A stretch of 64,000 nucleotides of DNA, from assembly GCA_035250975.1 (NCBI GenBank), contig DATFEP010000064.1, forward strand, positions 1 to 64,000. The letters are read 5' to 3'. Positions within the stretch are counted from its first letter, which is position 1, and the number at the start of each line of letters is the position of its first letter. Below, in pieces: positions 1 to 64,000 of the stretch. This stretch comes from Nitrososphaeraceae archaeon (lineage in GTDB: Archaea > Thermoproteota > Nitrososphaeria > Nitrososphaerales > Nitrososphaeraceae). The notes beneath the pieces are model-generated. The model did not search any database, was not told where the DNA came from, and saw only the letters and a list, made by a program, of their open reading frames with translations. The position numbers were made by a program, and so were the translations under genes.

Positions 1-746
1 CGTCCTTTTATTCCAGCCGTCCAAACAGAGACTGCAGAATCTACCTTTGTGTCATCTTTTAGGATAACGTAAGAGGGGCCTACTTCTTTTATTGGATTGT
101 TAGTTACTATCCTGATTCCTCTTGTTATTAAGAAATTTTTAATTTCTGAAATAAGTTTGAGATCCCATCCTGGAAGGATATCTTCTTGTGCTTCAATTAC
201 TGTGACCTTGAATGAAGATATATATTCATCGGTCAGAGCACCTGCTAGACTGATTCCAGTTGCGCCTCCCCCACAGATAACAATATTTGATTGCGACGGG
301 ATCTCCTCTAATTTTTTACGCAAGGTTATAGCATCATCAAGTGACCTAAAAGAAAAAGCATTTTCCTGCGCACCTTTGATGTTAAAATAAGCATTTGACG
401 ATCCCAGAGCAATTATGATATAATCAAATTTGTATTCCTGCTTTCTTGAATTTTTTGCATTGTCATTCAGGGTTGTTGTAATTACTTTATTATCAAGATC
501 TAAACTCAATACAGATTCATTGATAAAGGATATTTCGTTCTTCAATAACTCGTTAATAGAAAAAGATATGTCCTCAGGTTTTTTAACACCCGCAGAAACT
601 AGATGTATTTGTTGTAGTAATTGATGGTAAGGATTTTTATCAAAGACCGTGATGTGAAATTTCTTTTCTTCATTTCCACTAGCCAACAAATTGGCGGCTG
701 AAAATAACCCTGCATATCCAGCTCCGGCAACCGCAACTTTTTTCAA
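1..746 (-). CDS. FAD/NAD(P)-dependent oxidoreductase, type II NADH dehydrogenase-like (runs off the window edge)
   Basis: Not in the ORF track because it is truncated. Manual translation from TTG at 746 gives MKKVAVAGAGYAG (FAD Rossmann motif). A second motif, IVICGGGATGISLAG, lies at about 240-290. Confidence 0.8.
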   Translation of the reverse strand, partial: MKKVAVAGAGYAGLFSAANLLASGNEEKKFHITVFDKNPYHQLLQQIHLVSAGVKKPEDISFSINELLKNEISFINESVLSLDLDNKVITTTLNDNAKNSRKQEYKFDYIIIALGSSNAYFNIKGAQENAFSFRSLDDAITLRKKLEEIPSQSNIVICGGGATGISLAGALTDEYISSFKVTVIEAQEDILPGWDLKLISEIKNFLITRGIRIVTNNPIKEVGPSYVILKDDTKVDSAVSVWTAGIKG

Positions 747-1235
747 TCAAATCACATAAAATTATGTATTTATTATATTCCTTTTTATAATTTCAGATGA
801 ATTATTAGTACTATATAATTTGAAAGAATGAGATTTAATGTTACTAACAGAGATTCGTGTAAATACTATCATTATTATCTTTATTATTCTTTTTTTACTA
901 GATAAAAGTTTTGATAATAGCTATTTGTTCTCAAGATATTTCATAAAACTTTAACTAGAATATGAAGGAGATCTATAAAATTAATTCAGAATTTTTAACC
1001 CATGCAAATTTATATTATTACGTTAGAAGTTTCAAACTAAAATAGCTGTTGAATATTATTTCTTGCATACCTATGAAAATTGATACTATCGCGTAAAATG
1101 TTTACAACGATAAATCAACAAAATGAATTTTCTACATGACTGTGCATCAAAACAAACCAGTTGTATATATAATTCAATAAAGATCTTAGTTTATTTTAGT
1201 CGATCTATGATTTTTTTAAAAGATTGATTATATCC

Positions 1236-1958
1236 CTAAATATGCATAAATTTGAAACTTTTATTATTTGTCTCTTTTAAGAAGCTATAAATGTCAATCA
1301 GAATGTTACTAAAATCTTTTATATCTAATTCTGATGAAAAAGTATCATCCTTGTCTTTATCTGGACCAACATTTTGAAACGCATTAATATTAAAATCTTT
1401 TTCATTCAAGTTATCATTTACAGGATAAAGAATATTGTTTTTTTCTGAATCACTATTTCTATATAAAACATAATTTGTATATTTAGGCGGGATGGGTATT
1501 GTGGAGACTATCCAAATATTATTAGTATGTGGTTGTATTCTCTCAATATTTTTCAAATCTTCTAAAGGGAAACCACCCTTGTAAAATTTTATTATAACAG
1601 AATTCTTTGGTTTGGTTTTCAATGTACGTAGATCTGGAATCACTATATCGATCTCTTGATTGTTAAATGTGATTTTTCTCTGTGATGGATATCCGGATGC
1701 TGTGAGTAGAAAATGAAGCAATGCTTCGCACAAAACAATTAATTCAACTTCTTCCTCTTTCTTGTCCTCACCGTTTTTATCGTTGTACTCAACATAATCA
1801 AGGTGTTTTTCTTCGGAATCTTTGAATCTGAATAATACGCGTTGCAATATGTTTAAGATGATTTTTTTTGAATTAAAGGAGTCTTTGTTTAACTCGATAT
1901 GAATTTTCTCTTTTCCGATTTGATCCAAAGTATCATAAAGCATTTCCTTGATATCCAT
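1236..1958 (-). CDS. hypothetical protein
   Basis: 240-aa ORF with no motif I can assign confidently. Confidence 0.6.
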   Translation of the reverse strand: MDIKEMLYDTLDQIGKEKIHIELNKDSFNSKKIILNILQRVLFRFKDSEEKHLDYVEYNDKNGEDKKEEEVELIVLCEALLHFLLTASGYPSQRKITFNNQEIDIVIPDLRTLKTKPKNSVIIKFYKGGFPLEDLKNIERIQPHTNNIWIVSTIPIPPKYTNYVLYRNSDSEKNNILYPVNDNLNEKDFNINAFQNVGPDKDKDDTFSSELDIKDFSNILIDIYSFLKETNNKSFKFMHI

Positions 1959-2006
1959 AAAAGGATTTATTGATAGGTTTATTAAATATCTTGATATAGA
2001 AAAAAT

Positions 2007-2426
2007 ATGGCTAAGATAGCGGTCATATTATTATATATTTCACTTGCTTTACTCATAATATACGGCTTAGATACCTTTGTGGCTTCTTTGAAACAACCAC
2101 AATTAGATGGCTCTCCAGGAACTGGATTTTTACCGATGAATGAGGCGGCTCGCGGAGCAATATTTGGCGCAGGCGCAGTAATTCTTTCTATAATCGGATT
2201 TGTAATCGGCAGAAAAGAGCCCTCAAAAGCGATCTCTATCCTGTTGCTTGTCAACGGATTTCTTATCATCTTGGGAATGATAATGGTCATGGCCATGAAT
2301 ATAGTTACAGCTAGTGAAGAGTCTGCAAGAACAATTGGCTCTACCATGTTGCTGGGTGGATTACTTATTGGATTAGGAATAGCAAAAATGATAGTGGATA
2401 AGAGAAAAATGCAAATATCAAAATAA
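2007..2426 (+). CDS. small membrane protein (about 4 TM helices)
   Basis: 139-aa ORF with four hydrophobic Gly-rich segments. Confidence 0.7.
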   Translation: MAKIAVILLYISLALLIIYGLDTFVASLKQPQLDGSPGTGFLPMNEAARGAIFGAGAVILSIIGFVIGRKEPSKAISILLLVNGFLIILGMIMVMAMNIVTASEESARTIGSTMLLGGLLIGLGIAKMIVDKRKMQISK

Positions 2427-2669
2427 GATTTTTTTTATAATTTTTTACATTTAGGAAACAAATTTCATCTTATTATTTTGATATGTCTTTTCTTCCCAAG
2501 AACTATTACATGTTTTTTGATGTATTTAATATTGGTTCCATAGATATGAAGGAAATCTCTAGAGATGGTGCAATTTAGATCCTATATAGAAAGAAAATAA
2601 TTAATTTTTCGACCAATGCTATATTTAATTGGAATCTTACCAAGAAGCGGTAGATAAAGACAGGTGTTT

Positions 2670-3032
2670 TTAATCGAATACTATAGCATCTAGTGAGATT
2701 GCATCAGCCAATAAATCCTGATGTCGAGACGAAACAATATATCCGTTTTTGATCTCGTGCGGAGATATCCACCTATTTGAAGAGGAATAATGTCTTTCTT
2801 TTCTTACTTTGTTTTCAAGTTCTTCGACATCGAGTTCTATTTCTTCAATTTCCTGAGTATCCAAGTGTTTAGAGATTAACAATATTTTTCTTACAAGAAC
2901 CCTCCTTCCAAATCTGATTGAATGATCTCTTGCATTTTCGTCAATATCGACTAACTTGATTTTCATTTGATATTTATTGAGAGCATCTCTACTTGTCAAC
3001 ATTCTTTCGTCGACAAATCTGTCGTTACCCAA
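2670..3032 (-). CDS. hypothetical protein
   Basis: 120-aa ORF with TTG start and globular composition. Confidence 0.65.
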   Translation of the reverse strand: MGNDRFVDERMLTSRDALNKYQMKIKLVDIDENARDHSIRFGRRVLVRKILLISKHLDTQEIEEIELDVEELENKVRKERHYSSSNRWISPHEIKNGYIVSSRHQDLLADAISLDAIVFD

Positions 3033-3108
3033 ATCAATATTAGGATAACTTCGTTTGATATATTAATTAAACTGTACTAGCAATCCTTTGTTCTTCCCTT
3101 TTTTAATA

Positions 3109-3618
3109 TTACTTTTTGACTGGTTTGAATTTATAGAATATTTTATCACAAGAAAAACCACATTTTTTGATTTTTACATAAGTGATTTGAGAATCTTGAG
3201 ATTTTTCCTCACATTTTGTCATATTTGTCTTTTTTGTCACATTTGTTCTAAATGGATCATCGCGCTTTTTTATATCAATTGAGCCTAAAAGTTTTACTCC
3301 GTTGAATTCAACTAATGCAATAACATCTTCATTAGTGATATCACTGTTAGAATTTTCTTTTATCATTTTTTTTTCTATATTCATATATGAATGAAAAATG
3401 TCAATCAATTTCCCTTTTTCGTTTTCAAGATTTATTAGTTCTAATTTATTGAAACATTTTATACAATAGTCAACCGGGGGCCAGATATTTTTTTTGCAAT
3501 AACGACAATATGGTAAAACGAAATTTCCTTTTTTTATATTGGCAATAAATTGTTGGTAATTTCCAGAATTTGGATCTATGTAACTTTGGTCGTTGAAAGA
3601 TGTCTTATCCACTTTCAT
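3109..3618 (-). CDS. DUF35 Zn-ribbon/OB-fold protein (thiolase partner)
   Basis: CRYC...PP...CIKC Zn ribbon followed by an OB-like region; directly downstream of the thiolase. Confidence 0.8.
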   Translation of the reverse strand: MKVDKTSFNDQSYIDPNSGNYQQFIANIKKGNFVLPYCRYCKKNIWPPVDYCIKCFNKLELINLENEKGKLIDIFHSYMNIEKKMIKENSNSDITNEDVIALVEFNGVKLLGSIDIKKRDDPFRTNVTKKTNMTKCEEKSQDSQITYVKIKKCGFSCDKIFYKFKPVKK

Positions 3619-3643
3619 TTTATCTGTCTGTCTTTTAGTACCC

Positions 3644-5053
3644 TTATTTTTCTAGGATCAAAACTGACGCAGATGTTCCTGCGGCTGCCAAATTATGAAT
3701 GAGACCTAATTTAATATCCGACTTTATTTGTCTGCTAATGTTTTTTTCTTTCTTTACTTTTACTTTTGGAGTATTAAAAGTATAACCGCTGTCTTTAAAA
3801 CCTGATTCATGGATATGGATTCTGTTGTTGTAACTAGGGTCAATATCATCATCATCAATCTGTCTCGATAATTGTTTAAAAATTTCTACAGTCTGTGCTA
3901 TTCCTGTTGCACCCAAAGCGTGACCACATCCAATTATCCCACCTCTTGGATTAACATATATATTCAATTCTTGTTTTTCAACAAACTTACCTCCCTTACC
4001 TTTCTGAACAAATCCAAGATCTTCATATGCCATGATTTCAAGAATAGAAAACGCATCATGTAATTCAACTACGTCAATATGATTTGGCGTAATTTTTGCC
4101 ATTTCATAAGCCTGTTGTGCCGCAATTTTGGCAGGACTCGATCCAAAATTTTCTTCAACCGCATTACTAAAGCTAGCAGAAGTAGTTTGTTGTCCTATCC
4201 CCTTTATCGATACTGGAATAAGTGTTTTTTCTTTAGCAATTTTATTTTCTTTAACTTTACTTGAATTATGAGAACGATTACCATCAAAAAATGAGTTTCC
4301 AGTTCCATGAAGGTCATCACCAGAAAAAAGTTTGGATGTAAAAAGAGGTATTTTTTCATCTGCAACAAGCAAAATCGATGAGGCACCTTCACATATTGAA
4401 CAACATTCTAATAATCGCAAAGGCTCTACAAGCATTTTTGAATTCATTACATCTGTGAGAGTAATTTCCTTTCCTCTGTTGACCGCATTGTTATTATTTC
4501 TCGCTTTTGAATAGTTATTAACTGGGATCATACAAATTTGTTCCTCTTTTGTTCCATATTTTTTCATATGCATTTTTTTAAAAATAGCCCCCCAGTATAC
4601 AGGTAATGCAAATTGTCCTCTGGACAAATCACTCTGCAAAATCTTACCAGGTGAATCTGCCATTTCTGCACCAATTACAAGAGCAGAATCGCATAATCCT
4701 GAAGAGATATATGAAAATGCTGAGATAATCGCATTTGTGCCAGAGTTACAGAGATTATCTAACCTATGTGATATTTTCGGTCTGATTCCAAGAATTTCAG
4801 CAATGATACTAGAAAGATATTGATTTGGAGCGCAAGATGAAAAGATTACTGCATCTATAAGATTTCTAGGAAATCCGGTGTTTTTTAGAAGTTTGATAGT
4901 AGGTTCTAGTGCAATCTGAATTATATTGTTATGTGTATCTGTTTGACGATTATCTTCATCATAGTTATCTTTGGAATTTCTATTTTTAATGTTTCTCTTC
5001 CTAGGTCTCCTGAACTCCGATGTTTCACCAGCCAGAATTGAAACTTTTCTCAC
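3644..5053 (-). CDS. thiolase family protein (acetyl-CoA acetyltransferase, SCP2-thiolase-like)
   Basis: NLCNSG catalytic Cys, ELHDAF, NPRGG..GHALGATG. Confidence 0.88.
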   Translation of the reverse strand: MRKVSILAGETSEFRRPRKRNIKNRNSKDNYDEDNRQTDTHNNIIQIALEPTIKLLKNTGFPRNLIDAVIFSSCAPNQYLSSIIAEILGIRPKISHRLDNLCNSGTNAIISAFSYISSGLCDSALVIGAEMADSPGKILQSDLSRGQFALPVYWGAIFKKMHMKKYGTKEEQICMIPVNNYSKARNNNNAVNRGKEITLTDVMNSKMLVEPLRLLECCSICEGASSILLVADEKIPLFTSKLFSGDDLHGTGNSFFDGNRSHNSSKVKENKIAKEKTLIPVSIKGIGQQTTSASFSNAVEENFGSSPAKIAAQQAYEMAKITPNHIDVVELHDAFSILEIMAYEDLGFVQKGKGGKFVEKQELNIYVNPRGGIIGCGHALGATGIAQTVEIFKQLSRQIDDDDIDPSYNNRIHIHESGFKDSGYTFNTPKVKVKKEKNISRQIKSDIKLGLIHNLAAAGTSASVLILEK

Positions 5054-5055
5054 TA

Positions 5056-6123
5056 CTAAAAAGTTGATAATAATTCCATAATTGAACTTTCTGGATCTTT
5101 TCCTACAGGATTTATCTGAATTATAGGTAAGGTTATTCCAGTATTTACAAACATTTCTAGAGATTTTCTACATTCTTCTTTACTTCCACATATTGTTAGC
5201 GTTTCGAGCATCCTATCAGATACAAATCTGTGGATATTCTCAATTCCATTCTTTTTGTATTCCTCTGTAATATTATTAACTTCATATTCATAGCCCGTTT
5301 TTAGTAGAAACCTACTATAGTACTTACCCACAGCCACATAGAAAGCAAGAGTTTTTGCCGCTCTTTCTCTTGCTTTGTCTGGTTCTTTGTCAGATACAGC
5401 AGTTATGAAAGCACAACAAATCTCAAAATTTCTTTTTTGTTTTGATTCGTAATCTTCTTTAATATTTTTTATACCATTTTCACCAAATTTTTCATGGTAA
5501 TTACCCACATTTTTTTTCTCAGAAATCTTACTTAAAATACGATCTACTGCGTTTTTTAATTCGTTCTTTGACCTGAGATACAACAATATTCCATCTGAAA
5601 GTTCACAGGATAAGTCTATCATACCATTATTTACAGCAGCAGTATAAATCGGGATATTTTCCCTTTGAGGTTTGAAGAGTATTTTAAAATCATTTATCTT
5701 AAAATATTTTCCTTCAAATTTTACTTTTGAACCCTTCATTATCATTCTGATGCATTCAATATATTCTCTCATTTTTTCGAAAGGATTGTCAAATTTAATT
5801 CCATGCCAATTTTCTACTAATGCGGGTGTGCTCACACCAAGTCCTAGAATGGACCTGTTATTAGACAATATATCAAGAGTAGAAATAGCCATTGCCACCG
5901 TGGCAGGTGTCCTAGAATGAATGCTAACTATTCCAGTACCTAGTTTTACTTTATTTGTGACCTGGGATAGGGCGCCCAACGATACAAAAGCCTCGCGGCC
6001 CCAAGATTCTGGAACCCATAATGAATGTACATTTGTTTTTTCTTCAACTTTCTTTGCAAAACCTAATATAGATTCGACAGAAAGAAGCGTCCCAATATTA
6101 TAACCGATTTTATCAATCAACAT
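5056..6123 (-). CDS. LLM-class (luciferase-like, probably F420-dependent) oxidoreductase
   Basis: LWVPESWGREAF, KLGTGIV, LGLGVS motifs of the Mer/LLM family. Confidence 0.85.
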   Translation of the reverse strand: MLIDKIGYNIGTLLSVESILGFAKKVEEKTNVHSLWVPESWGREAFVSLGALSQVTNKVKLGTGIVSIHSRTPATVAMAISTLDILSNNRSILGLGVSTPALVENWHGIKFDNPFEKMREYIECIRMIMKGSKVKFEGKYFKINDFKILFKPQRENIPIYTAAVNNGMIDLSCELSDGILLYLRSKNELKNAVDRILSKISEKKNVGNYHEKFGENGIKNIKEDYESKQKRNFEICCAFITAVSDKEPDKARERAAKTLAFYVAVGKYYSRFLLKTGYEYEVNNITEEYKKNGIENIHRFVSDRMLETLTICGSKEECRKSLEMFVNTGITLPIIQINPVGKDPESSIMELLSTF

Positions 6124-6135
6124 AAATACATTATA

Positions 6136-6822
6136 TTATGTTGGATTATTATCTAGCTCTTTCGCAGCTTCATCGATATCTTTATGGGAGTCAATAGATC
6201 TCCAAAATATATCGATAAACCGGATTCCTTTTAGTTTACCATCCTTTGCCATGGCCGGTAAAGCAGTAGTCTCTATGTTTCCATTATCGGGTAAATATTC
6301 GAAAATTTCCTTTGTGAAATAATACACTCCTGCATTTATCCACTTGTCAGGAATTTCAGGTTTTTCATCAAATCCGATTACATCAGAATTTTTATCTATA
6401 TTTACTACACCATAAGGACTTCTTAGGGGAACAAGCGCAATACTAGATTTATTTTCTTTACACAAACGATGTGGATCGAGATTTGTCAATATGTCTCCAT
6501 TAGTCATAAAGAATCCATTATCAGTCGAACCGGTCAGCAAACTGGAAGTATTTTTTAGTGCTCCACCCGTTCCCAAAGGAGTGTCTTCTACTACATAACC
6601 TATTTTGATCCCAAATTTGTTTCCACTTCCTAGATAATCTATAATTGTTTCTTTGAGATATCCTAAACAAATAATTATTTCATCAATATTATGTTTTTTA
6701 AACCATCTAATTTGCCATTCTAATATAGGTTTATTAAGCACCTCTATCATTGGTTTAGGTCTGTCATTGGTCAGCGGTTTAAGTCGCTTTCCTAAACCTC
6801 CGGCTAGAATTACGGCCTTCAT
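6136..6822 (-). CDS. sugar-phosphate nucleotidyltransferase
   Basis: AVILAGGLGKRLKPLT..PKPM, PLGTGGAL, NGD, EKP. Confidence 0.9.
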   Translation of the reverse strand: MKAVILAGGLGKRLKPLTNDRPKPMIEVLNKPILEWQIRWFKKHNIDEIIICLGYLKETIIDYLGSGNKFGIKIGYVVEDTPLGTGGALKNTSSLLTGSTDNGFFMTNGDILTNLDPHRLCKENKSSIALVPLRSPYGVVNIDKNSDVIGFDEKPEIPDKWINAGVYYFTKEIFEYLPDNGNIETTALPAMAKDGKLKGIRFIDIFWRSIDSHKDIDEAAKELDNNPT

Positions 6823-7183
6823 TGGAATACAATCTTTTGTAGATTATAAAAGATTAACTGATTAATTTTATTATAATATCCTCTATAAAATAATCTTTCG
6901 TTTTGTTTAATATAAATCTTATAATATATTATATTTTTTTTCGAAAAAATAAAGTAAAAAACGAACCAAAATTCAAAATATAAAATAATAAAATAATACA
7001 AACAAGTCTGATTAGACACATATATGGTAAACATTTTTTTAAAAATAAATAAAAACACACAATATTAAGAAAATAAAATTATTGGGTTATTGTACGATTT
7101 TAAGTCACTTTCGATGTAAAAACTCAATCTAATGTAAAAAATATTGAATTATAAAATGGTTAATAAAATTCAAAAAAATTAAA

Positions 7184-7287
7184 CGCCGCTGATCAGACTC
7201 GAACTGATGACCCACTGGTTAACAGCCAGCTAAGCTCCGGAACGAAAAACGCTTCGGATTTGCTCTACCATGCTGAGCTACAGCGGC
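7184..7287 (-). tRNA. tRNA-Asn(GTT) with a 30-nt intron at non-canonical position 27/28 (intron 7230-7259)
   Basis: Acceptor GCCGCTG/CAGCGGC, D arm GCTC/GAGC, T arm ATCAG-TTCGAGT-CTGAT. Removing 7230-7259 restores the anticodon arm ACTGG-CTGTTAA-CCAGT. Confidence 0.92.
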
Positions 7288-7539
7288 ATTCAAATATTTT
7301 TTTTTATATCAGAATAAAAATGTTTTCTTATTTGTTGATTTTATTACTTTTCAAATTCGCCTATGGTTACACAATATTGAAAAGTTGGATGAGAATACTG
7401 GAAAATCAAATATTTATTTTTTGATCAAATTCATACAACTTTTATCCATTCTTTACAGGTTTTAAATAAAATAAAATTTTTGGTCCTAAATATATTTAAA
7501 AAGAGTAAATTGGAATTCTTTTGCAATCACGACAGAAAT

Positions 7540-8094
7540 TTATTCCATTCCTTCTTCTTTTGAAAAAAGATATACTCCATCCAGAAAAACACGTGAATCT
7601 TTGTTCTTTATCTTGGTTGAAGATTCAATATTGGAAGCAGTCTGAGAAACATTTTCAAGGCTGGGTCCTTTAACAATAACATCTTCGCCATTTACAGTTA
7701 CTTGGGTAGTTTCACCGACAATTTTTGACACCCTTGAAGATCTCTCGCCAAAATAATTATCAACTATTACTTGTTTATCTTTGACTTTAACAGTTATCGG
7801 AAAGTGTGAAAATACTATTTTTAGTTTGTAAGTAAACCCTACTTCAACACCCTTTATCATGCTTGAAATTACACTTCTTACTGTATTTGCCAATGCAAGA
7901 TCTTTTTTTCTTTTGCCAGGTGGTTGAATCACTATTTTGTTATCCTCAAAGAGTAAAGTAGTAGGAATTTTTGTAAAATCCTTGCTTAGTTTTCCTTTCT
8001 TCCCTTCAACTATTAATATATTTCCTTCTTTAGTGACTTTAGTATCTTCAGGAATAATGACCTCAGCAGATGGTTTATTTTCACTAGTAGACAT
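7540..8094 (-). CDS. rpl6: 50S ribosomal protein uL6
   Basis: LKIVFSHFP, NYFGE, KDSRVFLDGVY; follows S8. Confidence 0.95.
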   Translation of the reverse strand: MSTSENKPSAEVIIPEDTKVTKEGNILIVEGKKGKLSKDFTKIPTTLLFEDNKIVIQPPGKRKKDLALANTVRSVISSMIKGVEVGFTYKLKIVFSHFPITVKVKDKQVIVDNYFGERSSRVSKIVGETTQVTVNGEDVIVKGPSLENVSQTASNIESSTKIKNKDSRVFLDGVYLFSKEEGME

Positions 8095-8476
8095 AACCTA
8101 TCAAAACTCCCCCTAACCCTTGAATTTGTGCATCATGATGGGACATGATTCCTTTACTGGTTGATACAAGTAAAAGTCCAACGTTATATGCAGGTAAAAA
8201 TTGTCTTTCCCAGTTTAGATATTCATCTTTTTTAAGATTATATCTAGGAGTGATAATTCCACATTTATTTATCTTTGCAAGCAACTGTATCCTAAATTTA
8301 CCCATTCTATTATCGTCGATTTGTTCAAACTCTCCAATAAATCGATACTTTTGTAATACGCGTAAAATCTCGCTAGCAAATTTTGAAGACGGAGAGACAA
8401 GACATTCTTTTTTTCTTCTTGCCTCATTGTTATATAGAGTGGTAAACAAATTCGACACAACGTTTAATGCTGGCAT
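8084..8476 (-). CDS. rps8: 30S ribosomal protein uS8
   Basis: INKCGIITPR, LVSTSKGIMSH, GGVLIGYVY. Confidence 0.95.
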   Translation of the reverse strand: MPALNVVSNLFTTLYNNEARRKKECLVSPSSKFASEILRVLQKYRFIGEFEQIDDNRMGKFRIQLLAKINKCGIITPRYNLKKDEYLNWERQFLPAYNVGLLLVSTSKGIMSHHDAQIQGLGGVLIGYVY

Positions 8477-8588
8477 TTAGACGAATTCATCTCCATTTAA
8501 GGATATTATTGTCTTATTTATTTTCATGTTCTTCTTATTTATATATAGATTATTTCTTGAAATCATATCTACATCAATACCACGAAAA

Positions 8589-8768
8589 TCATTCATATTT
8601 TTTGAAACCCATACCATTAGCAACATCTCTGAAGCATTGTCTACACAACATGATATCATATTTTTGTATTAATCCATTATATGAACCACATTTTTTACAC
8701 CATCTATTTCCTTTTCCATGCGGAACCTTTTTTCTGCCAGTTTCCGCATAATCACGAGGCTTTGGCAT
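8589..8768 (-). CDS. rps14: 30S ribosomal protein uS14 (Zn-binding, 59 aa)
   Basis: Below the ORF-track cutoff. Manual translation MPKPRDYAETGRKKVPHGKGNRWCKKCGSYNGLIQKYDIMLCRQCFRDVANGMGFKKYE has two CxxC pairs and sits between L5 and S8. Confidence 0.93.
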   Translation of the reverse strand: MPKPRDYAETGRKKVPHGKGNRWCKKCGSYNGLIQKYDIMLCRQCFRDVANGMGFKKYE

Positions 8769-8769
8769 C

Positions 8770-9345
8770 TTAAATTACTTCAACTCCAAATTTTTGTTGA
8801 AAGAATATTACAGATTCTTCTGGGGTAATTCGATGAAACTTACCTATCTTGTCTGGATTTCTTCTTTTAGCTATTCTGTAACCAGGCCTTTTTAACGAGA
8901 CACACACATCCATTCCAAAAATGCCAATATCGGGGTTATATTTTATCCCGGGAATATCGATATGTTCTTTAATTCCTATGGAAATATTTCCGTTTGTATC
9001 AATTGATGATCTATTAATTGTATTTGATTTTGAAGAGAATATTCTTTTTATGAATTCTATAGCATTATCTCGTCTTAATGTAACCATGGTTCCTATTGGT
9101 TCTCCTTTATGTATTCCAAAATCTCTAACAGATTTTTTTGCGCCTCTAACACTTGGTTCTTGTCCAGTCAAATCCTTTAGGGCCATTTTAGCTCTTTCTA
9201 TGGGATCACCAGACTTGCCTACACCAATATTAATCACAACTTTCTCTATCTCAATCACTCTCATGTCGATTATTTTTTTTGAATTCGTATTATTCATCTG
9301 TTCGTTATTTTCTTTATTATCTAATGTTTCAGTCATTTTTTTCAC
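8770..9345 (-). CDS. rpl5: 50S ribosomal protein uL5
   Basis: KVVINIGVG, FGIHKGEPIG, YNPDIGIFGMD; the start may be the ATG at 9336. Confidence 0.95.
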   Translation of the reverse strand: MKKMTETLDNKENNEQMNNTNSKKIIDMRVIEIEKVVINIGVGKSGDPIERAKMALKDLTGQEPSVRGAKKSVRDFGIHKGEPIGTMVTLRRDNAIEFIKRIFSSKSNTINRSSIDTNGNISIGIKEHIDIPGIKYNPDIGIFGMDVCVSLKRPGYRIAKRRNPDKIGKFHRITPEESVIFFQQKFGVEVI

Positions 9346-10068
9346 CTAACTCACCTTAATTCTAGGATTTTCGTTCTCATTTCCTATAACCATAATCATC
9401 TCTATCGGTATTTCCAAATTTTTCGATTCAAAAGATGCTATAACACGTTTTGGCAGTGAAAACGTTCCTTCTTTTATTTCTTGCACCCTTCCTATTTTTC
9501 CAGCGTTATCGCCACGAGTTATCAATATTAAAGAATTATTTAATAATTTCAAGTGTTCAGCAATCTCGAGCTCGGGTGTTTTTAAAAGACATGAATCACC
9601 AACTTGTAGCATATTCTCTGAAATTTTAGTCTTGCCATCATGAAATCCGTATTGGATCTTATTTCCCTTTACAATATTCTTTCGAATTATTTTTACTAAT
9701 TTGAAATGTTTTTCATCTTCATTAATTTCGATTGGATGTAACAAGGAAGAATCCTTCGGAACCAATCTAAATACTTGTTTTGAGGGAATCAGTTCTATTG
9801 TATCCATCAAACCTACTGCAAAATTTGGATTATATCTTGGCACATTATCTACCCTTATTTTGCCATCATTGAGGATATCTTTTCCTTCTTTACTATTTTG
9901 AACAACTTTCAGTACATCCCTCAGTAAGACACCAAGGGCATAAGCATGATCTTTTGAATGCGTGCCCGGATGAATTTTTGGAATAAAACGTCCTTCTTTT
10001 CTTTTTATATCCCAAAACAAGGGAGCTGATTGTCTCTTGAGGGTTGTTTGTCCCCCTTTCTTACCCAT
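9346..10068 (-). CDS. rps4e: 30S ribosomal protein eS4
   Basis: LKRQSAP, PGTH, VGLMD, FHDG, GDNAGKIG. Confidence 0.95.
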   Translation of the reverse strand: MGKKGGQTTLKRQSAPLFWDIKRKEGRFIPKIHPGTHSKDHAYALGVLLRDVLKVVQNSKEGKDILNDGKIRVDNVPRYNPNFAVGLMDTIELIPSKQVFRLVPKDSSLLHPIEINEDEKHFKLVKIIRKNIVKGNKIQYGFHDGKTKISENMLQVGDSCLLKTPELEIAEHLKLLNNSLILITRGDNAGKIGRVQEIKEGTFSLPKRVIASFESKNLEIPIEMIMVIGNENENPRIKVS

Positions 10069-10190
10069 GAATTATCTGAAGCCTCCTAGAGATAATTTGT
10101 TGACATTTTCTAATCTATTTATTCTCATTAGTAGTATATTTTTATTGATACGATTGTTACGTAAATGATACTGACGGGATCTCACTATAA

Positions 10191-10721
10191 TCAACGTTCT
10201 TTCTGATTGCCTCCTTTATTATCTTGTTCGATTTCAGAAGGAATTAATTTTTTATCATTTACTTTTGATATATTTTTAGCCCTTAAGCCTTTCTTGACCA
10301 GGTTGATACCTCGACCTCGGATTTTACTAGATTTATTCTTAGATACTGATTGTCCTTCTCGATCTGAGGAAGATAATTTGGTATGTTTAATTTTCTTTAT
10401 TACGTTTTCTCTTTTTTTATCTTGCATATTTAATGAACTAATCATTACATTGGAAGAATGGATATGTACTTTTACTTTGCCTCCCTTTGCTACTTCTTTC
10501 TGAACGCCTTCGATTATCAGGGTACTCCTTTCTGTATTGACCTTTTCCACTTTTCCCTCAACATTTTTGTATTCTCCTCTCATTATCTTTACTGTATCTC
10601 CTTTTATTACTCGGGCATTTCTTTTTCCATATTGTTTCTTTAGATTTTCTGATAGTTTTGAACGAATATTCGCAAAACGTCTGTGTTTTCTCAAAAGCAT
10701 ATTTGCGTTAATTTCTAACAT
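10191..10721 (-). CDS. rpl24: 50S ribosomal protein uL24 with a basic C-terminal extension
   Basis: GDTVKIMRGEYK..EGKV, IHSSNVMI; follows L14. Confidence 0.92.
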   Translation of the reverse strand: MLEINANMLLRKHRRFANIRSKLSENLKKQYGKRNARVIKGDTVKIMRGEYKNVEGKVEKVNTERSTLIIEGVQKEVAKGGKVKVHIHSSNVMISSLNMQDKKRENVIKKIKHTKLSSSDREGQSVSKNKSSKIRGRGINLVKKGLRAKNISKVNDKKLIPSEIEQDNKGGNQKER

Positions 10722-10753
10722 TTTTCATTTATCACCAAATTACTATAAAATAG

Positions 10754-11188
10754 CTAAATTATTACAGGTGCAAGATTTGCAATTCTTGGCCATTTCTCTG
10801 CCGCCTCCGCTGCTACAGGTCCTTTAATATCAGTTCCCTTGATCTCTCCTTCAGGAGTAACTAAAACTGCTGCGTTATCTTCAAAAGTAACTCGTAATCC
10901 ATTCAATCGTCTTATAGGATATTTTTGTCTAATTATAACTGCACCAAAAATCTGTTTCCTAAGTTGCGCTGGACCTTTTTTTACGGTTACGGTTACAAGG
11001 TCTCCCACAGCACAAGATGGTTGTCGTGAATGTCTTCCTTTGTACCTTGTTACCTGAGCTATCTTGAGGATTTTTGCTCCAGTATTATCTGCACAGACAA
11101 TTTGAGCAGAGACCGGTAATGCTTTTGTAACATATGGTCGGAATTCCGCTGCACCCTTGGCAGAAACTGCTCTTGATTTAGATGCCAT
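10754..11188 (-). CDS. rpl14: 50S ribosomal protein uL14
   Basis: CADNTGAK, FEDNAAV, KGPVA; ATG at 11188 preferred as start. Confidence 0.95.
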   Translation of the reverse strand: MASKSRAVSAKGAAEFRPYVTKALPVSAQIVCADNTGAKILKIAQVTRYKGRHSRQPSCAVGDLVTVTVKKGPAQLRKQIFGAVIIRQKYPIRRLNGLRVTFEDNAAVLVTPEGEIKGTDIKGPVAAEAAEKWPRIANLAPVII

Positions 11189-11516
11189 CTTTATTATTTT
11201 CAGCCTCCACAACAACAAAAGATATAGACTTTGAAATAGGTCTGCACTCAGCTATCTTCACTTTTTCTCCTTCCTTGACACTAATGCAATCGGGGAGAAA
11301 TGCATGAACCTTAGATTTACTTCTTTCATATCTTTTATATTTTGTAACCAACCTATTGTATTCTCTAGAAACTACAACCATTCTAGTGGCTTTGTTGCTT
11401 TCTACTTTGCCTGTATACAATCTTCCCCTTAAAGAAAGGGTACCATGAAATGGGCATAATTCATTTTCACATGTTTTTCTTGGAAGTCCAACCATAATAC
11501 CAATATTTCTAACCAT
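11178..11516 (-). CDS. rps17: 30S ribosomal protein uS17
   Basis: CPFHG, KYKRYER, AECRPISK. Confidence 0.95.
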   Translation of the reverse strand: MVRNIGIMVGLPRKTCENELCPFHGTLSLRGRLYTGKVESNKATRMVVVSREYNRLVTKYKRYERSKSKVHAFLPDCISVKEGEKVKIAECRPISKSISFVVVEAENNKDGI

Positions 11517-11524
11517 TTACACAA

Positions 11525-11797
11525 TCATCTCTTTATCTTTAAAATCCTATCTTCTGGTCTTCCTATCATATTATTACCACTTATAAAGCAAACGTTTGAT
11601 GGTAAATAAACAGCACATTTTTCTATTGTCTTTTTTGGAATTTTTTTAATTCCATGTGATGTTCTTAATATTAACATATTCTTTGTTTCAAAAATAATAT
11701 TGCCCAGTAAATTTTTCATATTATTTTGACTACTCAACAAGATTTTTATTTTTAAACCAACTAGCTCATGATAGACGAGATTTTCAATGGAAATCAT
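11525..11797 (-). CDS. rnp1: ribonuclease P protein subunit Rpp29
   Basis: HELVGL, ETKNML, GRPEDR; usual position upstream of S17. Confidence 0.9.
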   Translation of the reverse strand: MISIENLVYHELVGLKIKILLSSQNNMKNLLGNIIFETKNMLILRTSHGIKKIPKKTIEKCAVYLPSNVCFISGNNMIGRPEDRILKIKR

Positions 11798-11845
11798 ACG
11801 TTACCTCGTCCATGTTCAATTGTATTTGTCTGAAAAAATGAATTT

Positions 11846-12052
11846 TCATTTTTTATGGCTCCTCTCATTAATGAGTGTAAGTATTCTCGCAATATCCCTT
11901 CTAGCCCATCTAATGCTAGAGCTTTCCTTTTTTAGTGTCCCCTTTGCACCCTCTGATCGTAGTTTTGCAAGATCTACTTTAAATTCAAGTAGCTTATCTT
12001 CAAGATCTTTATCGTTCATTTCTTTAAGAGTATTCAGTTTAATTCTGCCCAT
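11846..12052 (-). CDS. rpl29: 50S ribosomal protein uL29
   Basis: RRDIARILT motif; follows S3. Confidence 0.93.
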   Translation of the reverse strand: MGRIKLNTLKEMNDKDLEDKLLEFKVDLAKLRSEGAKGTLKKESSSIRWARRDIARILTLINERSHKK

Positions 12053-12054
12053 TT

Positions 12055-12990
12055 CTACGCTCCCACACCTTCATCTTTTTTTTTACGTGATTCTTGTAAC
12101 GGATTTTCTTGTTGTTTGACATCTTCCTCGGTTTTATTTTCCCTTCTGGGAGCATCTCTCTGACTAATATTATAACCAGTATATTTTCCTTCATTTGAAT
12201 AAGAGTCTTTTCTAGGTCTTGAGCCAATCGATGGTTTTATTTTCTCTTTTTTCTGTGATTCGTTTCCAGTATTAGTGCTTTTTTGATTGCTTGTGGTTAG
12301 TATAATTTTTTCCCTATTTTCTTTTTCTGATAAAGCCACAGATGAAGAGGATGATGATGTATCCTCCGTTTCTTTGGTGGAATCGCTATCTATTTTTGAT
12401 TCAATATTTAACTGGAATTCAGATGGCATTTCATTCTTTAATGCAATTTTCAATTGTATTCCCATAAGTCCCATCTTCGTTAAAACGTTAGTCACTCCAA
12501 CTTTTACAACTCGATCCGCTACATTTCCGCTTTTCGGAATGATTCCAGAAGTATGTTTTTCAAAGTGAGCTCTTTCACTTCTAAGTTTTCCTGCTATAGT
12601 TACTTCTGTACCAAGGGCACCGGCGTTCATTACTGTATTTAATGTCCACATAGCCGCTCTTCTAAAAGCAGTACCTCTCTCGATAAGCTGCGCAATTCTA
12701 TTTGCCATTATTTTTGGATTTAACTCGGGAACCTCGATCTCCATTACAGAAACTTGAGGGTTACTTAATCCGAAATTTGATTCTAATTTTGCTGTAAGAT
12801 CTTTGATACCGACACCTTTTCTTCCAATAACCAAGCCCGGCCTTGTTACATATAATGTAATTCTAGTTCCAATCGGTGTTTTTTGTATCTCTACTCCGCC
12901 ATACCCAGTTTCCTTCAATGTTTCTTTCAGGTAACTGTCTAGTTCCATATTCTTGTAATTATTTAACATTACATTTTTTGCAGCGTTCAT
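12055..12990 (-). CDS. rps3: 30S ribosomal protein uS3 with a long low-complexity C-terminal tail
   Basis: RPGLVIGRKG KH motif, FRRA, GKLRSERA. Confidence 0.95.
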   Translation of the reverse strand: MNAAKNVMLNNYKNMELDSYLKETLKETGYGGVEIQKTPIGTRITLYVTRPGLVIGRKGVGIKDLTAKLESNFGLSNPQVSVMEIEVPELNPKIMANRIAQLIERGTAFRRAAMWTLNTVMNAGALGTEVTIAGKLRSERAHFEKHTSGIIPKSGNVADRVVKVGVTNVLTKMGLMGIQLKIALKNEMPSEFQLNIESKIDSDSTKETEDTSSSSSSVALSEKENREKIILTTSNQKSTNTGNESQKKEKIKPSIGSRPRKDSYSNEGKYTGYNISQRDAPRRENKTEEDVKQQENPLQESRKKKDEGVGA

Positions 12991-13463
12991 TATGTTACGG
13001 TACTCTCCTGAGCAACCATTTCTATATGTACTAGTGTATCAAATTTAGGACTAGCTCTTCCCATGGCTCTGGGAGTAAATCTTTTTAATTTGGTGCCTTT
13101 ATGAACAACAATATTTACTATCTTTAGTCTATCTAGATCCATTCCCTTGTACTCTGCATTGCTTTCCAGGTTATCCAACAGTTTTAGAAATTCGTGACTA
13201 GCCTTCGACGGAAATCTTCCCGCACTAAATCCATCTTTTATGTTGGATCTATGACCTACTTCATTATTGTATCGCCTAAATGGAACCGCAATTTCTTTAT
13301 TTAAAACTGCCTCAAGAAAAATTCGTGCTTTTTCAATCGACATGTTTTTTATTGCAACGGCAATTTCTCTTGCGTGTTTATGGGAGATATCCTGCTCCCT
13401 GAGGGCGGATCTTACTTGTCTTGTTTTGTCAAAATTTTTATATGCATAAATATAATGAGGCAT
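12990..13463 (-). CDS. rpl22: 50S ribosomal protein uL22
   Basis: VPFRRY, GRFP, NAEYKG, PRAMGRA. Confidence 0.95.
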   Translation of the reverse strand: MPHYIYAYKNFDKTRQVRSALREQDISHKHAREIAVAIKNMSIEKARIFLEAVLNKEIAVPFRRYNNEVGHRSNIKDGFSAGRFPSKASHEFLKLLDNLESNAEYKGMDLDRLKIVNIVVHKGTKLKRFTPRAMGRASPKFDTLVHIEMVAQESTVT

Positions 13464-13488
13464 TTTTTATCATCACACTTTCCATAAA

Positions 13489-13896
13489 TTATTTTAACGG
13501 TACGTACAAACTGGATCTTGACGATCCTACACCAGGTGAGCCATGTTGAACCCTTTTATTTGTGATAGAATATTCACCAAGGTAATGTCCTACCATTTCC
13601 GGTTTTATATTAATATCGAAAAACTCTTTTCCATTATGAACACTAATTGCAAGACCAATCATATCTGGTAGGATAATCATGTCCCTAACATGAGTTTTCA
13701 GTTTATTTTTTAAAGTGCCGCCTCTAGCCAGCTTGATTTCAGATCTCAGTTTTCGTTTTTGGTCGTTCATATACATACCAACTCGTTTGTTTAATGAACG
13801 TCTTTGCCTTGCGTTGAGCAAAGGCAACAGAGACTCTATTGATATGGACTTTAATTGTTCTTGATTATATCCTCGAAATTTAAATTCTCTAACCAA
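13489..13896 (-). CDS. rps19: 30S ribosomal protein uS19
   Basis: KTHVRDMIILP, HNGKEF, MVGHYLGEY. Confidence 0.95.
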   Translation of the reverse strand: MVREFKFRGYNQEQLKSISIESLLPLLNARQRRSLNKRVGMYMNDQKRKLRSEIKLARGGTLKNKLKTHVRDMIILPDMIGLAISVHNGKEFFDINIKPEMVGHYLGEYSITNKRVQHGSPGVGSSRSSLYVPLK

Positions 13897-14010
13897 TCTT
13901 ATACTATACCTCTGAAGTCTTATTTTTAAATCTACCTAGAATCATTTCACGCGATGATAGTAATTTAACTGGATTCATTTTAAGATCACATATTACTAAA
14001 TTCAAGAACT

Positions 14011-14361
14011 TTACACCAATCCCAGTTTTGTTGCAAGATCTCGTGCTGAATCTAGATCCTTGAACTTTGCAAAAGCCTTCTTTCCGTCTATCGTTCTGGC
14101 CGTGTTAATCTCTACAATATCGGCTTCATAAAGTTCTTTTAATTCTCGCTTAATAGAAATTTTATCTGCATTTTCATCCACTATAAACGTCAATTTTTTT
14201 TCTTTTTCAATCAAATTAAATGACTTTTCGGTCATATATGGGGTGATTATAACAGGTTTTTGATGCAGTTCCTTTACTCCCTTTTCTGACTCTTTAATCT
14301 TTTTACCTTTCTTCTTGGTTGCTATCTTTGAAGATTTTAAAGACAGAATTTTCTTTTTCAT
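14011..14361 (-). CDS. rpl23: 50S ribosomal protein uL23
   Basis: TEKS, LTFIVD, GKKAF; Lys-rich N-terminal extension. Confidence 0.92.
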   Translation of the reverse strand: MKKKILSLKSSKIATKKKGKKIKESEKGVKELHQKPVIITPYMTEKSFNLIEKEKKLTFIVDENADKISIKRELKELYEADIVEINTARTIDGKKAFAKFKDLDSARDLATKLGLV

Positions 14362-15164
14362 TTTTTAACCATCTCCATTAATACATTGCAAACTGATTTG
14401 ATATTTTTTAATTCCTCTATAGCTTTTTCGGAAAATACAGTAAGCCTTATAGGTCGAGACCCCGGAGCTAGATCTAGGACGCTCACATTCTTTACAGTCT
14501 TTATCGAAATTCCTGGAAGAGAATTATTTAACCGTCCTATCTTCTCTTCATCGCTCACGAGAATTAAAGCAGACAATCCGCACCTCCTGTTGGAAGAGTA
14601 CTTTCTGTTCTTCTTATTTCTCTTGATATGCGTTCTAGTGAGGTCTTCTTTTAATCCTATTTTCTCCAGAAACTTTTCTAGATCTTTAGATTTTAATAAT
14701 GATTCTATTTCTCCAGAAACTACAATTGGTAAGGAGATTTCATCACTTAATAAATGCCCTCTCTCTTTTACAAGATCTCGATTTGAAGTCGCAGCAATTG
14801 CAGAGCATAACGCTAATATTTTTTCTTTCTTGTTGATTTTCTTATAGATATTTTTCCAAGAAACAGGCGGATGAGCTACCCTTCCCTTTCTTACCCCAGC
14901 GACACCAGCAGCTTGACCCGCCCTGGGAAAACCTTCACCTCTTGCCCTGGCGATTCTAGCAATTCCTAAACCAGTATTTCTCGATTCAGCACTTACCATC
15001 TGTCCAGCTCCTGGATACCTTCCCTGGATTTGAAAGGAATGAGAGTTTAAATTATTGTAAACTCTTTGAATTACTCTTGGTTTATATGGAGTATAGAAAA
15101 CTGAAGGAAGTTCAATATGCTCTTTTTCCTTTCCATCCATACCCAAAACTTTAACTGTATTCAT
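14358..15164 (-). CDS. rpl4: 50S ribosomal protein uL4
   Basis: SAES, G.GIARI.R, GRVAHPP, LAPG. Confidence 0.95.
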   Translation of the reverse strand: MNTVKVLGMDGKEKEHIELPSVFYTPYKPRVIQRVYNNLNSHSFQIQGRYPGAGQMVSAESRNTGLGIARIARARGEGFPRAGQAAGVAGVRKGRVAHPPVSWKNIYKKINKKEKILALCSAIAATSNRDLVKERGHLLSDEISLPIVVSGEIESLLKSKDLEKFLEKIGLKEDLTRTHIKRNKKNRKYSSNRRCGLSALILVSDEEKIGRLNNSLPGISIKTVKNVSVLDLAPGSRPIRLTVFSEKAIEELKNIKSVCNVLMEMVKK

Positions 15165-16189
15165 TTAACAATTACCTCCAATACTTTTGGTTCAATAACC
15201 TTCTTTACCGGATTTCTAATGGGTTGTCTCATTTTAACTAACCTCTTTGGAACCCCCGGAACTGACCCTCTAACAACTATATAGTCAGATTTTACCAAAC
15301 CAAAATGCTTGAAGCCGCCCTTCGGATTTATCCTATCTAATGATGAATCTGTTGACTTTGTTGAACCCACAACCTCAGAAGAAGAAGAAGAAATAATCAA
15401 TATTCTTTTGTTATATTCTGTTCTTTGATGAAATCCCCTTTGACCCTGCCTTGCTACAGAGTACATGACAACAGCTGGAGAAATGGGTCCCAGAGTTCCT
15501 ACTGCCCTAACACTCTTTCTAGACTTATGCTGTTTTCTCTTGACACCAAAACGAGTAATAGGTCCTTCAATACCTTTTCCTCGAGTAATTCCTAAAACGT
15601 CAATATATTGACCATTTTGGAAGACGTCTGAAATTCTAAGCTCCTTACCGAGAATGCTTTTGAGATACTCATATTTGGATTTTACATCTTTACCTGAGAC
15701 AGCAACTTCAAAAACAAATGGTTTTTTCTGAGAAATATTCACTTTTTTTGGAGAAACAGACACTATGGCAAGGATAGAAGATATTGAATCAAACGAGGAT
15801 TCTATATTTGTAAATACCTCTTCATTGTATTTGGTTTTAAATTTTCTTTCTAATTCTTTTGGTAGTTCTTTAGAATATGCATCAAAAAGTACCCTTTCAC
15901 CATAGGCGTCTTTTTCGTAACAACGAATGGCAATAACGGTAATTGGAGGAGTCGCTATAACAGTAGAATTGTTATCAAGCTGTTTGCCAAAATTTGGAGT
16001 CTTTTCTTTATCATCTAATGTCAATATTTGAATTTGACCCGCTTTAAAACCAGCAAAACCCAAAAGAGAATTTTTCTCTGTGTGTTGTTCTGGCCATGTT
16101 CTTATTCTTGCTTCAAGACTTTTAGCTCTTACTCTAGGATAAAATGCTAGACTACCACGCCTTGGAGCACTGTACTTTCTATGACCCAT
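15161..16189 (-). CDS. rpl3: 50S ribosomal protein uL3
   Basis: PRRGSLAFYPR, GFKAG, GFHQRTEYNKR, GSVPG. Confidence 0.95.
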   Translation of the reverse strand: MGHRKYSAPRRGSLAFYPRVRAKSLEARIRTWPEQHTEKNSLLGFAGFKAGQIQILTLDDKEKTPNFGKQLDNNSTVIATPPITVIAIRCYEKDAYGERVLFDAYSKELPKELERKFKTKYNEEVFTNIESSFDSISSILAIVSVSPKKVNISQKKPFVFEVAVSGKDVKSKYEYLKSILGKELRISDVFQNGQYIDVLGITRGKGIEGPITRFGVKRKQHKSRKSVRAVGTLGPISPAVVMYSVARQGQRGFHQRTEYNKRILIISSSSSEVVGSTKSTDSSLDRINPKGGFKHFGLVKSDYIVVRGSVPGVPKRLVKMRQPIRNPVKKVIEPKVLEVIVK

Positions 16190-16333
16190 GGATACAGCAA
16201 AAAACCTCCCGATCCCATTAATAAATTTATATCCCGATGTCAGTCAAAAAGAGTATTTAATTTAGATTTTCACCAAATTGTTAACTAGGTTATATTTTTA
16301 TTTTAATTAATTAATCGGTCAAGTATTATCATG

Positions 16334-17389
16334 TTATTTTAAAATATAATTCAGGATGGACAAAGAGCCCAAAACGGCTTCTTCTAATCTTATTGTCTCA
16401 GTATGTTGATGTGGAAAGAGATTGGAATAAATGCAAGACTTTCTTGTAGCTAAGTGTTCAATATCAGGATAAAGTTCATCTAAACCTTTAGTAGGAGAGC
16501 CGAAAACAACTAAGATGTTGTCATAACGAGTTATTAATTCTTTGAATCTTGTCTCATTATCTTTAAAACGTCCTCCTTTTCTAGATGTCAAAATAATAAA
16601 TGTATTTTTATCTTCTTGTCTGAAAATGTGATCTAATGAAGGAACAATTGAAACTTTATAACCCCAATAGATATTTTCCAAATCTTTCCTTAATGCTTGT
16701 ACAGCCTTAATATTTGGGTACTTTCCAATAATCTTTATATCAACTCTCTGTCCAAGAAGATCATTATCTCCATAAAAAGGAATTAAATAATCTAGTCCAA
16801 TATCAACATACATATCCGTTTGATTATTATTTTTGTTATGCCAAAATTTCACCCTTCTAAAATCCTTAGGAAATTTAAATGATAGGTCTGTTCCTATTCT
16901 TTTATTAAATGACGTGTTATCCATTTTTCTGTCTATAAGTTTTGAGAAATCTTTACGAGACGCTTTATTCACTAGAATTCCGATTCTCAATTCGCCTTCT
17001 CTAATCTGATCCAGAGGAATTTTTTTCTTATGATGAGGAGACTTTATAGGATCTAATAGTCCAGCAAATTTTAATTCATTGCAAATCGGATATAAAGCCT
17101 TCCGCAAATACTGGGGCGTATCTAAATAATCTAAAATTAATTTCAAAATGTTAGATTCATCCCGAATTGCGTTTATATCATTTTTGTTTCTATTTTTCTT
17201 AAATTTATTTATGCTATATTGTCTTCGTTTATTATCATTATAGATAAATACTTTTTTTACGCCAAAAATAGAGAACGCTCGTGCAAACCTTGATATCTTT
17301 ATTGTTTTATCTCGTAATGTTTCTTCATCCATAAGTGATGAGCTTGGAATTGCAACATTAAGATTTATACATCTATTATGGAAATTCAT
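16334..17389 (-). CDS. SPOUT-class RNA methyltransferase (DUF171/SPOUT1-like)
   Basis: TPQYLRK, YWGY, VFGSP, Q.TETIRLEEA; usual archaeal position upstream of L3. Confidence 0.85.
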   Translation of the reverse strand: MNFHNRCINLNVAIPSSSLMDEETLRDKTIKISRFARAFSIFGVKKVFIYNDNKRRQYSINKFKKNRNKNDINAIRDESNILKLILDYLDTPQYLRKALYPICNELKFAGLLDPIKSPHHKKKIPLDQIREGELRIGILVNKASRKDFSKLIDRKMDNTSFNKRIGTDLSFKFPKDFRRVKFWHNKNNNQTDMYVDIGLDYLIPFYGDNDLLGQRVDIKIIGKYPNIKAVQALRKDLENIYWGYKVSIVPSLDHIFRQEDKNTFIILTSRKGGRFKDNETRFKELITRYDNILVVFGSPTKGLDELYPDIEHLATRKSCIYSNLFPHQHTETIRLEEAVLGSLSILNYILK

Positions 17390-18048
17390 TCATTTACGAG
17401 CTGATCTAAAAGATTATGCAGAAAATTGTTTGCTCCAAACGATACATTTCTTAAGATGCCTTTTCTATCTACGACTATCGCAGAAGGAGTGCCCTGTAAC
17501 CTGTATGTTTCAAAAGTCATAGCAGAATATTCTTTATTTCGTAAATAATGTTTAACCCTTTCAAAAAGAATCTTTTTATCTGAATCAGGATACGAATTGT
17601 AATTTTCAATGTTTGCTTCCATGAAATCTATGACATAATTATCAGAGAAATTTCGGTCGATCTTTTTTAGAATATCCATACCTACAGGAAAGGGAATCTT
17701 GTATGGTAGTTTGTTACTTTCTATCAATTGTCCATATTGTCTCAAGGCTTTCAGAGTCTCGCCAATAACCTCGCCGGAAGTCAATAACAATCTAAGATTG
17801 TCAAGAGTATTTTTATCGTAGTCTTCAAAAGCAGTAGCCAATCCTAGAACAGAAACGTCGTCTCTAGAATATTTTTTGTATATTTCTATTGCACTTGGAA
17901 GAGCGTACATAAAACATCCCGGACAATTGACCTGGAATACCTCTACCAAAATTACTTTTCCGATATTTTTATCTATATTGGTAGACAAACCTTGAAGCCA
18001 TTCAGAAACATGAATATTTGGAGCTTTTATTCCAATTTGCACAGTCAA
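17386..18048 (-). CDS. thioredoxin-fold (TlpA-like) thiol-disulfide oxidoreductase
   Basis: EVFQVNCPGC CxxC motif and GTPSAIVVDRKG cis-Pro loop. Confidence 0.8.
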   Translation of the reverse strand: MTVQIGIKAPNIHVSEWLQGLSTNIDKNIGKVILVEVFQVNCPGCFMYALPSAIEIYKKYSRDDVSVLGLATAFEDYDKNTLDNLRLLLTSGEVIGETLKALRQYGQLIESNKLPYKIPFPVGMDILKKIDRNFSDNYVIDFMEANIENYNSYPDSDKKILFERVKHYLRNKEYSAMTFETYRLQGTPSAIVVDRKGILRNVSFGANNFLHNLLDQLVNE

Positions 18049-18101
18049 TGTAAATCAAATAATTTTATAATAATAAAAAATGATCGTTTAAATAAATTTT
18101 A

Positions 18102-18851
18102 TTATGGAGATGGTTTATCCTTAGGATTTGTTGGATTATCTTTAGCTAATTTTGAAAATCTCTCGATCTCTTCATCCGTTACTTTTCTCATTATTTTGTT
18201 ATCTTTCTCTATAATTGACATTTTCACATGAGAAATTCCGACCTTTTCATCGCTTACCATATTGATAGATTCTAAAGCCAATTTTCCGACTTCGTCAAGA
18301 GATAGATTTTGTTTATAGGCTTTTTCAAGAAACTCGTTTACTTCATCACTTCCTTGTCCAATTGCAATGGCTTCATATCCTATAAAAGTACCACTTGGAT
18401 CCGTGAGGAATAATTCTCCCCCTACTTCATCAACTCCTGCTATGATCAATGCTACACCATATGGACGAACTCCCGCATATTGCGTCAATTGTTGAGACAT
18501 ATCTGCGATATTCTTTGCAACTACTTCAACATCCACCGGTTCATCATATATTAATTTATTACTTTGAGCGAAAAATCTGGCATGATCTACTTGAGCCCTT
18601 GCATCAGGAATATATCCTGCGGCAGCAACTCCAATATGATCATCAATTTGAAAAATCTTCTGTGTGACGTCAGAAACTTGCAATTTACGAGTTTTTTCTT
18701 CAACTGCCAAGAGAACACCTTCTTTACATTTTACTCCGATAGCTAGAGTTCCTCTTCTGACTGTTTCAATTGCATATTCAACCTGATACAATCTCCCATC
18801 AGGAGAAAATACCGTTATAGCTCTATCATATCCTGCTGCTGCTGGTAACAA
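18102..18851 (-). CDS. psmA: proteasome subunit alpha
   Basis: GYDRAITVFSPDGRLYQVEYA, RPYGV, TDPSG. Confidence 0.95.
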   Translation of the reverse strand: MLPAAAGYDRAITVFSPDGRLYQVEYAIETVRRGTLAIGVKCKEGVLLAVEEKTRKLQVSDVTQKIFQIDDHIGVAAAGYIPDARAQVDHARFFAQSNKLIYDEPVDVEVVAKNIADMSQQLTQYAGVRPYGVALIIAGVDEVGGELFLTDPSGTFIGYEAIAIGQGSDEVNEFLEKAYKQNLSLDEVGKLALESINMVSDEKVGISHVKMSIIEKDNKIMRKVTDEEIERFSKLAKDNPTNPKDKPSP

Positions 18852-18914
18852 TGCGATATTACTACTTTGTAGTGTTTAATTTAAATTTACCTTATTCACC
18901 GATTTTAGTCTGTC

Positions 18915-19340
18915 ATGATATGTGATGAGATAATTTATTATGGTCATCCAAATGTCTTGGGATTGCATCCGAGGGCAATAGAGATAACAAAAGACAGCTA
19001 CCTTACTAAAAGGGGCGACTGTATAATAGGAATCAATTCTAATAAAGCTTGCAGTGATATCGATCCAAAGTTGAAAAAAATAATACAAGATGACAAGACA
19101 AAAATAAAATTTGAATTCACAGTAGAGGGTTCATCCTTCGAGGTCTTCGGCCGTGGAAATAGAAATCTAACATTAGAAAATAAAAATGATATTGTAATAA
19201 GAACAACTAATTTTGTGTGTCCCAGGACATTATCAGTAAGATGCGAAAGAGGTTCAAATAATATACCACGAGAGATTATTTCATGTTTGCAAAGAAAAAA
19301 TACTAAAGGTATTTTAACAATATCGGTAGATGATTACTAG
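18915..19340 (+). CDS. DUF371 family protein
   Basis: GHPNV..H...EITKD.YLT.RGDCIIG signature. Confidence 0.85.
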   Translation: MICDEIIYYGHPNVLGLHPRAIEITKDSYLTKRGDCIIGINSNKACSDIDPKLKKIIQDDKTKIKFEFTVEGSSFEVFGRGNRNLTLENKNDIVIRTTNFVCPRTLSVRCERGSNNIPREIISCLQRKNTKGILTISVDDY

Positions 19341-19365
19341 AATTCTTGCAAAAAGGATTTTATTA

Positions 19366-20268
19366 TCAATAATCGAAAGTGGGGAAGTGATTATTATATT
19401 TCTGTCCTGTTAATTTTTCATAAGCAAAAATGTATCTTTGCGAAATTTTATTGATTAAATCAACTGGAAGTATTGGAGGTTCCGGTTTTTTTCCCTTCAT
19501 AGCAAATTCATCAACTTTCTTTTTATAACCTATTTGGATTAGCCAATCTCTTAACAATTGTTTATCATAGCTATCTTGGATCCGTCCTTCCTGATACAGA
19601 TCTTTTTTCCATAGTCTAAATTCGTCAGGCCCCACTGAATCTCCAAGGATGATATCTCCACGCTTATTAAATCCAAACTCGAATTTCACATCGGAAATAA
19701 TGAAACCTGAATTTTCGATAATTTTATTCATCTCATAGTACAATGAAATTGATTTATCCTTAACGTAATCAAAATCTTTTTCTGAGAGGATATTAGACGA
19801 AATAATCTGTTTTTTTGAAATCTCAACATCATGATCGTGAGATTTAGTACTTGGATCAAAAATCGGATAAGGTAATTTCGATGCCAATACAGGATTAAAA
19901 TTGGGAGGTAGAATGGACCTTGCGTTGTTTGATTTTATATTATTGGGATTATTAAATCTCTCAACTATACTTCCATAGAAATATCCTCTTACTATGCATT
20001 CAATGGGTATCATGCTAAGTTTTTCGACAAGTAACTTATTTTTATCGATGACTCTCATCATGTGGTTGCTAACACTCAAGTGTTTAAACCAAAAATCCGT
20101 AAATTTACACAAAATATTTCCTTTTTCAGGAATCTCTTGATTCATTATTACATCAAATGCAGAAATTCTGTTTGAAAAAACAAAAATTAATTTATCTTTG
20201 TTATTAACATCTTCAGAGTCTGAACCTTCGTATACATCCTTTACCTTACCTTTATGAATTAATTTCAA
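19366..20268 (-). CDS. purC: SAICAR synthase
   Basis: GKVKDVY, RISAFD, ECIVRGY, DVKFEFG, SYDKQ. Confidence 0.93.
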   Translation of the reverse strand: MKLIHKGKVKDVYEGSDSEDVNNKDKLIFVFSNRISAFDVIMNQEIPEKGNILCKFTDFWFKHLSVSNHMMRVIDKNKLLVEKLSMIPIECIVRGYFYGSIVERFNNPNNIKSNNARSILPPNFNPVLASKLPYPIFDPSTKSHDHDVEISKKQIISSNILSEKDFDYVKDKSISLYYEMNKIIENSGFIISDVKFEFGFNKRGDIILGDSVGPDEFRLWKKDLYQEGRIQDSYDKQLLRDWLIQIGYKKKVDEFAMKGKKPEPPILPVDLINKISQRYIFAYEKLTGQKYNNHFPTFDY

Positions 20269-20334
20269 TGTACATTCTATGTTGAGAAAATATCTTTTTA
20301 TAAATATATTTAATCACAAATATTATCTAATATA

Positions 20335-21132
20335 ATGGATACTTTAAGAAACCTAGATCCTAATCAAAACGAGAGAAAAAATAGAATAAAATTAAAGTAT
20401 TTTTTTGTTTACCAGATCTTGTTAATAGCGTATCTAACTGGAGTATTATGGTTAAGGAGAAACCCTCTTTCCCTAGTTTTTTCTGCTATTACACCATTTT
20501 CAATACTTTTTGTATTGCTGGTAATCAGTGATGGACAATATTCAAAATATGCGGTTTCTGGCGGTCTAGTCATGGCATTAGTAGGATATGGACTTGCATT
20601 GGGTCAGGATATCGCATATTACAAGACAGAATACAAAATTCAAGACGTTTTTGTTGCCTCACCAGTTTCATCTCTGACATATATGACAGGACTTGCATTA
20701 TCTGAAATACTTTTTGGACTTCCAGCTCTTGTATTTTTAATATTAATGCTATTTTATTTTGGTCTCTCTATATCTTTTCTTCCCTTGTTGATTTTTACGG
20801 TCCTAGTAATATGGATATCGACATCTGCGATGGGGTTCTTTTTATCCTCAAGAATGCTACATATGAAAAATGCAACCCAGGTAATATCGTTTATAAATGT
20901 ACTTCTTGCAGTTCTTCCGCCAGTATTCTATTCAATAGAAAAATTGCCTGAGTGGCTTCAAATTTTTGCTTATACAGTACCAACTACACATGCATCATTG
21001 ATGATCCAGTATTCCATGGGCTTGAAAATACCAGAAGAATGGAACATCTGGACTGGGATTTTTGTCGAGATTGTATATGCAACTGGTTTCATAATTTTAG
21101 CAAAAACTAAAGCAATTTGGAGAGATTCATAA
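20335..21132 (+). CDS. ABC-2 type transporter permease
   Basis: About six TM segments; PVFY..EKLPEWLQ..AY..PTTH motif. Confidence 0.82.
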   Translation: MDTLRNLDPNQNERKNRIKLKYFFVYQILLIAYLTGVLWLRRNPLSLVFSAITPFSILFVLLVISDGQYSKYAVSGGLVMALVGYGLALGQDIAYYKTEYKIQDVFVASPVSSLTYMTGLALSEILFGLPALVFLILMLFYFGLSISFLPLLIFTVLVIWISTSAMGFFLSSRMLHMKNATQVISFINVLLAVLPPVFYSIEKLPEWLQIFAYTVPTTHASLMIQYSMGLKIPEEWNIWTGIFVEIVYATGFIILAKTKAIWRDS

Positions 21133-21188
21133 TCTGCACATTATGTTGTATGATAGGAATTTGATATTTTAGTAGGTTGAGCCGTGAG

Positions 21189-21263
21189 AGGTCATGGTGG
21201 GATTTGGACCCACGACCTAAGGTTTACAAAACCTTCGCTCTAGCCAGGCTGAGCTACATGACC
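21189..21263 (-). tRNA. tRNA-Thr(TGT)
   Basis: GGTCATG/CATGACC acceptor, AAGGT-TTTGTAA-ACCTT anticodon arm, GTGGG-TCCAAAT-CCCAC T arm, discriminator T. Confidence 0.9.
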
Positions 21264-21354
21264 AGAAATTCTATCGAAATTTTCTAACAACTATAATTAA
21301 TTCTTTATTATTAATTAAAACGTATTTAAGTAATTAAAGATTTTAAGATATCAA

Positions 21355-21630
21355 TTGTCAGTGGGAAACGATTATACAGTTTTAGTCACTATTGAAAATA
21401 AAAAATTTATAAATGATCCTGAAGGAAAAACAATACTCCAAGATCTGATTTTAAAAAGTCGATATTTTCAAATTAAATCCGTTAGAACTGCAAAAGTTTT
21501 GAAGTTGACGGTAGATGCAGAAACAGCCAATGAAGCTACTGAAATTGTAAAGAAAATGTGTGATGATCTCAGAATATTCAATCCAATAGTAAGTGATTGC
21601 AAAGTTTCAATTTCAGATCAATATAAGTAA
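21355..21630 (+). CDS. purS: FGAM synthase subunit PurS
   Basis: DPEGKTI, VRTAK, FNPIV. Confidence 0.9.
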   Translation: MSVGNDYTVLVTIENKKFINDPEGKTILQDLILKSRYFQIKSVRTAKVLKLTVDAETANEATEIVKKMCDDLRIFNPIVSDCKVSISDQYK

Positions 21631-21774
21631 AAAAATAAAAAAATAAAAAAATAGAATCTTACGGCTCACTCAGAATTTATTAAAGATCAATCAAGATAAG
21701 ATTTCAATGCTTTAGATAAGATCTTTAAAATCCTAGATAACATATTTAAAAAATTTTTTAATTTGATAGCACAA

Positions 21775-22185
21775 TCAATGTGAAGAAAGGGCTCCATCTA
21801 AGAGCAAAATTGTTCTCAGATGTTTGGCCAAGTCTGTAACGGTAACTATTCCAACTAATTTATCATTATCTATTATGGGAAGTCTTCTTATCCTATTATT
21901 TATCATTCTTTGAACAGCTACTTCTATAAACGTATCAGGTGCTGCATAGGTTCTGATTTTTGACATGATTTGCCCTATCTGAACTTCTGATAATTGTAGT
22001 TCTTTAAGACAAATCTTTTTGATAAAATCTCTTTCTGTTACAATACCAACTGGTTGATCTCCAGATAAAACTATTAGAGAACTTACTCCTTTGTCTGTCA
22101 TTATCTTGGCAGCTTCTAACGCAGAACGTTCCTTTGAGATAGTAACTAGATCTTTGCTCATGATATCCTTTACTTGTTCAGCCAC
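21775..22185 (-). CDS. CBS-domain protein
   Basis: Tandem CBS repeats (GIVTERD, IRRLPII, GIVTVTD). Confidence 0.9.
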   Translation of the reverse strand: MAEQVKDIMSKDLVTISKERSALEAAKIMTDKGVSSLIVLSGDQPVGIVTERDFIKKICLKELQLSEVQIGQIMSKIRTYAAPDTFIEVAVQRMINNRIRRLPIIDNDKLVGIVTVTDLAKHLRTILLLDGALSSH

Positions 22186-22359
22186 AGACAGTCAATGATA
22201 GGATAGAAGAAAATCCTTATAATTCTATCAATTCCTATTTAAATTAGAGATTCACTCATATTTGACAGTGTCAGCATAAATACTGCTACAACAGGTCGAA
22301 ATAAAATATGGCTAACCAAAAATATTAATTATTATCAAATAACTACTTTACACATCCAA

Positions 22360-23043
22360 ATGCGTAAAATTGGCGTTGCTGTCTTCCCTGGTAGTAATTG
22401 TGATAAAGATGTTTACCATGTTATTTCAAATATCTTCAAAATAAAGACTGACTTTATTTGGCATACCAAGGAGAAAATAACAGGTTATGATGCCATAATA
22501 ATCCCTGGTGGTTTTTCATATGGCGATAGACTACGAGCTGGAATTATCGCAGCACACAGTCCAATAATTAAAGAAGTAAAAAGACTAGGAAAAGAAGGTA
22601 CTTTGATTCTAGGTATTTGTAATGGATTTCAAATATTGGTAGAATCAGAATTATTACCTGGAGCCCTTATAACAAATGAATCACTAAAATTCGTGTGCAA
22701 GTGGGCAGACATTCAAGTAAATAATAATACTATTCCTTTTACCAATGAATTTAGGGAGGGACAAGTTTTTAAAATTCCTCTGGCTCATGGAGAGGGGCGT
22801 TATGTTATTTCAGAAGAGAGATTAAAGGAATTGAAAAATAATAACCAAATAGTATTCAGTTACCAGCAAGATAATCCTAACGGATCGTTTGAGTCTATAG
22901 CAGGAGTTTGTAATGAGGTTGGAAATATCATGGGAATGATGCCACATCCTGAAAGAGCATGTCAGACAGAGTTAAGAGGATTTGGACTTAATAACGAGGC
23001 AATGAAAATTTTTGAATCATTAATAAACTATTTAAAAAAATAA
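22360..23043 (+). CDS. purQ: FGAM synthase glutaminase subunit PurQ
   Basis: FPGSNCD, PGGFSYGD, GICNGFQ, MPHPER. Confidence 0.95.
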   Translation: MRKIGVAVFPGSNCDKDVYHVISNIFKIKTDFIWHTKEKITGYDAIIIPGGFSYGDRLRAGIIAAHSPIIKEVKRLGKEGTLILGICNGFQILVESELLPGALITNESLKFVCKWADIQVNNNTIPFTNEFREGQVFKIPLAHGEGRYVISEERLKELKNNNQIVFSYQQDNPNGSFESIAGVCNEVGNIMGMMPHPERACQTELRGFGLNNEAMKIFESLINYLKK

Positions 23044-23079
23044 GCTCATAAATGGTAAATTATATGTATTTTATTCTAC

Positions 23080-25320
23080 TTGAATATATTAACAAACTCA
23101 GAATTACGATACCTTCAAAAAAAATTAGGTAGAAACCCCAACGATCTTGAAAAGGAGATAGTAGGTGCAGAATGGTCCGAACATTGTTCTTATAAATCTT
23201 CTAAAAAATACATCAGGTTGCTTCCTAACAAAGGAGAGAGAATTATTGTCGGTCCTGGTTATGACGCAGGCGTAATAGATATAGGAGACAATCAGATAAT
23301 TACCATACATATAGAAAGCCATAACCATCCATCTGCCGTCGAGCCTTATGGAGGAGCTGCAACAGGGGTGGGTGGAGTGATTAGGGACATTATTTCTATG
23401 GGTACGATGCCGATAGCTCTTTTGAATTCCTTGAGATTTGGTGATATAGATAATGGTTCCAATGTTTTTAAAAGAAATGCAGCAAAGAAAAATAATTATA
23501 AATATTCTCATTCAAGATGGTTGTTAAAAAATGTTGTTCGTGGAATAGCTGATTACGGGAATTGTATAGGTATACCTACTATTGCTGGAGAAGTAGAGTT
23601 TGATAATTCATTTGAAAATTATTGTTTGGTGGATGTGGCTTCTATCGGTTTTGGAAGGAAGGAAAAGATAATTCAAAATAAAGTTGAGGAGAACGATCTG
23701 ATTATTTTAGCAGGCGGGTTAACCGGAAGAGATGGAATTCATGGGGCATCTTTTGCTTCAAAAGAACTAGAAGATGATGAGGAGGACAGATCTGCAGTAC
23801 AGATTCCAGATCCGTTTCTAGAAAAATTAATTATGGAAGTAACCCGAGAGGCTATTGAAGATAATTTAATCAAAGCAGTAAAAGATCTAGGAGGAGGCGG
23901 ATTATCATGCTGTCTTTCAGAGACATCTAGTAATTTGGAAAAGGGATTCGAAATTGAATTGGAACATATTCCTACTAAACATCCAGACATGATTCCGGCT
24001 GAACTAATGATATCTGAATCACAAGAAAGAATGCTCTTCATCACTAATAAGCAAAAGTTAAAGAAATTAGAAAAAATATTTGAAAAATATGAAATCCCTT
24101 TTGCAATAATAGGAAAAGTAAAAGGTCACAGTGACCTTGTTATATCAAAAGATGGACAACAACTAGCAAAGATGCCTTCTGCCTTGATTGCCCATGCACC
24201 TTTATTGAACAGGAGGATTAGAAGGCCGTCTTATCTAGGAGGAACACAAAAATTAAAAAATAAAGTAAGGATGCCTAAAGATCTTGGCTCTGTCCTTTTA
24301 ACTCTACTTTCGAATCCCACGATAGCCTCAAAACAGTGGATATACCAACAATATGACCAAGAAATAGGATTAAGAACAATTTTAAAACCGGGATTAACAG
24401 ATTCTGCAGTTCTAAAATTAAGCGAAGATAAATTCCTTGCATCGAAACTGGATGGAAATTCGAAGATATGTTACCTTGATCCTTATCATGGAACACTATC
24501 ATGTCTTTCAGAGGCTAAAAGAAATATTATTTGTTCTGGTGCATATCCAATTGGAATAGTTGATCATCTTCAGTTTGGCAATCCAACAAATCCTGAAATA
24601 TTTTGGACTTTTAAGAAGAGCATAGAAGCACTAATAAAATTTAGCAAATTTAATAAAATTCCCGTAGTAGGAGGGAAGGTTAGTTTTTATAATGAAACAA
24701 AAAAAGGGGCTATAAAACCATCTCCGGTTATTGGAATGATAGGATTAATAGAAAATAGAAAACAGATCACGAAATCTACTCCGGAAGATGATGATGACCT
24801 CTTTGTTATAGGAAATACAACTGAAGACATGGGTGGATCGGAATATTATGAATATGTTCATAGTATAACAGGAGGAAGGGTTCCAAGCGTGGATCTAAAA
24901 ACAGATTCGTTAAATTCAAAGACAGTTTTAGAAGGAATTAAGAAAGGATTGATTAGCTGTGCACACGATTGCTCTAAAGGTGGCCTTGCCATAGCATTGT
25001 CTGAAATGGCAATTGGAAGTGGACGCACCATTCAAATAGATTTAGAGAGTATTCCTAATACTTGCAAAAGGTTAGATAATATGCTCTTCTCTGAAAACCC
25101 TTCAAGATTTATTATTGGTACCGGAAACCCTGAGAAATTAGAAAATTATCTTGAAAAGATAAAGAATTTAAGATTTTCAAAAATAGGAACATCTGGGGCA
25201 TCAAAGATTAGAACCGAAAAAATCATTTTCAAAAGTAGAAATAGAAAAGTCTTAGATATCGATATTGCCAACGCACAGAAAAGTTATCAGAGTATAACGG
25301 AGATAATGGATAAAGGTTAA
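23080..25320 (+). CDS. purL: FGAM synthase subunit PurL
   Basis: WSEHCSYKS, ESHNHPS, GAATGVGG, SESQERM. Confidence 0.95.
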   Translation: MNILTNSELRYLQKKLGRNPNDLEKEIVGAEWSEHCSYKSSKKYIRLLPNKGERIIVGPGYDAGVIDIGDNQIITIHIESHNHPSAVEPYGGAATGVGGVIRDIISMGTMPIALLNSLRFGDIDNGSNVFKRNAAKKNNYKYSHSRWLLKNVVRGIADYGNCIGIPTIAGEVEFDNSFENYCLVDVASIGFGRKEKIIQNKVEENDLIILAGGLTGRDGIHGASFASKELEDDEEDRSAVQIPDPFLEKLIMEVTREAIEDNLIKAVKDLGGGGLSCCLSETSSNLEKGFEIELEHIPTKHPDMIPAELMISESQERMLFITNKQKLKKLEKIFEKYEIPFAIIGKVKGHSDLVISKDGQQLAKMPSALIAHAPLLNRRIRRPSYLGGTQKLKNKVRMPKDLGSVLLTLLSNPTIASKQWIYQQYDQEIGLRTILKPGLTDSAVLKLSEDKFLASKLDGNSKICYLDPYHGTLSCLSEAKRNIICSGAYPIGIVDHLQFGNPTNPEIFWTFKKSIEALIKFSKFNKIPVVGGKVSFYNETKKGAIKPSPVIGMIGLIENRKQITKSTPEDDDDLFVIGNTTEDMGGSEYYEYVHSITGGRVPSVDLKTDSLNSKTVLEGIKKGLISCAHDCSKGGLAIALSEMAIGSGRTIQIDLESIPNTCKRLDNMLFSENPSRFIIGTGNPEKLENYLEKIKNLRFSKIGTSGASKIRTEKIIFKSRNRKVLDIDIANAQKSYQSITEIMDKG

Positions 25321-25462
25321 TTATATACCAAAATTGGTTTTTGGTATTTTTCAATGTAAAATCAATTACATAAAGTGAACCCCAATTATATGACACTCCA
25401 GATTTTTGTTAAAAACCGATACTTAAAATATTTTATTGATCTTACTTATTTTGTCGGTCTGG

Positions 25463-26905
25463 ATGTTGAGAGAAAATTGTGGGGTTGTTGGTGCTTTCTC
25501 TCTGGACCAACACAATGTCATTCCAATTATAATTGATTGTTTGAGATCATTACAGCATAGAGGACAAGAAGCATGGGGAATAGCTATACCAAATAAAGAA
25601 CCGTTTAGACAATTAGGTCTGGTTTCAAGCTATGCTGACCATTTTAATAAAGTAGTTAGAAAATATACATCTCATGCTGGAATAGGTCATGTAAGATATT
25701 CTACCTTTGGTAGAAGCAGTATAGAAAATGCACAACCTTTGAAAGTAAAAGATCTATGTGTAGCTCATAATGGAACTATAGCAAATGTTGAGGAACTTTC
25801 AAACATGGTGGGAGGGTGTACATTTACACCTCAAACAATGAGTGATACATTAGTTGCTGCCAAGCGACTAGTTGAACACCTCTCGAATAAAATGAACTTA
25901 TTTGAATCAATCAAGATCTTAAAACAAGAAATGATAGGTTCATTCTGTTTTACTTTTTTGACAGATAAAGGTGATGTATACGCTGCAAGGGACACAAAAG
26001 GATTTAGACCGATGGTACTAGGTTACCACAAAGAAACCAAAACTTACATAGTAGCATCAGAATCATGTGCGTTTTCTGCAGTGGGAGCATTTCTTGTTAG
26101 AGATGTAGAACCTGGGGAGTTGATTAAATTAAGTTTTGATGGATTAGAAACTCAGATCTTTTCTTCTGAAAAACCCCATGCACATTGTGCGTTTGAATAT
26201 ACATATTTCGCCCATCCATCCAGCATAATGGAAGGTGTCAACATCTATGCAGCAAGAAAGAGAATTGGACACTATCTAGGTAAAAAATTTCCTGTACAAT
26301 CTGCTGACGTAGTCATTCCTGTTCCAGATTCTGCCAGACCTGCAGCCCTGGGTTATGCACAAGAGACGGGAATACCATTTGAAGAAGGATTAGTAAAAGA
26401 CAGACACTCGAGAAAGGGAGTTCTACGTAGTTTTATCGAACCATATCAAGCGGATCGTGTAGAAATTAATGAAGGAATTTTACCAATCGAAGATATAATA
26501 AAAGGTAAAAATGTTGTCGTTATTGATGACAGCATTATTAGAGGCACCAGCTCAGCATCTATAATTCGAACCTTAAGAAGCGCAGGAGCAAAAAAGATTT
26601 TTATGATAATAACATATCCTCCTGTTAGGTTTCCTTGTTATGCAGGTATTGATTTTCCTTCTATGGAAGAGCTTTTAGCTAATCATGAATTTGACGATAG
26701 GCTAAATGAGAAAAAAATAGATTTGAACGTAAAAATCGCAAAGTTAATCGATGCGGACAAGGTATTTTATAACGATACTACCAATCTTGCAAAAGCAATA
26801 GGAATTCCAGAAAAAGAATTGTGTTTTACCTGTTCTACTGGAGACTACACATCTTTAGGAATGAAGCCAAAATTTAGATCCAGAGAAGAAGTGAAGGGAG
26901 GGTAA
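25463..26905 (+). CDS. purF: amidophosphoribosyltransferase
   Basis: ENCGVVG, QHRGQE, DDSIIRGT PRPP loop, Fe-S cysteines (HCAFE, PCY, CFTC); ATG at 25463 preferred. Confidence 0.95.
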   Translation: MLRENCGVVGAFSLDQHNVIPIIIDCLRSLQHRGQEAWGIAIPNKEPFRQLGLVSSYADHFNKVVRKYTSHAGIGHVRYSTFGRSSIENAQPLKVKDLCVAHNGTIANVEELSNMVGGCTFTPQTMSDTLVAAKRLVEHLSNKMNLFESIKILKQEMIGSFCFTFLTDKGDVYAARDTKGFRPMVLGYHKETKTYIVASESCAFSAVGAFLVRDVEPGELIKLSFDGLETQIFSSEKPHAHCAFEYTYFAHPSSIMEGVNIYAARKRIGHYLGKKFPVQSADVVIPVPDSARPAALGYAQETGIPFEEGLVKDRHSRKGVLRSFIEPYQADRVEINEGILPIEDIIKGKNVVVIDDSIIRGTSSASIIRTLRSAGAKKIFMIITYPPVRFPCYAGIDFPSMEELLANHEFDDRLNEKKIDLNVKIAKLIDADKVFYNDTTNLAKAIGIPEKELCFTCSTGDYTSLGMKPKFRSREEVKGG

Positions 26906-27194
26906 TAGGATTTCTTATAAAAAAAATGTTACTCCCACCAGTCAATAAATGCGGAAAAAATCGCTTAAAAATCACTGCTCAGTCTAGCCATGTCTAGAAG
27001 TATCTATTTATACATAAAGAGACAAATGTCCTCTTCCAGGTAATTTGTTAATAATCATATTGAGTGAGAAAACTAGATCTATTGAAAATAGTTCCTGTAC
27101 AATTATAAAAATAATTGATGAAATTTTTTTTGAATTTATTCCTACAAATGATTTAAAATAAATTTATATCTTTAAGAAATTTATTTCTTGCTGA

Positions 27195-27899
27195 TTGGAT
27201 GCAATCAAAGTCTTTGCAATAGATATCGATGGTACTTTAACCGAAAATGGTGGAGGAATGTTACACTTACCTGCAATTCAAAATTTCAGAACTCTAGAAA
27301 AATTAGGGTACAAGATAATATATGTGACGGGACGTTCCTCAGTCGAAGCATTAGTGTTAGCTGTTTTCGGAGGCACTACTAGAATTGCAGTCGGAGAGAA
27401 CGGTGGAGTAGTTACCACTGGTCCGACCGAACATATAATATTAGGAAATAAAGAGGAATGCGTAAGAGGTTATAATATTCTTAAAAAATCTCTAAGTGGA
27501 GTAAGAATGAAAAGAGTTTTTAATAGACTGTCAGAAGTGGTCTTAGAAAGATCTTTTGATCTTAAAACTGCCCAAAACATTTTTGATCAGAATAATCTTG
27601 ATCTTAATTTAATTGATAGTAAATTTTCTTTTCACATTAACAGTAAAAATGTAAACAAGGCATTTGGATTTAGCATAGCATTACAAATAATGAATGTCAA
27701 ACCTTCCGAAACCATAGCTATAGGAGATAGTGAAACAGACATTCCGTTATTTGACTACTGTGGTTACAGTATAGCTCTTAACCACTCGGATGATAATGTA
27801 AAATCAAAGGCAGACTATGTAGTTAAGGGCTCTAGTGGCACTGGCCTGGTTGAAGCATTGGATCATATTGCATTAAAATTTCTTGGTGAGATAAAATAA
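27195..27899 (+). CDS. HAD-IIB phosphoglycolate phosphatase (TA0175-type)
   Basis: DIDGTLT, TGR, ENGG, GDSETD. Confidence 0.88.
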   Translation: MDAIKVFAIDIDGTLTENGGGMLHLPAIQNFRTLEKLGYKIIYVTGRSSVEALVLAVFGGTTRIAVGENGGVVTTGPTEHIILGNKEECVRGYNILKKSLSGVRMKRVFNRLSEVVLERSFDLKTAQNIFDQNNLDLNLIDSKFSFHINSKNVNKAFGFSIALQIMNVKPSETIAIGDSETDIPLFDYCGYSIALNHSDDNVKSKADYVVKGSSGTGLVEALDHIALKFLGEIK

Positions 27900-29930
27900 A
27901 TGACATTTTCAAAAGTTATTGATGAAATTAAAAATTTATTATCCTTATCGTTTTCGGAATTAAATTATCCGTCTATTGAATATGAAGTTACAGAACCTCC
28001 ATTAAAGGAATTTGGGGATTTAACATCTAACATAGCCTTTTTACTTGGAAAGAAATTAAAAAGAAAACCTAGCTCTATAGCAAATGAGATTGTTGAAAAA
28101 GTAATACTTCCAAGAATCGATACTGATAGTAAAGACAGGAGATCTCTTGTTCTTTCTGCACAGGCACATATTGCAGGCCACATAAATTTTAAAATTAATT
28201 ATGAATTGTTCAGCAAGTTTCTACTAGAGATATTAGATGAAGAAAAAGTACAATTTTTAAATGTAGGTAAAGGACAAAGAATTATAATAGAACACACAAG
28301 TGTCAATCCAAATAAGGCTATTCATATTGGACACTTGAGAAATATGGTTATTGGTGATACGCTTTACAGGATTTTTAAATCTACCAATCATCATGTTACA
28401 GTGCTCAACTATATTGATGATTCAGGTGTCCAGTTTGCAGATATTATAGTCGCTTTTCGATTTGGAGGATTTGAAATTGATCCTCCAGATAAAAATATCA
28501 AATTTGATCACTATTGTGGAGACATATATGTAAAGATGAATGAAATCTATCAGAATAATCCGTATCTGGCCGAGAAAAGAACGTGGATAATCAAAGAAAT
28601 TGAAAAAGGAAATAATGAGATATCTACGTTTACATGGAATATTGTGAAGAAAGTTATGTTAGAACAATTAAAAACATGTTGGAGAATGAAAGCAAGATAC
28701 GATATTTTAAACATAGAATCACAGATATTAGTTTCTGGATTATGGGAACAAACTTTTAATTTGCTGAAAGAAAGAGAAATAATTAGATATAACAGAGAGG
28801 GAAAAAATAAAGACTGCTGGGTAATTCAGCCAGAAAAGGAAGAAGAAAAAGTCATCGTTAGAAGTGATGGTACAGCTACTTATATCGCCAAGGATATCCC
28901 TTATGCTACTTGGAAGTTGGGTCTAGTTAGAGACCCCTTTGTATATACGGTATTTGCCGAACAATGGGATGGAACTAAATTATTTAAGACTGACATTTTA
29001 GATCACATAAACAATTTTCATGATAATAACGGGTTAAAAGAAAAAAAAGAAAATGATGACAGGATTGATAACAATAACAAAAATAGTAAAAATGATAAGA
29101 TAACAGGAACAGAGGATGAGCATAAGATTTTTTCTCAATTGCCTGACAAGGTAATTACACTAATAGACTCAAGACAGGCACGTTTACAAAACATTATTTC
29201 TCAGATAATTCAAAAACTGGACACAAATTCTCAAAAATATTACTATTTAGGATATGAAACAGTTGCTTTAAGCCATCAAACGGTTAAAGAGATGGGCATA
29301 CAAACACAAGATAAAGACAAACGTATAATTCATATGTCAGGAAGAAAAGGAATTTTCGTAAATGCAGACAACATCATCGATGAATTGAGTAGAAAAGCGG
29401 TCATAGAAATAAAGTCTAGAAATCCACATTTGATTGATTCTGAGATAAAAGTTATTGCTGAAGGAATAGCAGTATCGGCGTTAAGATATAGTTTAATTAA
29501 ACAGGACCTAGAAAAAATGATTACTTTTGATATCAAAGATGCGCTAAATCTTGATGGAGATACGTCCCTGTACTTACAGTATTCTTATGCCAGAGCTATT
29601 AGAATTATAGAAAAAGCAGAAAGTACTGAAAAAGAGGGGGATGTAAAATTACATTTGTTAAATCAAGATATCGAAAAAGAATTGATAAAGGATATTCTCA
29701 AATATGAGATGGTGGTTGGAGAAGCGCTTAGAACTCTTAGTCCCAAAGTTATCGCACGGTATTCCAACAGAATAGCCACAAAGTTCAACATATTCTATGA
29801 AAGTGTTCCTGTACTTAATGAACAAAACAAAGAAATCATGATCGCGAGACTGACATTGGTAAATTCATTTGCTATTGTATTAAAAGCACTATTTTTACTA
29901 TTAGGTATCGAACCATTCAAAAGAATATAG
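27900..29930 (+). CDS. argS: arginyl-tRNA synthetase
   Basis: SVNPNKAIHIGHLRN, RSDGTATY, MSGRKG, YLQYSYAR. Confidence 0.95.
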   Translation: MTFSKVIDEIKNLLSLSFSELNYPSIEYEVTEPPLKEFGDLTSNIAFLLGKKLKRKPSSIANEIVEKVILPRIDTDSKDRRSLVLSAQAHIAGHINFKINYELFSKFLLEILDEEKVQFLNVGKGQRIIIEHTSVNPNKAIHIGHLRNMVIGDTLYRIFKSTNHHVTVLNYIDDSGVQFADIIVAFRFGGFEIDPPDKNIKFDHYCGDIYVKMNEIYQNNPYLAEKRTWIIKEIEKGNNEISTFTWNIVKKVMLEQLKTCWRMKARYDILNIESQILVSGLWEQTFNLLKEREIIRYNREGKNKDCWVIQPEKEEEKVIVRSDGTATYIAKDIPYATWKLGLVRDPFVYTVFAEQWDGTKLFKTDILDHINNFHDNNGLKEKKENDDRIDNNNKNSKNDKITGTEDEHKIFSQLPDKVITLIDSRQARLQNIISQIIQKLDTNSQKYYYLGYETVALSHQTVKEMGIQTQDKDKRIIHMSGRKGIFVNADNIIDELSRKAVIEIKSRNPHLIDSEIKVIAEGIAVSALRYSLIKQDLEKMITFDIKDALNLDGDTSLYLQYSYARAIRIIEKAESTEKEGDVKLHLLNQDIEKELIKDILKYEMVVGEALRTLSPKVIARYSNRIATKFNIFYESVPVLNEQNKEIMIARLTLVNSFAIVLKALFLLLGIEPFKRI

Positions 29931-30009
29931 AAAATCAAACAAATTATTAGTCGCTAACAATTTATTATTTATAACATATATTAATTGAAAAAAAATATCA
30001 TAGAAAAAT

Positions 30010-30810
30010 ATGAAGATAACAGAAGGAAGTTATGTCCTACTATTCCATAGTCCGAGAAAAAAATGGTTAGTAAAAGCAGAACAGGATAAAAAGATGCATA
30101 CCCATCTTGGAATAATAGATCTGTCTTTAATATTGGGAATGGAATATGGAGCGACCGTAATGACGACTTTAGAAAAGAAGATCTATTTGATAGAGCCAAC
30201 TATCCATGACTTTATTATGAAATCTGAGAGAAATACTCAGATAGTTTATCCCAAAGACCTTGGTTTCATTGCCATAAGAACAGGAATCCAGAATGGCTCC
30301 AAAGTATTAGAGATTGGAACGGGGAGTGGGGCTTTAACTACTTTTCTTGCTAGCATAGTTAAACCAAATGGCCATATATTTACTTTCGATGTCAACCCTG
30401 CATTTATGAAAATTGCCAAGAAAAATATGATCAAAGCAAAAATCGATGGATTTGTAACAATGCATCAATACGATGTCCATGATGGTCTTGATTTAACAGA
30501 TATGGATGTCGCAATAGTAGATCTGGGAGATCCTTGGACCATAGTGGAAGAGGTATACAAAGCATTGAAAGGGAGTGGGGCTTTTCTAGGAATATGTCCT
30601 ACTATGAATCAGGCTGAAAAGACTGCTATTGCTTTAAAAGAAAATAATTTTACAGACATAGAATGTGTAGAGATCTTAATTAGAAATATAGAGGCAAGAG
30701 AAGGGATGTCAAGACCATCTATGAGAATGATAGGACATACAACGTATCTGATATTTGCAAGAAAGGTTTTTCCGATGATTAAGCCTGAAAACATAATGAA
30801 TGAAAAATGA
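30010..30810 (+). CDS. trmI: tRNA (adenine-N1)-methyltransferase
   Basis: TQIVYPKD, EIGTGSG, DLGDPW, HTTYL. Confidence 0.92.
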   Translation: MKITEGSYVLLFHSPRKKWLVKAEQDKKMHTHLGIIDLSLILGMEYGATVMTTLEKKIYLIEPTIHDFIMKSERNTQIVYPKDLGFIAIRTGIQNGSKVLEIGTGSGALTTFLASIVKPNGHIFTFDVNPAFMKIAKKNMIKAKIDGFVTMHQYDVHDGLDLTDMDVAIVDLGDPWTIVEEVYKALKGSGAFLGICPTMNQAEKTAIALKENNFTDIECVEILIRNIEAREGMSRPSMRMIGHTTYLIFARKVFPMIKPENIMNEK

Positions 30811-30896
30811 GAATGACAGTTAAATAACAATATTTTTAGAAGATAAGTTTTATAATTATAATATTGTTTTTCAATCAAAATAAGAAGTGAAAGAGA

Positions 30897-31376
30897 TTAT
30901 TTTTCCATTGGACCCATCATGCCCATTTGACCCGGCATTGATTTCATACCATAATGGACCTTGTGCATGAATTCCTCTATTGTCATCTGACTAGTTTCCA
31001 ATATCTGTCCATTTCCAGCGTCAGTTATTACCTTAGTAACTTGATTATTTTCATCTAAAACATATGTAATGTAAGTTAGGTATCCATTTACTGGATGAAT
31101 AAATGATGCTATTGCAGATGATTTTTCACCAACATGCTGTTGTGCAGCAGATGATGCATCAGATAGAGTTACTTGGATAAGAGGGTCAAAAGCATTTCTA
31201 ATAACTGATTTTATATCTATAGAACCGGTCCAATTTGCTTGTGGAGCACTTGTCATATTGTTCATTGGTTGGGCATTTACATTAGAGACTATACTGTTAC
31301 CAACTGTTAAGAAGGAGATGGCAACAATAGAACCCATCATTAAGATTCCTAAATTCCTTTTGCTTTGCATAATCAA
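30897..31376 (-). CDS. secreted PepSY-like protein
   Basis: Signal peptide; TLSDA..AA...ITDAGNGQIL pattern; Met-rich C-terminus. Confidence 0.6.
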   Translation of the reverse strand: MIMQSKRNLGILMMGSIVAISFLTVGNSIVSNVNAQPMNNMTSAPQANWTGSIDIKSVIRNAFDPLIQVTLSDASSAAQQHVGEKSSAIASFIHPVNGYLTYITYVLDENNQVTKVITDAGNGQILETSQMTIEEFMHKVHYGMKSMPGQMGMMGPMEK

Positions 31377-31515
31377 ATATTAGAAAACTTTACTAAAAAA
31401 TATTTCTAAAGGTTTAAGCAATAAGGTGATAACGGAAATACTTTTATAGAAAAGTCATAGAGTGCAAAATAAAAATAAAAAATACAAACAAAGTTATTTT
31501 GATACAAATAAGAAA

Positions 31516-32007
31516 TTAGGATTCCAGAAATGATCTGAGCATCCAAGCCATCTTTTCATGTTCTTCCATTATTCCAGTCAAGAAATCTGTAGTTCCTGCG
31601 TCACCAAGTTGTTCACAAGTTTCTAAATCTTTTCGCAGTTGTCGTATAATAGTTTCATGATCATTTAACAATTTTTCAAGCATTGTGTTTGCATCTGGAT
31701 ATTCACTGGGATTTTCTTTTAATCGAGTTATTTGTAAAAATTCTGTCATAGTTGCTATAGTTTTTCCCCCGATCGATCTCACTCTCTCCGCTACTTCATC
31801 TACAATTTCAGATATTTGACCATATTGCTCGTCAAAAAATTTGTGTAGATCGTTAAATCGTGGATCGACTACATTCCAATGATAATTCTTTGTCTTTGTT
31901 AATAGTAAATATTCATCAGCTAGAGTAGCATTCAATATCCCAGTTATTTTTTCAACTGATCCATCATCTAGTCCTATCTTGATTTTTTTAGAAATAATAT
32001 TACTCAT
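31516..32007 (-). CDS. dps: Dps DNA-protecting ferritin-like protein
   Basis: NYHWNV, LHKFFDEQY, DEVAER, EKMAWML ferroxidase signature; ATG at 32007 preferred. Confidence 0.92.
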   Translation of the reverse strand: MSNIISKKIKIGLDDGSVEKITGILNATLADEYLLLTKTKNYHWNVVDPRFNDLHKFFDEQYGQISEIVDEVAERVRSIGGKTIATMTEFLQITRLKENPSEYPDANTMLEKLLNDHETIIRQLRKDLETCEQLGDAGTTDFLTGIMEEHEKMAWMLRSFLES

Positions 32008-32086
32008 AATTATAAAAAAGGTCAAACCACTAAATAAGTATTTGTCAAAAGTTAAATATTATTATTATATCAAGATTCTAACATTA

Positions 32087-32995
32087 TTACGGAATAAGAC
32101 TTAGAGAAATCAGTGTTCTCCATGATCTATTTTCAAAAACATGAGGATTTAGCCCTCTGATATTTACCTTATGAGACATTCTTTTTGATAAATATAGACC
32201 TAATGACCCTAATAGTCTCCACAACTGACTATCTGGATTTGATAGAAATGAATTCAATGCCAATTTTAAAAAAGAATATGTTGATCTATGGTTCTCCGAT
32301 ACATAATCTAACAGATGATCCTTTGAGGATGACAAAATGTAATGAGCATGTTCAAAAAGTTCTTTTTTGAGAGCATAATCAGTTTTTTGAATTTTTACCG
32401 ATCCGTTCAACATGCCTTCTAAAATTGAATCAAGGTTGTTTTCGGACTGAATAGTATTGATACAACGTCCAAGGGTAGATTCAATGTGAGAATCACTTCC
32501 TGCAACTGATATCATGTTTTTTTCTTTTGCAAATTTTTCAGCAGCGATATTAGAATAACTATCGATATTGTTACTGTTAAAAGATTCGATTAGATTGCAT
32601 TTTATTGCTTTCTCTCTTATTCCGTTCGATACAGCAAAAGGATGAGCTGCACAAGAAACTCCGTTTTGTCTTTTTATTTCATCGAGAGTTTCATCGATTG
32701 TCATTCCTGCTTTTATTGTTTTATTAATTCCATAAGCTAAAATATGACCTTTTGTATCAACTGTAATCTCTTCTGCAGGATAAATTGTTATGTTCTTATA
32801 TTTTTTGTGGTTTTCTTTGTAATCGCATATTTGTTTGTAACCATTAAGGGTGTTGTGATTGGTAACAAACAATATATCTATATTCTTCTCATAAGCGAAT
32901 TCTAGCTGCTTTTCTACAGTTACACCACAATCATATGGTATTCGAGTTGAACAGTTCATAAAATTAGAGAAAGTGTTATGACAATGTAATTCCAT
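32087..32995 (-). CDS. PHP-domain metal-dependent phosphoesterase
   Basis: LHCH, TNHN, AEE, GH, AHPF, GSDSH. Confidence 0.85.
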   Translation of the reverse strand: MELHCHNTFSNFMNCSTRIPYDCGVTVEKQLEFAYEKNIDILFVTNHNTLNGYKQICDYKENHKKYKNITIYPAEEITVDTKGHILAYGINKTIKAGMTIDETLDEIKRQNGVSCAAHPFAVSNGIREKAIKCNLIESFNSNNIDSYSNIAAEKFAKEKNMISVAGSDSHIESTLGRCINTIQSENNLDSILEGMLNGSVKIQKTDYALKKELFEHAHYILSSSKDHLLDYVSENHRSTYSFLKLALNSFLSNPDSQLWRLLGSLGLYLSKRMSHKVNIRGLNPHVFENRSWRTLISLSLIP

Positions 32996-33737
32996 TCTTA
33001 ATAACCGAGTCGTATCTAATAACCAGTAATCCTTAAATGGAATCTCTAATATATCGCTATCTGAACTCTATTCTTTAAAATATTAGTAATTTTTGATTAT
33101 CAAAGGTAAATTTTTCTGTATATCGAAGCAACACAATCTCTCGAAAATCAAGAATGTTGAAGGTGTAAAGGAAAATGCCATAGTATTTTACTATTGTCCT
33201 TGGCAGTTTTGTTAGATTTTCTTATTTTTATAAATAATATTTCTTAGTCTATTTTTATTTTAATTTTTATTATATCTTCTCTTGAACAAAGAGGTTTCTT
33301 TATATAAATGATCTATATATGCTATAATGACATGTTTAATATTTACTTTTGAAATTTTGAGATTGTTGTTAAAATATCTTAAGTTTCTTTTAATATGAAT
33401 ATATAGTTGTTCTTTGTCAAGAGTGGTAACTTTAAGCTGTAGTTTGGATTTATTTGTTTTATTTTCCACATCAAATGGAATAATTTTAATTTCTATAATA
33501 ATAGCACTTTAATTTGAAATCGGAGATTCTTGTTAATTATCCTATTTTTTCCCTATTCTATATCAGATATTTTCTGTGATTCCATAAATATTTCCTTTAC
33601 TGATTTTTTATCTTATTTTCATTTTTTTTAAATACATGTCCTAAACAGAAGCACATTTCGTTGAAGATATGTAAATATATTATAAAATGGTACAAAATAA
33701 ATCACGTAATGAAAAACAACGAAGATTTTTTATCTAT

Positions 33738-34775
33738 CTATCCACTGTTTTTGGCTAGAAACTTTACTAGATCCACTAGCCTGCATGCAAAACTCCATTC
33801 GTTATCGTACCATGAAAGAATCTTGACATATTTTCCCTTATTGTTTATTACCATTGTACTTAATCCGTCAACTATTGATGAATGACTATCTCCTATGATA
33901 TCAGAGGAAACAATAGGTTCCTCCGTATAAGATAATATATCCTTTAGATCCTCGTTAGATGCTTTCTTTAGCTCATTATTAATTTCATCTCTCGTGGCTT
34001 CCTTTTTTAAGTTTAGAACCATATCAGATATAGAACCGTTATTAACTGGAACTCGTAATGCCAGTCCATCAATTTTTCCTTCTAGTTCCGGAATTACTAT
34101 TCCTATTGCCTTAGCTGCTCCAGTAGTGGTAGGAATAATGGACATCATGGCAGATCGCGAACGTCTAAGGTCTTTATGATAAGAATCTAAAAGTCTCTGA
34201 TCATTAGTATAAGCATGTGTAGTTGTCATGTAACCACTTTCTATTCCAAATTTATCATTTAGAACTTTGATCACCGGGGCTATACAATTTGTAGTACATG
34301 ACGCCATCGAAATAATATTATGTTTTTGATTCTCATAAATTTGATTATTAACGCCCATAATTAGTGTCGCATCTGGATTTTTGGCAGGGGCGGAAATAAT
34401 TACTTTTCTTGCTCCCGCGAGTATGTGTTTTTGGGTATTTTCTTTGTCGTTAAACTTTCCTGATGATTCCAATACAAAAAATATGTTTAATTCCTTCCAT
34501 GGAAGCTTAGAGGGATCGCTTTCAGAAATGATATTTATCCTTTTATCTTTATTTATTATTAATACCTTATTAGTTTCGTCTATTTCAATATCTCCTTCAA
34601 ATTTTCCAAATGTAGAATCATACTTGAAGAGATGAGATAGTTCCTTTATGTTTGCAAGATCATTAATCGCCTTTATTTCAATGATATCATTAAATTCTTT
34701 GTCAAGAAGAGATGATTTTAGAAAGCTACGTCCTATTCTCCCAAAACCATTGATAGCTAGGTTTAACTTTAACAT
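33738..34775 (-). CDS. gap: glyceraldehyde-3-phosphate dehydrogenase, class I (bacterial type)
   Basis: INGFGRIGR, ASCTTNC, HAYTNDQ, IIPTTTGAAKA, WYDNE. Confidence 0.95.
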   Translation of the reverse strand: MLKLNLAINGFGRIGRSFLKSSLLDKEFNDIIEIKAINDLANIKELSHLFKYDSTFGKFEGDIEIDETNKVLIINKDKRINIISESDPSKLPWKELNIFFVLESSGKFNDKENTQKHILAGARKVIISAPAKNPDATLIMGVNNQIYENQKHNIISMASCTTNCIAPVIKVLNDKFGIESGYMTTTHAYTNDQRLLDSYHKDLRRSRSAMMSIIPTTTGAAKAIGIVIPELEGKIDGLALRVPVNNGSISDMVLNLKKEATRDEINNELKKASNEDLKDILSYTEEPIVSSDIIGDSHSSIVDGLSTMVINNKGKYVKILSWYDNEWSFACRLVDLVKFLAKNSG

Positions 34776-34863
34776 ATTACGGATACGACTATTCTTTCTA
34801 TTAAGGTATTTTCTAATTCAATCAATAAATATAATTTATTTACTAGATAATCACAAGAGCATT

Positions 34864-35334
34864 ATGAATGAAAATAAAAAATTTTCAAAAATTTTAGTTC
34901 CCATTGATGGTTCTGAACATTCATTTCACGCATCTCAAGTAGCCCTTAACATAGCAGAAAAATTTAATGCAAAAGTAATTTGTTTATATGTTATTGTAGC
35001 TCCATCGCCACAAGAATATGTTAATTTGACTGGACTTGTTACGCCAAAACAAATCGAAAGGATAATTGATAACGCAAAGGAAGAATCCAAGGACTGGTTT
35101 GAAAGGATCAAGAATTCGGCAAAGGAAGACAAGATGCAGATTGAAATAACAACAGAAGTTATTTTGACCGGTTTGGCTGCATATGGTGAAATAATCCAAT
35201 TTGCTGAAAAGGAAAATATAGATTTGATAGTTATTGGCACAAGAGGGAGAACTGGATTTAAAAAGGTACTGTTGGGTAGTACTGCATCAGGAGTAGTAAC
35301 TTATGCTCATTGTCCAGTTATGGTGGTAAAATAA
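34864..35334 (+). CDS. universal stress protein
   Basis: ILVPIDGS; GTRGRTGFKKVLLGST; ATG at 34864 (the longer ORF overlaps gap antisense). Confidence 0.92.
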   Translation: MNENKKFSKILVPIDGSEHSFHASQVALNIAEKFNAKVICLYVIVAPSPQEYVNLTGLVTPKQIERIIDNAKEESKDWFERIKNSAKEDKMQIEITTEVILTGLAAYGEIIQFAEKENIDLIVIGTRGRTGFKKVLLGSTASGVVTYAHCPVMVVK

Positions 35335-35995
35335 ACAATCTTGGCAGTTCAAAAAAAATTCATATGAGTTTAATAAACTCAAATAAAAGATTCTATTTTT
35401 GTTTATTATTTTGTGTATTATGTTGTTTATATGAACAACACAGTCATCGAAGCATTACAAATCGTAATGCTATTTAGGGTAAAAAATATCAAAAATGTAA
35501 TTTCTTCAAAATTAAAAAAAGTCTTTTTTGGAATTGTCGGATTATATCTTATATCTATTTTCGACATGATTTTAACATAGAATATTCTTAGTCTATATCA
35601 TCGGTCCCACCTTCAGACTGGGAAATCATATTACCTTGGATTATATTGTGCTGATTTTTTTGGTATATTATTTGGTTTGATGTCGATAAAGGGTCATACT
35701 TTGTTTGCTTGGAAACATATTTAACATAAATATTTTTGTTCTATATGAGAAAATTCAAAAAAAAGGCGAATGATTCTTTTCCCAACAAATAACACTGGTA
35801 TATTCAGCATTAGGTTCCCTTGCAGATAATGGCTTTGACTTCCTTTCCAATGTAGAATCAGAAGTAAATAATCCTTCTATAGGGATTACCAGAGATATTT
35901 TTTTGATTATTTGTGTATTAATAATGGTAAATATTTCAATTTAATTAAGCTTAAAGTAAAATGTAAAAGATAAATAATAAATGTAAAAGATAATA

Positions 35996-36475
35996 ATGAT
36001 AGGTGTACTAATCAAATATATGGATAAATTTACAAAGATACTAGCGCCAATTGATGGGTCAAAACCTTCTATGGATGCTGCAAATTATGCCCTATCACTC
36101 GCAAATAAATTTTCCTCCGAATTATATATCGTATCAGTAGTACCGTCTAAGGTAAAATATGGAGATTCTTCTGGTTTTTTCGGTATGGTTCCTCCTAAAT
36201 ACTTTGATAAATATAAAAAGGAAGCTGAAATATGGTTTGATGAAGTAAAAAAACGATTAGAAGACAGTGAAATTAAAAATATAAAGATAAATACAGAAGT
36301 AATAACAAGTCCACTTTCCATTTCTGGCACTATTTTGGAATATGCCGAAAATTTGAACATAGATCTTATCGTTACGGGAACCAAAGGCAAAACAGGATTC
36401 AAAAAATTATTAATCGGAAGTACCGCACAAGAAATAGTAACTTATGCACATTGCCCAGTATTAGTAGTTAGATAA
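35996..36475 (+). CDS. universal stress protein
   Basis: ILAPIDGS; GTKGKTGFKKLLIGST..AHCPVLVV; the start may be 36020. Confidence 0.92.
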   Translation: MIGVLIKYMDKFTKILAPIDGSKPSMDAANYALSLANKFSSELYIVSVVPSKVKYGDSSGFFGMVPPKYFDKYKKEAEIWFDEVKKRLEDSEIKNIKINTEVITSPLSISGTILEYAENLNIDLIVTGTKGKTGFKKLLIGSTAQEIVTYAHCPVLVVR

Positions 36476-36691
36476 ACCCTTTTTAATTATTTTATTAATA
36501 GATTCAAAACGAACACAATATTAACAAAATGTAATTATCAGTTCTTTTGAAGTATTTTTCATATAAATTAAAACTGACAATCTCTACCATAGTAGGTAGG
36601 ATATCTACTAATACATTCCATTATAGAACTATCAAGAAAGAGATGGCCGATTAAATAATCATTATATGTGACAAAGTTAACAATTATGTAA

Positions 36692-37534
36692 ATGGACGAG
36701 AAAGAAGAAGTAATAGCTGAGATGAGACATGATGTAAATCTTACATCAAATGATGGTAAAACTCTTGTATATTCTATGCCTGAATTTAAAAACATTGTAT
36801 TGAAAGATCCTGTTTTGATTGCAGGATTTCCTGGTCCTGGATTGGTGGGTTCTATATCTGTAAATTACCTCATAGAAAAATTGCAGATGAAACAGATTGG
36901 ATGTGTAGAATCTGAGTTTATCATTCCTGGAGTTATATATTATGATGGAAGATTGAGACACCCATTTAGACTCTATTCAAATCAAGAAGGCTCCTTATGT
37001 GTACTAGTATGTGAAGCACCAATTTTGATAAGAGGAATAAGTTCCGTCTTAAATCTCGTAATGAAATGGTGTAATAATAATAACGTACAGGAAGTTCTGG
37101 TGCTAGGGGGATTTTCTAGACCTGGTCTGGATAATTCAAAGAGAGAACCCTATATATTTTCAAGTATAAACGAAGATAGCGTACAAAAAACAAGTTTTGA
37201 CAGAAAAATAATCACGACTTATCTAGAACCCACGACTTTTATCGGAGGAATACCGGGGGGTTTATTATCATCATCTCTTGCAAACAACATCCCATGTACT
37301 GCATTATTCATTCCCTCACGAGATGACCTCCCAGATGCGGAAGGTGCTGCCATCATAATAGATGAAATAAATAAAATAACTAAGGATGAAAAACTAAAAG
37401 TGGATACATCTCAATTGAGACAAGAAGGAGAAAATTTGAAAAAAAGAATGTTAGAATTTATAGAATCTCTCCGTAAAGAAGTTTCTCGCGTACAGAAAGC
37501 ATCGGGGGAGGCAGAGCCAATCATTTATGGATAA
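36692..37534 (+). CDS. PAC2 family proteasome assembly chaperone
   Basis: LIAGFPGPGLVG, HPFRLY, PDAEGAA; C-terminal IYG (HbYX-like). Confidence 0.88.
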   Translation: MDEKEEVIAEMRHDVNLTSNDGKTLVYSMPEFKNIVLKDPVLIAGFPGPGLVGSISVNYLIEKLQMKQIGCVESEFIIPGVIYYDGRLRHPFRLYSNQEGSLCVLVCEAPILIRGISSVLNLVMKWCNNNNVQEVLVLGGFSRPGLDNSKREPYIFSSINEDSVQKTSFDRKIITTYLEPTTFIGGIPGGLLSSSLANNIPCTALFIPSRDDLPDAEGAAIIIDEINKITKDEKLKVDTSQLRQEGENLKKRMLEFIESLRKEVSRVQKASGEAEPIIYG

Positions 37535-38062
37535 GCAGAAAAAAATATTATAATATTTTCTAGCCATATCCAGTAGGTTGTGTTAATTTACAGACTGGAT
37601 GATTATTCAAAAGATGGAACAGGATATTATTAGTTATAAATCGATTAAATTATTTTTTAAAGTAAAAATTGACTCAAAATAGAACCACATTATATGATTA
37701 ATCAAATAATTTGTATTATTTTTTGAGAGTATATAAGGAAATGAAATTACCCTATGTAAGTTAAGTTGAATCCATTCATCTCGATAGCTTCACAAACAAA
37801 TAAATTATAAAGAAGATATAAACTGTGATCTGTACAGTCTCATGTCCCTGCCTTAGTAACGTATGTACTAGTGAAATAACAATATTAATTTAATGATATC
37901 ATTTTAATTGTTTTTTGTATGTTTTTGGTTTTCTATAGTTTTTGTCCCAATTACAATTTTTTTCTTTTGTTGAATTGTGTTCTGTATTTTTGCTTATTAA
38001 TTATTCGAGATTAAAATCAAATACATCATGTAGAATCAGAATCTATTTCATTAATTTTTGTA

Positions 38063-39250
38063 TTAGCGGCCCTCCATGAATCGTCGCCTCTTTCTGGTAT
38101 ACTTTAAGATTTCATCATAATCAGCTCTTTCTTGCGCCGCATTTAGTATATCGGTTTTACTTACAATACCAATCAGTTTGAAATCATCATCAACTACAAA
38201 TATTCTGTTCATCCTTTTTCGAACTAACTGTTCTAAAGCATTATTAACTTGCATGTCTGATTTCATAACTATCAAATTTGATAGTGGTTGCATGATATCA
38301 ATTGTTTTTTTTTCAAAAAATGATTCTCCTTTGTTTAAAATATCATCTGTTGAAACCATTCCGAGTAGCACGGAATGATCATCAGTGACAGGGAAAGATC
38401 CTTTCCTATATATATCAAAGTAATCTGAAATCAAATTTCTTATTGATAAATCAGGTTTTACCGAGACAAAACTTGTGTTCATTATATCCTTTAACCTCAT
38501 ATCTTTCAGGAGATTTGACATTTCAAACTGTTGCAGATATGATTTCGCCCCACTTTGAATAAACCATCCGATGAGTATTAACCATAATCCCCCAATTGGA
38601 GAGGCCCTAATAATCACTACAACGCCTAATCCAATTAGAACAAATGAGATGATTATTCCAACTTGCACAGATATTTTCGTTGCACGCTGATAATCCAGCC
38701 ATCGAACCAAGGCAGCCCTTAACATCCTTCCACCGTCCATAGGAAAAGCAGGAAGCAGATTAAAAGCACCTAACAGTATATTCACAATGAAACCATAAAG
38801 TAAAACTCCTTTCAATACTTGAAGGTATGTTTCTGCTTCTATTCTTTCGGTACTAATGAAATTAATTAAAAGAAAAAATGATAAAAAAATGCCTCCTAAT
38901 CCAAAACTTGTTAATGGTCCTATCACAGCAATTTTGAATTCTTTTCTGAAATCCCGTGTTTCCTCTTTAATCTCAGAAATGCCTCCAAATATAAATAGAA
39001 TTATTTGATCTACTTTTACTCCATATTTGGTTGATAGAATAGAATGTGCTAATTCATGGATCAGTACGGAAACAAACAATATAATGGCGCCTGAAATTCC
39101 CATCACAACATACTCTGTTCTCGTCAAGTTAGGATAATAGTGTGGCATAAATCCAACTGATAAGGTCCAAGTAAGAAAAACAAAGATAAAGATTAATGTA
39201 AAATGTAATTTTATCGGAATATTTTTAATTTTTAATATCTGTAATGACAT
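38063..39250 (-). CDS. site-2 protease (M50) with tandem CBS domains
   Basis: HELAH, GPLTS, FNLLPAFPMDGG, and a C-terminal CBS pair. Confidence 0.93.
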   Translation of the reverse strand: MSLQILKIKNIPIKLHFTLIFIFVFLTWTLSVGFMPHYYPNLTRTEYVVMGISGAIILFVSVLIHELAHSILSTKYGVKVDQIILFIFGGISEIKEETRDFRKEFKIAVIGPLTSFGLGGIFLSFFLLINFISTERIEAETYLQVLKGVLLYGFIVNILLGAFNLLPAFPMDGGRMLRAALVRWLDYQRATKISVQVGIIISFVLIGLGVVVIIRASPIGGLWLILIGWFIQSGAKSYLQQFEMSNLLKDMRLKDIMNTSFVSVKPDLSIRNLISDYFDIYRKGSFPVTDDHSVLLGMVSTDDILNKGESFFEKKTIDIMQPLSNLIVMKSDMQVNNALEQLVRKRMNRIFVVDDDFKLIGIVSKTDILNAAQERADYDEILKYTRKRRRFMEGR

Positions 39251-39925
39251 AACCTCATATAGTAAGGTTATACAATTTAAGGAATTTGTTCATCAAACAT
39301 AAGTAGATATTTATTTTGTATATCAGTATATAAGAGTTGAAAAACTAGTATTACTATTCCTAGTGAAATTATTGGCACTGTCTAACTGTTTGTGCTACAC
39401 ATTACTTTATCTCAAGCAATTATTGATGTATAGACTGAAGGTGTATACATCAAGGTTAATTCAAATAACCAATGGAAATCCAAATATCAAGATATCTAGT
39501 TGGCCTCTTGACGGATGTGATCGTTTTGATTACAGATATAAATAACTGGATAAGTATACAGAAAATTACAAGATGACACAATGAGATCATTATGACAGTT
39601 AACTTAAGGAGGATTTGCAGCTAAACAAAAAAATATTGATTTCGATAAAGTGCAAGTTGATGGGAAGATAATGGATTACAAAGAAATTCATATTAATATA
39701 TCGTAAAAATATTGATGTGTTTGTTATTAAAAATTTTGAGGTCTTAAACGAAAATGAAAATAGTTCAATCAAATCAACGAATTAATACTAGGAAACATGA
39801 AATGTTTTTGTTGTACTAATGGATATCCCTACAAATAACGAGTTCGTGCCGTAAAGTTAAAATCAAGAATTCAAAAGAAAATTAAAAGTATTTATGCTAA
39901 TATGTTATAAAATATTCAAACAAAT

Positions 39926-40345
39926 TTGACCGAACCTAAGGATATTTCAGCCAGTTATGACACTATATTAAAAGAAAGTGCTTTATTAACAACGTTCTCT
40001 GGAATTTTATTTGGATTCATATTAAATATTTCCATTAATCCTCCGATATCTTTTTCATACATTGATAAGGTTCTATTACTTATTGCATTGTATTCAATCA
40101 CCGTTGCGGCATGTCTTTTTGTCATGCCGATTATTTATCATCATATTCAATATCCATACCATGACTTTGAGAAGATTAGAAAAAGAAGTCATAGATTTAT
40201 ATTCACTGGACTTATTCCAGCCGGGGTAACACTGGTATTAGGTTTAGATATTGCAAGCTCAGCGTTGATTAACAGACCCGAGGCTTTTATTCTCTCGCTG
40301 ATACCAATCATAATGGTTCTAATATTATATATTAAAAGAAAATGA
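39926..40345 (+). CDS. DUF6328-like small membrane protein
   Basis: Four TM segments; ILFGFIL and P..YH pattern. Confidence 0.6.
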   Translation: MTEPKDISASYDTILKESALLTTFSGILFGFILNISINPPISFSYIDKVLLLIALYSITVAACLFVMPIIYHHIQYPYHDFEKIRKRSHRFIFTGLIPAGVTLVLGLDIASSALINRPEAFILSLIPIIMVLILYIKRK

Positions 40346-40545
40346 TATATTAATAACAAACATATAGAAAAAATATTTTTTTTAACGTCGTCGATTCCAA
40401 ATATGATTTATGTAGGTAGGATTTGCAAGAGTGATATTATAATAATTACTAATATGAATAATAAAAAACCTTTACATAATAAAGATTTTATAATAAGAAA
40501 AATATGATACTATAAATACACTATATAATATAACAATTTAAAGAA

Positions 40546-42330
40546 ATGAAAACAAATATTGAATTATCTAAATTATTTCGTAAAATAGCTTATTTAATGC
40601 AAGTAGATCATGATACCGGAAAAGATCCAAATGCAAAGTTTAAAATCAGAGCATATCTCAGAGCGGCAGAAACAATTGAAAATTTATCTATAGATTTGGA
40701 AGAAATATACCAAAAAAATGCTATTAAGGGATTAGTAAGCATCCCTTCTATAGGAAAGGCAATCGCTTTAAAAATAGAAGAATACATTAAAAATGGAAAA
40801 ATTCAGTTTTTTGAAGAATTAACAACAAGAATTCCCATAAATATAGATGAATTCTATGATCTAGAAGGAATTGGCATAGGTCCAAAAACCGTGAAAACGC
40901 TTTACGAGAATTTGAATGTCAGAACATTAGAAGATTTGGAGCATTATGCCAAATATGGAGAATTGAGAAAAGTAAAGGGCTTTTCTATTAAAAAGGAAGA
41001 ATCAATTTTGAAAAAAATTAAATCACTAAAAAACGTTAACAAAAAGAGATACCTTCTTGGAGATATTTATCCCATTGCAAAAACTATAGAGAATCTCCTG
41101 AAGAAATGTAAAGATGTAAAAAAAGTAGCAATTACAGGTTCATTTAGAAGAATGAAAGAAACTATAGGTGATATCGATTTTCTAGTAGAATCTGATAATC
41201 CTGATCATGTTATTGAATATTTTATCTCTCTGCCACAAATGGAGCAAATAATCGCAAAAGGTGAAACGAAGGTATTTGGAAGACTGGTTAACGGGATCGA
41301 TACCGACCTATTGGTGGTGCAAAAGAACAGTTTTGGATCTGCATTGCAATATTTTACTGGAAATAAAGAACATAACATAGAGTTAAGAAAAATTGCACTA
41401 ACAAAAAAAAATAGACTTAATGAATGGGGTCTTTTTAAAAGTAATGGAGAAAAAATAGCAGGTACAAATGAAGAAGAAATTTACAATAATCTGGGACTTA
41501 CTTGGATTCCCCCAGAATTGAGAGAAAACCATGGAGAGATCGAAATTTCCTCTGAATATTTCTCCAGAAATGAATTCATCTCGAATCTGGTAGAATACGG
41601 ATCTCTAAAAGGCGATTTACAAGTTCATACAAAATCATCTGATGGTACAAAATCTATAGAAGAGATGAGCGCTTCAGCCAGAGATGAATTTGGATTAAAC
41701 TACATAGCAATTACAGACCACACTAAGAGCTTAAAGATAGCGAATGGATTAGATGAAAATAGATTAATAAATCAAATAGAAGAGATAAATGAAATTAATG
41801 ATAATTTAAAAGAAAAAAATTCAAACAATAGTTTTAAAATTCTTTCATCTACTGAAGTAGAAATATTAAAGGATGGATCATTAGACATGAAAAACAGCAT
41901 CCTAGAAAACTTAGATATAGTAGGTGCATCGATTCATTCTAATTTTCGCCTTCCCTCCGAAGATCAAACAAAGAGAGTAATTGCTGCATTAAAAAATCCT
42001 CATGTAGACATATTATTCCATCCAACTGGTCGTATAATCAATAAGAGAGAGGGGTATGATATTGACATAGATAAAGTGATAGAAGTTGCTAAAGATACAA
42101 AAACTGTTCTTGAGATTAACGCCCACTATAATAGACTTGATTTAAAGGATGAATACGTTAGAAAGGCTATCAATAATAATGTTAAACTTGCCATTAATTC
42201 AGATGCACATCATCCACTTCATTTTTCTTTTTTAGTCTTCGGAATCGGTCAGGCAAGGAGAGGATGGGCAAAGCAATCTGACATAATTAATACATTACCA
42301 GTAAATGAAATGCTTCGAAATTTAAAATGA
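40546..42330 (+). CDS. polX: DNA polymerase X / PHP 3'-5' exonuclease
   Basis: HhH GIGPKT, GSFRR.KETIGDID, QYFTG, NEWGLF, IPPELRE; PHP motifs TDH, HPTGR, NSDAH. Confidence 0.93.
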   Translation: MKTNIELSKLFRKIAYLMQVDHDTGKDPNAKFKIRAYLRAAETIENLSIDLEEIYQKNAIKGLVSIPSIGKAIALKIEEYIKNGKIQFFEELTTRIPINIDEFYDLEGIGIGPKTVKTLYENLNVRTLEDLEHYAKYGELRKVKGFSIKKEESILKKIKSLKNVNKKRYLLGDIYPIAKTIENLLKKCKDVKKVAITGSFRRMKETIGDIDFLVESDNPDHVIEYFISLPQMEQIIAKGETKVFGRLVNGIDTDLLVVQKNSFGSALQYFTGNKEHNIELRKIALTKKNRLNEWGLFKSNGEKIAGTNEEEIYNNLGLTWIPPELRENHGEIEISSEYFSRNEFISNLVEYGSLKGDLQVHTKSSDGTKSIEEMSASARDEFGLNYIAITDHTKSLKIANGLDENRLINQIEEINEINDNLKEKNSNNSFKILSSTEVEILKDGSLDMKNSILENLDIVGASIHSNFRLPSEDQTKRVIAALKNPHVDILFHPTGRIINKREGYDIDIDKVIEVAKDTKTVLEINAHYNRLDLKDEYVRKAINNNVKLAINSDAHHPLHFSFLVFGIGQARRGWAKQSDIINTLPVNEMLRNLK

Positions 42331-42570
42331 AAAATATGGATTTTTATTTTAAAATTTCTTATTAATAAAAATTAGATAGATATAGAATTTTAAAAAATAT
42401 AAATACATATCTTGTGCGAGTATTCTCAATTTTGTATCAAAGAATAATTCATTAAGAAAAAAAATTCTTGAAAATATTGATTTTATTGACTATTAAAAAG
42501 AAAGAAAGAAAGAAATAAAAACAATCTTAAAGTATTTAAATACAAATTACAATATTAACGAATATAATAA

Positions 42571-43047
42571 ATGACAGAGGATAAAGAGACTATAGGAACC
42601 ATTTTAGTTCCGCATGATGGAACAGAGATGTCTGATAAGGCCCTCAAGAAAGCAGAATTACTCTCAAGAGCTTCAGGTTCTCAAATTATCGTTATACATG
42701 TTATTGATGACAGATTTATAGCTTCTAGCGATGCAGTGAGATTTATCAAGGATAAGACGTCATTAGAAAATGCAAAGGTACAATTAATAAAAAGTTTAAG
42801 AGAAGGCGCTGAATACATGTTGAAAAATAAAATTGACTATTTCAAGGAAAGAAATACAACGATAACATCTGTTTTGACCGTTGGCTCACCAGCTGATCAA
42901 ATTCTACAGACGGCAAAGGAAAAAAATGTAGGTCTAATTATCATTGGTAGTAGAAGATTTGAAGGAAATGAGAAGGTAAAATTGTTAGGTAGTGTTGCAC
43001 GAAAAGTATCCGAGTTATCTTCATGTCCTGTATTAATAGTTCATTAA
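42571..43047 (+). CDS. universal stress protein
   Basis: ILVPHDG, GSPA, LLGSVARKV..CPVLIV. Confidence 0.9.
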   Translation: MTEDKETIGTILVPHDGTEMSDKALKKAELLSRASGSQIIVIHVIDDRFIASSDAVRFIKDKTSLENAKVQLIKSLREGAEYMLKNKIDYFKERNTTITSVLTVGSPADQILQTAKEKNVGLIIIGSRRFEGNEKVKLLGSVARKVSELSSCPVLIVH

Positions 43048-43147
43048 AAATTTTGAGGCTAGGAACATAAATATTATCTATTTTATTGACCTAAATTTGT
43101 TTTTTTAACCAATTAAAAAGAACATTATGTTGACTATTCGAAATTCA

Positions 43148-44548
43148 TTATACAGATTTTGAAAGATTAGATGCTACAATATTCATTGGCTCCCACACTG
43201 GTGAAATTGGTGGCACATAACAGGCATCATAACTCGAAAGATCGTTAATAGTGGCTTTTTTTAATAAAGCTAATGCAACGACATCTATCCTTCCCTTTAC
43301 TCCTTCGCCGCCTATAATTTGAGCTCCTAAAATTTGTTCAGTCTTTTTATCGGCTACAATTTTAATCGAAATTGATTTACTATCAGGATAATATCCAGCT
43401 TTAGTAATACTGTTTATAGATGTTTCAACTGGATCAAAACCATTATTTCTAGCTTCTTCTGTACTAAGACCTGTTTTTCCTATAAATAAACCAAATGTCT
43501 TTGTGATAGCACTGCCTGCAATTCCCCGAAAAATTGCCTTACCGCCTGCAGAGTTCTCTCCAGCTACTCGTCCCTGTTTGTTAGCAGTAGTCCCCAAGGG
43601 AAGATAAGTATCCTTACCAGTAACATAATTTTCTGCTGTAGCACAGTCCCCCGCTGCAAAAATATTTGAAATGTTGGTTTGCATGTATCTATCAACCTTT
43701 ATAGCTTTATTAATTCCGAGTTTTATTCCAGCATCTGAAGCTATCTCACTATTTGGTTTAACACCGGTCCCAAAAACCAAAAAATCAGATAAGATGGTTT
43801 TGCCTTTATTTGTTACAACCCCGTGAAAATTTTGATTGCCTAAAATTTTTTCCACTCTTTCTCCTAGTATTAATTTTATTCCATTATTTTCCAATTCCTG
43901 TTTAACAATATATGACATGTCTGTGTCTATTATTTTAGGCAATATTGAATTACCCGATCCAACAAGTGTTACTTCCAAACCTTGTTTTTTAAATGATTCA
44001 ACTATTTCAACACCTATTAGACCAGCTCCGACTACTAAACATGAATCTGGACGGTTATTTTCTAAAAATCTTTTTATCGCTATCCCATCATTCAAAGTTC
44101 GTAACGTAAAGATTCCGCTATTGATGTTTTGTATCCCTTGCAATGATGGTATAGTAGCACTGGCCCCTGTTGCGATAACGAGAGAATCATAAGCTATTAT
44201 TTTATTATCTTCTATATTTTTAGATACATAATCTCTAACAATTATTTGCTTTTTAGACGGTAATATTTTCAATGCTGACGTGTTTAGCAAAATATTGATA
44301 CCATATTTACTTTGGAATTCTTGAGCTGGTCTAGCAATCAGTTCTGAAAAATCATCGATTATTCCTTCCAGAACGTAAGGAAGTCCACAGGAACCATAAG
44401 ACACAATTGGTTCTTGTTGTATTATTGTAATATTGGCATCAGGATTAATCCTTTTTGCTTTTGATGCTGCACTAGTTCCTGCGGCAACACCACCTATAAT
44501 GACTATATCTTTTGGTTTCTTATTTCCAATACCAGAAAATTTGGTCAT
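43148..44548 (-). CDS. CoA-disulfide reductase / NADH oxidase family flavoprotein
   Basis: GGVAAG, SYGSCGLPY with a single redox Cys, GAGLIGVE, AAGDC, PLGTTANKQG, YVPP. Confidence 0.88.
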   Translation of the reverse strand: MTKFSGIGNKKPKDIVIIGGVAAGTSAASKAKRINPDANITIIQQEPIVSYGSCGLPYVLEGIIDDFSELIARPAQEFQSKYGINILLNTSALKILPSKKQIIVRDYVSKNIEDNKIIAYDSLVIATGASATIPSLQGIQNINSGIFTLRTLNDGIAIKRFLENNRPDSCLVVGAGLIGVEIVESFKKQGLEVTLVGSGNSILPKIIDTDMSYIVKQELENNGIKLILGERVEKILGNQNFHGVVTNKGKTILSDFLVFGTGVKPNSEIASDAGIKLGINKAIKVDRYMQTNISNIFAAGDCATAENYVTGKDTYLPLGTTANKQGRVAGENSAGGKAIFRGIAGSAITKTFGLFIGKTGLSTEEARNNGFDPVETSINSITKAGYYPDSKSISIKIVADKKTEQILGAQIIGGEGVKGRIDVVALALLKKATINDLSSYDACYVPPISPVWEPMNIVASNLSKSV

Positions 44549-45037
44549 AAGGGCATTAATATTTTAACATATTAAAGAATAGATCTATCGCATAATTCAA
44601 AGGTAATCAAAATATCAAAAGAATTAAACTATTAATGAAAGTTTTATAAATTTAATAGTATTATTTTCTTGAACCAAGTTCCTGTATCTAAAACTTTACA
44701 CAGTTACTAATATGCCTTAGCTCTTATGCATTAGTTCTAACATATGGTTTTGAATAACTTGAGTATTTTTTTAAAAAGGGGATATAGTATTTGATATCAA
44801 ATAGGGACCATAGGTACATCAATTAACTAAATTAATTTAGTTAGATATGTAAATGATCAATCTAAAAAATTGTTTGAAACACTTATAGAGTAAAGATTCT
44901 TTATATCTTAAAAGATACCTAGATGTCAACACATTAAATGATAAAATATCTAATTATTAAGTGATATCAAATAAATGATTTGTATTTTCAAATAAATCAG
45001 AATCATCCTATTGACAAAAAGGAAAAACGTTACGTTA

Positions 45038-45493
45038 CTACAGATTTTCTAGTAACATATATCTTGACATGGCCATTAAGACAGGATCCTTTGGTTCTTT
45101 TTCGCACATTTTTCTTCCAATGTCTCCAGAGGTAACTATACCATATAATGTATTATCCCTTACTACAGGAAGTCTTCTAATGCGATATTTTGTCATTATC
45201 CTTGCAATTTGATCCATGTACGTCTCGGGAGCTATCGTAATTAATGGTTGTGACATTACTTCCTGTGCGCTCGTAGTTTTAGGATCTTTATTTTTACTCA
45301 CTACCCTTCTGACTATATCTCTTTCTGTGATTATTCCTACAGGACGATCTTTTTCTGTTATTATTATACAACCAACGTTCTTTAGAGTCATTTTTTGAGT
45401 GATATCATAAATATTGTTTGTTACCTCTGCAGTTTCTAGTGGAATTGATGTCATTACCGACTCGATAGCAACTTTGTTATAGTTATTGCTCAT
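45038..45493 (-). CDS. CBS-domain protein
   Basis: GIITERD, IRRLPVV, GIVT; ATG at 45493 preferred. Confidence 0.9.
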   Translation of the reverse strand: MSNNYNKVAIESVMTSIPLETAEVTNNIYDITQKMTLKNVGCIIITEKDRPVGIITERDIVRRVVSKNKDPKTTSAQEVMSQPLITIAPETYMDQIARIMTKYRIRRLPVVRDNTLYGIVTSGDIGRKMCEKEPKDPVLMAMSRYMLLENL

Positions 45494-45701
45494 ATGTCGT
45501 TTAAAAAAAATTATCGCTTTTATGTAATTGGTGTGCAATGCATTACAGAGTACTATGGTAAAAATAGTAAAGAGGATAGACATTTTAGCATAATACAATA
45601 TTCCTAGACATCCTCAAAGCTGAATAATATTATCTTCTGTTATCCTATACATATTACTAGTTCTAAAAAAGTTAAATCCTGGAACTGACATTTTACGATA
45701 G

Positions 45702-46976
45702 TTGTTTTCACGCAGATTCCGTAATCTGGGACCTGGGATTATTACAGGTGCTGCAGATGATGATCCATCTGGAATAGCAACTTATTCCCAAGCAGGAGCT
45801 CAATTTGGACTTGGTTTAGCTTGGACTCCTATTTTCTTCCTTCCATTGTTATTTGCCATCCAGGAAATATGTGCTAGGATAGGTTTGGTTTCCGGTACTG
45901 GTATTATTTCATTAATGAAAAAAAAGTATCCTAAAAAACTGATTTATCCATTAATATCTTTGCTAGCTATCGCAAATACCATTAATCTAGGTGCAGATTT
46001 AAATGCTATAGGAGCTTCGGCAAATCTCATCATACCCGGGATTCCCATATTTTTCTATACTTTATTTTTTACGTTGTTTATTTTGATTACTGAAATTTTT
46101 GTTTCCTATATACGGTATGTTAGAATTCTAAAGTATCTTACATTATCTTTACTATGTTATTTTATAACAGCTATTATTGTTGGAGGTAATTGGAATCAAA
46201 TCTTTCTGTCTACCATTACTCCCAATATCGAATTTAATAAAGAATTCATAATGATGTTTGTGGCATTATGCGGGACAACTTTATCTCCATATCTTTTCTT
46301 TTGGCAAACCTCTGAAGAAGCAGAAGAAGATGTAGTCCATAAAAAAATAAAAGAAATAGGCAAAGGAAAACCAAAAATTTCCAAGCAAGATATCAAAGCA
46401 ATGAGAAAGGATATCTTTGTGGGAATGGCATTTTCAGTTTTTATTATGTGGTCAATTATAGTTACTGCTGCAGGTAGTCTTAACCTTCATGGGATAACAA
46501 ATATTCAAACTGCGGATCAAGCAGCACAGGCGTTAGAACCCCTAGTCCAAACGTTTCCTAATTCCGGGTTTATTGCGAAAATCATATTTGCAATAGGAAT
46601 AATCGGGACTGGATTATTAGCTATACCTGTTTTAGCAAGTTCCACGGCGTATGCTTTTTCGGATACATTTGGGTGGACAGAAGGATTAAGTAAGAAGTTT
46701 AAGCAAGCAAAATCATTCTATCTTACCATTGTAATTTCTACAATTATTGGCTTGTTTTTTAATTTCAGTGGAATTGAGCCAATAAAAGCATTAATATATG
46801 CTGCTATAATAAATGGAGTAATTTCTATTCCTATACTAGTCATCATAATGAAAATTTCAAATGATAAAAAATTACTTGGTCAAAATGTAAATGGAAAAAT
46901 TTCTAATACTATTGGTGTCTTAACAATGGTTATAATGACAATTCCAGTTATTTTTATGATATTAACATCAATTTAA
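45702..46976 (+). CDS. Nramp-related divalent metal transporter
   Basis: GPGIITGAADDDPSGIATYSQAGA, GTTLSPYLFFWQ; about 11 TM segments. Confidence 0.88.
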   Translation: MFSRRFRNLGPGIITGAADDDPSGIATYSQAGAQFGLGLAWTPIFFLPLLFAIQEICARIGLVSGTGIISLMKKKYPKKLIYPLISLLAIANTINLGADLNAIGASANLIIPGIPIFFYTLFFTLFILITEIFVSYIRYVRILKYLTLSLLCYFITAIIVGGNWNQIFLSTITPNIEFNKEFIMMFVALCGTTLSPYLFFWQTSEEAEEDVVHKKIKEIGKGKPKISKQDIKAMRKDIFVGMAFSVFIMWSIIVTAAGSLNLHGITNIQTADQAAQALEPLVQTFPNSGFIAKIIFAIGIIGTGLLAIPVLASSTAYAFSDTFGWTEGLSKKFKQAKSFYLTIVISTIIGLFFNFSGIEPIKALIYAAIINGVISIPILVIIMKISNDKKLLGQNVNGKISNTIGVLTMVIMTIPVIFMILTSI

Positions 46977-47139
46977 TTTTCTTCTGAAATTTCTTTCATT
47001 GTCTTCAAATCATCTAGTTATATGGATTGGATTATTTGTTTATAACAAGAATAACGGTAGTGATTCGAATTTCATATTAACAGTAAATTATCAAATATAT
47101 CTATTTTTGTAATAGTAAACAAATTATTTATAAAAAAAA

Positions 47140-47994
47140 TTAGGAAATGACTTTTACTGTAAATTCATCGAATATTTCTTGTTCTGGAACTTTGCTACCT
47201 ATAGCATTTATTTCCGCCCTTAATGTGTAATCACCATCAGGTAGCGGAGTAATGATGTGGTACGCTCCAGTTATAGGGTCAGTAAAGTCGGGCCCATATA
47301 AACTGGTCTGGTTGCCTTCAGAAGATACTAGTTCTATTTGAAAAACACTACCAAGCGAGAAGAATGATTTCGAAAATACTGGTGTGTCATCTTTGAATAT
47401 AGAAATTTCATAAGTTAATGGAGTAGTGTCATCTACCTTCACTGTAGTGGGTTCAAAGTTAATCAATACACGATCATTTTTGGATTTATCAAATTCCCAT
47501 GTAAACTGCGTATCATTTGATTTCAAACCCATGCCTGCACTAACCTTAAAGTCAAATCCAAGTTCGGATGCAGGACTCACATACACAGTCCCCTTGAGTG
47601 AAGGATTAACGGTGTCATGATATTCATAGAGACCCGCCTTATCAAAGGTATGTAAGAAGAAAGAAGTATAAGGGATTATTCCAGAATTGAACTCTTTCCC
47701 TGAATCTGGGGACTTTGGAGAACCGCTTGTCACTGTATGTGGTTGTCCAGGATCGTCATTAAACCAAGCGATAGTTGTTCCGATTGGAATCGCTATATTT
47801 TTTGGATAATAGTTTATCGTACTATTCTTTTGTGCTGCTCCGGCAACTATGTCTACGATGTATGTCGCCTGAACTCCTTTAGGAGATGAAATTGGCGACT
47901 CACCGAATTGACCAAGAGCTGTATTTGTTGGAATGGTAAGCAATCCGATAAATATAGGTACCACAATAAATAAGGTGCGTGTATTTTTATTCAT
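47140..47994 (-). CDS. exported cupredoxin-fold protein with a degenerate type-1 Cu site
   Basis: Signal peptide; GTTIAWFNDD..PHTVTSG, FNSG, FDKAGLYEY..KGTVYV plastocyanin-like scaffold. Confidence 0.78.
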   Translation of the reverse strand: MNKNTRTLFIVVPIFIGLLTIPTNTALGQFGESPISSPKGVQATYIVDIVAGAAQKNSTINYYPKNIAIPIGTTIAWFNDDPGQPHTVTSGSPKSPDSGKEFNSGIIPYTSFFLHTFDKAGLYEYHDTVNPSLKGTVYVSPASELGFDFKVSAGMGLKSNDTQFTWEFDKSKNDRVLINFEPTTVKVDDTTPLTYEISIFKDDTPVFSKSFFSLGSVFQIELVSSEGNQTSLYGPDFTDPITGAYHIITPLPDGDYTLRAEINAIGSKVPEQEIFDEFTVKVIS

Positions 47995-48063
47995 TAATAT
48001 AGAACAATTGCTATTATTTATTAATGTAGATCTACGCTTTGAAATGAATTTAAATGAAATTTA

Positions 48064-48440
48064 GAGCCTATCACAAAAATTATCCTCATTCAAACAATTA
48101 TACTACTTTCCAACTGTACAAGACGAAATAGTTCTCCCTTCCTTTCAGACCTCGTAAATAATTTCCTGAATTCGTTATGCTATGAATGTTCTCAATTACC
48201 CATTTTCTTGCTTCATGGTATCGCCTGCAGATTTTCTTATCTTCTGTTATACAATGCATATGTGGGACGTATCCCTTGCTGATAATTGCTTGTTCTACTT
48301 CTTTAGAATGATGTTCTTTATTAAGATGTAGATTTTGATTTTTACTTTCTGTCTTTTGTTATTGATGATAACTGTTGTTTTAAAACAATATTACCAATTG
48401 TATCCTTTGCAACTGCTTTGTTGTACAATTATGAAAATCG
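48064..48440 (-). mobile_element. decayed IS5-family transposase remnant with a candidate right terminal inverted repeat
   Basis: Minus-strand translation across frameshifts gives QNLHLNKEHHSKEVEQAIISKGYVPH...ARKWVIENIHS / NEFRKLFTRSERK / ENYF / LVQL..II, the IS5 C-terminal pattern. It ends at GAGCCTATCACAAAA (48064-48078) next to TTA. The far boundary is approximate. Confidence 0.75.
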
Positions 48441-48765
48441 ATAATATGATACAAAATTGTAACAGGAATAAATTATCAAAATAATTTCATTGTATGATAG
48501 TAAATTCAATTTGGAATTCACATATCTGAGGCAATAAGCATCTTTAGCACAAAATTTTGCCTTTTTGCTAGTCGCAAAATGTGGAAAATCTATAGTTTTA
48601 TATAGACAATTGGATGAGGTTGTTTAATCACCTCTACAATACATCGATTAAAGCAAAATTCCATTTAAAATAAGAGGTGAAATAGTCTGAAGTTGGCAGG
48701 TTTTATTCTAATCAAAAATATTCAGATCGACATTTGACGTGGTCGTTAAAAATAGAAATCTAATA

Positions 48766-51294
48766 TTACATTTTTACCCATTTATAAAAGAGCCACTTTG
48801 TTACTTCAGCCATAAGTACATACGCTAATACAATTATTCCTATACTAAGATAGAAAGTTAAAGGGATAACAACAAATCCAAATATTGAACCAACAGGAGT
48901 AAGAGGAATAGCAAGAACAAAAATATTAACTATTAAAGTTGTAATTAACAAAAATTTTCCAGGAGTACTTTTCATTAATGGTTTTTTACTTCTGATAATT
49001 AAAACTACAAGTGAAGCCGAAATAACGGATTCCATAAACCATGTAGTTCTAAATTGTTCTATGTTTGCGTGTAAAATATTTAGTAGTACAATAAAGGTCA
49101 GAAAATCAAAAAGAGTACTTAAAAAACCAAATACCAGCATGAATTTACGAATAAATTTAAGATCCCAATGCCTGGGAACTTCTAATATTTCCTTGTCTAC
49201 ATTATCTGTCGATATTGTCATTTCTGGAAAGTCTGTCATCAAGTTGGTAAGAAGTATCTGTTTTGGCAAAAGTGGAAGGAATGTCAGAAATAACGATACA
49301 CCAGCCATACTAAACATATTTCCAAAATTAGCACTTGTTGCCATGAAAACATACTTCATTGTATTTGCAAAGGTTCTACGTCCTTCCATTATCCCATCTA
49401 TGAGAACGCTAATATCTTTTTCAAGCAAAACAATATCTGCTGTCTCTTTAAGAACGTCTGTGGATTTATCAACAGAGATTCCTACGTCTGCTGAATGAAT
49501 CGCTGCTGCATCATTTACTCCATCGCCTAGATAACCTACTATATTTCCAGATTTCCTTAATGCCAAGATTATTTGTTCCTTTTGAGCAGGTTCAATTTCT
49601 GCGAAGATGTTCACTTTTCTCACTTTTCTTGTTAGTGACTCGGGCGTCATATGAGAGATCTCTGAGCCTGTCAAGATTTCAGATTTGGATATTAGACCGA
49701 TCTGTTTACCTAAGTGAGATGTGACATAAAGATTGTCTCCACTAATTATTTTGAGTGAAACTTTTAATTTTTTAAGTTTTTTTATAGATTCTACTATCCC
49801 TGGTTTTATTGGATCAAAAAATACTAGAAATCCCAAAAAAATCATGTCTCTTTCATAATCTTTGTTGATTATTGAAATATCCACATCATTACGATATGCT
49901 AGACCAAGTATTCGAAGACCTTGTAAACTTAACTCCTCAAATTGTTTTTGCAATGAGTCTTTAAGAACAGCTAATTCTATTATTTTTTCACCAGTCACTT
50001 CTGCTTTAGAACATATATCGAGAATATTTTTTACAGCACCTTTTGTTATCATTATATTCTCGTTATTTTTGTAAGATACCAAAACACTTATTCGCTTACG
50101 AACAAAGTCATAAGGAATCTCATCTAACTTCTTATATGCGGATAAATCGAATTGTTTGGAACTTCTTATTGCATCATCAATTGGATTAATAAAACCACTT
50201 TCAAACGTCGAATTGAGATAGGCATAAAAAAGAACTTTGTTATTTACTCTTCCTTCTGTATCTAGAGCAAATTTAAGTTTAATATTTCCTTCGGTCAAAG
50301 TACCTGTCTTATCAGAACATAATATGTTCATGCTTCCAAGATTTTCTATAGATGCTAATTTTTTTACAATTACCTTTTTTAAACCCATTCGTTTTGCACC
50401 ATGAGACAGATTAATACTAATGATTGCAGGAAGAAGTTGTGGAGTCAGACCTATAGACAAGGCAAGGGCAAAAAGAAAAGAATCCAATACAGGACGTTCA
50501 AAGTACACATTAATCAAGAAAATGAATGAAACCAAAATGATCGTAACTTCAACCAGAAGAAAACTAAATTTTCTTACCCCTTGTTCGAATTCGGTTTCAG
50601 GAGGCTTTGTTTTGATGTGTTGAGAAAGTTTACCTATTTCAGATCTTTTGCCAGTATTTACAACTACTGCTTTTACAATCCCGCTAACAATATGTGTATC
50701 CATAAAAATACAATTTGTTCTTTCATGTAATGGTGTTTCTAGAGGTAATATTTCTTGTGACTTTTCAACTGGATAACTTTCCCCCGTAAGTGTTGACTCG
50801 TTAACAAAAAGATCTTTAGATTCAACGATAATGCAATCTGCGGGTATCCCACTCCCTGCGTTAAGAACAACCAAATCTCCAGGTACAATTTGTCTAGTAG
50901 AGATACTTAGTTCTTTTCCATCTCGTATTACACTCGTCTTTAATTGTACCATTTCTAATAATTTTTTTATTATATTTGATGCTCTTCTTTCTTGTAAAAA
51001 TGCAAGAATAGTACTTATGAATAAAATAATGAAAATTATTATCGCATCGTTAAAATTTCCAAGAAATAATGATAAACCTGTAGCAAATATTAGTAATAAG
51101 ATGATAGAATTTTTAAATTGACACAATAACAAACGAAATGTCCCCGTCTTATTATTAGAATCAATGATATTTGGACCGTATATTTCTAGTCTAGACTGGG
51201 CCTCTCCTGAACTCAATCCATTACTACCAGTTTGAAGGTTGTCAAAAATCTCGTTTGTTGCTAAAGACCAGAATTTGTCTTCTATTTTATGCAT
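48766..51294 (-). CDS. mgtA: Mg2+-translocating P-type ATPase (type IIIB)
   Basis: TGES, TPQLLP, DKTGTLT, IPYDFVRKR, GDGVND, SANFGNMFS. Confidence 0.88.
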   Translation of the reverse strand: MHKIEDKFWSLATNEIFDNLQTGSNGLSSGEAQSRLEIYGPNIIDSNNKTGTFRLLLCQFKNSIILLLIFATGLSLFLGNFNDAIIIFIILFISTILAFLQERRASNIIKKLLEMVQLKTSVIRDGKELSISTRQIVPGDLVVLNAGSGIPADCIIVESKDLFVNESTLTGESYPVEKSQEILPLETPLHERTNCIFMDTHIVSGIVKAVVVNTGKRSEIGKLSQHIKTKPPETEFEQGVRKFSFLLVEVTIILVSFIFLINVYFERPVLDSFLFALALSIGLTPQLLPAIISINLSHGAKRMGLKKVIVKKLASIENLGSMNILCSDKTGTLTEGNIKLKFALDTEGRVNNKVLFYAYLNSTFESGFINPIDDAIRSSKQFDLSAYKKLDEIPYDFVRKRISVLVSYKNNENIMITKGAVKNILDICSKAEVTGEKIIELAVLKDSLQKQFEELSLQGLRILGLAYRNDVDISIINKDYERDMIFLGFLVFFDPIKPGIVESIKKLKKLKVSLKIISGDNLYVTSHLGKQIGLISKSEILTGSEISHMTPESLTRKVRKVNIFAEIEPAQKEQIILALRKSGNIVGYLGDGVNDAAAIHSADVGISVDKSTDVLKETADIVLLEKDISVLIDGIMEGRRTFANTMKYVFMATSANFGNMFSMAGVSLFLTFLPLLPKQILLTNLMTDFPEMTISTDNVDKEILEVPRHWDLKFIRKFMLVFGFLSTLFDFLTFIVLLNILHANIEQFRTTWFMESVISASLVVLIIRSKKPLMKSTPGKFLLITTLIVNIFVLAIPLTPVGSIFGFVVIPLTFYLSIGIIVLAYVLMAEVTKWLFYKWVKM

Positions 51295-51577
51295 TAGGTA
51301 AAGTTATGTTATAATTGATCTCTTTTAAGATAATCGATAGAGTATAACGCATCTTATAATACTTAAATCTCATAGTAGATTTCTCATAAATTATAGATGC
51401 CAATATTTTTCCATCTTATTTTGATTTTTCAAATAACAAATATCATAAATGACATAAACATGTTATTTCTAGAATTATAAGCGATTCGAAGTAATAGCGA
51501 ACTCATTATTGTTTTGAATTTATGATTTTGATTTTATCTTTACAAAATATATATTATTATTAATTCTATTACTTGTA

Positions 51578-52042
51578 TTGTCTCGTGAAAATAATGGATT
51601 TAAGAGGATACTTGTTCTAGTAGATGGATCAAAATATTCGATAAATGCATTGGAATATGCTAGTATCCTATCTAAAGAATATGATTCTGAATTAATAGCA
51701 TTATACGTTGTACCATCCATAATGAGATATGATGATCTGTTTTTAAGTAAGAGAAAATACGAGGAGATCCCTGGATTCAAAGACATAATTGAACTGTCAT
51801 ACTTAGAATCTCATAATTGGTTAAATGAATTAAAGGAAAAAATTGGTGGAAAACTAACAACCGACGTCATTATTGCTAAGAAATCTGTTGTTTCTGAAAT
51901 ATTAGAATATTCAGAACGCAATGATATAGATTTAATAATTATGGGTACAAGAGGAAAAACAGGTTTGAAAAAATTACTGTTGGGAAGTACAGCAGAAGGG
52001 GTTATAACTTATGCACATTGTCCTGTATTAGTAGTTAGATAA
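51578..52042 (+). CDS. universal stress protein
   Basis: ILVLVDGS; GTRGKTGLKKLLLGST..AHCPVLVV. Confidence 0.92.
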   Translation: MSRENNGFKRILVLVDGSKYSINALEYASILSKEYDSELIALYVVPSIMRYDDLFLSKRKYEEIPGFKDIIELSYLESHNWLNELKEKIGGKLTTDVIIAKKSVVSEILEYSERNDIDLIIMGTRGKTGLKKLLLGSTAEGVITYAHCPVLVVR

Positions 52043-52216
52043 ATTTATCATGAAATTGAATTCATAGATTCTATCAGTTGAGAGTACGCATATCTCAAAG
52101 CCAAAATCATTACACTCCTAACTGGAAAATTATCTATATATTTAATGCAGAAAATATTATAACTCAGTTTATGTTTCTAAGTTATCCATTTAGTTAAGTT
52201 CAGGTTATCAAGTGGG

Positions 52217-53221
52217 TTAAAAATGTTGTATGTAATTCCTAGCAAGATTAAAATGCAACATGGCTTCTTTCTCGTGAATGGTTTTTTCGTTATTTAAAAC
52301 TTCATTAGCACGGAAAAGAGAGACCTTGGCTCTAACACAAGCCTTATAGCACATCATAAAAAAAATCATTTTCTTTATGACATCGTCCTCACTTTTTTTC
52401 ATATAATAAGAGATAAAATGGTCACGCAAATCTATACGTTGATGAAAATCAAAATCCATCGCAAGGTGTGAAATATCCTCTATTACATCAGCATATCGCA
52501 GAGAATCATTAAATTCTATTCTATCATAAAGATAAATTTTATCACGTATAATAAAAATATTTTTTAAATATAGATCACCATGAATATCACGAATTCTGTT
52601 TTCTTTTATACGTTGATGGAATAAATCAATATTATTTTCAACAAATGAGTCCAATTTATCATGAAATATTGGATCTAATTTTATAAGTTGAGAAAGGGTT
52701 TTGAAATTTTCATTAATTTTCTTTTTTATAAAGATAGGTCTACCAAATCTAGAAATATTTTTACTTGTAGTGGCACCATGATGGAATTTTATAAGTATTT
52801 TCGTTAAAGACTGTACTGTTTTCATATCTATTTTTCCATCCCGAAGTAAATTATCCATTCTAAATTTTTGTGGAATTTCTATCATTTTAACAGCATATTC
52901 TATAGCTCTTCCGTCGTCTCTAAGATCTACTATTTTAAAAATATCATTGTCATTAACAATTTTTACTACTTTCTGATACATGTTACCACAAAGGGTTTTA
53001 TTTAAAGAAATTTCCTTGTTACAAAATTTTTTTCTAAGATATAATTTTGAAAAGTCGAGAACTTGACCAAATTTTACATTTTTCTTTATCTTGTAGGCAT
53101 AAGAACCTGTGAGAATAACCCAAGAAATATGAGTTTCTAGGATTTTTATCCTTGATACTTTATGGGGATATGATTTTTTATTTCGTAATCGCAAAATAAT
53201 ATTCTGTTGGTCAATCTGCAT
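52217..53221 (-). CDS. aminoglycoside-phosphotransferase-like protein (COG2187 / Rv2004c N-terminal domain)
   Basis: ETHISWV, AYKIKK, LDFS, HGDL..NI, IEFN, YKACVRAKV. Confidence 0.82.
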   Translation of the reverse strand: MQIDQQNIILRLRNKKSYPHKVSRIKILETHISWVILTGSYAYKIKKNVKFGQVLDFSKLYLRKKFCNKEISLNKTLCGNMYQKVVKIVNDNDIFKIVDLRDDGRAIEYAVKMIEIPQKFRMDNLLRDGKIDMKTVQSLTKILIKFHHGATTSKNISRFGRPIFIKKKINENFKTLSQLIKLDPIFHDKLDSFVENNIDLFHQRIKENRIRDIHGDLYLKNIFIIRDKIYLYDRIEFNDSLRYADVIEDISHLAMDFDFHQRIDLRDHFISYYMKKSEDDVIKKMIFFMMCYKACVRAKVSLFRANEVLNNEKTIHEKEAMLHFNLARNYIQHF

Positions 53222-53414
53222 ACTTTAGCATCGCCTATAAAATCGCTTCATTCTACTTGTTAGATTTATTTATTTTAATAGTTATATGAATTCCCTTTAC
53301 TGATTCATAAATTAATGTAGTGATATTTTCGAGTAATGAAATAATATTAGAAGATGGAATACTACAATAAAATATTCCAAAATAATAAAGCTCATTTATT
53401 ACAAAGAAGATACA

Positions 53415-53981
53415 TTGAGCATGGCACGACAATTTTTATTATTTATTTCTATTGGAATTTTGATTACTGTAATTTTGTTTATCGATAAACAATATGTTTT
53501 TGGTCATCTCAATGGAACAAGAATACAAGAATTGATCGATAAGAAAAACGATATTAAACTTCTTTTTACATACGAACCGGAAAAGCCAATAATTGATACT
53601 TTCACAAAACTTTCCTTTAGTGCTCAAGATTTAGAAGGCAATCATATTGAGAATTATAAGGCATCAGTTATCGTAACAAATGGACAACGACTTTTCAAAT
53701 TTCAAAATATATCTGTTCCTGACGGAGATTTTGATGTAGAATATATTTTCCCAGATGATGGAACACATCAAGTAATAACCAGAATTGATACGAAATCTAG
53801 CATCACACCGGCATCATTTAGTGTATTTGTTCCACATCAGGCACCGCCAAGTATATTAAATCCATTTCCGCTTCCACCCGACGGAAAATATAGTTTAGAA
53901 ATAATAGTAAGCATAGTACTTGCAATAGTAATTCCAATAATAGCAGTAATATCATTGATTTTTATGATTAAGAAACGTTGA
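53415..53981 (+). CDS. exported protein with a C-terminal membrane anchor
   Basis: N-terminal hydrophobic signal, beta-rich core (EYIFPDDGTHQV), Pro-rich linker, and a C-terminal TM followed by KKR. Confidence 0.7.
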   Translation: MSMARQFLLFISIGILITVILFIDKQYVFGHLNGTRIQELIDKKNDIKLLFTYEPEKPIIDTFTKLSFSAQDLEGNHIENYKASVIVTNGQRLFKFQNISVPDGDFDVEYIFPDDGTHQVITRIDTKSSITPASFSVFVPHQAPPSILNPFPLPPDGKYSLEIIVSIVLAIVIPIIAVISLIFMIKKR

Positions 53982-54396
53982 TAAAAAAATTGAATTAATT
54001 AATTATAAAATATTCAAGTGGTGCATTTTAATTCCAACTAATTAATATTTTGCAAATCGGTTTTATAAAAGTATTAGAGAGCTATTGCCACTTATCGGAA
54101 AAGATAGAACTTCTTCATGAAACATATTGAAATTTTCAATAACGCTAAATAATACACCTGCTACTACTAGCGTCTTAGTTAGATAATAAATTTTGTTCTT
54201 TATGACCTTGTATCATTCTTTTACTTATTTTGGCAACATATTGCATGTATTTGGGGATGACTTTTTGGGAAAATCTTCATTAAAAAATATTGAACCATAA
54301 CATACTATGAGCCGATCATTTAGAGTGGATCTGTTGTATTTGGTTACAAAGAAAACGATATTTAGTTAGTATCTATTATTAATTTTGAATTAAAGA

Positions 54397-56043
54397 ATGA
54401 AAAAAAAGATTGTCGATGCTACTGTTTCTCTTTCAGAAATTAATGACAATAGTGTAGTAGCAATTTCTGGTTTCAATATGGCTATTACGCCAGAATACTT
54501 AATTCTGGAATTGTACAGAAAATATGTTGAGGAAGGACATCCTAAGAATATATTTATTATCTCAGATGCACTGCCGGCTATCCCCGGCAGAGCGATAGAT
54601 AAAATTGCTGAGCCCCTATATAATGATCTCAACCAAAAGTTTCTGCGGGGAATATTGATGCCTTTTTTGGGTTTTTCTCCATGGCTTCAAAAGATGGTAC
54701 ACGAAGACAGGATTGAATACTATGGCTGGCCAATAGGGATTACTGCGTATTGGTTTAGAGAGATCGCATCTGGAAGACCAGGACTTTTAACAAAAATCGG
54801 TATAGACACATTTTTGGATCCAAGAAGAGAGGGAGCTGCATTAAATGAACTTGGTAAGAAAAATGCATCCTGCAAAGTTAGTGTTTTAGATATTGATGGA
54901 GCAGAATGGCTGTTATATCAGGCTCCAAAACCTAATTGTTCCTTTATAAGAGCATCAACGTCTGACGAAGCAGGTAATTTGTCGATGGAAGATGAAGGTA
55001 TAAGAGGAACCATCCTCAGTATTGCACAAGCTACTAAAGCAAGCCCACATCAAGGGACTGTTATTGCACAAGTAAAATGGATCACACGATCGGGCTCGAT
55101 TAATCCAAGGGATGTTGATGTGCCTGGTCCATTGGTTGATTATGTTATAGTATCTCCAAAAAAATATCACTGGCAGAGCGGAAATATTGAATTTGATCCC
55201 AGAATATCATATAAAATACTTCCCTCATTAACAGATACATTGTTTTATGGTCTTCCCAAAGTATCTATGAAAGCACACGAAAAAGTGATAGCAAGAAGAG
55301 TCATCTTAGAATTAGTAAGATTACTAGAAGAAAAAAATGCACCAGTATTGGTTAACTTGGGAATAGGCATACCGGCTTTTGTTTCTTCTATAGCAGCTGA
55401 AGAGGAGGTATCGGAATTTATTATATCTGTACTTGAATCTGGTCAATGGGGGGGACTTGCTCTTTCGGGAAATGACTTTGGATTGGCAATCAGTCCATTT
55501 GCACTTTCAACAATTCCAGATGTATTTTCCAACTTTGAGGGGGGGATAATAGATGCTGCATCTCTTGGTTTTCTACAGATAGATAAGGAAGGTAATGTTA
55601 ACCCATCCATTCTTCCTAATAAGATATATGGACCTGGAGGATTTCCTGTTATTGCAGGTGGGGCACCTAGGACTTTCTTTGCGGGGTCTTTCACAGCAGG
55701 AAAAAGTGATATTATACTTTCAAACAAGACTATAAAAATCCAAAACGATGGACTAACATTGAAGTTCGTTGAAAAAGTCTACAAGATAGTATTTAGTGGA
55801 AAGCAAGCGGCTAAATACGGTCATACAATTCGCTATATTACTGAAAGAGCCGTCTTCAGGTTAACAGATCGTGGGATAGTTCTTGATGAGATTGCTCCTA
55901 AAATAGACATAGATAAAGAGATATTGGCAAAAATGGATTTTTTACCTATAATAGGTTCTAATCTCAGGACAATGGATGACAGAATTTTTGACGAATCAAA
56001 GATGAATATAAAAGAAGAAGTATTTCGTATTTTTAAAAAGTGA
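54397..56043 (+). CDS. acyl-CoA:acetate/propionate CoA-transferase (fused family I, YdiF/Pct-like)
   Basis: PGLLTKIGIDTFLDPR, NLGIGIP, VLESG (catalytic Glu), GPGGF, YITERAVF. Confidence 0.9.
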   Translation: MKKKIVDATVSLSEINDNSVVAISGFNMAITPEYLILELYRKYVEEGHPKNIFIISDALPAIPGRAIDKIAEPLYNDLNQKFLRGILMPFLGFSPWLQKMVHEDRIEYYGWPIGITAYWFREIASGRPGLLTKIGIDTFLDPRREGAALNELGKKNASCKVSVLDIDGAEWLLYQAPKPNCSFIRASTSDEAGNLSMEDEGIRGTILSIAQATKASPHQGTVIAQVKWITRSGSINPRDVDVPGPLVDYVIVSPKKYHWQSGNIEFDPRISYKILPSLTDTLFYGLPKVSMKAHEKVIARRVILELVRLLEEKNAPVLVNLGIGIPAFVSSIAAEEEVSEFIISVLESGQWGGLALSGNDFGLAISPFALSTIPDVFSNFEGGIIDAASLGFLQIDKEGNVNPSILPNKIYGPGGFPVIAGGAPRTFFAGSFTAGKSDIILSNKTIKIQNDGLTLKFVEKVYKIVFSGKQAAKYGHTIRYITERAVFRLTDRGIVLDEIAPKIDIDKEILAKMDFLPIIGSNLRTMDDRIFDESKMNIKEEVFRIFKK

Positions 56044-56144
56044 CAGATGAGAATTCAAATTTGATACTCATTTACATCTTTTTATTATTTTGATCCTCAT
56101 GATTAACAAACCAGATTTAATTTTGTTTAACATAACTGCATTTT

Positions 56145-56807
56145 TTATACATACAAGAATTTTGAGAACCATTGTAAAGCCAACTTAGAAACTTCCTCTA
56201 GCGTTCCAGGTTCTTCAAAAAGATGTGTCGCCTTAGGAACAATTATCAATTTTTTATCTTTCACTTCTTTAAGATTTTCGAATGCATCTTTATTTAATTT
56301 TATAACTTCAATATCTTTTTCTCCAACTAGTAAGAGTGTTGGTGCTTTTACCTTGAAAAGTGCGTCATTTGCCAGATCCGGTCGCCCGCCTCTTGAAACA
56401 ATAGCTTTAATATTCTTATTATCTGCTGCAGCCACCAGAGCTGCAGCAGCACCAGTACTTGCACCAAAATATCCGATTTTTAAATCTTTTGTACTGGGAT
56501 TTTCTTGAATCCACTTCGTCGCATCATTCAATCTATCAGCCAAAAGTTTGATATCAAATCTGAAATGACCACTCCACATCTCTTCATGCTCTTCTTCTTT
56601 TGTAAGGAGATCAAACAAAAGTGTTGAAATATTACCATCTTGCAATGTTTGTGCTACATATTTATTTCTTGGACTAAATCGACTGCTTCCACTACCATGA
56701 ACAAAGAGAACTATTCCACTTGCCTTATCCGGAATTGAAAGATTACCTTCCAGTACTTTTGAACCAGAAGTAATAGACACACTATTAATAGCAGATTTTT
56801 TGGTCAT
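56145..56807 (-). CDS. dienelactone hydrolase-family alpha/beta hydrolase
   Basis: HGSGSSRFSPRN, GASTG nucleophile elbow, SRGGRPDLA, THLFEEPG. Confidence 0.88.
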   Translation of the reverse strand: MTKKSAINSVSITSGSKVLEGNLSIPDKASGIVLFVHGSGSSRFSPRNKYVAQTLQDGNISTLLFDLLTKEEEHEEMWSGHFRFDIKLLADRLNDATKWIQENPSTKDLKIGYFGASTGAAAALVAAADNKNIKAIVSRGGRPDLANDALFKVKAPTLLLVGEKDIEVIKLNKDAFENLKEVKDKKLIIVPKATHLFEEPGTLEEVSKLALQWFSKFLYV

Positions 56808-57086
56808 CTTCCTTCTCCCAAACTAAGTCCTATTTTATTAGAAAGTTCTGGATTTGTAGGAAATGAGATTACTTCAATGTTATTTTTTCCACCTAGGTTC
56901 AATAATATAAACAAGGTGTTCATGCCAAATATAACATATTGTTATAATATTAACACTATGCAATCAATTGTACACTAGTAATAAATTCAATTTAATTAGT
57001 TTATTTTATTTTCCTTTATTGAATTATTTTGTTCATAAATAATGCAGACAAAGGCAAAAATAATAAATAACTAAAATTTCTAATAC

Positions 57087-59375
57087 GTGATAATAAATTT
57101 AAATAACTTGAGAATATCTATTTCTGGAACAATACAAGGTGTAGGTTTTAGACCTTTTATCTATAGAATTGCAAATGAATCTCATCTTTACGGGTATATA
57201 CAGAATAAAGGAGATGGGATCGTAGAGATCTGCGTTCAAGGAAGCCAGAAAAATATTGAACTTTTCATAAGAAAAATGAAAAATGAGAAACCCGTCCTTG
57301 CACATTATGATCATATTGATATCATGGATCTTGATGAGAAAAAAAAATACAATGATTTTACCATAATTGATAGTTCCAAAACAAGATCAAAAACAGGTTC
57401 TTCAATCCACCCGGATATTTCAATATGTAAAAAGTGTACGATAGATTTTTATCAAAATAAAAGGAGATATCAGTATCCATTCATCTCATGTACCGAATGT
57501 GGGCCAAAATTTACGACATTAAAAATGTATCCTTACGACAGAACAAATACAACAATGTCAGATTTTGCAATGTGTAAAGAATGCGAATCTGAATATAATG
57601 AACCAAAGAATAGATTATTTCATTATGAACTAATATCCTGTACGGAATGTGGACCAAAATTTTCTATTGTAGATAACAAAGGTCATATTATCAATACCAA
57701 TGATCCCGTATCACTTTCAGCGAAATTGCTTATGGAAGGAAATATAATGGCTGTAAAGGGTCTTGGAGGTTTTCACGTCATAACATCATCCACAAAGTCC
57801 GAACCGATAATGAAATTGCGAAATAAAAAAGACAGAAAAAATAAACCTTTTGCGATCATGGGCAAAGATGTTCAATCCATAAAATCGTTTGCCTGCGTAA
57901 ACGATTTAGAAGAAAAAATATTAACTTCCATGACAAAACCTATTGTTCTATTAGACAAGAGTAACAATTATTTTCTTTCTCCTTTCATTTCACCGAATCT
58001 CCACAATGTTGGAGTTATGCTTCCTTATATGGGGTTACATATAATGTTATTCGAATCCATCGAAGAACCTGCTTTGGTTATGACCAGTGGAAACGAAAGT
58101 GGTAATCCGATAATAAAAGATAACAAAGAAGCTATAAAATCTCTAGGACATTATGTAGATTATTTTTTGATTCACAATAGAGAAATATTTTCGCGATGTG
58201 ATGACTCGATAATTAAAGTCATAGAAGATAACCCTATACTATTAAGAAGATCCAGAGGATTCGTTCCATCAAAGATCTCTTTTACAAAAAGTATTCCAGA
58301 TTGTATTCTAGCACTTGGTGGAGAAATGAACGTAGTATTCTGTATATTATATAATGAAGACTGTTTCATTTCACAACATATTGGAGACCTTTATAATCCA
58401 GATTCTTATTTATTTTTTAAGAGTACAATTGAACAAATGATGAAATTTCTAGATTTGAAACCGTCTTTTTTAGCATGTGATTTACATCCTTCTATGTTAA
58501 CGACGAACTTGGCTTATAATATTGCTCAGAATGAATCTAACGTCTTTCAAGTACAACACCATCACTCCCATATAGCCTCTCTAATGTCAGAACACAACAT
58601 ACAAGATATTATAGGAGTGGTGTGTGATGGAATTGGATATGGTTTAGATGGAAATCTATGGGGTGGGGAAATATTCAAATGCGAAAATGTAACAAACATT
58701 CAACGAATTGGACATTTAATTGAGCAACCCATGATAGGAGGAGATTTGGCGACACTAAACCCCTTAAGAATGGTCGCCGGAATACTATATGGCAAGGTTG
58801 ATGGTTTTGAAGATTTCCTATATTCAAATTTAACACGGTTCCGGTATGGACATAAAGAAATAGAATCCATCATTGGCAATCTGCAATCTGATTCATATTC
58901 CAAAACTACCAGTACGGGCAGGATACTTGATGCAATATCATCTCTACTTGGGATTTGTTATGATAGAACTTATGAAGGAGAGCCTGCAATATCACTAGAA
59001 TCAAGTTCAATAAATGGCAAAGATATTTTCATTGATCCAAAAATATCAGGAAATATTTTGGATACTACATATTTACTAAAATTTATATACGAAAACAGAG
59101 GTAGGCTTTCTCCAAGGGATCTCGGTTATTCTGCCCATTCCTATCTCGCAAATGGTTTAGGAGAAATTGCTGCAGAAAATGCACTGTCTACGGGTATCAA
59201 AGTTGTTGGGTTTTCAGGAGGAGTTGCACATAATAGAATTTTTACAAAAATCCTAAAAGAAGAGATTGAGAAGAGGGGGTTGAGGTTTCTACTACACCAA
59301 AAAATTCCACCTGGAGATGGAGGAATTTCTGTAGGTCAAGCTTATTATACTATGAATAAAATTCTAAATAGCTGA
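57087..59375 (+). CDS. hypF: [NiFe]-hydrogenase maturation carbamoyltransferase
   Basis: GTIQGVGFRPF acylphosphatase domain, two Zn fingers (CxxC..CTECGP), KGLGGFH, QHHHSH, GDGGISVGQ. Confidence 0.96.
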   Translation: MIINLNNLRISISGTIQGVGFRPFIYRIANESHLYGYIQNKGDGIVEICVQGSQKNIELFIRKMKNEKPVLAHYDHIDIMDLDEKKKYNDFTIIDSSKTRSKTGSSIHPDISICKKCTIDFYQNKRRYQYPFISCTECGPKFTTLKMYPYDRTNTTMSDFAMCKECESEYNEPKNRLFHYELISCTECGPKFSIVDNKGHIINTNDPVSLSAKLLMEGNIMAVKGLGGFHVITSSTKSEPIMKLRNKKDRKNKPFAIMGKDVQSIKSFACVNDLEEKILTSMTKPIVLLDKSNNYFLSPFISPNLHNVGVMLPYMGLHIMLFESIEEPALVMTSGNESGNPIIKDNKEAIKSLGHYVDYFLIHNREIFSRCDDSIIKVIEDNPILLRRSRGFVPSKISFTKSIPDCILALGGEMNVVFCILYNEDCFISQHIGDLYNPDSYLFFKSTIEQMMKFLDLKPSFLACDLHPSMLTTNLAYNIAQNESNVFQVQHHHSHIASLMSEHNIQDIIGVVCDGIGYGLDGNLWGGEIFKCENVTNIQRIGHLIEQPMIGGDLATLNPLRMVAGILYGKVDGFEDFLYSNLTRFRYGHKEIESIIGNLQSDSYSKTTSTGRILDAISSLLGICYDRTYEGEPAISLESSSINGKDIFIDPKISGNILDTTYLLKFIYENRGRLSPRDLGYSAHSYLANGLGEIAAENALSTGIKVVGFSGGVAHNRIFTKILKEEIEKRGLRFLLHQKIPPGDGGISVGQAYYTMNKILNS

Positions 59376-59429
59376 TTTTTTATTATCTATAATCTTTATA
59401 GGCTAGATTTTCCTATCAATTCCAGGCTT

Positions 59430-59744
59430 ATGTGTTTGGCTTTTCCAGGCAAGATAACTGAAATAATAGGAGATTTTGCCAAGATAGATTTTGGTGGAGG
59501 TACTATGAGAAATAATATTAATATTTCCTACGTTGATGGTCAAGTGGGAGATTATGTTCTTATTCATGCAGGGTATGCAATCCAAGTATTGGACCTGGTT
59601 GAGGCCGAAAATATATTGAAATACTGGGTCGACAATACATCTTGGAAGTGTAACCAGTGTGAAATAATAAATGAATGTTACACCGGAAATTTGGTTAAAG
59701 AAGTAAAACAGATTAAACATAATAACTTGGGTTCGGAATCATGA
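59430..59744 (+). CDS. hypC: hydrogenase assembly chaperone HypC with a Cys-rich extension
   Basis: MCLAFPGK, VGDYVLIHAGYAI. Confidence 0.93.
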   Translation: MCLAFPGKITEIIGDFAKIDFGGGTMRNNINISYVDGQVGDYVLIHAGYAIQVLDLVEAENILKYWVDNTSWKCNQCEIINECYTGNLVKEVKQIKHNNLGSES

Positions 59745-60850
59745 TTCTAGAAAAGTACAAAGATCCCGAATTAGCAAAGAATATTACTGAAAAGATCCGT
59801 GAATATGCCGATTCGATAGAAGAGAACCTGCTTTTTATGCATGTTTGTGGATCTCATGAATGGACGATATCTCACTATGGCATAAGGTCGCTGATCCCTA
59901 AAAATATAGAGATAAGACCTGGACCTGGCTGTCCTGTTTGTATTACTCCAGCTGAGGATATAGACAATGCCATAAAGCTCGGTTTAGAAGGAAAAACCAT
60001 TTTAGTATATGGAGATATGTCAAGGTCGAAGGGATCAAAAGGAAAAAGCCTTTTAGATATAAGGGTACTTGGTGCTAAAATCAAGATAGTATACAGCATA
60101 CAGGAAGCCATATTATTAGCAAGAAATGACCCAACAGAAGACTTCGTCTTTTTCGGAGTAGGATTTGATACCACTGCCCCTCCTACTGCATTTGAGATAT
60201 TGAAAGGTTTACCACCGAATCTTGCTATCATTAATTCATATAGATATATGCCTCCAATAGTGGGTGCAGTTATAAAATCGTCTGTACTGGGTGTGGATGC
60301 CGTATTAAATCCGGGACATTCATCTACAATAACTGGAATGAAACCTTATTACAGATATTTTCTAGAAACTAGAAAACCTCAAGTCTTTTGTGGATTTGAA
60401 CCTATTGACATTTTATTGGGAATTCTAATTCTGTTAAAACAGATAAAAGATGGAAAGGCGAAACTAGAAAATGAATATCAAAGGTCAGTCACATGGGAAG
60501 GAAATAAACATGCTCAGAAAAAACTTGAAGATGTATTTGACCTAGACACAGGTTACATAAGAGGAGTAGCAAGTATTCCAGAATGCGGTTTTACGTTTAA
60601 GGAAAAATATAAGGATGTTGATGCATATGTCAAATATGGTTTATCAAGGCAAACAAATAATGAACATTTTGTAGCAGGAGCTCGATGTGGTGAAGTGATT
60701 TTAGGTCTTTGTGAACCTACTGAATGTCCGCTATATATGAAAGAATGTACTAAACAGACACCTAAAGGGCCTACGATGATTTCTCTTGAAGGCACATGTA
60801 GAATATGGGCTGAACATAATCTGATTAAATCTATAAAAAAACTTTCTTAA
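59741..60850 (+). CDS. hypD: hydrogenase formation protein HypD
   Basis: HVCGSHE, GPGCPVC, GFDTT, PGH, and a C-terminal Fe-S Cys cluster. Confidence 0.95.
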   Translation: MILEKYKDPELAKNITEKIREYADSIEENLLFMHVCGSHEWTISHYGIRSLIPKNIEIRPGPGCPVCITPAEDIDNAIKLGLEGKTILVYGDMSRSKGSKGKSLLDIRVLGAKIKIVYSIQEAILLARNDPTEDFVFFGVGFDTTAPPTAFEILKGLPPNLAIINSYRYMPPIVGAVIKSSVLGVDAVLNPGHSSTITGMKPYYRYFLETRKPQVFCGFEPIDILLGILILLKQIKDGKAKLENEYQRSVTWEGNKHAQKKLEDVFDLDTGYIRGVASIPECGFTFKEKYKDVDAYVKYGLSRQTNNEHFVAGARCGEVILGLCEPTECPLYMKECTKQTPKGPTMISLEGTCRIWAEHNLIKSIKKLS

Positions 60851-60869
60851 TATTCAATATTGATCTTTT

Positions 60870-61652
60870 ATGGCTTTTTTTATAGGAAATAGTTTTTGTA
60901 AACTTTGTCAAAAGGATGAAGAACAACTTGTAAGTGAATTATTTTACTGTACAAAGGGACTAATTAATAAGGGTTATTCGATAATTAAAAATACACTAAA
61001 TAGTGCACGACTCCCAAGTTGTGACGACTTTTATGTAACATATTTTAAAAATAATATATGGAATTCAGATATCAAAGTACTAAAAATAAATATAAAAGAT
61101 TGTTGTAATAATCATGAACAACCCACAAACGGTGTTGAAGTTGATAAAGGCGAAATTTTGCTACATACGAAAATATATCAAGCTCGTCCGGATGTCAATG
61201 CTATTTGTCATACAAGAAATCCATATTCGATAATTTTAGACAATGATACTTTTAAAAGAGTACATGGAGAAGCTACATTGATCTTAGGCGACATTCCTAT
61301 CATGGATATTGAAAATTTTTCTGATGAAAATAGAACGGTGAGCTTCATAGAAAAAATAGTTCAATCAACTATAGGCGAACCCCTAAGGCCTATAAGAACC
61401 GTAATATTATCAAACAATAGTGTTTTGGCTCTTGGTTCCTGCATACATGAAGCAAGAGCATTTACAGAAATACTGGAAGAATGTGCCAGATTTTACATGA
61501 TATCTAAAATTTTTGGCGGACCGCTAAATCTGCTTACACTTGATCAATTGAGAGGTTTGGGATCGAGATATGCAAGAGCCATAAAATTTGGAGGAAGGAA
61601 AATAATGTCTAATGCGAATCGTCCAGATGTTCGGATTAATAAAAATTTTTGA
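60870..61652 (+). CDS. class II aldolase/adducin-fold protein with a degenerate metal site
   Basis: E.LLH.KIYQARPDVNAICHT, LALG..IHEA....E.LEECAR; the usual HxH and NHG ligands are altered. Confidence 0.7.
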   Translation: MAFFIGNSFCKLCQKDEEQLVSELFYCTKGLINKGYSIIKNTLNSARLPSCDDFYVTYFKNNIWNSDIKVLKINIKDCCNNHEQPTNGVEVDKGEILLHTKIYQARPDVNAICHTRNPYSIILDNDTFKRVHGEATLILGDIPIMDIENFSDENRTVSFIEKIVQSTIGEPLRPIRTVILSNNSVLALGSCIHEARAFTEILEECARFYMISKIFGGPLNLLTLDQLRGLGSRYARAIKFGGRKIMSNANRPDVRINKNF

Positions 61653-62056
61653 AAATGATGCTAAAAAAAATTCTAGTTTTTGGTAATCCTTTGGTTAGAA
61701 GGGACAGCCTGCCTCTAAAATTATTAGATGATCTTAGAAATGAATTTCCTAACATAGAATTCAAAGAATTTGATTCAATTGAAGAGATACAAAATGAAGG
61801 GGATACTCTTTACATTTTGGATTCGGTAGAAAAAATAAAAAAAGTGATGGTAATAACCGATTTAGATCAATTGGCTACAGACAAAATATATTCGGTCCAT
61901 GATTTTGATTTAGCTATCAACCTCAAGATACTAAAGAAAATAGGTGTGATAAAAAAGATAATTATTCTTGGAGTGCCTATGAATATTACGCATAGTCAGG
62001 CATTACAAGAGATTAGAGAAAAAATTATATCCATTTCAATCTCAAAAAATGACTAG
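61649..62056 (+). CDS. hydrogenase maturation endopeptidase-like protein (HycI/HybD fold)
   Basis: ILVFGNPL..DS, YILDS, SVH, IIILGVP; lies in the hyp operon and faces a large subunit with a cleavable tail. Confidence 0.72.
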   Translation: MKMMLKKILVFGNPLVRRDSLPLKLLDDLRNEFPNIEFKEFDSIEEIQNEGDTLYILDSVEKIKKVMVITDLDQLATDKIYSVHDFDLAINLKILKKIGVIKKIIILGVPMNITHSQALQEIREKIISISISKND

Positions 62057-63302
62057 CACAACTCATACACGGATCGTATGCCCTTATTATTTTTTCAAGC
62101 TCATGATAAATAAAGTGTTTATCTTTGTCTAAAATGCTAGGTAAATGATTTTTTATATCATTTTCCATCTTAATTTGATTTTGTGCTGTTGGTATTACAA
62201 AGTTGGCAAATTGTACTTTTCCTTCTCTGTTAAGTTCAACCATATGATACAATGTACCACGAGGAGCCTCTATTACTCCAACTCCTTTACCTTCTCTTGT
62301 TTTAATTTCGGGAGGAGATTCGCGAGTAAATTCATTTTCTTCAAGAATTTGAATAGTATGATCTATACAATGTAGAATTTCAATAGATTGTGCAAGATTG
62401 TTATGATAAATATTATTTGATGGAAAGACTTTAAGGATTTCAGATATATCCTTTTTTGAATTTTTATGGATAGATTCTCTATTCAAATTTAACCTAGCCA
62501 AAGCTCCTACCATGTATTCTTTGTCCCTGAATCTAAATCCAGTAGCCTGAGAATACGGGATAATAATTCTTTCTAGGTGATTCCAATATTCATCTTCTTT
62601 TATTTTCATTCCGTCTGAAGAAGCGATCTCACCCTCCAAAAAACTAAAATCGTCTGTAACTAGAGATACGAAAGTGGATTCTCTGCTAAGGTCAAAATTG
62701 CATTCATAAAATATTTTTATGAGTTCAAGAACCGTATCTCTAGTTGCTTTAAATTCTGACAATAATTCTTTTAAATTTTCTTTTGAAGGTAAATGAGAAA
62801 ACTGTCCAACCTTTTCAAATGTTGGATGAACAGCCCTGCCAGCAACTATTTTCGAAAGATTGTTTCCAAGACTTTTTACATTGAAACCCTGTTTGATTAG
62901 ATAATTTTTTGTTTCATCAAAATCAAATACAGAATCTGTATTAAAAACATCAGGAAGACAGAAGAAGTACAAATGTAAAGCATGATCCCGTATCATCATT
63001 CCATATACAGATAACTTTCTTAATAATTCAGTTTGTTTTGTTGGTGTGATCTCGAGACATTTTTCGATTGATTCAATGCTACAGGTTAAGTGTGCTATGC
63101 TACATGTACCGCATATCCTAGAAACAAATTGTGGAACACTAGAAAAATGTCTATTTCTTACTGCTTGTGTATAAAATCTTTTATTTTCATTTATCTTTAA
63201 TTTGACATCTTCTACTTTTCCCTTCCTAATTTTTACTTCAATGTCTGCATGACCTTCTGTTTTACTTATTTGTTCTATATTGATATCGAAACTATCATGC
63301 AT
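62025..63302 (-). CDS. [NiFe]-hydrogenase large subunit, group 3b-like
   Basis: KTEGH, L1 SRICGTCSIAH, VGALAR, EAPRGTLYH, PTAQN, L2 RAYDPCMSCASH plus a 7-aa tail. Confidence 0.92.
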   Translation of the reverse strand: MHDSFDINIEQISKTEGHADIEVKIRKGKVEDVKLKINENKRFYTQAVRNRHFSSVPQFVSRICGTCSIAHLTCSIESIEKCLEITPTKQTELLRKLSVYGMMIRDHALHLYFFCLPDVFNTDSVFDFDETKNYLIKQGFNVKSLGNNLSKIVAGRAVHPTFEKVGQFSHLPSKENLKELLSEFKATRDTVLELIKIFYECNFDLSRESTFVSLVTDDFSFLEGEIASSDGMKIKEDEYWNHLERIIIPYSQATGFRFRDKEYMVGALARLNLNRESIHKNSKKDISEILKVFPSNNIYHNNLAQSIEILHCIDHTIQILEENEFTRESPPEIKTREGKGVGVIEAPRGTLYHMVELNREGKVQFANFVIPTAQNQIKMENDIKNHLPSILDKDKHFIYHELEKIIRAYDPCMSCASHFLRLKWI

Positions 63303-63774
63303 TTACAAGACCAAATTCCTTCATATAACCATCTAATTTTGATAGAAATAATTTTTCATCCATTGGACATCCCGAAATGAAATCATCAACATTTACAAAT
63401 TCCGAAATAGGAGATACCTTGTTTCTTTGTCCAAACTGCTCTAAAATATGGAAAATCTCATTTTTTGTCGAATCATCAAAGTAATTTCTTTGATTCGCTG
63501 GGCTTCCTGTACATGCACAACTTCCTATTGCAATTAATTTTTTTGAATTCTTCCTTATTTCTTTAAGAAATTCAAGCTCTTTGTCAGTTGAAATTGCTCC
63601 TTCTACAAAAGCCAAATCTAAATTAGTAAAATCGTTTTTTCCTTTGAAAGTTCTAAAATATTTAAAATCCAGTAGATCTTTCCACTTTAAAAAATTATCA
63701 TTCATTAATTCTATGAACACTATAGTACTGTCTTCGCAACATGTAAATGAAAACCAGCCAGTTTTGAGTTTCAT
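63295..63774 (-). CDS. [NiFe]-hydrogenase small (delta-like) subunit, short form
   Basis: GWFSFTCCEDS, AFVEGAI, IAIGSCA, VDDFISGCP; overlaps the large-subunit start; ATG at 63774 preferred over 63831. Confidence 0.85.
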   Translation of the reverse strand: MKLKTGWFSFTCCEDSTIVFIELMNDNFLKWKDLLDFKYFRTFKGKNDFTNLDLAFVEGAISTDKELEFLKEIRKNSKKLIAIGSCACTGSPANQRNYFDDSTKNEIFHILEQFGQRNKVSPISEFVNVDDFISGCPMDEKLFLSKLDGYMKEFGLVNA

Positions 63775-64000
63775 TAACACATTAGCAATAAAGCTATCGT
63801 ATTTAAAATAGTTCACCTTTTTGATTCCCAATTTTCATTTTAACATATTTGTTTTAGAAAATTGTGTTGCGACATTTTATTATTTAATTTACGTTAGTTA
63901 TCTTATTAAATTCTAAAAATCGATCATCTTAAATCTTGTTAACAAAAAATTATCTTTTTACAAAGAAATTTGAAAGAGTTCTAAATACTATAACTATAAT

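Follow-up and report, generated by a model that had tools for sequence, protein, structure and literature searches.

A conserved stress-sensor gene neighbourhood beside a pared-down hydrogenase in a Nitrososphaeraceae archaeon

Gene content of the island

The window analysed here is a 64,000-nucleotide stretch of contig DATFEP010000064.1 (assembly GCA_035250975.1), which belongs to a Nitrososphaeraceae MAG (working label G000; completeness 94.6%). This genome carries amoA, in keeping with the ammonia oxidiser proposed in an initial annotation of the same DNA. ORF translations, Pfam and NCBIfam confirm at positions 31516-63831 every gene family that the annotation had listed, although the hydrogenase proves to have two subunits only and HypE falls just outside the window. 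The island reads as follows.

31516..32025, minus: Dps/ferritin-like protein (PF00210, 122 bits)
32087..32995, minus: PHP-family phosphoesterase-like protein (PF13263 PHP_C, 31.6 bits)
33738..34775, minus: type I (bacterial-type) GAPDH (TIGR01534, 437 bits vs cut-off 367; Pfam)
34861..35334, plus: USP1 (PF00582, 110 bits; G-2x-G-9x-G(S/T) motif in translation)
35996..36475, plus: USP2 (PF00582, 99.5 bits)
36692..37534, plus: PAC2-family protein (PF09754, 112 bits)
38063..39250, minus: M50 site-2 protease fused to a CBS pair (PF02163, PF00571; HExxH and NxxPxxxxDG in translation)
39926..40345, plus: DUF6328 membrane protein (PF19853, 34 bits)
40546..42330, plus: PolX DNA polymerase with C-terminal PHP domain (PF14791, PF14716, PF14792, PF02811)
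42571..43047, plus: USP3, non-canonical ATP motif (PF00582, 92 bits; translation)
43148..44548, minus: CoA-disulfide reductase (CoADR)/NADH oxidase family flavoprotein (PF07992, 206 bits; TIGR03385, 432 bits, below cut-off 579)
45038..45598, minus: stand-alone CBS-pair protein (PF00571, two stretches)
45702..46976, plus: Nramp divalent-metal transporter (PF01566, 241 bits)
47140..47994, minus: cupredoxin-like protein (weak halocyanin and plastocyanin matches only; paralogues)
48766..51294, minus: P-type ATPase, type IIIB, MgtA-like (TIGR01524, 734 bits vs equivalog cut-off 610.75; DKTGT in translation)
51578..52042, plus: USP4 (PF00582, 108 bits)
52217..53221, minus: aminoglycoside-phosphotransferase-like kinase-fold protein, COG2187-type gene (homologue names, alignment, model and fold search)
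53415..53981, plus: 188-aa protein, no Pfam or NCBIfam family match (90% identity in G078)
54397..56043, plus: family I CoA-transferase, FadX-like (PF01144, 106 bits; NF052271, 276 bits, below cut-off)
56145..56807, minus: dienelactone-hydrolase-like protein, DLH (PF01738; synteny)
57087..59375, plus: HypF (five HypF domains)
59430..59744, plus: HypC (PF01455)
59741..60850, plus: HypD (PF01924, 388 bits)
60870..61652, plus: class II aldolase/adducin-like protein (PF00596, 58 bits; synteny, kept within hydrogenase core)
61649..62056, plus: probable hydrogenase maturation protease (weak HycI match, E 0.008)
62025..63302, minus: [NiFe]-hydrogenase large subunit (HydA), 3b-related (PF00374; both CxxC motifs in translation)
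63295..63831, minus: hydrogenase small (delta) subunit, truncated, 178 aa, N-terminal part only (PF01058)

The PHP, PAC2, DUF6328, Nramp, cupredoxin-like, dienelactone-hydrolase-like, class II aldolase-like and maturation-protease-like genes are additions to the earlier list; PAC2 was found again beside USP clusters of other genera. Just beyond the window lie VIT1, a second ferritin-like gene, a rhodanese-MBL protein and an NDH-2-like gene.

Genes on both strands make up the island, in no fewer than 14 transcription units, and the non-coding stretches between them reach 771 bp. Because GC is even across the stretch (0.28-0.36) and the whole is colinear, from ArgRS to past the hydrogenase, with a 1.8-Mb contig of the relative G078, the chimeric contig that the annotation had allowed for is ruled against.

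The kinase-like protein at 52217-53221 has no Pfam or NCBIfam match. Its homologues bear the JGI name "aminoglycoside phosphotransferase family enzyme", HGDL..N is invariant in their alignment, and a fold search with the predicted model (pLDDT 86.8) matches APH and choline-kinase folds.

A two-subunit hydrogenase module

The enzyme had been annotated as a 3b-like hydrogenase with hyp genes, and a 3b-related large subunit does stand beside HypF, HypC and HypD. The best NCBIfam and PDB matches of the subunits are to sulfhydrogenase (alpha for the large one; E 3e-56 and 8e-16), the small subunit aligning with residues 3-149 of the 261-aa delta subunit. No beta or gamma subunits were found, the genome yielding no ShyB match and only weak, generic ShyC-like ones. 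A canonical 3b hydrogenase was considered and rejected, given the truncated small subunit, the absence of beta/gamma subunits from the search results, and scores below the equivalog cut-offs. The enzyme is a two-subunit, 3b-related one, probably of the "hyd2" type, whose published description it matches.

The fermentative valve of M. smegmatis depends on the NAD(P)-linked beta/gamma module of its 3b enzyme. Since no such module was found here, the Hyh-type mechanism is not simply transferable, and the parallel that the annotation drew with that fermentative enzyme is weakened.

The module spans ~10 kb and runs through DLH, HypF, C and D, an aldolase-like gene, the protease, both hydrogenase subunits, HypE, two small ORFs (92 and 124 aa) and a second aldolase-like gene. 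Its core order is identical in four genera, with DLH as the left border in 4/5 relatives examined and USP and/or CBS genes beside the core in all five; the protease-like gene adjoins HydA in most of 46 loci found, DPANN and CPR included. HydA was found in 13 of 151 family genomes. The 12 Nitrososphaeraceae sequences in the tree form a single clade (support 99) with Aenigmatarchaeota as sister (95), and the closest relatives are likewise from Aenigmatarchaeota (61-65% identity). The hydrogenase is a separate module, probably gained once within the family and docked in the stress neighbourhood.

USP clustering and sensor-effector pairings

Twelve USP Pfam matches occur genome-wide, nine of them counted as stand-alone, and four of these nine fall within 32 kb (p = 0.0011; scan statistic, 20000 random placements in G000). 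USP clustering is seen in all six genomes examined, G000 and five relatives of three genera: the densest 32 kb holds 4/11 USPs in G078, 4/11 in G012, 5/22 in G001 and 4/10 in G014 (p 0.001-0.0016), and 4/15 in G139 (p 0.02), p-values that overstate the case across relatives because kin are not independent. Such clusters could have arisen in part by ancient tandem duplication, USP1 sharing 47% identity with USP2.

Of the 18 P-type ATPase genes in the six genomes, 8 lie no more than 6 kb from a USP, vs 1.02 expected (P 1.5e-5). The ATPases concerned span different subtypes and sit at separate loci within single genomes, so the adjacency is not explicable by one inherited block. Elsewhere in G000, a P-type ATPase on contig C74 is accompanied by a USP and four CBS matches, and C55 holds one USP and one CBS match. 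Within the island, USP4 and the MgtA-type ATPase form a divergent pair 283 bp apart, USP1 and type I GAPDH another with 85 bp between them, USP3 adjoins the CoADR-like flavoprotein, and the CBS-pair gene is divergent from Nramp. The kinase-like gene has a USP inside 10 kb at 11/17 loci of relatives by our own count.

Recurrence in relatives and the question of synteny

The clustering of these families recurs beyond the genus. In G001, of another genus, an island of ~33 kb holds five USPs, a P-type ATPase, M50-CBS, type I GAPDH, CBS proteins and a CoA-transferase, along with two Hsp20 proteins, NAPRTase and an IS240-type DDE transposase; that of G014 (~27 kb) holds four USPs, seven CBS proteins and PAC2. 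The hydrogenase was not found in either genome.

Proximity is partly kept, the kinase-like gene and GAPDH lying near one another in 9/24 genomes and GAPDH and M50-CBS in 9/29. The kinase-like gene is near M50-CBS in 2/31, namely G000 and G078, and therefore the complete set stands in one place only in that lineage. Housekeeping neighbours lie within 40 kb in 21/52 pair comparisons across genera, a level that the island genes do not exceed. Synteny by itself is therefore no proof of coupling, and inherited synteny could account for the conserved proximity of the island genes.

One may accordingly picture a flexible-genome hotspot, or plain inherited synteny, in which accessory genes, possibly decayed mobile-element cargo, piled up or stayed without being coupled. 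All anchor genes are patchy in the 151 family genomes (type I GAPDH in 44, the kinase-like gene in 51 and M50-CBS in 82, besides HydA), gene order varies among genera, and the island of G012 is divided between two contigs. The G001 transposase and the wide non-coding gaps point the same way, as does the cargo tally for thaumarchaeal integrated elements, in which UspA and CBS arCOGs come commonest after integrases and Zn-ribbon and multicopper-oxidase genes are also among the commonest non-integrase cargo (Krupovic et al., 2019; PMC6563490). On the other hand, the island contig has no integrase (the genome's three are on C13, C9 and C57), no tRNA-derived flanking repeat was found at the island, and neither conjugation genes nor an attachment repeat were seen in the stretch. 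Together with the even GC and the return of the USP-ATPase pairing, for pumps of more than one subtype, at distinct loci of a genome, this leaves uncoupled accumulation a somewhat unlikely explanation.

The hypoxia reading and the search for a regulator

The initial annotation saw in the island a hypoxia or dormancy kit. In its full form this reading has low oxygen or NO switching the genes on together, as in a DosR-like regulon, and the hydrogenase venting reductant as H2, a presumed direction of turnover. Members of the DosR regulon include USPs, Rv2626c (CBS), Rv2625c (M50-CBS), Rv2004c and CtpF, and Hsp20 and NAPRTase, both present in the G001 island, are families that also have members in it. 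At the level of families this parallel in content is real. Rv2626c (rank 11, E 4e-12, in the PDB search with the stand-alone CBS protein) and Rv2623 are among the PDB relatives, a similarity that is family-level only, and the USP-ATPase and USP-kinase-like pairings recur. Nitrososphaeraceae ammonia oxidisers of deep paddy soil are, moreover, termed low-oxygen-adapted in a 2026 preprint (10.64898/2026.08.10.744021).

Against this stands the regulation. No regulator was found among island ORFs of at least 90 aa, the genome has no GerE HTH, and its 12 receiver domains all lie off this contig. Upstream of the genes, the best k-mer was equalled by 17/150 block controls, the best dyad by 5/150 controls, and the best result of a USP-only search by 159/200 random sets; there is no shared motif beyond controls, in agreement with the annotation, which had itself seen no regulator or operator. 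The ATPase, correctly assigned earlier to type IIIB, differs in subtype, the hydrogenase is without its NAD(P) module, and we found nothing in the literature on oxygen-dependent expression of these genes. The families, the clustering and the host stand, but a DosR-type regulator, a shared operator and a 3b valve find no support, and we consider a low-oxygen regulon distinctly unlikely.

Dps, PolX, Nramp, the CoADR-like protein and VIT1 suit a response to oxidative or metal stress no less than one to hypoxia. An oxidative-stress and metal-homeostasis island, an aerobe's defence against peroxide and Fenton chemistry with Mg, Mn and Fe management in place of anoxic survival, is nevertheless improbable: these genes, MgtA and the neighbours just beyond the window would suit it, and Dps, PolX and uspA are listed among stress families in AOA evolution, Dps having been gained by the AOA ancestor and then expanded in Nitrososphaerales (Abby et al., 2020; PMC7554672), but it leaves the hydrogenase, type I GAPDH, CoA-transferase and kinase-like gene unexplained, and USP and CBS proteins are unspecific for oxidative stress.

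A stress and energy-limitation neighbourhood

The stretch is a real, conserved stress-sensor neighbourhood. We give about an even chance to the view that it is a loosely organised one serving stress and energy limitation; it is not an operon, and a regulon could not so far be demonstrated. Its recurring element, to judge from the gene families and their arrangement, would be small nucleotide-binding proteins, putatively ligand-sensing, set beside or fused to effectors. Upon failure of the energy supply, presumably when ammonia or oxygen runs short, the adenylate pool would shift; USP and CBS proteins may sense that shift and act post-translationally on ion transport, on regulated proteolysis and on redox or central-carbon enzymes, with Dps, PolX, Nramp and the flavoprotein guarding DNA and metal/redox balance. 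Side by side, ion pumps, stress genes with a putative nucleotide-sensing role and a pared-down hydrogenase may help this soil archaeon outlast energy shortage. The gene layout is common to relatives; a low-oxygen role in particular is putative.

Comparison with known systems

TeaD is a USP that regulates TeaABC, a transporter encoded beside it, and is the second-best match of USP4 in the PDB search. Here, too, an ATP-binding-type USP gene adjoins a transporter gene, although the transporter is of another class and its regulation by USP4 is conjectural.

With the M. tuberculosis DosR regulon the island shares USPs, a CBS pair, an M50-CBS protease, a COG2187-type kinase-like protein and a P-type ATPase, and the USP-ATPase and USP-kinase-like pairings are similar. 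The archaeon differs in that searches for a DosR/DosS/DosT-type regulator and for a shared operator came back empty, in its type IIIB ATPase and in a kinase-like protein of 334 aa. The DosR-induced Hyh of M. smegmatis likewise has a 3b-related [NiFe] counterpart here, but one without diaphorase subunits. The DosR, or hypoxia, reading stays an analogy.

Thaumarchaeal integrated elements resemble this and related islands in that their reported cargo families (Krupovic et al., 2019) are enriched in both; the present stretch differs in its lack of visible integrase, attachment repeat or conjugation gene and in being colinear with a relative's chromosome.

The group 3b sulfhydrogenases (Pyrococcus SHI, Thermococcus cytosolic hydrogenase) are the best matches of both subunits, and both CxxC motifs are shared, but scores are far under the equivalog cut-offs (269 vs 700) and the archaeal small subunit is without the C-terminal half. 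The CPR hyd2 enzymes, compared by description, differ in other respects: the host here is a free-living aerobic ammonia oxidiser, the module adds HypC, D, E and F, two aldolase-like genes, DLH and the 92- and 124-aa ORFs, and its nearest kin are in Aenigmatarchaeota. In layout, however, the likeness is close. In hyd2 the small subunit is described as truncated throughout (mean 164 aa, vs 178 aa here), with no beta/gamma subunits beside it (Jaffe et al., 2020; PMC7304191), as is the case in the archaeon, whose hydrogenase shares 44-48% identity with Patescibacteria proteins of the same layout.

Integrity of the contig and identity of the host

The window takes up the initial 64 kb of contig C15, which is 104 kb long and is part of a 2.49-Mb genome (91 contigs, 94.6% complete, 2.6% contaminated). 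The genome encodes an archaeal amoA, and among named relatives the closest are MAGs of Nitrososphaeraceae; on both grounds the host is an ammonia-oxidizing archaeon, as the initial annotation supposed. The chimeric contig that it named as fatal to its reading can be excluded because the stretch from ArgRS to past the hydrogenase is colinear with a 1.8-Mb contig of the close relative G078, with proteins about 86–97% identical; GC content, too, is even throughout the window (~0.31). Near-identical DNA occurs in runs of five other studies (share of words 0.53–0.71), labelled as metagenomes of wastewater, soil, wetland and outdoor origin.

Two features of the surroundings deserve mention. The G078 orthologue (G078:C10:199080–201316) of a 746-aa gene at window positions 23080–25320 lies in three pieces, with one TAG, perhaps because it is a pseudogene or was misassembled. 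Three families adjoining the island are strongly expanded genome-wide by tblastn, with 16 calcineurin-like phosphoesterase paralogues, 7 members of orf307 and 8 of orf131, the last with a weak DUF6659 match.

Gene content and predicted activities

Pfam and NCBIfam bear out every item of the gene list first drawn up for the island (31516–63831), which continues past the window. The features needed below are as follows.

47995–48765: 771-bp gap between a cupredoxin-like gene and the P-type ATPase
~48170–48355 (-): short ORF fragment within that gap
48766–51294 (-): P-type ATPase (MgtA-type pump), divergent from the universal stress protein (USP) gene USP4
52217–53221 (-): COG2187-type kinase-like gene
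C15 63936–66373 (L001 936–3373): HypE, two small conserved ORFs (a 92-aa protein and a 124-aa helical protein) and a second class II aldolase-like gene
C15 71670–75723: four-CBS protein and 512-aa AMP-phosphorylase-like gene (thymidine-phosphorylase family), a pair that also adjoins the hydrogenase in relatives G005 and G048
Also further past the window: VIT1, rhodanese-MBL, another CBS gene, a second ferritin-like gene and an NDH-2-like gene

The translations retain the motifs expected of working enzymes. HExxH and NxxPxxxxDG are present in the M50 protease that is fused to a CBS pair (M50-CBS), and RICGTCS and DPCMSCASH in the [NiFe] large subunit (HydA). The ATPase has its DKTGT phosphorylation site and scores 734 bits against TIGR01524 (type IIIB, MgtA; equivalog cut-off 610.75), which upholds its original assignment to type IIIB. 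PF00582 is found in all four USPs, and G-2x-G-9x-G(S/T), the motif that defines ATP-binding USPs (PMC12159084), can be read in USP1, USP2 and USP4; USP3 deviates. By such motif reading, the predicted active sites of the M50 protease, the ATPase, the hydrogenase large subunit and USP1, USP2 and USP4 are intact. When a complex of USP4 and the MgtA-type pump was predicted from single sequences, with no alignments supplied, the score was 0.00, which is no answer and is evidence neither way.

The kinase-like protein itself matches no Pfam or NCBIfam model; its homologues carry the JGI name "aminoglycoside phosphotransferase family enzyme". The label COG2187-type, and with it the presumed tie to Rv2004c, comes from JGI product names and the COG name. 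An AlphaFold model (pLDDT 86.8, alignment of 19 sequences) matches APH(2''), choline-kinase and ethanolamine-kinase structures in Foldseek with probability 1.0 and TM values of 0.39–0.57, and H214, G215, D216 and N221 of the catalytic loop are invariant in the 19 sequences of that alignment. The protein is thus predicted to adopt a bilobal kinase fold with an HGD...N catalytic loop.

Between genes, tblastx finds the long intergenic gaps conserved in one relative only, that of 95% identity. The exception is the short ORF fragment at ~48170–48355, which has matches elsewhere in G078, G012 and G005 and may be the remnant of a repeated gene. Several other island gaps of 400–740 bp hold no recognizable genes, and Rfam at E 0.1 returned no non-coding RNA in 30000–64000.

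A minimal hydrogenase resembling hyd2

The description of the hydrogenase as 3b-like holds for its large subunit, but the enzyme is not a canonical 3b complex. The best matches of HydA are sulfhydrogenase alpha subunits, at scores far below the equivalog cut-offs, and against the PDB it gives E values of 3e-56 for group 3b, 7e-43 for 3c and 6e-35 for 3d. Canonical group 3b enzymes are heterotetramers in which a delta subunit some 260 aa in full length is joined by an FeS-carrying beta subunit and a gamma subunit that binds FAD and NAD(P). Here the small (delta) subunit HydD has 178 aa, aligning to residues 3–149 of a 261-aa delta subunit, and neither beta nor gamma was found beside HydA/D in this genome or its relatives. 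Elsewhere in the genome ShyB has no match and ShyC-like sequences give only generic 78-bit matches. Nor was a canonical HypA found, the sole match in the genome being sub-threshold at 23.8 bits.

This layout recalls hyd2 of CPR bacteria, for which Jaffe et al. (2020, PMC7304191) describe a truncated small subunit (mean 164 aa), beta and gamma subunits that are not consistently present, and an uncertain function. The likeness to that description lies in the truncated small subunit and the lack of beta and gamma. The trio of short delta, alpha and protease is shared with Aenigmatarchaeota (54–65% identity), Nanoarchaeota and Patescibacteria (44–48%), and at two scanned loci of the DPANN/CPR type the neighbours are unrelated to hydrogenases. 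At an Aenigmatarchaeota locus (L043 8557–12151) the minimal enzyme has CorA and a rubrerythrin-VIT1 fusion at its flanks, so that outside Nitrososphaeraceae, too, it adjoins metal transporters.

In a quick maximum-likelihood tree of HydA, rooted at the midpoint and comprising 41 rows (the window and 40 of the 46 loci found, after removal of five incomplete rows and another that has a stop), the 12 Nitrososphaeraceae fall into a single clade (support 99), whose sister group is three Aenigmatarchaeota (95). Both clades are nested among DPANN, and Patescibacteria with the same layout are included. The tree fits a single acquisition followed by loss, with transfer possible in either direction. Within the family, the core order is kept in four genera: DLH, HypF, HypC, HypD, aldolase-like, protease, HydA/D, HypE, the 92-aa and 124-aa proteins, and the second aldolase-like gene. 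The 92-aa protein has two CxxC pairs and is Zn-ribbon or rubredoxin-like; it and the 124-aa protein are candidate maturation or electron-transfer partners of the hydrogenase.

A 2023 review (PMC10432482) names 3b hydrogenases among ammonia-oxidizing archaea for the thermophilic Nitrosocaldus only, and a [NiFe] hydrogenase with intact predicted catalytic motifs in mesophilic Nitrososphaeraceae is at odds with that review. Our search of the main text of openly accessible papers found nothing relevant on the combination.

Clustering of stress proteins and ATPases

There are 12 USP Pfam matches in the genome, of which 9 count as stand-alone once two domains inside ~790-aa ORFs and one weak partial match are left out. 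That 4 of these 9 should fall within 32 kb is reached by random placement in 0.11% of 20000 trials. The same scan statistic gives p values of 0.001–0.0016 in G078, G012, G001 and G014 and of 0.02 in G139, tests that are not independent, the genomes being kin. USP1–4 are only 29–47% identical pairwise and are therefore not recent copies of one another. Of the 18 genes for P-type ATPases in six genomes, 8 lie no more than 6 kb from a USP gene, with 1.02 expected (P 1.5e-5); among them are ATPases that differ in subtype and size and occupy separate loci within single genomes.

Beyond the island, contig C74 (11349–32397) carries a second cluster of this kind, in which a USP gene and four CBS genes accompany a P-type ATPase that shares 30% identity with the MgtA-type pump, and contig C55 (2180–11913) a USP gene, a CBS gene, a PepSY-like gene and a member of the orf131 family. 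This is therefore a genome with several sensor-rich loci.

Related islands in the family

Among 151 family genomes the anchor genes are patchy, with HydA in 13, type I GAPDH in 44, the kinase-like gene in 51 and M50-CBS in 82 (the last two tallies each including G077, which is flagged as unpublished). Their proximity is summarized in the table.

Anchor-gene pairs no more than 40 kb apart on the same contig, among genomes with both genes (lower bounds, most assemblies being fragmented; G077, secondary fragments and M50 rows below the G032 row left out)
Pair: genomes with the pair close / genomes with both
Kinase-like gene and GAPDH: 9/24
GAPDH and M50-CBS: 9/29
HydA and kinase-like gene: 4/7
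HydA and M50-CBS: 3/12
Kinase-like gene and M50-CBS: 2/31

From these counts it follows that the full set lies together in the G000/G078 lineage only, G000 being the present genome, and that elsewhere sub-neighbourhoods recur in different orders. By hand count, a USP gene lies within 10 kb of the kinase-like gene at 11 of 17 loci in relatives, and USP or CBS genes are near the hydrogenase core in all five relatives examined. At the DPANN and CPR hydrogenase loci, tblastn with the window proteins gave no USP or CBS match.

Two closed genomes of other genera contain islands of similar make-up. In G001, where a hydrogenase was not found, some 33 kb hold five USPs together with M50-CBS, type I GAPDH, CBS proteins, the CoA-transferase and a P-type ATPase whose gene a stop interrupts. 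The G001 island (L101; L102, G001:C1:1346001–1366000) also contains Hsp20 (two genes), NAPRTase (as two ORFs, the gene being split) and an IS240-type DDE transposase. Its further enzymes are a PhaC-like hydrolase, class V fructose-1,6-bisphosphatase, a starch-synthase-like glycosyltransferase and GH130, and VIT1 is encoded there as well. In G014, of a third genus, ~27 kb hold four USPs, seven CBS genes and PAC2. One protein of this island (G014:C1 ~1598257–1599099; L100 6257–7099) joins two CBS domains to a C-terminal C2H2 zinc finger and may be a DNA-binding regulator that senses nucleotides; the window showed no counterpart.

Regulation and expression

The initial annotation reported neither a regulator nor a shared operator, and our searches agree on both points. 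The GerE-type HTH (PF00196) has no match in the genome at its 94.6% completeness, none of the genome's 12 receiver domains lies on C15, and the island's ORFs of at least 90 aa yielded no regulator domain. For operators, 24 curated upstream regions were compared with 1849 others by exact 8–10-mers, 5+5 palindromic or direct dyads (gaps 0–12) and USP-only 7–9-mers, a search blind to degenerate motifs. The best k-mer, AATATGTTA (6 versus 19, a count that takes divergent promoters twice and includes one site overlapping the GAPDH start codon), was equalled by 17 of 150 contiguous-block controls. The best dyad, TAAAT-N3-ATTTA, at three distinct sites, was equalled by 5 of 150, and with one mismatch allowed it is rarer than expected (21 sites versus 27). 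The USP-only search was negative, the starts of five USPs outside the island having been set by rule and possibly being off.

In one RNA-library run (X20, a soil metatranscriptome), contigs at 90–99% identity cover parts of the CBS, cupredoxin-like, MgtA, CoA-transferase, DLH and HypC/D genes. These show only that gene copies of close relatives are present in an RNA library, and say nothing of regulation; no meaning attaches to the stretches that they leave bare.

Origin and function of the island

The best-supported account of the island is that of a sensor-effector neighbourhood for energy limitation with a docked hydrogenase: pairs of predicted nucleotide sensors and effectors would serve survival when energy is short, and the hyd2-type hydrogenase would have been acquired separately and come to lie among them.

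Its strongest rival, which we nonetheless consider unlikely, is that inherited synteny or a flexible-genome hotspot lies behind the island. Four housekeeping genes within 26 kb directly to its left served as a control, and pairs of them lie within 40 kb in 30 of 64 comparisons when 12 relatives with contiguous assemblies are taken together, and in 21 of 52 when the comparison is with other genera. Island pairs present in the ten other-genus genomes of that set do so in 6 of 8 cases (hand count). Given the 21/52 for housekeeping genes, the proximity of island genes is not clearly above the family's background synteny, and conserved proximity alone proves no functional coupling. The arguments that survive this control are the clustering of USPs within genomes and the repeated USP–ATPase adjacency at multiple loci. 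A hotspot gains some credit from PMC6563490, according to which integrated elements of thaumarchaea carry UspA and CBS genes more often than any other cargo. As for the hallmarks of such an element, integrase matches are confined to contigs C13, C9 and C57, with none on C15, and the sole tRNA, tRNA-Thr (21188–21263), has no attachment repeat on the contig; on these two marks the island does not look like one. A role in oxidative or metal stress (compare PMC7554672) seems to us more doubtful still, and chance or chimera as the origin of the cluster is ruled out by GC content, colinearity with G078 and the USP clustering statistic.

A further reading, which can only be called speculation with the likelihood well against it, is that of an ancient nucleotide-sensor-centred dormancy toolkit of soil ammonia-oxidizing archaea. 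Its modules (USP with P-type ATPase, USP with COG2187-type kinase, CBS with M50 protease and, in some genera, Hsp20 and NAPRTase as additions) would be the functional units that mycobacteria put under DosR. In some lineages they would be coupled to a two-subunit hyd2-type hydrogenase from DPANN-like archaea, by which an obligate aerobe could dispose of or draw on reductant as H2 in anoxia. If true, this would give hyd2 enzymes their first physiological role and supply a genetic basis for the persistence of ammonia-oxidizing archaea in anoxic soil. The ways in which strictly aerobic nitrifying archaea survive waterlogging, anoxia or a lack of substrate matter for nitrification and for the release of N2O once air returns. 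A short, concrete list of candidate genes is what the island offers here; G001 and G014, from two other genera and each complete in a single contig, carry related islands, and the hydrogenase would bring the hyd2 type outside the uncultured CPR and DPANN world.

Comparison with the DosR regulon

The low-oxygen survival kit first proposed was likened to the mycobacterial DosR regulon, and the parallel stands in content and even in some pairings but not in control. The DosR regulon has a dedicated LuxR/GerE-type response regulator with sensor kinases and an operator shared upstream of its members; the former was not found here, nor was the latter by k-mer and dyad search. Members of the regulon are also induced together by hypoxia, NO or CO, and a hypoxia trigger for the archaeal island is a possibility that we consider unlikely. 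The families of that regulon include USP, CBS, M50-CBS, COG2187-type and P-type ATPase proteins, and the archaeal island contains all of them.

Follow-up and report, generated by a model that had tools for sequence, protein, structure and literature searches.

An intact two-protein type of [NiFe]-hydrogenase, so far known from ultra-small symbiotic microbes, is present in a soil-type ammonia-oxidising archaeon. The locus was found in a Nitrososphaeraceae archaeon (assembly GCA_035250975.1, contig DATFEP010000064.1, positions 1-64,000; this whole stretch of 64,000 nucleotides is referred to as the window). It encodes a complete cytosolic two-subunit [NiFe]-hydrogenase, composed of 425-aa and 159-aa subunits, together with a dedicated endopeptidase. 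By its sequence features the enzyme belongs to the group-3b-related 'hyd2' type and is distinct from the four-subunit group 3b hydrogenase of Nitrosocaldus. The best explanation overall, to which we assign a probability of about 0.7, is that of a hyd2 enzyme with DPANN-type structural genes, thaumarchaeal Hyp proteins, a separate redox partner and a role as redox valve or source of reductant. Production or consumption of H2 is thus probable in some nitrifying archaea.

The catalytic large subunit (62025-63302, minus strand, 425 aa) carries the L1 motif RICGTC (C64, C67) and the L2 motif DPCMSCASH (C412, C415, H418), followed by a 7-residue C-terminal tail, FLRLKWI. The 4 metal-binding cysteines are invariant in 24 aligned sequences, as is the cleavage motif in the alignment, and among solved structures the alpha subunits of group 3b enzymes, 5yxy and 9nez, come closest (E 3e-56). 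The small-subunit gene (63295-63774, minus strand, 159 aa, PF01058 match) overlaps the start of the large-subunit gene by 8 nt, and the two are translationally coupled. The four Ni/Fe cysteines, the cleavable tail and the coupled small subunit described in the first-pass annotation are thus all borne out. The small-subunit reading frame is open as far as a TTG at 63831, but the ATG at 63774 is most likely the start, since 13 of 14 aligned relatives begin within a few residues of this position (MKL...). The motifs TCCEDS, GSCAC and GCP correspond to the proximal-cluster domain alone, and the sequence stops after GCP. Aligned with the 270-aa delta subunit of a Nitrosocaldus-type genome (G032), which extends past GCP with 2 further Cys-rich cluster motifs, it has no medial/distal cluster domain; similarly, its match to the SHI delta subunit (256 aa; E 8e-16) is confined to residues 2-148. 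The type of cluster is uncertain, because the proximal ligands include a tandem CC in place of the canonical CxxC and vary in 3 of 15 hyd2 rows.

These two genes are convergent to a plus-strand block that comprises hypF, hypC, hypD, an aldolase-like gene (AldL) and the protease gene. The 762-aa carbamoyltransferase HypF (57087-59375) has five Pfam domains (acylphosphatase, two Zn fingers, YrdC-like and Kae1-like) and scores 793 bits with TIGR00143 against a cut-off of 466. HypC (59430-59744), a 104-aa chaperone, reaches 57 bits with TIGR00074 (cut-off 48), and hypD (59741-60850, 369 aa), which overlaps hypC by 4 nt, 370 bits with TIGR00075 (cut-off 193); all three genes, previously called intact, therefore pass their curated thresholds. 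The C-terminal Cys-rich extension WKCxxCEIxxEC of HypC occurs in 6 of 6 aligned ammonia-oxidiser copies and in 0 of 2 aligned CPR copies. A protease had also been recognised in the cluster, but its identity is now corrected to the 135-aa ORF at 61649-62056 (plus strand), a divergent [NiFe]-hydrogenase maturation endopeptidase. It is weakly recognised by sequence (PF01750, E 0.008, with matches of E<=0.1 for 13 of 15 homologues), whereas its fold is clear (AF2 pLDDT 83.3; top Foldseek matches HybD/HycI, E 1e-5 to 8e-4), and residues G12, N13, D19, D58, H84 and D87 are invariant. The 3' ends of the protease and large-subunit genes overlap by 32 nt, and the two genes adjoin in 40 of 46 related loci.

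On the other side of the structural genes, the non-coding stretch already noted upstream of the small subunit measures about 225 bp (63775-63998), between the ATG at 63774 and the likely ATG of the divergent hypE at 63999. It is AT-rich and presumed to hold divergent promoters. A strain in run X2 shows an 81-bp gap within this intergenic region. HypE (plus strand, 63999 to contig position 65054; TIGR02124, 359 bits, cut-off 252) has only its first bases (63999-64000) inside the window. The inspection of the next window suggested for hypE, hypA and hypB thus succeeded for hypE alone: no HypA match above cut-off and no HypB were found in the host genome. The best HypB-like match (78 bits, cut-off 121) was rejected, as it looks like UreG. 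Both negative searches weigh against the preferred hyd2 reading, which leaves nickel insertion without its canonical factors.

Four further genes accompany the maturation set. AldL (60870-61652, plus strand, 260 aa; PF00596, E 1.5e-15), a class II aldolase-like protein unmentioned in the first-pass annotation, lies between hypD and the protease gene, and invariably downstream of hypD, G032 included. In 8 of 8 orthologues another residue stands in place of the second His of the HxH motif, and the ends of the protein are conserved, with an N-terminal CxxC and the C-terminal tail LGSRYARxIKFGGR. Strong orthologues are confined to 14 genomes, each with the hydrogenase as well, and dN/dS is 0.18; AldL is a candidate maturation factor. 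Outside the window, hypE is followed by a 92-aa Zn-ribbon ORF (o92), a 124-aa helical ORF (o124) and, on the opposite strand to hypE, a second class II aldolase-like gene (Ald2). The order hypE-o92-o124-Ald2 is conserved in related ammonia-oxidiser loci, and homologues are present in the cluster of G032, where the order is hypE, o92, o124, hypC, hypD, AldL, Ald2. The locus thus has AldL, Ald2, o92 and o124, besides hypF, C, D and E, in common with a Nitrosocaldus-type oxidiser.

The host genome, 94.6% complete in 91 contigs, contains a single [NiFe] large subunit. The window contains ordinary housekeeping genes (PurL, PurF, ArgRS, PolX), and amoA, the marker of ammonia oxidation, is present on a contig other than that of the hydrogenase; the first-pass annotation was right about an ammonia-oxidising host, and its remark on AOA-type core genes on the contig is corrected accordingly. 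The lineage is mesophilic, as had been supposed, judged by habitat labels: without counting the possible source run, near-identical DNA occurs in 13 runs from 9 studies, which bear the labels soil, wetland, wastewater or simply 'metagenome'. The concern raised about misassembly is dispelled by an identical gene order in 2 independent assemblies (95-96% identity), in one of them on a 1.8-Mb contig, and by contigs from an independent soil DNA run that cover 29 of 30 bins.

The nearest non-thaumarchaeal relatives are DPANN archaea, likewise of low G+C, which could point to a DPANN fragment that was misjoined to the genome of an ammonia oxidiser or placed in its bin. Such an artefact is hardly credible and already contradicted, as the cluster begins 57 kb into a 104-kb contig of even composition, is physically linked to hyp genes 69% identical to those of G032, and recurs in the same arrangement in 17 genomes from 4 genera of the family, including the 1.8-Mb contig; moreover, the independent soil-run contigs span both subunit genes together with the intergenic region. 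It is also very improbable that the enzyme is an ordinary four-subunit group 3b hydrogenase, as in Nitrosocaldus, with beta and gamma encoded elsewhere or on unassembled DNA. Genes could be missing from an incomplete assembly, and the best curated models of both subunits are the 3b ShyA/HydD families, but the scores are far under the cut-offs (large subunit, 269 bits with a cut-off of 700; small subunit, 61 bits with a cut-off of 500) and the large subunit shares just 34% identity with its counterpart in G032, whose enzyme truly has four subunits. The domain through which a small subunit would connect to beta is missing from the one encoded here. Furthermore, tblastn with the G032 beta subunit found no match in the host genome, and the sole match to the G032 gamma subunit was rejected as a hydrogenase gene because it adjoins dihydroorotate dehydrogenase (PyrD), which identifies it as PyrK. 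In a relative (3.5 Mb, 99% complete), the locus on the 1.8-Mb contig has, at the level of the locus, only 2 structural genes beside the hyp genes. The small-large arrangement is found in 41 of 46 related loci, the contig ending at the large subunit in the other 5, and in 6 DPANN/CPR loci the 10 adjacent ORFs that were tested include neither beta nor gamma. The earlier suggestion of a minimal two-subunit enzyme is therefore upheld, and that of a 3b-like class is retained as a group-3b relationship and refined to the already described hyd2 clade; this membership is assigned from features in common and from CPR sequences that come from genomes of the same kind.

Regarding origin, large-subunit identity is 61-65% with Aenigmatarchaeota sequences and 44-48% with those of Patescibacteria. 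In the tree, the 14 rows from ammonia oxidisers make up a single clade (SH-aLRT 100) within successive DPANN groups (96, 96, 99), with Nanoarchaeota and CPR sequences at positions closer to the root; this was a quick search without bootstraps, and the outgroup branches are very long. The structural genes and protease group with DPANN (Aenigmatarchaeota-type) sequences, and the structural genes are unrelated in origin to those of the Nitrosocaldus enzyme. In contrast, the hyp genes are thaumarchaeal, given that HypD is 69% identical to its G032 counterpart and that the four accessory genes are held in common. A subset of Nitrososphaeraceae may thus have paired Hyp machinery of thaumarchaeal type with DPANN-type structural genes gained by lateral transfer. 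Among the 238 genomes of the family the enzyme was detected in 17, which belong to 4 of 18 genera, and 16 of the 17 copies have no stop inside the match, although 3 of these are cut by contig ends. In a class-wide draw of 401 genomes, large-subunit identities of at least 70% are restricted to this family and do not exceed 35% elsewhere. Values of dN/dS range from 0.05 to 0.21 across the large subunit (0.05-0.10), small subunit, protease, AldL and HypD, and the hydrogenase and maturation genes are under purifying selection.

A transfer in the reverse direction, from ammonia oxidisers to Aenigmatarchaeota, or a common third donor, is unlikely but carries some weight. Forcing 11 DPANN rows together, to the exclusion of ammonia oxidisers, costs 25.9 log-likelihood units and is not rejected by the AU test (p-AU 0.081), the 11-row group having been named after the tree had been seen; nesting inside DPANN is accordingly not decisive. 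TACK-to-DPANN gene transfer has also been reported for TACK archaea and Aenigmarchaeota (PMC8407114). Against these points, the free tree nests the ammonia oxidisers in DPANN with SH-aLRT of 96-99, the Nanoarchaeota and CPR rows are closer to the root, and hyd2 occurs across many CPR and DPANN phyla but, in this class, just in those 17 genomes of one family. Rather improbable is the retention of the proteins without H2 turnover, as a relic, a sensor or another redox module, as has been suggested for the Cys-less Ehr complexes known elsewhere among ammonia oxidisers. The negative searches for redox partner, HypA and HypB would agree with it, as would the 2 stops in one family copy (G244), and the absence of HypD in 10 of 10 DPANN/CPR hyd2 carriers examined casts doubt on whether members of the family are in every case matured hydrogenases. 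However, the metal-binding cysteines and the cleavage motif are unchanged, and in ammonia oxidisers the enzyme is always accompanied by hypCDEF and the protease, themselves under purifying selection. Six costly maturation genes would make no sense otherwise and therefore argue for a real [NiFe] centre.

In the preferred hyd2 reading, HypCDEF would assemble the Fe(CN)2CO centre, nickel would enter without canonical HypA/HypB, and the protease would cut off the 7-residue tail of the large subunit. The heterodimer may then pass electrons between H2/H+ and a separate partner docked directly on the exposed proximal cluster. The likeliest partner would be a flavoprotein (thioredoxin-reductase-like or FNR-like), or else a ferredoxin or 2-oxoacid:ferredoxin oxidoreductase; the host genome encodes one such oxidoreductase. 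The first-pass annotation had left this partner unnamed, and indeed no partner gene linked to the locus was found. Natural fusions suggest a flavoprotein: among 34 longer proteins that contain this type of small subunit, the fusion partner is a PF07992 thioredoxin-reductase-like domain in 24 and an FNR-like domain in 8 (of the other 2, 1 has an intein and 1 an unknown C-terminal part). In 8 aligned fused domains the CxxC is kept and the NADPH motifs GGGDxA and HRR are missing, whereas both motifs are present in the 2 ordinary thioredoxin reductases of the host. A thioredoxin-reductase-like gene of the genus without an NADPH site shows no co-occurrence with the hydrogenase, as many genomes have the gene without the enzyme (in one genus 24 of 34 genomes against 0 of 34), and the copy in the host assembly is disrupted by one frameshift and one stop. 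The enzyme, which could catalyse in either direction, may serve as a redox valve or supplementary source of reductant in soils of fluctuating oxygen. Three soil RNA libraries (2 studies) yielded contigs over parts of hypF, hypC, hypD and the large/small junction; possibly DNA-derived, these are a weak hint of expression.

Among known systems, both subunits find their closest solved structures in the alpha-beta-gamma-delta group 3b sulfhydrogenase/NAD(P)-linked hydrogenases of Pyrococcus furiosus and Thermococcus kodakarensis (9nez, 9e15, 5yxy). The alpha match is full-length and of similar size (428 aa), with the same L1/L2 Cys motifs and a short C-terminal tail in both, but the present locus lacks beta, gamma and the medial and distal clusters, and its first cluster motif is TCCEDS in place of CxxC. 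The short small subunit also resembles that of HoxYH in group 3d NAD-reducing hydrogenases (5xf9; 189 aa, E 4e-7). The HoxYH small subunit holds the proximal cluster only and passes electrons to separate subunits. Its sequence is far more distant, and it operates in a HoxFU diaphorase complex that is absent here. The small-subunit/flavoprotein fusions, several of them from Aenigmarchaeota, are 47-59% identical in the small-subunit part and point to direct electron exchange between a single cluster and a flavin; in contrast, the present gene is unfused and the locus has no linked flavoprotein of this kind. Within ammonia oxidisers, Ca. Nitrosocaldus is described as having a four-subunit 3b hydrogenase (Abby et al., 2018, PMC5797428; review PMC10432482). 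The hyp cluster of G032 is of the same make-up, o92, o124, AldL and Ald2 included, but G032 also has beta (Fer4_22), a cNMP-binding regulator, gamma, a 474-aa alpha subunit to go with its long delta, and a HypA-like ORF, and habitat labels mark the lineage studied here as mesophilic. For P. furiosus SHI, an engineered alpha-delta heterodimer shows that a two-subunit 3b-type enzyme is catalytically competent: it was active without using NADPH, and took electrons directly from pyruvate:ferredoxin oxidoreductase, a 2-oxoacid:ferredoxin oxidoreductase, although this enzyme is man-made and thermophilic, and its delta keeps all 3 clusters (Hopkins et al., 2011, PMC3200332). The nearest counterpart is hyd2 itself, for which the published description gives a large subunit related to yet distinct from 3b, a truncated small subunit (mean 164 aa, against 159 aa here) and no nearby beta or gamma, as in the present locus (Jaffe et al., 2020, BMC Biol 18:69, PMC7304191). 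CPR hyd2 sequences, 44-48% identical, share the small-large-protease arrangement. The present locus differs in carrying hypF, C, D and E with four conserved genes, where HypD was found in none of the 5 CPR and 5 DPANN carrier genomes examined, and in its host: the clade was described as CPR-specific in that account, whereas here it is found in a free-living-type ammonia-oxidising archaeon.

The [NiFe]-hydrogenase encoded in the window is most probably a member of hyd2, a minimal, group 3b-related enzyme type that is already known and uncharacterised. What is new is the occurrence of hyd2 in a mesophilic ammonia-oxidising archaeon (AOA), the mosaic make-up of the locus, and a conserved set of four uncharacterised genes in its hyp cluster. 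The observation and reading of the first-pass annotation, which had proposed a group 3b-like hydrogenase from the sequence alone, are supported and sharpened.

The window covers the first 64 kb of contig C15 (104 kb), and the genome comprises 2.49 Mb in 91 contigs, with a completeness of 94.6% and a contamination of 2.6%. Archaeal amoA is present (394 bits, contig C61), and 13 runs from 9 studies, with the labels soil, wetland, wastewater or just 'metagenome', contain near-identical DNA, defined as sharing at least half of the sampled words (a possible source run being left out). Gene and habitat labels therefore identify the host as a mesophilic, terrestrial-type ammonia oxidiser, as had been proposed. 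Its genome contains no [NiFe] large subunit other than the one described here. The hydrogenase locus is not an artefact: two independent assemblies keep the gene order, with large subunits 95-96% identical and one of them on a 1.8-Mb contig; an independent soil DNA run yields contigs over 29 of 30 bins, one contig running from the large subunit through the small subunit into the intergenic region; and composition is even along the locus. Misassembly, against which the first-pass annotation had cautioned, is thus not borne out. A strain from an independent soil run has lost 81 bp (63862-63944) of the spacer that separates the small subunit from hypE. In the closest relative on a long contig (locus L016), transposase-like ORFs (L016:11874-15151 and L016:6400-7471) separate hypC from hypF and hypE from the small subunit; its hydrogenase and hyp genes are intact despite them.

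On the forward strand lie hypF (57087-59375; NCBIfam 793 bits, cut-off 466), hypC (59430-59744; 57 bits, cut-off 48) and hypD (59741-60850; 370 bits, cut-off 193), followed by AldL, encoding a 260-aa class II aldolase-like protein (60870-61652), and a 135-aa protease ORF (61649-62056). Convergent to the hyp genes, on the reverse strand, are the genes for the 425-aa [NiFe] large subunit (62025-63302) and the small subunit (63295-63831 as an ORF), with an 8-nt overlap between the stop of the latter and the ATG of the former. Because aligned relatives start level with an internal ATG at 63774, the small subunit is most likely 159 aa long. The stretch upstream of it, already considered non-coding, was confirmed as such over ~225 bp up to hypE, a forward-strand gene with its likely start, MEKKRISLAHGAGG, on bases 63999-64001 and the rest beyond the window. 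Inspection of that adjoining DNA, as had been advised, showed hypE to be present (TIGR02124 359 bits, cut-off 252). Downstream, outside the window, follow o92 (92 aa, Cys/His-rich), o124 (124 aa, helical) and, on the opposite strand, the second class II aldolase-like gene Ald2, with unrelated genes thereafter. The [NiFe]-hydrogenase maturation set comprises HypC, HypD, HypE and HypF, all above model cut-offs, plus an endopeptidase.

Several smaller features of the region deserve mention. The protease and large-subunit genes overlap at their convergent 3' ends by 32 nt (62025-62056), as they do in related AOA loci; the overlap is longer (about 60 nt) in several CPR loci. Residues about 70-104 of HypC (59640-59744) form a C-terminal extension with a WKCxxCEIxxEC motif, conserved in AOA HypC and absent from both CPR HypC sequences aligned (n = 2). 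A dienelactone-hydrolase-family gene (56145-56807) adjoins hypF in divergent orientation, likewise in a hyd2 carrier of another genus (L071:13441-14085), and may be part of the conserved block. The remaining genes of the window are ordinary housekeeping genes. AMP phosphorylase, a member of the archaeal AMP/type III RuBisCO pathway, is encoded 10 kb past the cluster at C15:74185-75723 (L001:12185-13723; TIGR03327 570 bits, cut-off 535).

The large subunit scores above the PF00374 cut-off and carries RICGTC and DPCMSCASH. The four Ni/Fe cysteines and the tail after the histidine reported in the first pass are confirmed as C64, C67, C412 and C415, invariant across 24 aligned sequences, and FLRLKWI. 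The small subunit has the proximal Fe-S cluster domain fold (PF01058 62.9 bits, cut-off 27), and its cysteines at positions 12, 13, 86 and 136 of the 159-aa form make an atypical ligand pattern with a tandem CC, the first cluster motif reading TCCEDS where the canonical protein has CxxC. Tandem cysteines are the pattern of cluster N2 in NuoB. They occur in 12 of 15 hyd2 rows, the remaining three having CSEDS, SDEGC and GDEGC. Aligned with the 270-aa delta subunit of G032, a Nitrosocaldus-type AOA genome with a canonical four-subunit group 3b hydrogenase, the small subunit stops directly after the GCP motif.

The description as 3b-like holds with respect to the nearest models and structures. 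The best curated models are those of group 3b subunits; among solved structures, the large subunit is closest to the alpha subunits of the T. kodakarensis and P. furiosus 3b enzymes (E 3e-56, full length), and the small subunit to residues 2-148 of the 256-aa SHI delta. It does not hold by score, however: ShyA (269 bits, cut-off 700), HydD (61, cut-off 500) and, on the large subunit, HydA (210, cut-off 880) all stay far under their thresholds, so that group 3b membership by curated family score is rejected. Membership of the heterotetrameric group 3b enzymes is likewise rejected, beta and gamma having been found neither in the genome nor beside the relatives examined. Neither lies near the locus; the G032 beta subunit as tblastn query had no match in the genome, and the gamma query found a single gene, which adjoins dihydroorotate dehydrogenase and is therefore PyrK. 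The lack of beta and gamma noted for the window thus extends to the genome as searched, and, with a small subunit ending after GCP, the proposed minimal two-subunit enzyme is supported.

In passages of Jaffe et al. (2020; PMC7304191), hyd2 is described with truncated small subunits (mean 164 aa) and no beta or gamma nearby; its function is given as uncertain and the clade is called CPR-specific. Hydrogenases of Aenigmarchaeota are reported as '3b-type' in part of another paper, there without the hyd2 distinction (PMC8407114). Among relatives drawn from one-genome-per-species contigs, identity to the window's large subunit is 65-96% in Nitrososphaeraceae, 54-65% in Aenigmatarchaeota and unnamed archaea, 50% in one Nanoarchaeota genome, and 44-53% in Patescibacteria and bins labelled otherwise. 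In 41 of 46 loci the large-subunit gene is immediately preceded by a short small subunit, and in the other five the contig ends at the large subunit; most ORFs for the small subunit in these relatives measure 156-202 aa. Neither beta nor gamma was among ten neighbouring ORFs that were tested from six DPANN/CPR loci. In a 47-row tree the large subunit groups with CPR sequences having hyd2 features, apart from canonical 3b. On these shared features and this grouping, the enzyme is most probably hyd2.

Within the genus, 10 of 25 genomes carry hyd2, the window's own counted; within the family the count is 17 of 238, the carriers belonging to 4 of its 18 genera (9/24, 4/72, 2/2 and 1/14 per genus when the window's genome is left out). 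One of these 17 copies has two stops. An even draw of 401 genomes across the class gave matches of at least 70% identity in Nitrososphaeraceae only and of at most 35% elsewhere, the largest other family scoring 0 of 223. G566 and G570, genomes of two further families of the same order, gave canonical-type matches of about 420-430 aa at 34-35% identity, one of which contains a stop; non-hyd2 hydrogenases may therefore not be limited to the Nitrosocaldus-type family. A passage of a 2023 review (PMC10432482) confines true AOA hydrogenases to thermophilic Nitrosocaldus, none of them tested. Our literature search turned up no mesophilic Nitrososphaeraceae with a reported [NiFe]-hydrogenase; metagenome surveys may include such matches in their supplementary tables.

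The origin of the structural genes was addressed with a tree of 47 large subunits (IQ-TREE under LG+C20, with a quick search and SH-aLRT as the only support measure); three canonical group-3 sequences of the class served as the root. This tree, which includes DPANN and CPR sequences as the first-pass annotation had recommended, places all 14 AOA rows in one clade (support 100), nested in successive Aenigmatarchaeota-type groups (SH-aLRT 96, 96 and 99), with CPR and Nanoarchaeota sequences branching nearer the root. Forcing the 11 DPANN rows, a group chosen after the tree was seen, into one clade costs 25.9 log-likelihood units, which is not significant (p-AU 0.081). Transfer from a DPANN archaeon to the family is the better-supported direction from these sequences, and is not proven. 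In the tree, the window's genus is represented by two distinct clades of large subunits; by identity, the window's subclade is nearer to another genus (77-78%) than to the remainder of its own (70-72%), a pattern that suggests either exchange within the family or uneven genus definition.

The maturation genes, judged by sequence identity, have a history other than that of the structural genes: HypD is 69% identical to that of G032 compared with 73% to same-genus members, and the large subunits share 34% with G032. The G032 cluster runs hypC-like, hypE, o92 homologue, o124 homologue, hypC, hypD, AldL homologue, Ald2 homologue; AldL, Ald2, o92 and o124 therefore belong to the AOA hyp cluster whichever hydrogenase is present. 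Strong AldL orthologues (E<=8e-62) occur in 14 genomes of the family, all of them carriers. Each of the three remaining carriers has either a locus truncated at a contig end or a genome 78-87% complete, and the best match among 221 non-carriers is a generic paralogue (1.5e-20). The second histidine of the HxH motif is lost in 8 of 8 AldL orthologues and the third histidine in 5 of 8; Ald2 keeps both. In class II aldolases these histidines are the zinc ligands. For o92, a sequence search found 2 near-identical proteins only, a profile had no match in the PDB, and the AF2 model (pLDDT 74.5) had no Foldseek match at E<=0.001 and a generic zinc-ribbon likeness only. Leads in the protein atlas were rubredoxin/desulforedoxin-like (only 0.80-0.83); the o92 AF2 model matched neither HypA nor rubredoxin. 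The o124 profile also had no match in the PDB; its atlas leads were HEPN/PaREP1-like (only 0.88-0.89).

The search for hypA and hypB suggested in the first pass had a different outcome from that for hypE: neither reaches its cut-off in the genome (best HypA 23.8 bits, cut-off 28.9, with a stop inside the match; best HypB 78 bits, cut-off 121, probably UreG), nor in four other carrier genomes. HypD was not found in any of the 5 DPANN and 5 CPR carrier genomes examined, and none of the 5 DPANN genomes yielded HypA. At the default threshold Pfam gives no match for the 135-aa ORF, and its sequence profile retrieved no protease from the PDB; fold search alone did so. HybD and HycI maturation endopeptidases are the five best PDB matches (E 1e-5 to 8e-4) to its AF2 model (pLDDT 83.3). 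Homologues adjoin the large subunit in 40 of 46 related loci, and 13 of 15 match PF01750 at E<=0.1 (best 7e-6). The maturation endopeptidase call is thus supported by fold and weak Pfam matches. D19, D58 and H84 are invariant in the homologues and presumably correspond to the HybD metal triad.

Comparison of the window with its nearest relatives gives the following dN/dS values: large subunit 0.09-0.10, small subunit 0.14-0.21, protease 0.13, AldL 0.18 and HypD 0.06. Three soil RNA libraries from two studies contain contigs on parts of hypF, hypC, hypD and the large/small-subunit junction, which, given possible DNA carry-over, are only a hint of expression; much of the locus, including most of the large subunit, has no contig in these three runs, and this is no sign of silence.

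Clues to the redox partner come from gene fusions. Among 34 longer proteins containing the small subunit, an N-terminal thioredoxin-reductase (TrxR)-like domain (PF07992) is present in 24 and an FNR-like domain (PF00970/PF00175) in 8; of the other two, one has an intein and one a C-terminal part of unknown kind. A 548-aa homologue of the small subunit (P0004, 66% identical) has intein/LAGLIDADG domains (PF14890, PF14528) and is classed from these as an intein-bearing hydrogenase small subunit. The fused TrxR-like domains (8 aligned) keep CxxC and have GNGNHA and SNA in place of the GGGDTA and HRR of the two intact TrxR genes of the genome, which are ordinary NADPH types; with these motifs replaced, the fused domains are probably NADPH-independent. 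A third TrxR-like gene, without the NADPH site, at C10:about 5200-6183 (locus L080) has a frameshift, an in-frame stop and an odd C-terminus, which may be an assembly error on this 6.4-kb contig; in relatives the gene is intact (324-330 aa). It was rejected as a partner tracking the hydrogenase: there is no co-occurrence across the family, and many hydrogenase-free genomes have the gene, so no specific link exists. Neighbours of the hydrogenase in other genera are housekeeping genes (SAM synthetase, CoA biosynthesis, P-type ATPase), among which no partner emerged. An engineered alpha-delta heterodimer of P. furiosus SHI is described as taking electrons from pyruvate:ferredoxin oxidoreductase (PMC3200332), and the window's genome has one such oxidoreductase. 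Our best inference, by analogy, is that a flavoprotein or ferredoxin-type donor would dock on the single cluster.

We give a probability of roughly 0.3 to the following, tentative reading. Ald2, the degenerate AldL, o92 and o124 would form a maturation module of the AOA's own within the hyp cluster, serving two unrelated hydrogenases: the DPANN-derived two-subunit hyd2 of this locus and, in Nitrosocaldus-type genomes, the 3b enzyme with four subunits. The module would take the place of HypA/HypB, both missing, in nickel insertion and/or provide the CO ligand, in an aerobe without the known routes, and soil nitrifiers might thereby operate a minimal hydrogenase in direct exchange with a flavoprotein or ferredoxin, which it would feed or drain. 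The metabolism of AOA is considered narrow. If 17 of 238 species-level genomes in the main soil family maintain a [NiFe]-hydrogenase, as these sequences suggest, the possible energy and redox metabolism of key nitrifiers would be wider; H2 could be an auxiliary reductant, or H2 release a valve during anoxia. Members of the hyd2 family occur widely among ultra-small symbionts, hosts that are uncultured, and no member has ever been characterised; HypD was not found in the 10 such hosts that were examined. With its complete maturation set and relatives that can be enriched, the AOA version is the most tractable entry point to the function and partner of hyd2.

The canonical operon of G032 comprises beta (Fer4_22), a cNMP-binding protein, gamma, a 270-aa delta and a 474-aa alpha, in agreement with what part of the description of Ca. 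Nitrosocaldus cavascurensis gives (Abby et al., 2018; PMC5797428). A HypA-like ORF adjoins that operon. Group 3b delta subunits are about 240-270 aa long with proximal, medial and distal clusters, and the G032 delta has two more Cys-rich cluster motifs that are absent from the window's small subunit, where only the proximal domain is present. The locus looks like a clear case of mix-and-match, combining probably foreign catalytic genes with native assembly genes. It is hyd2 that the enzyme resembles, with no beta or gamma co-located and a small subunit of 159 aa, close to the published mean of 164 aa.
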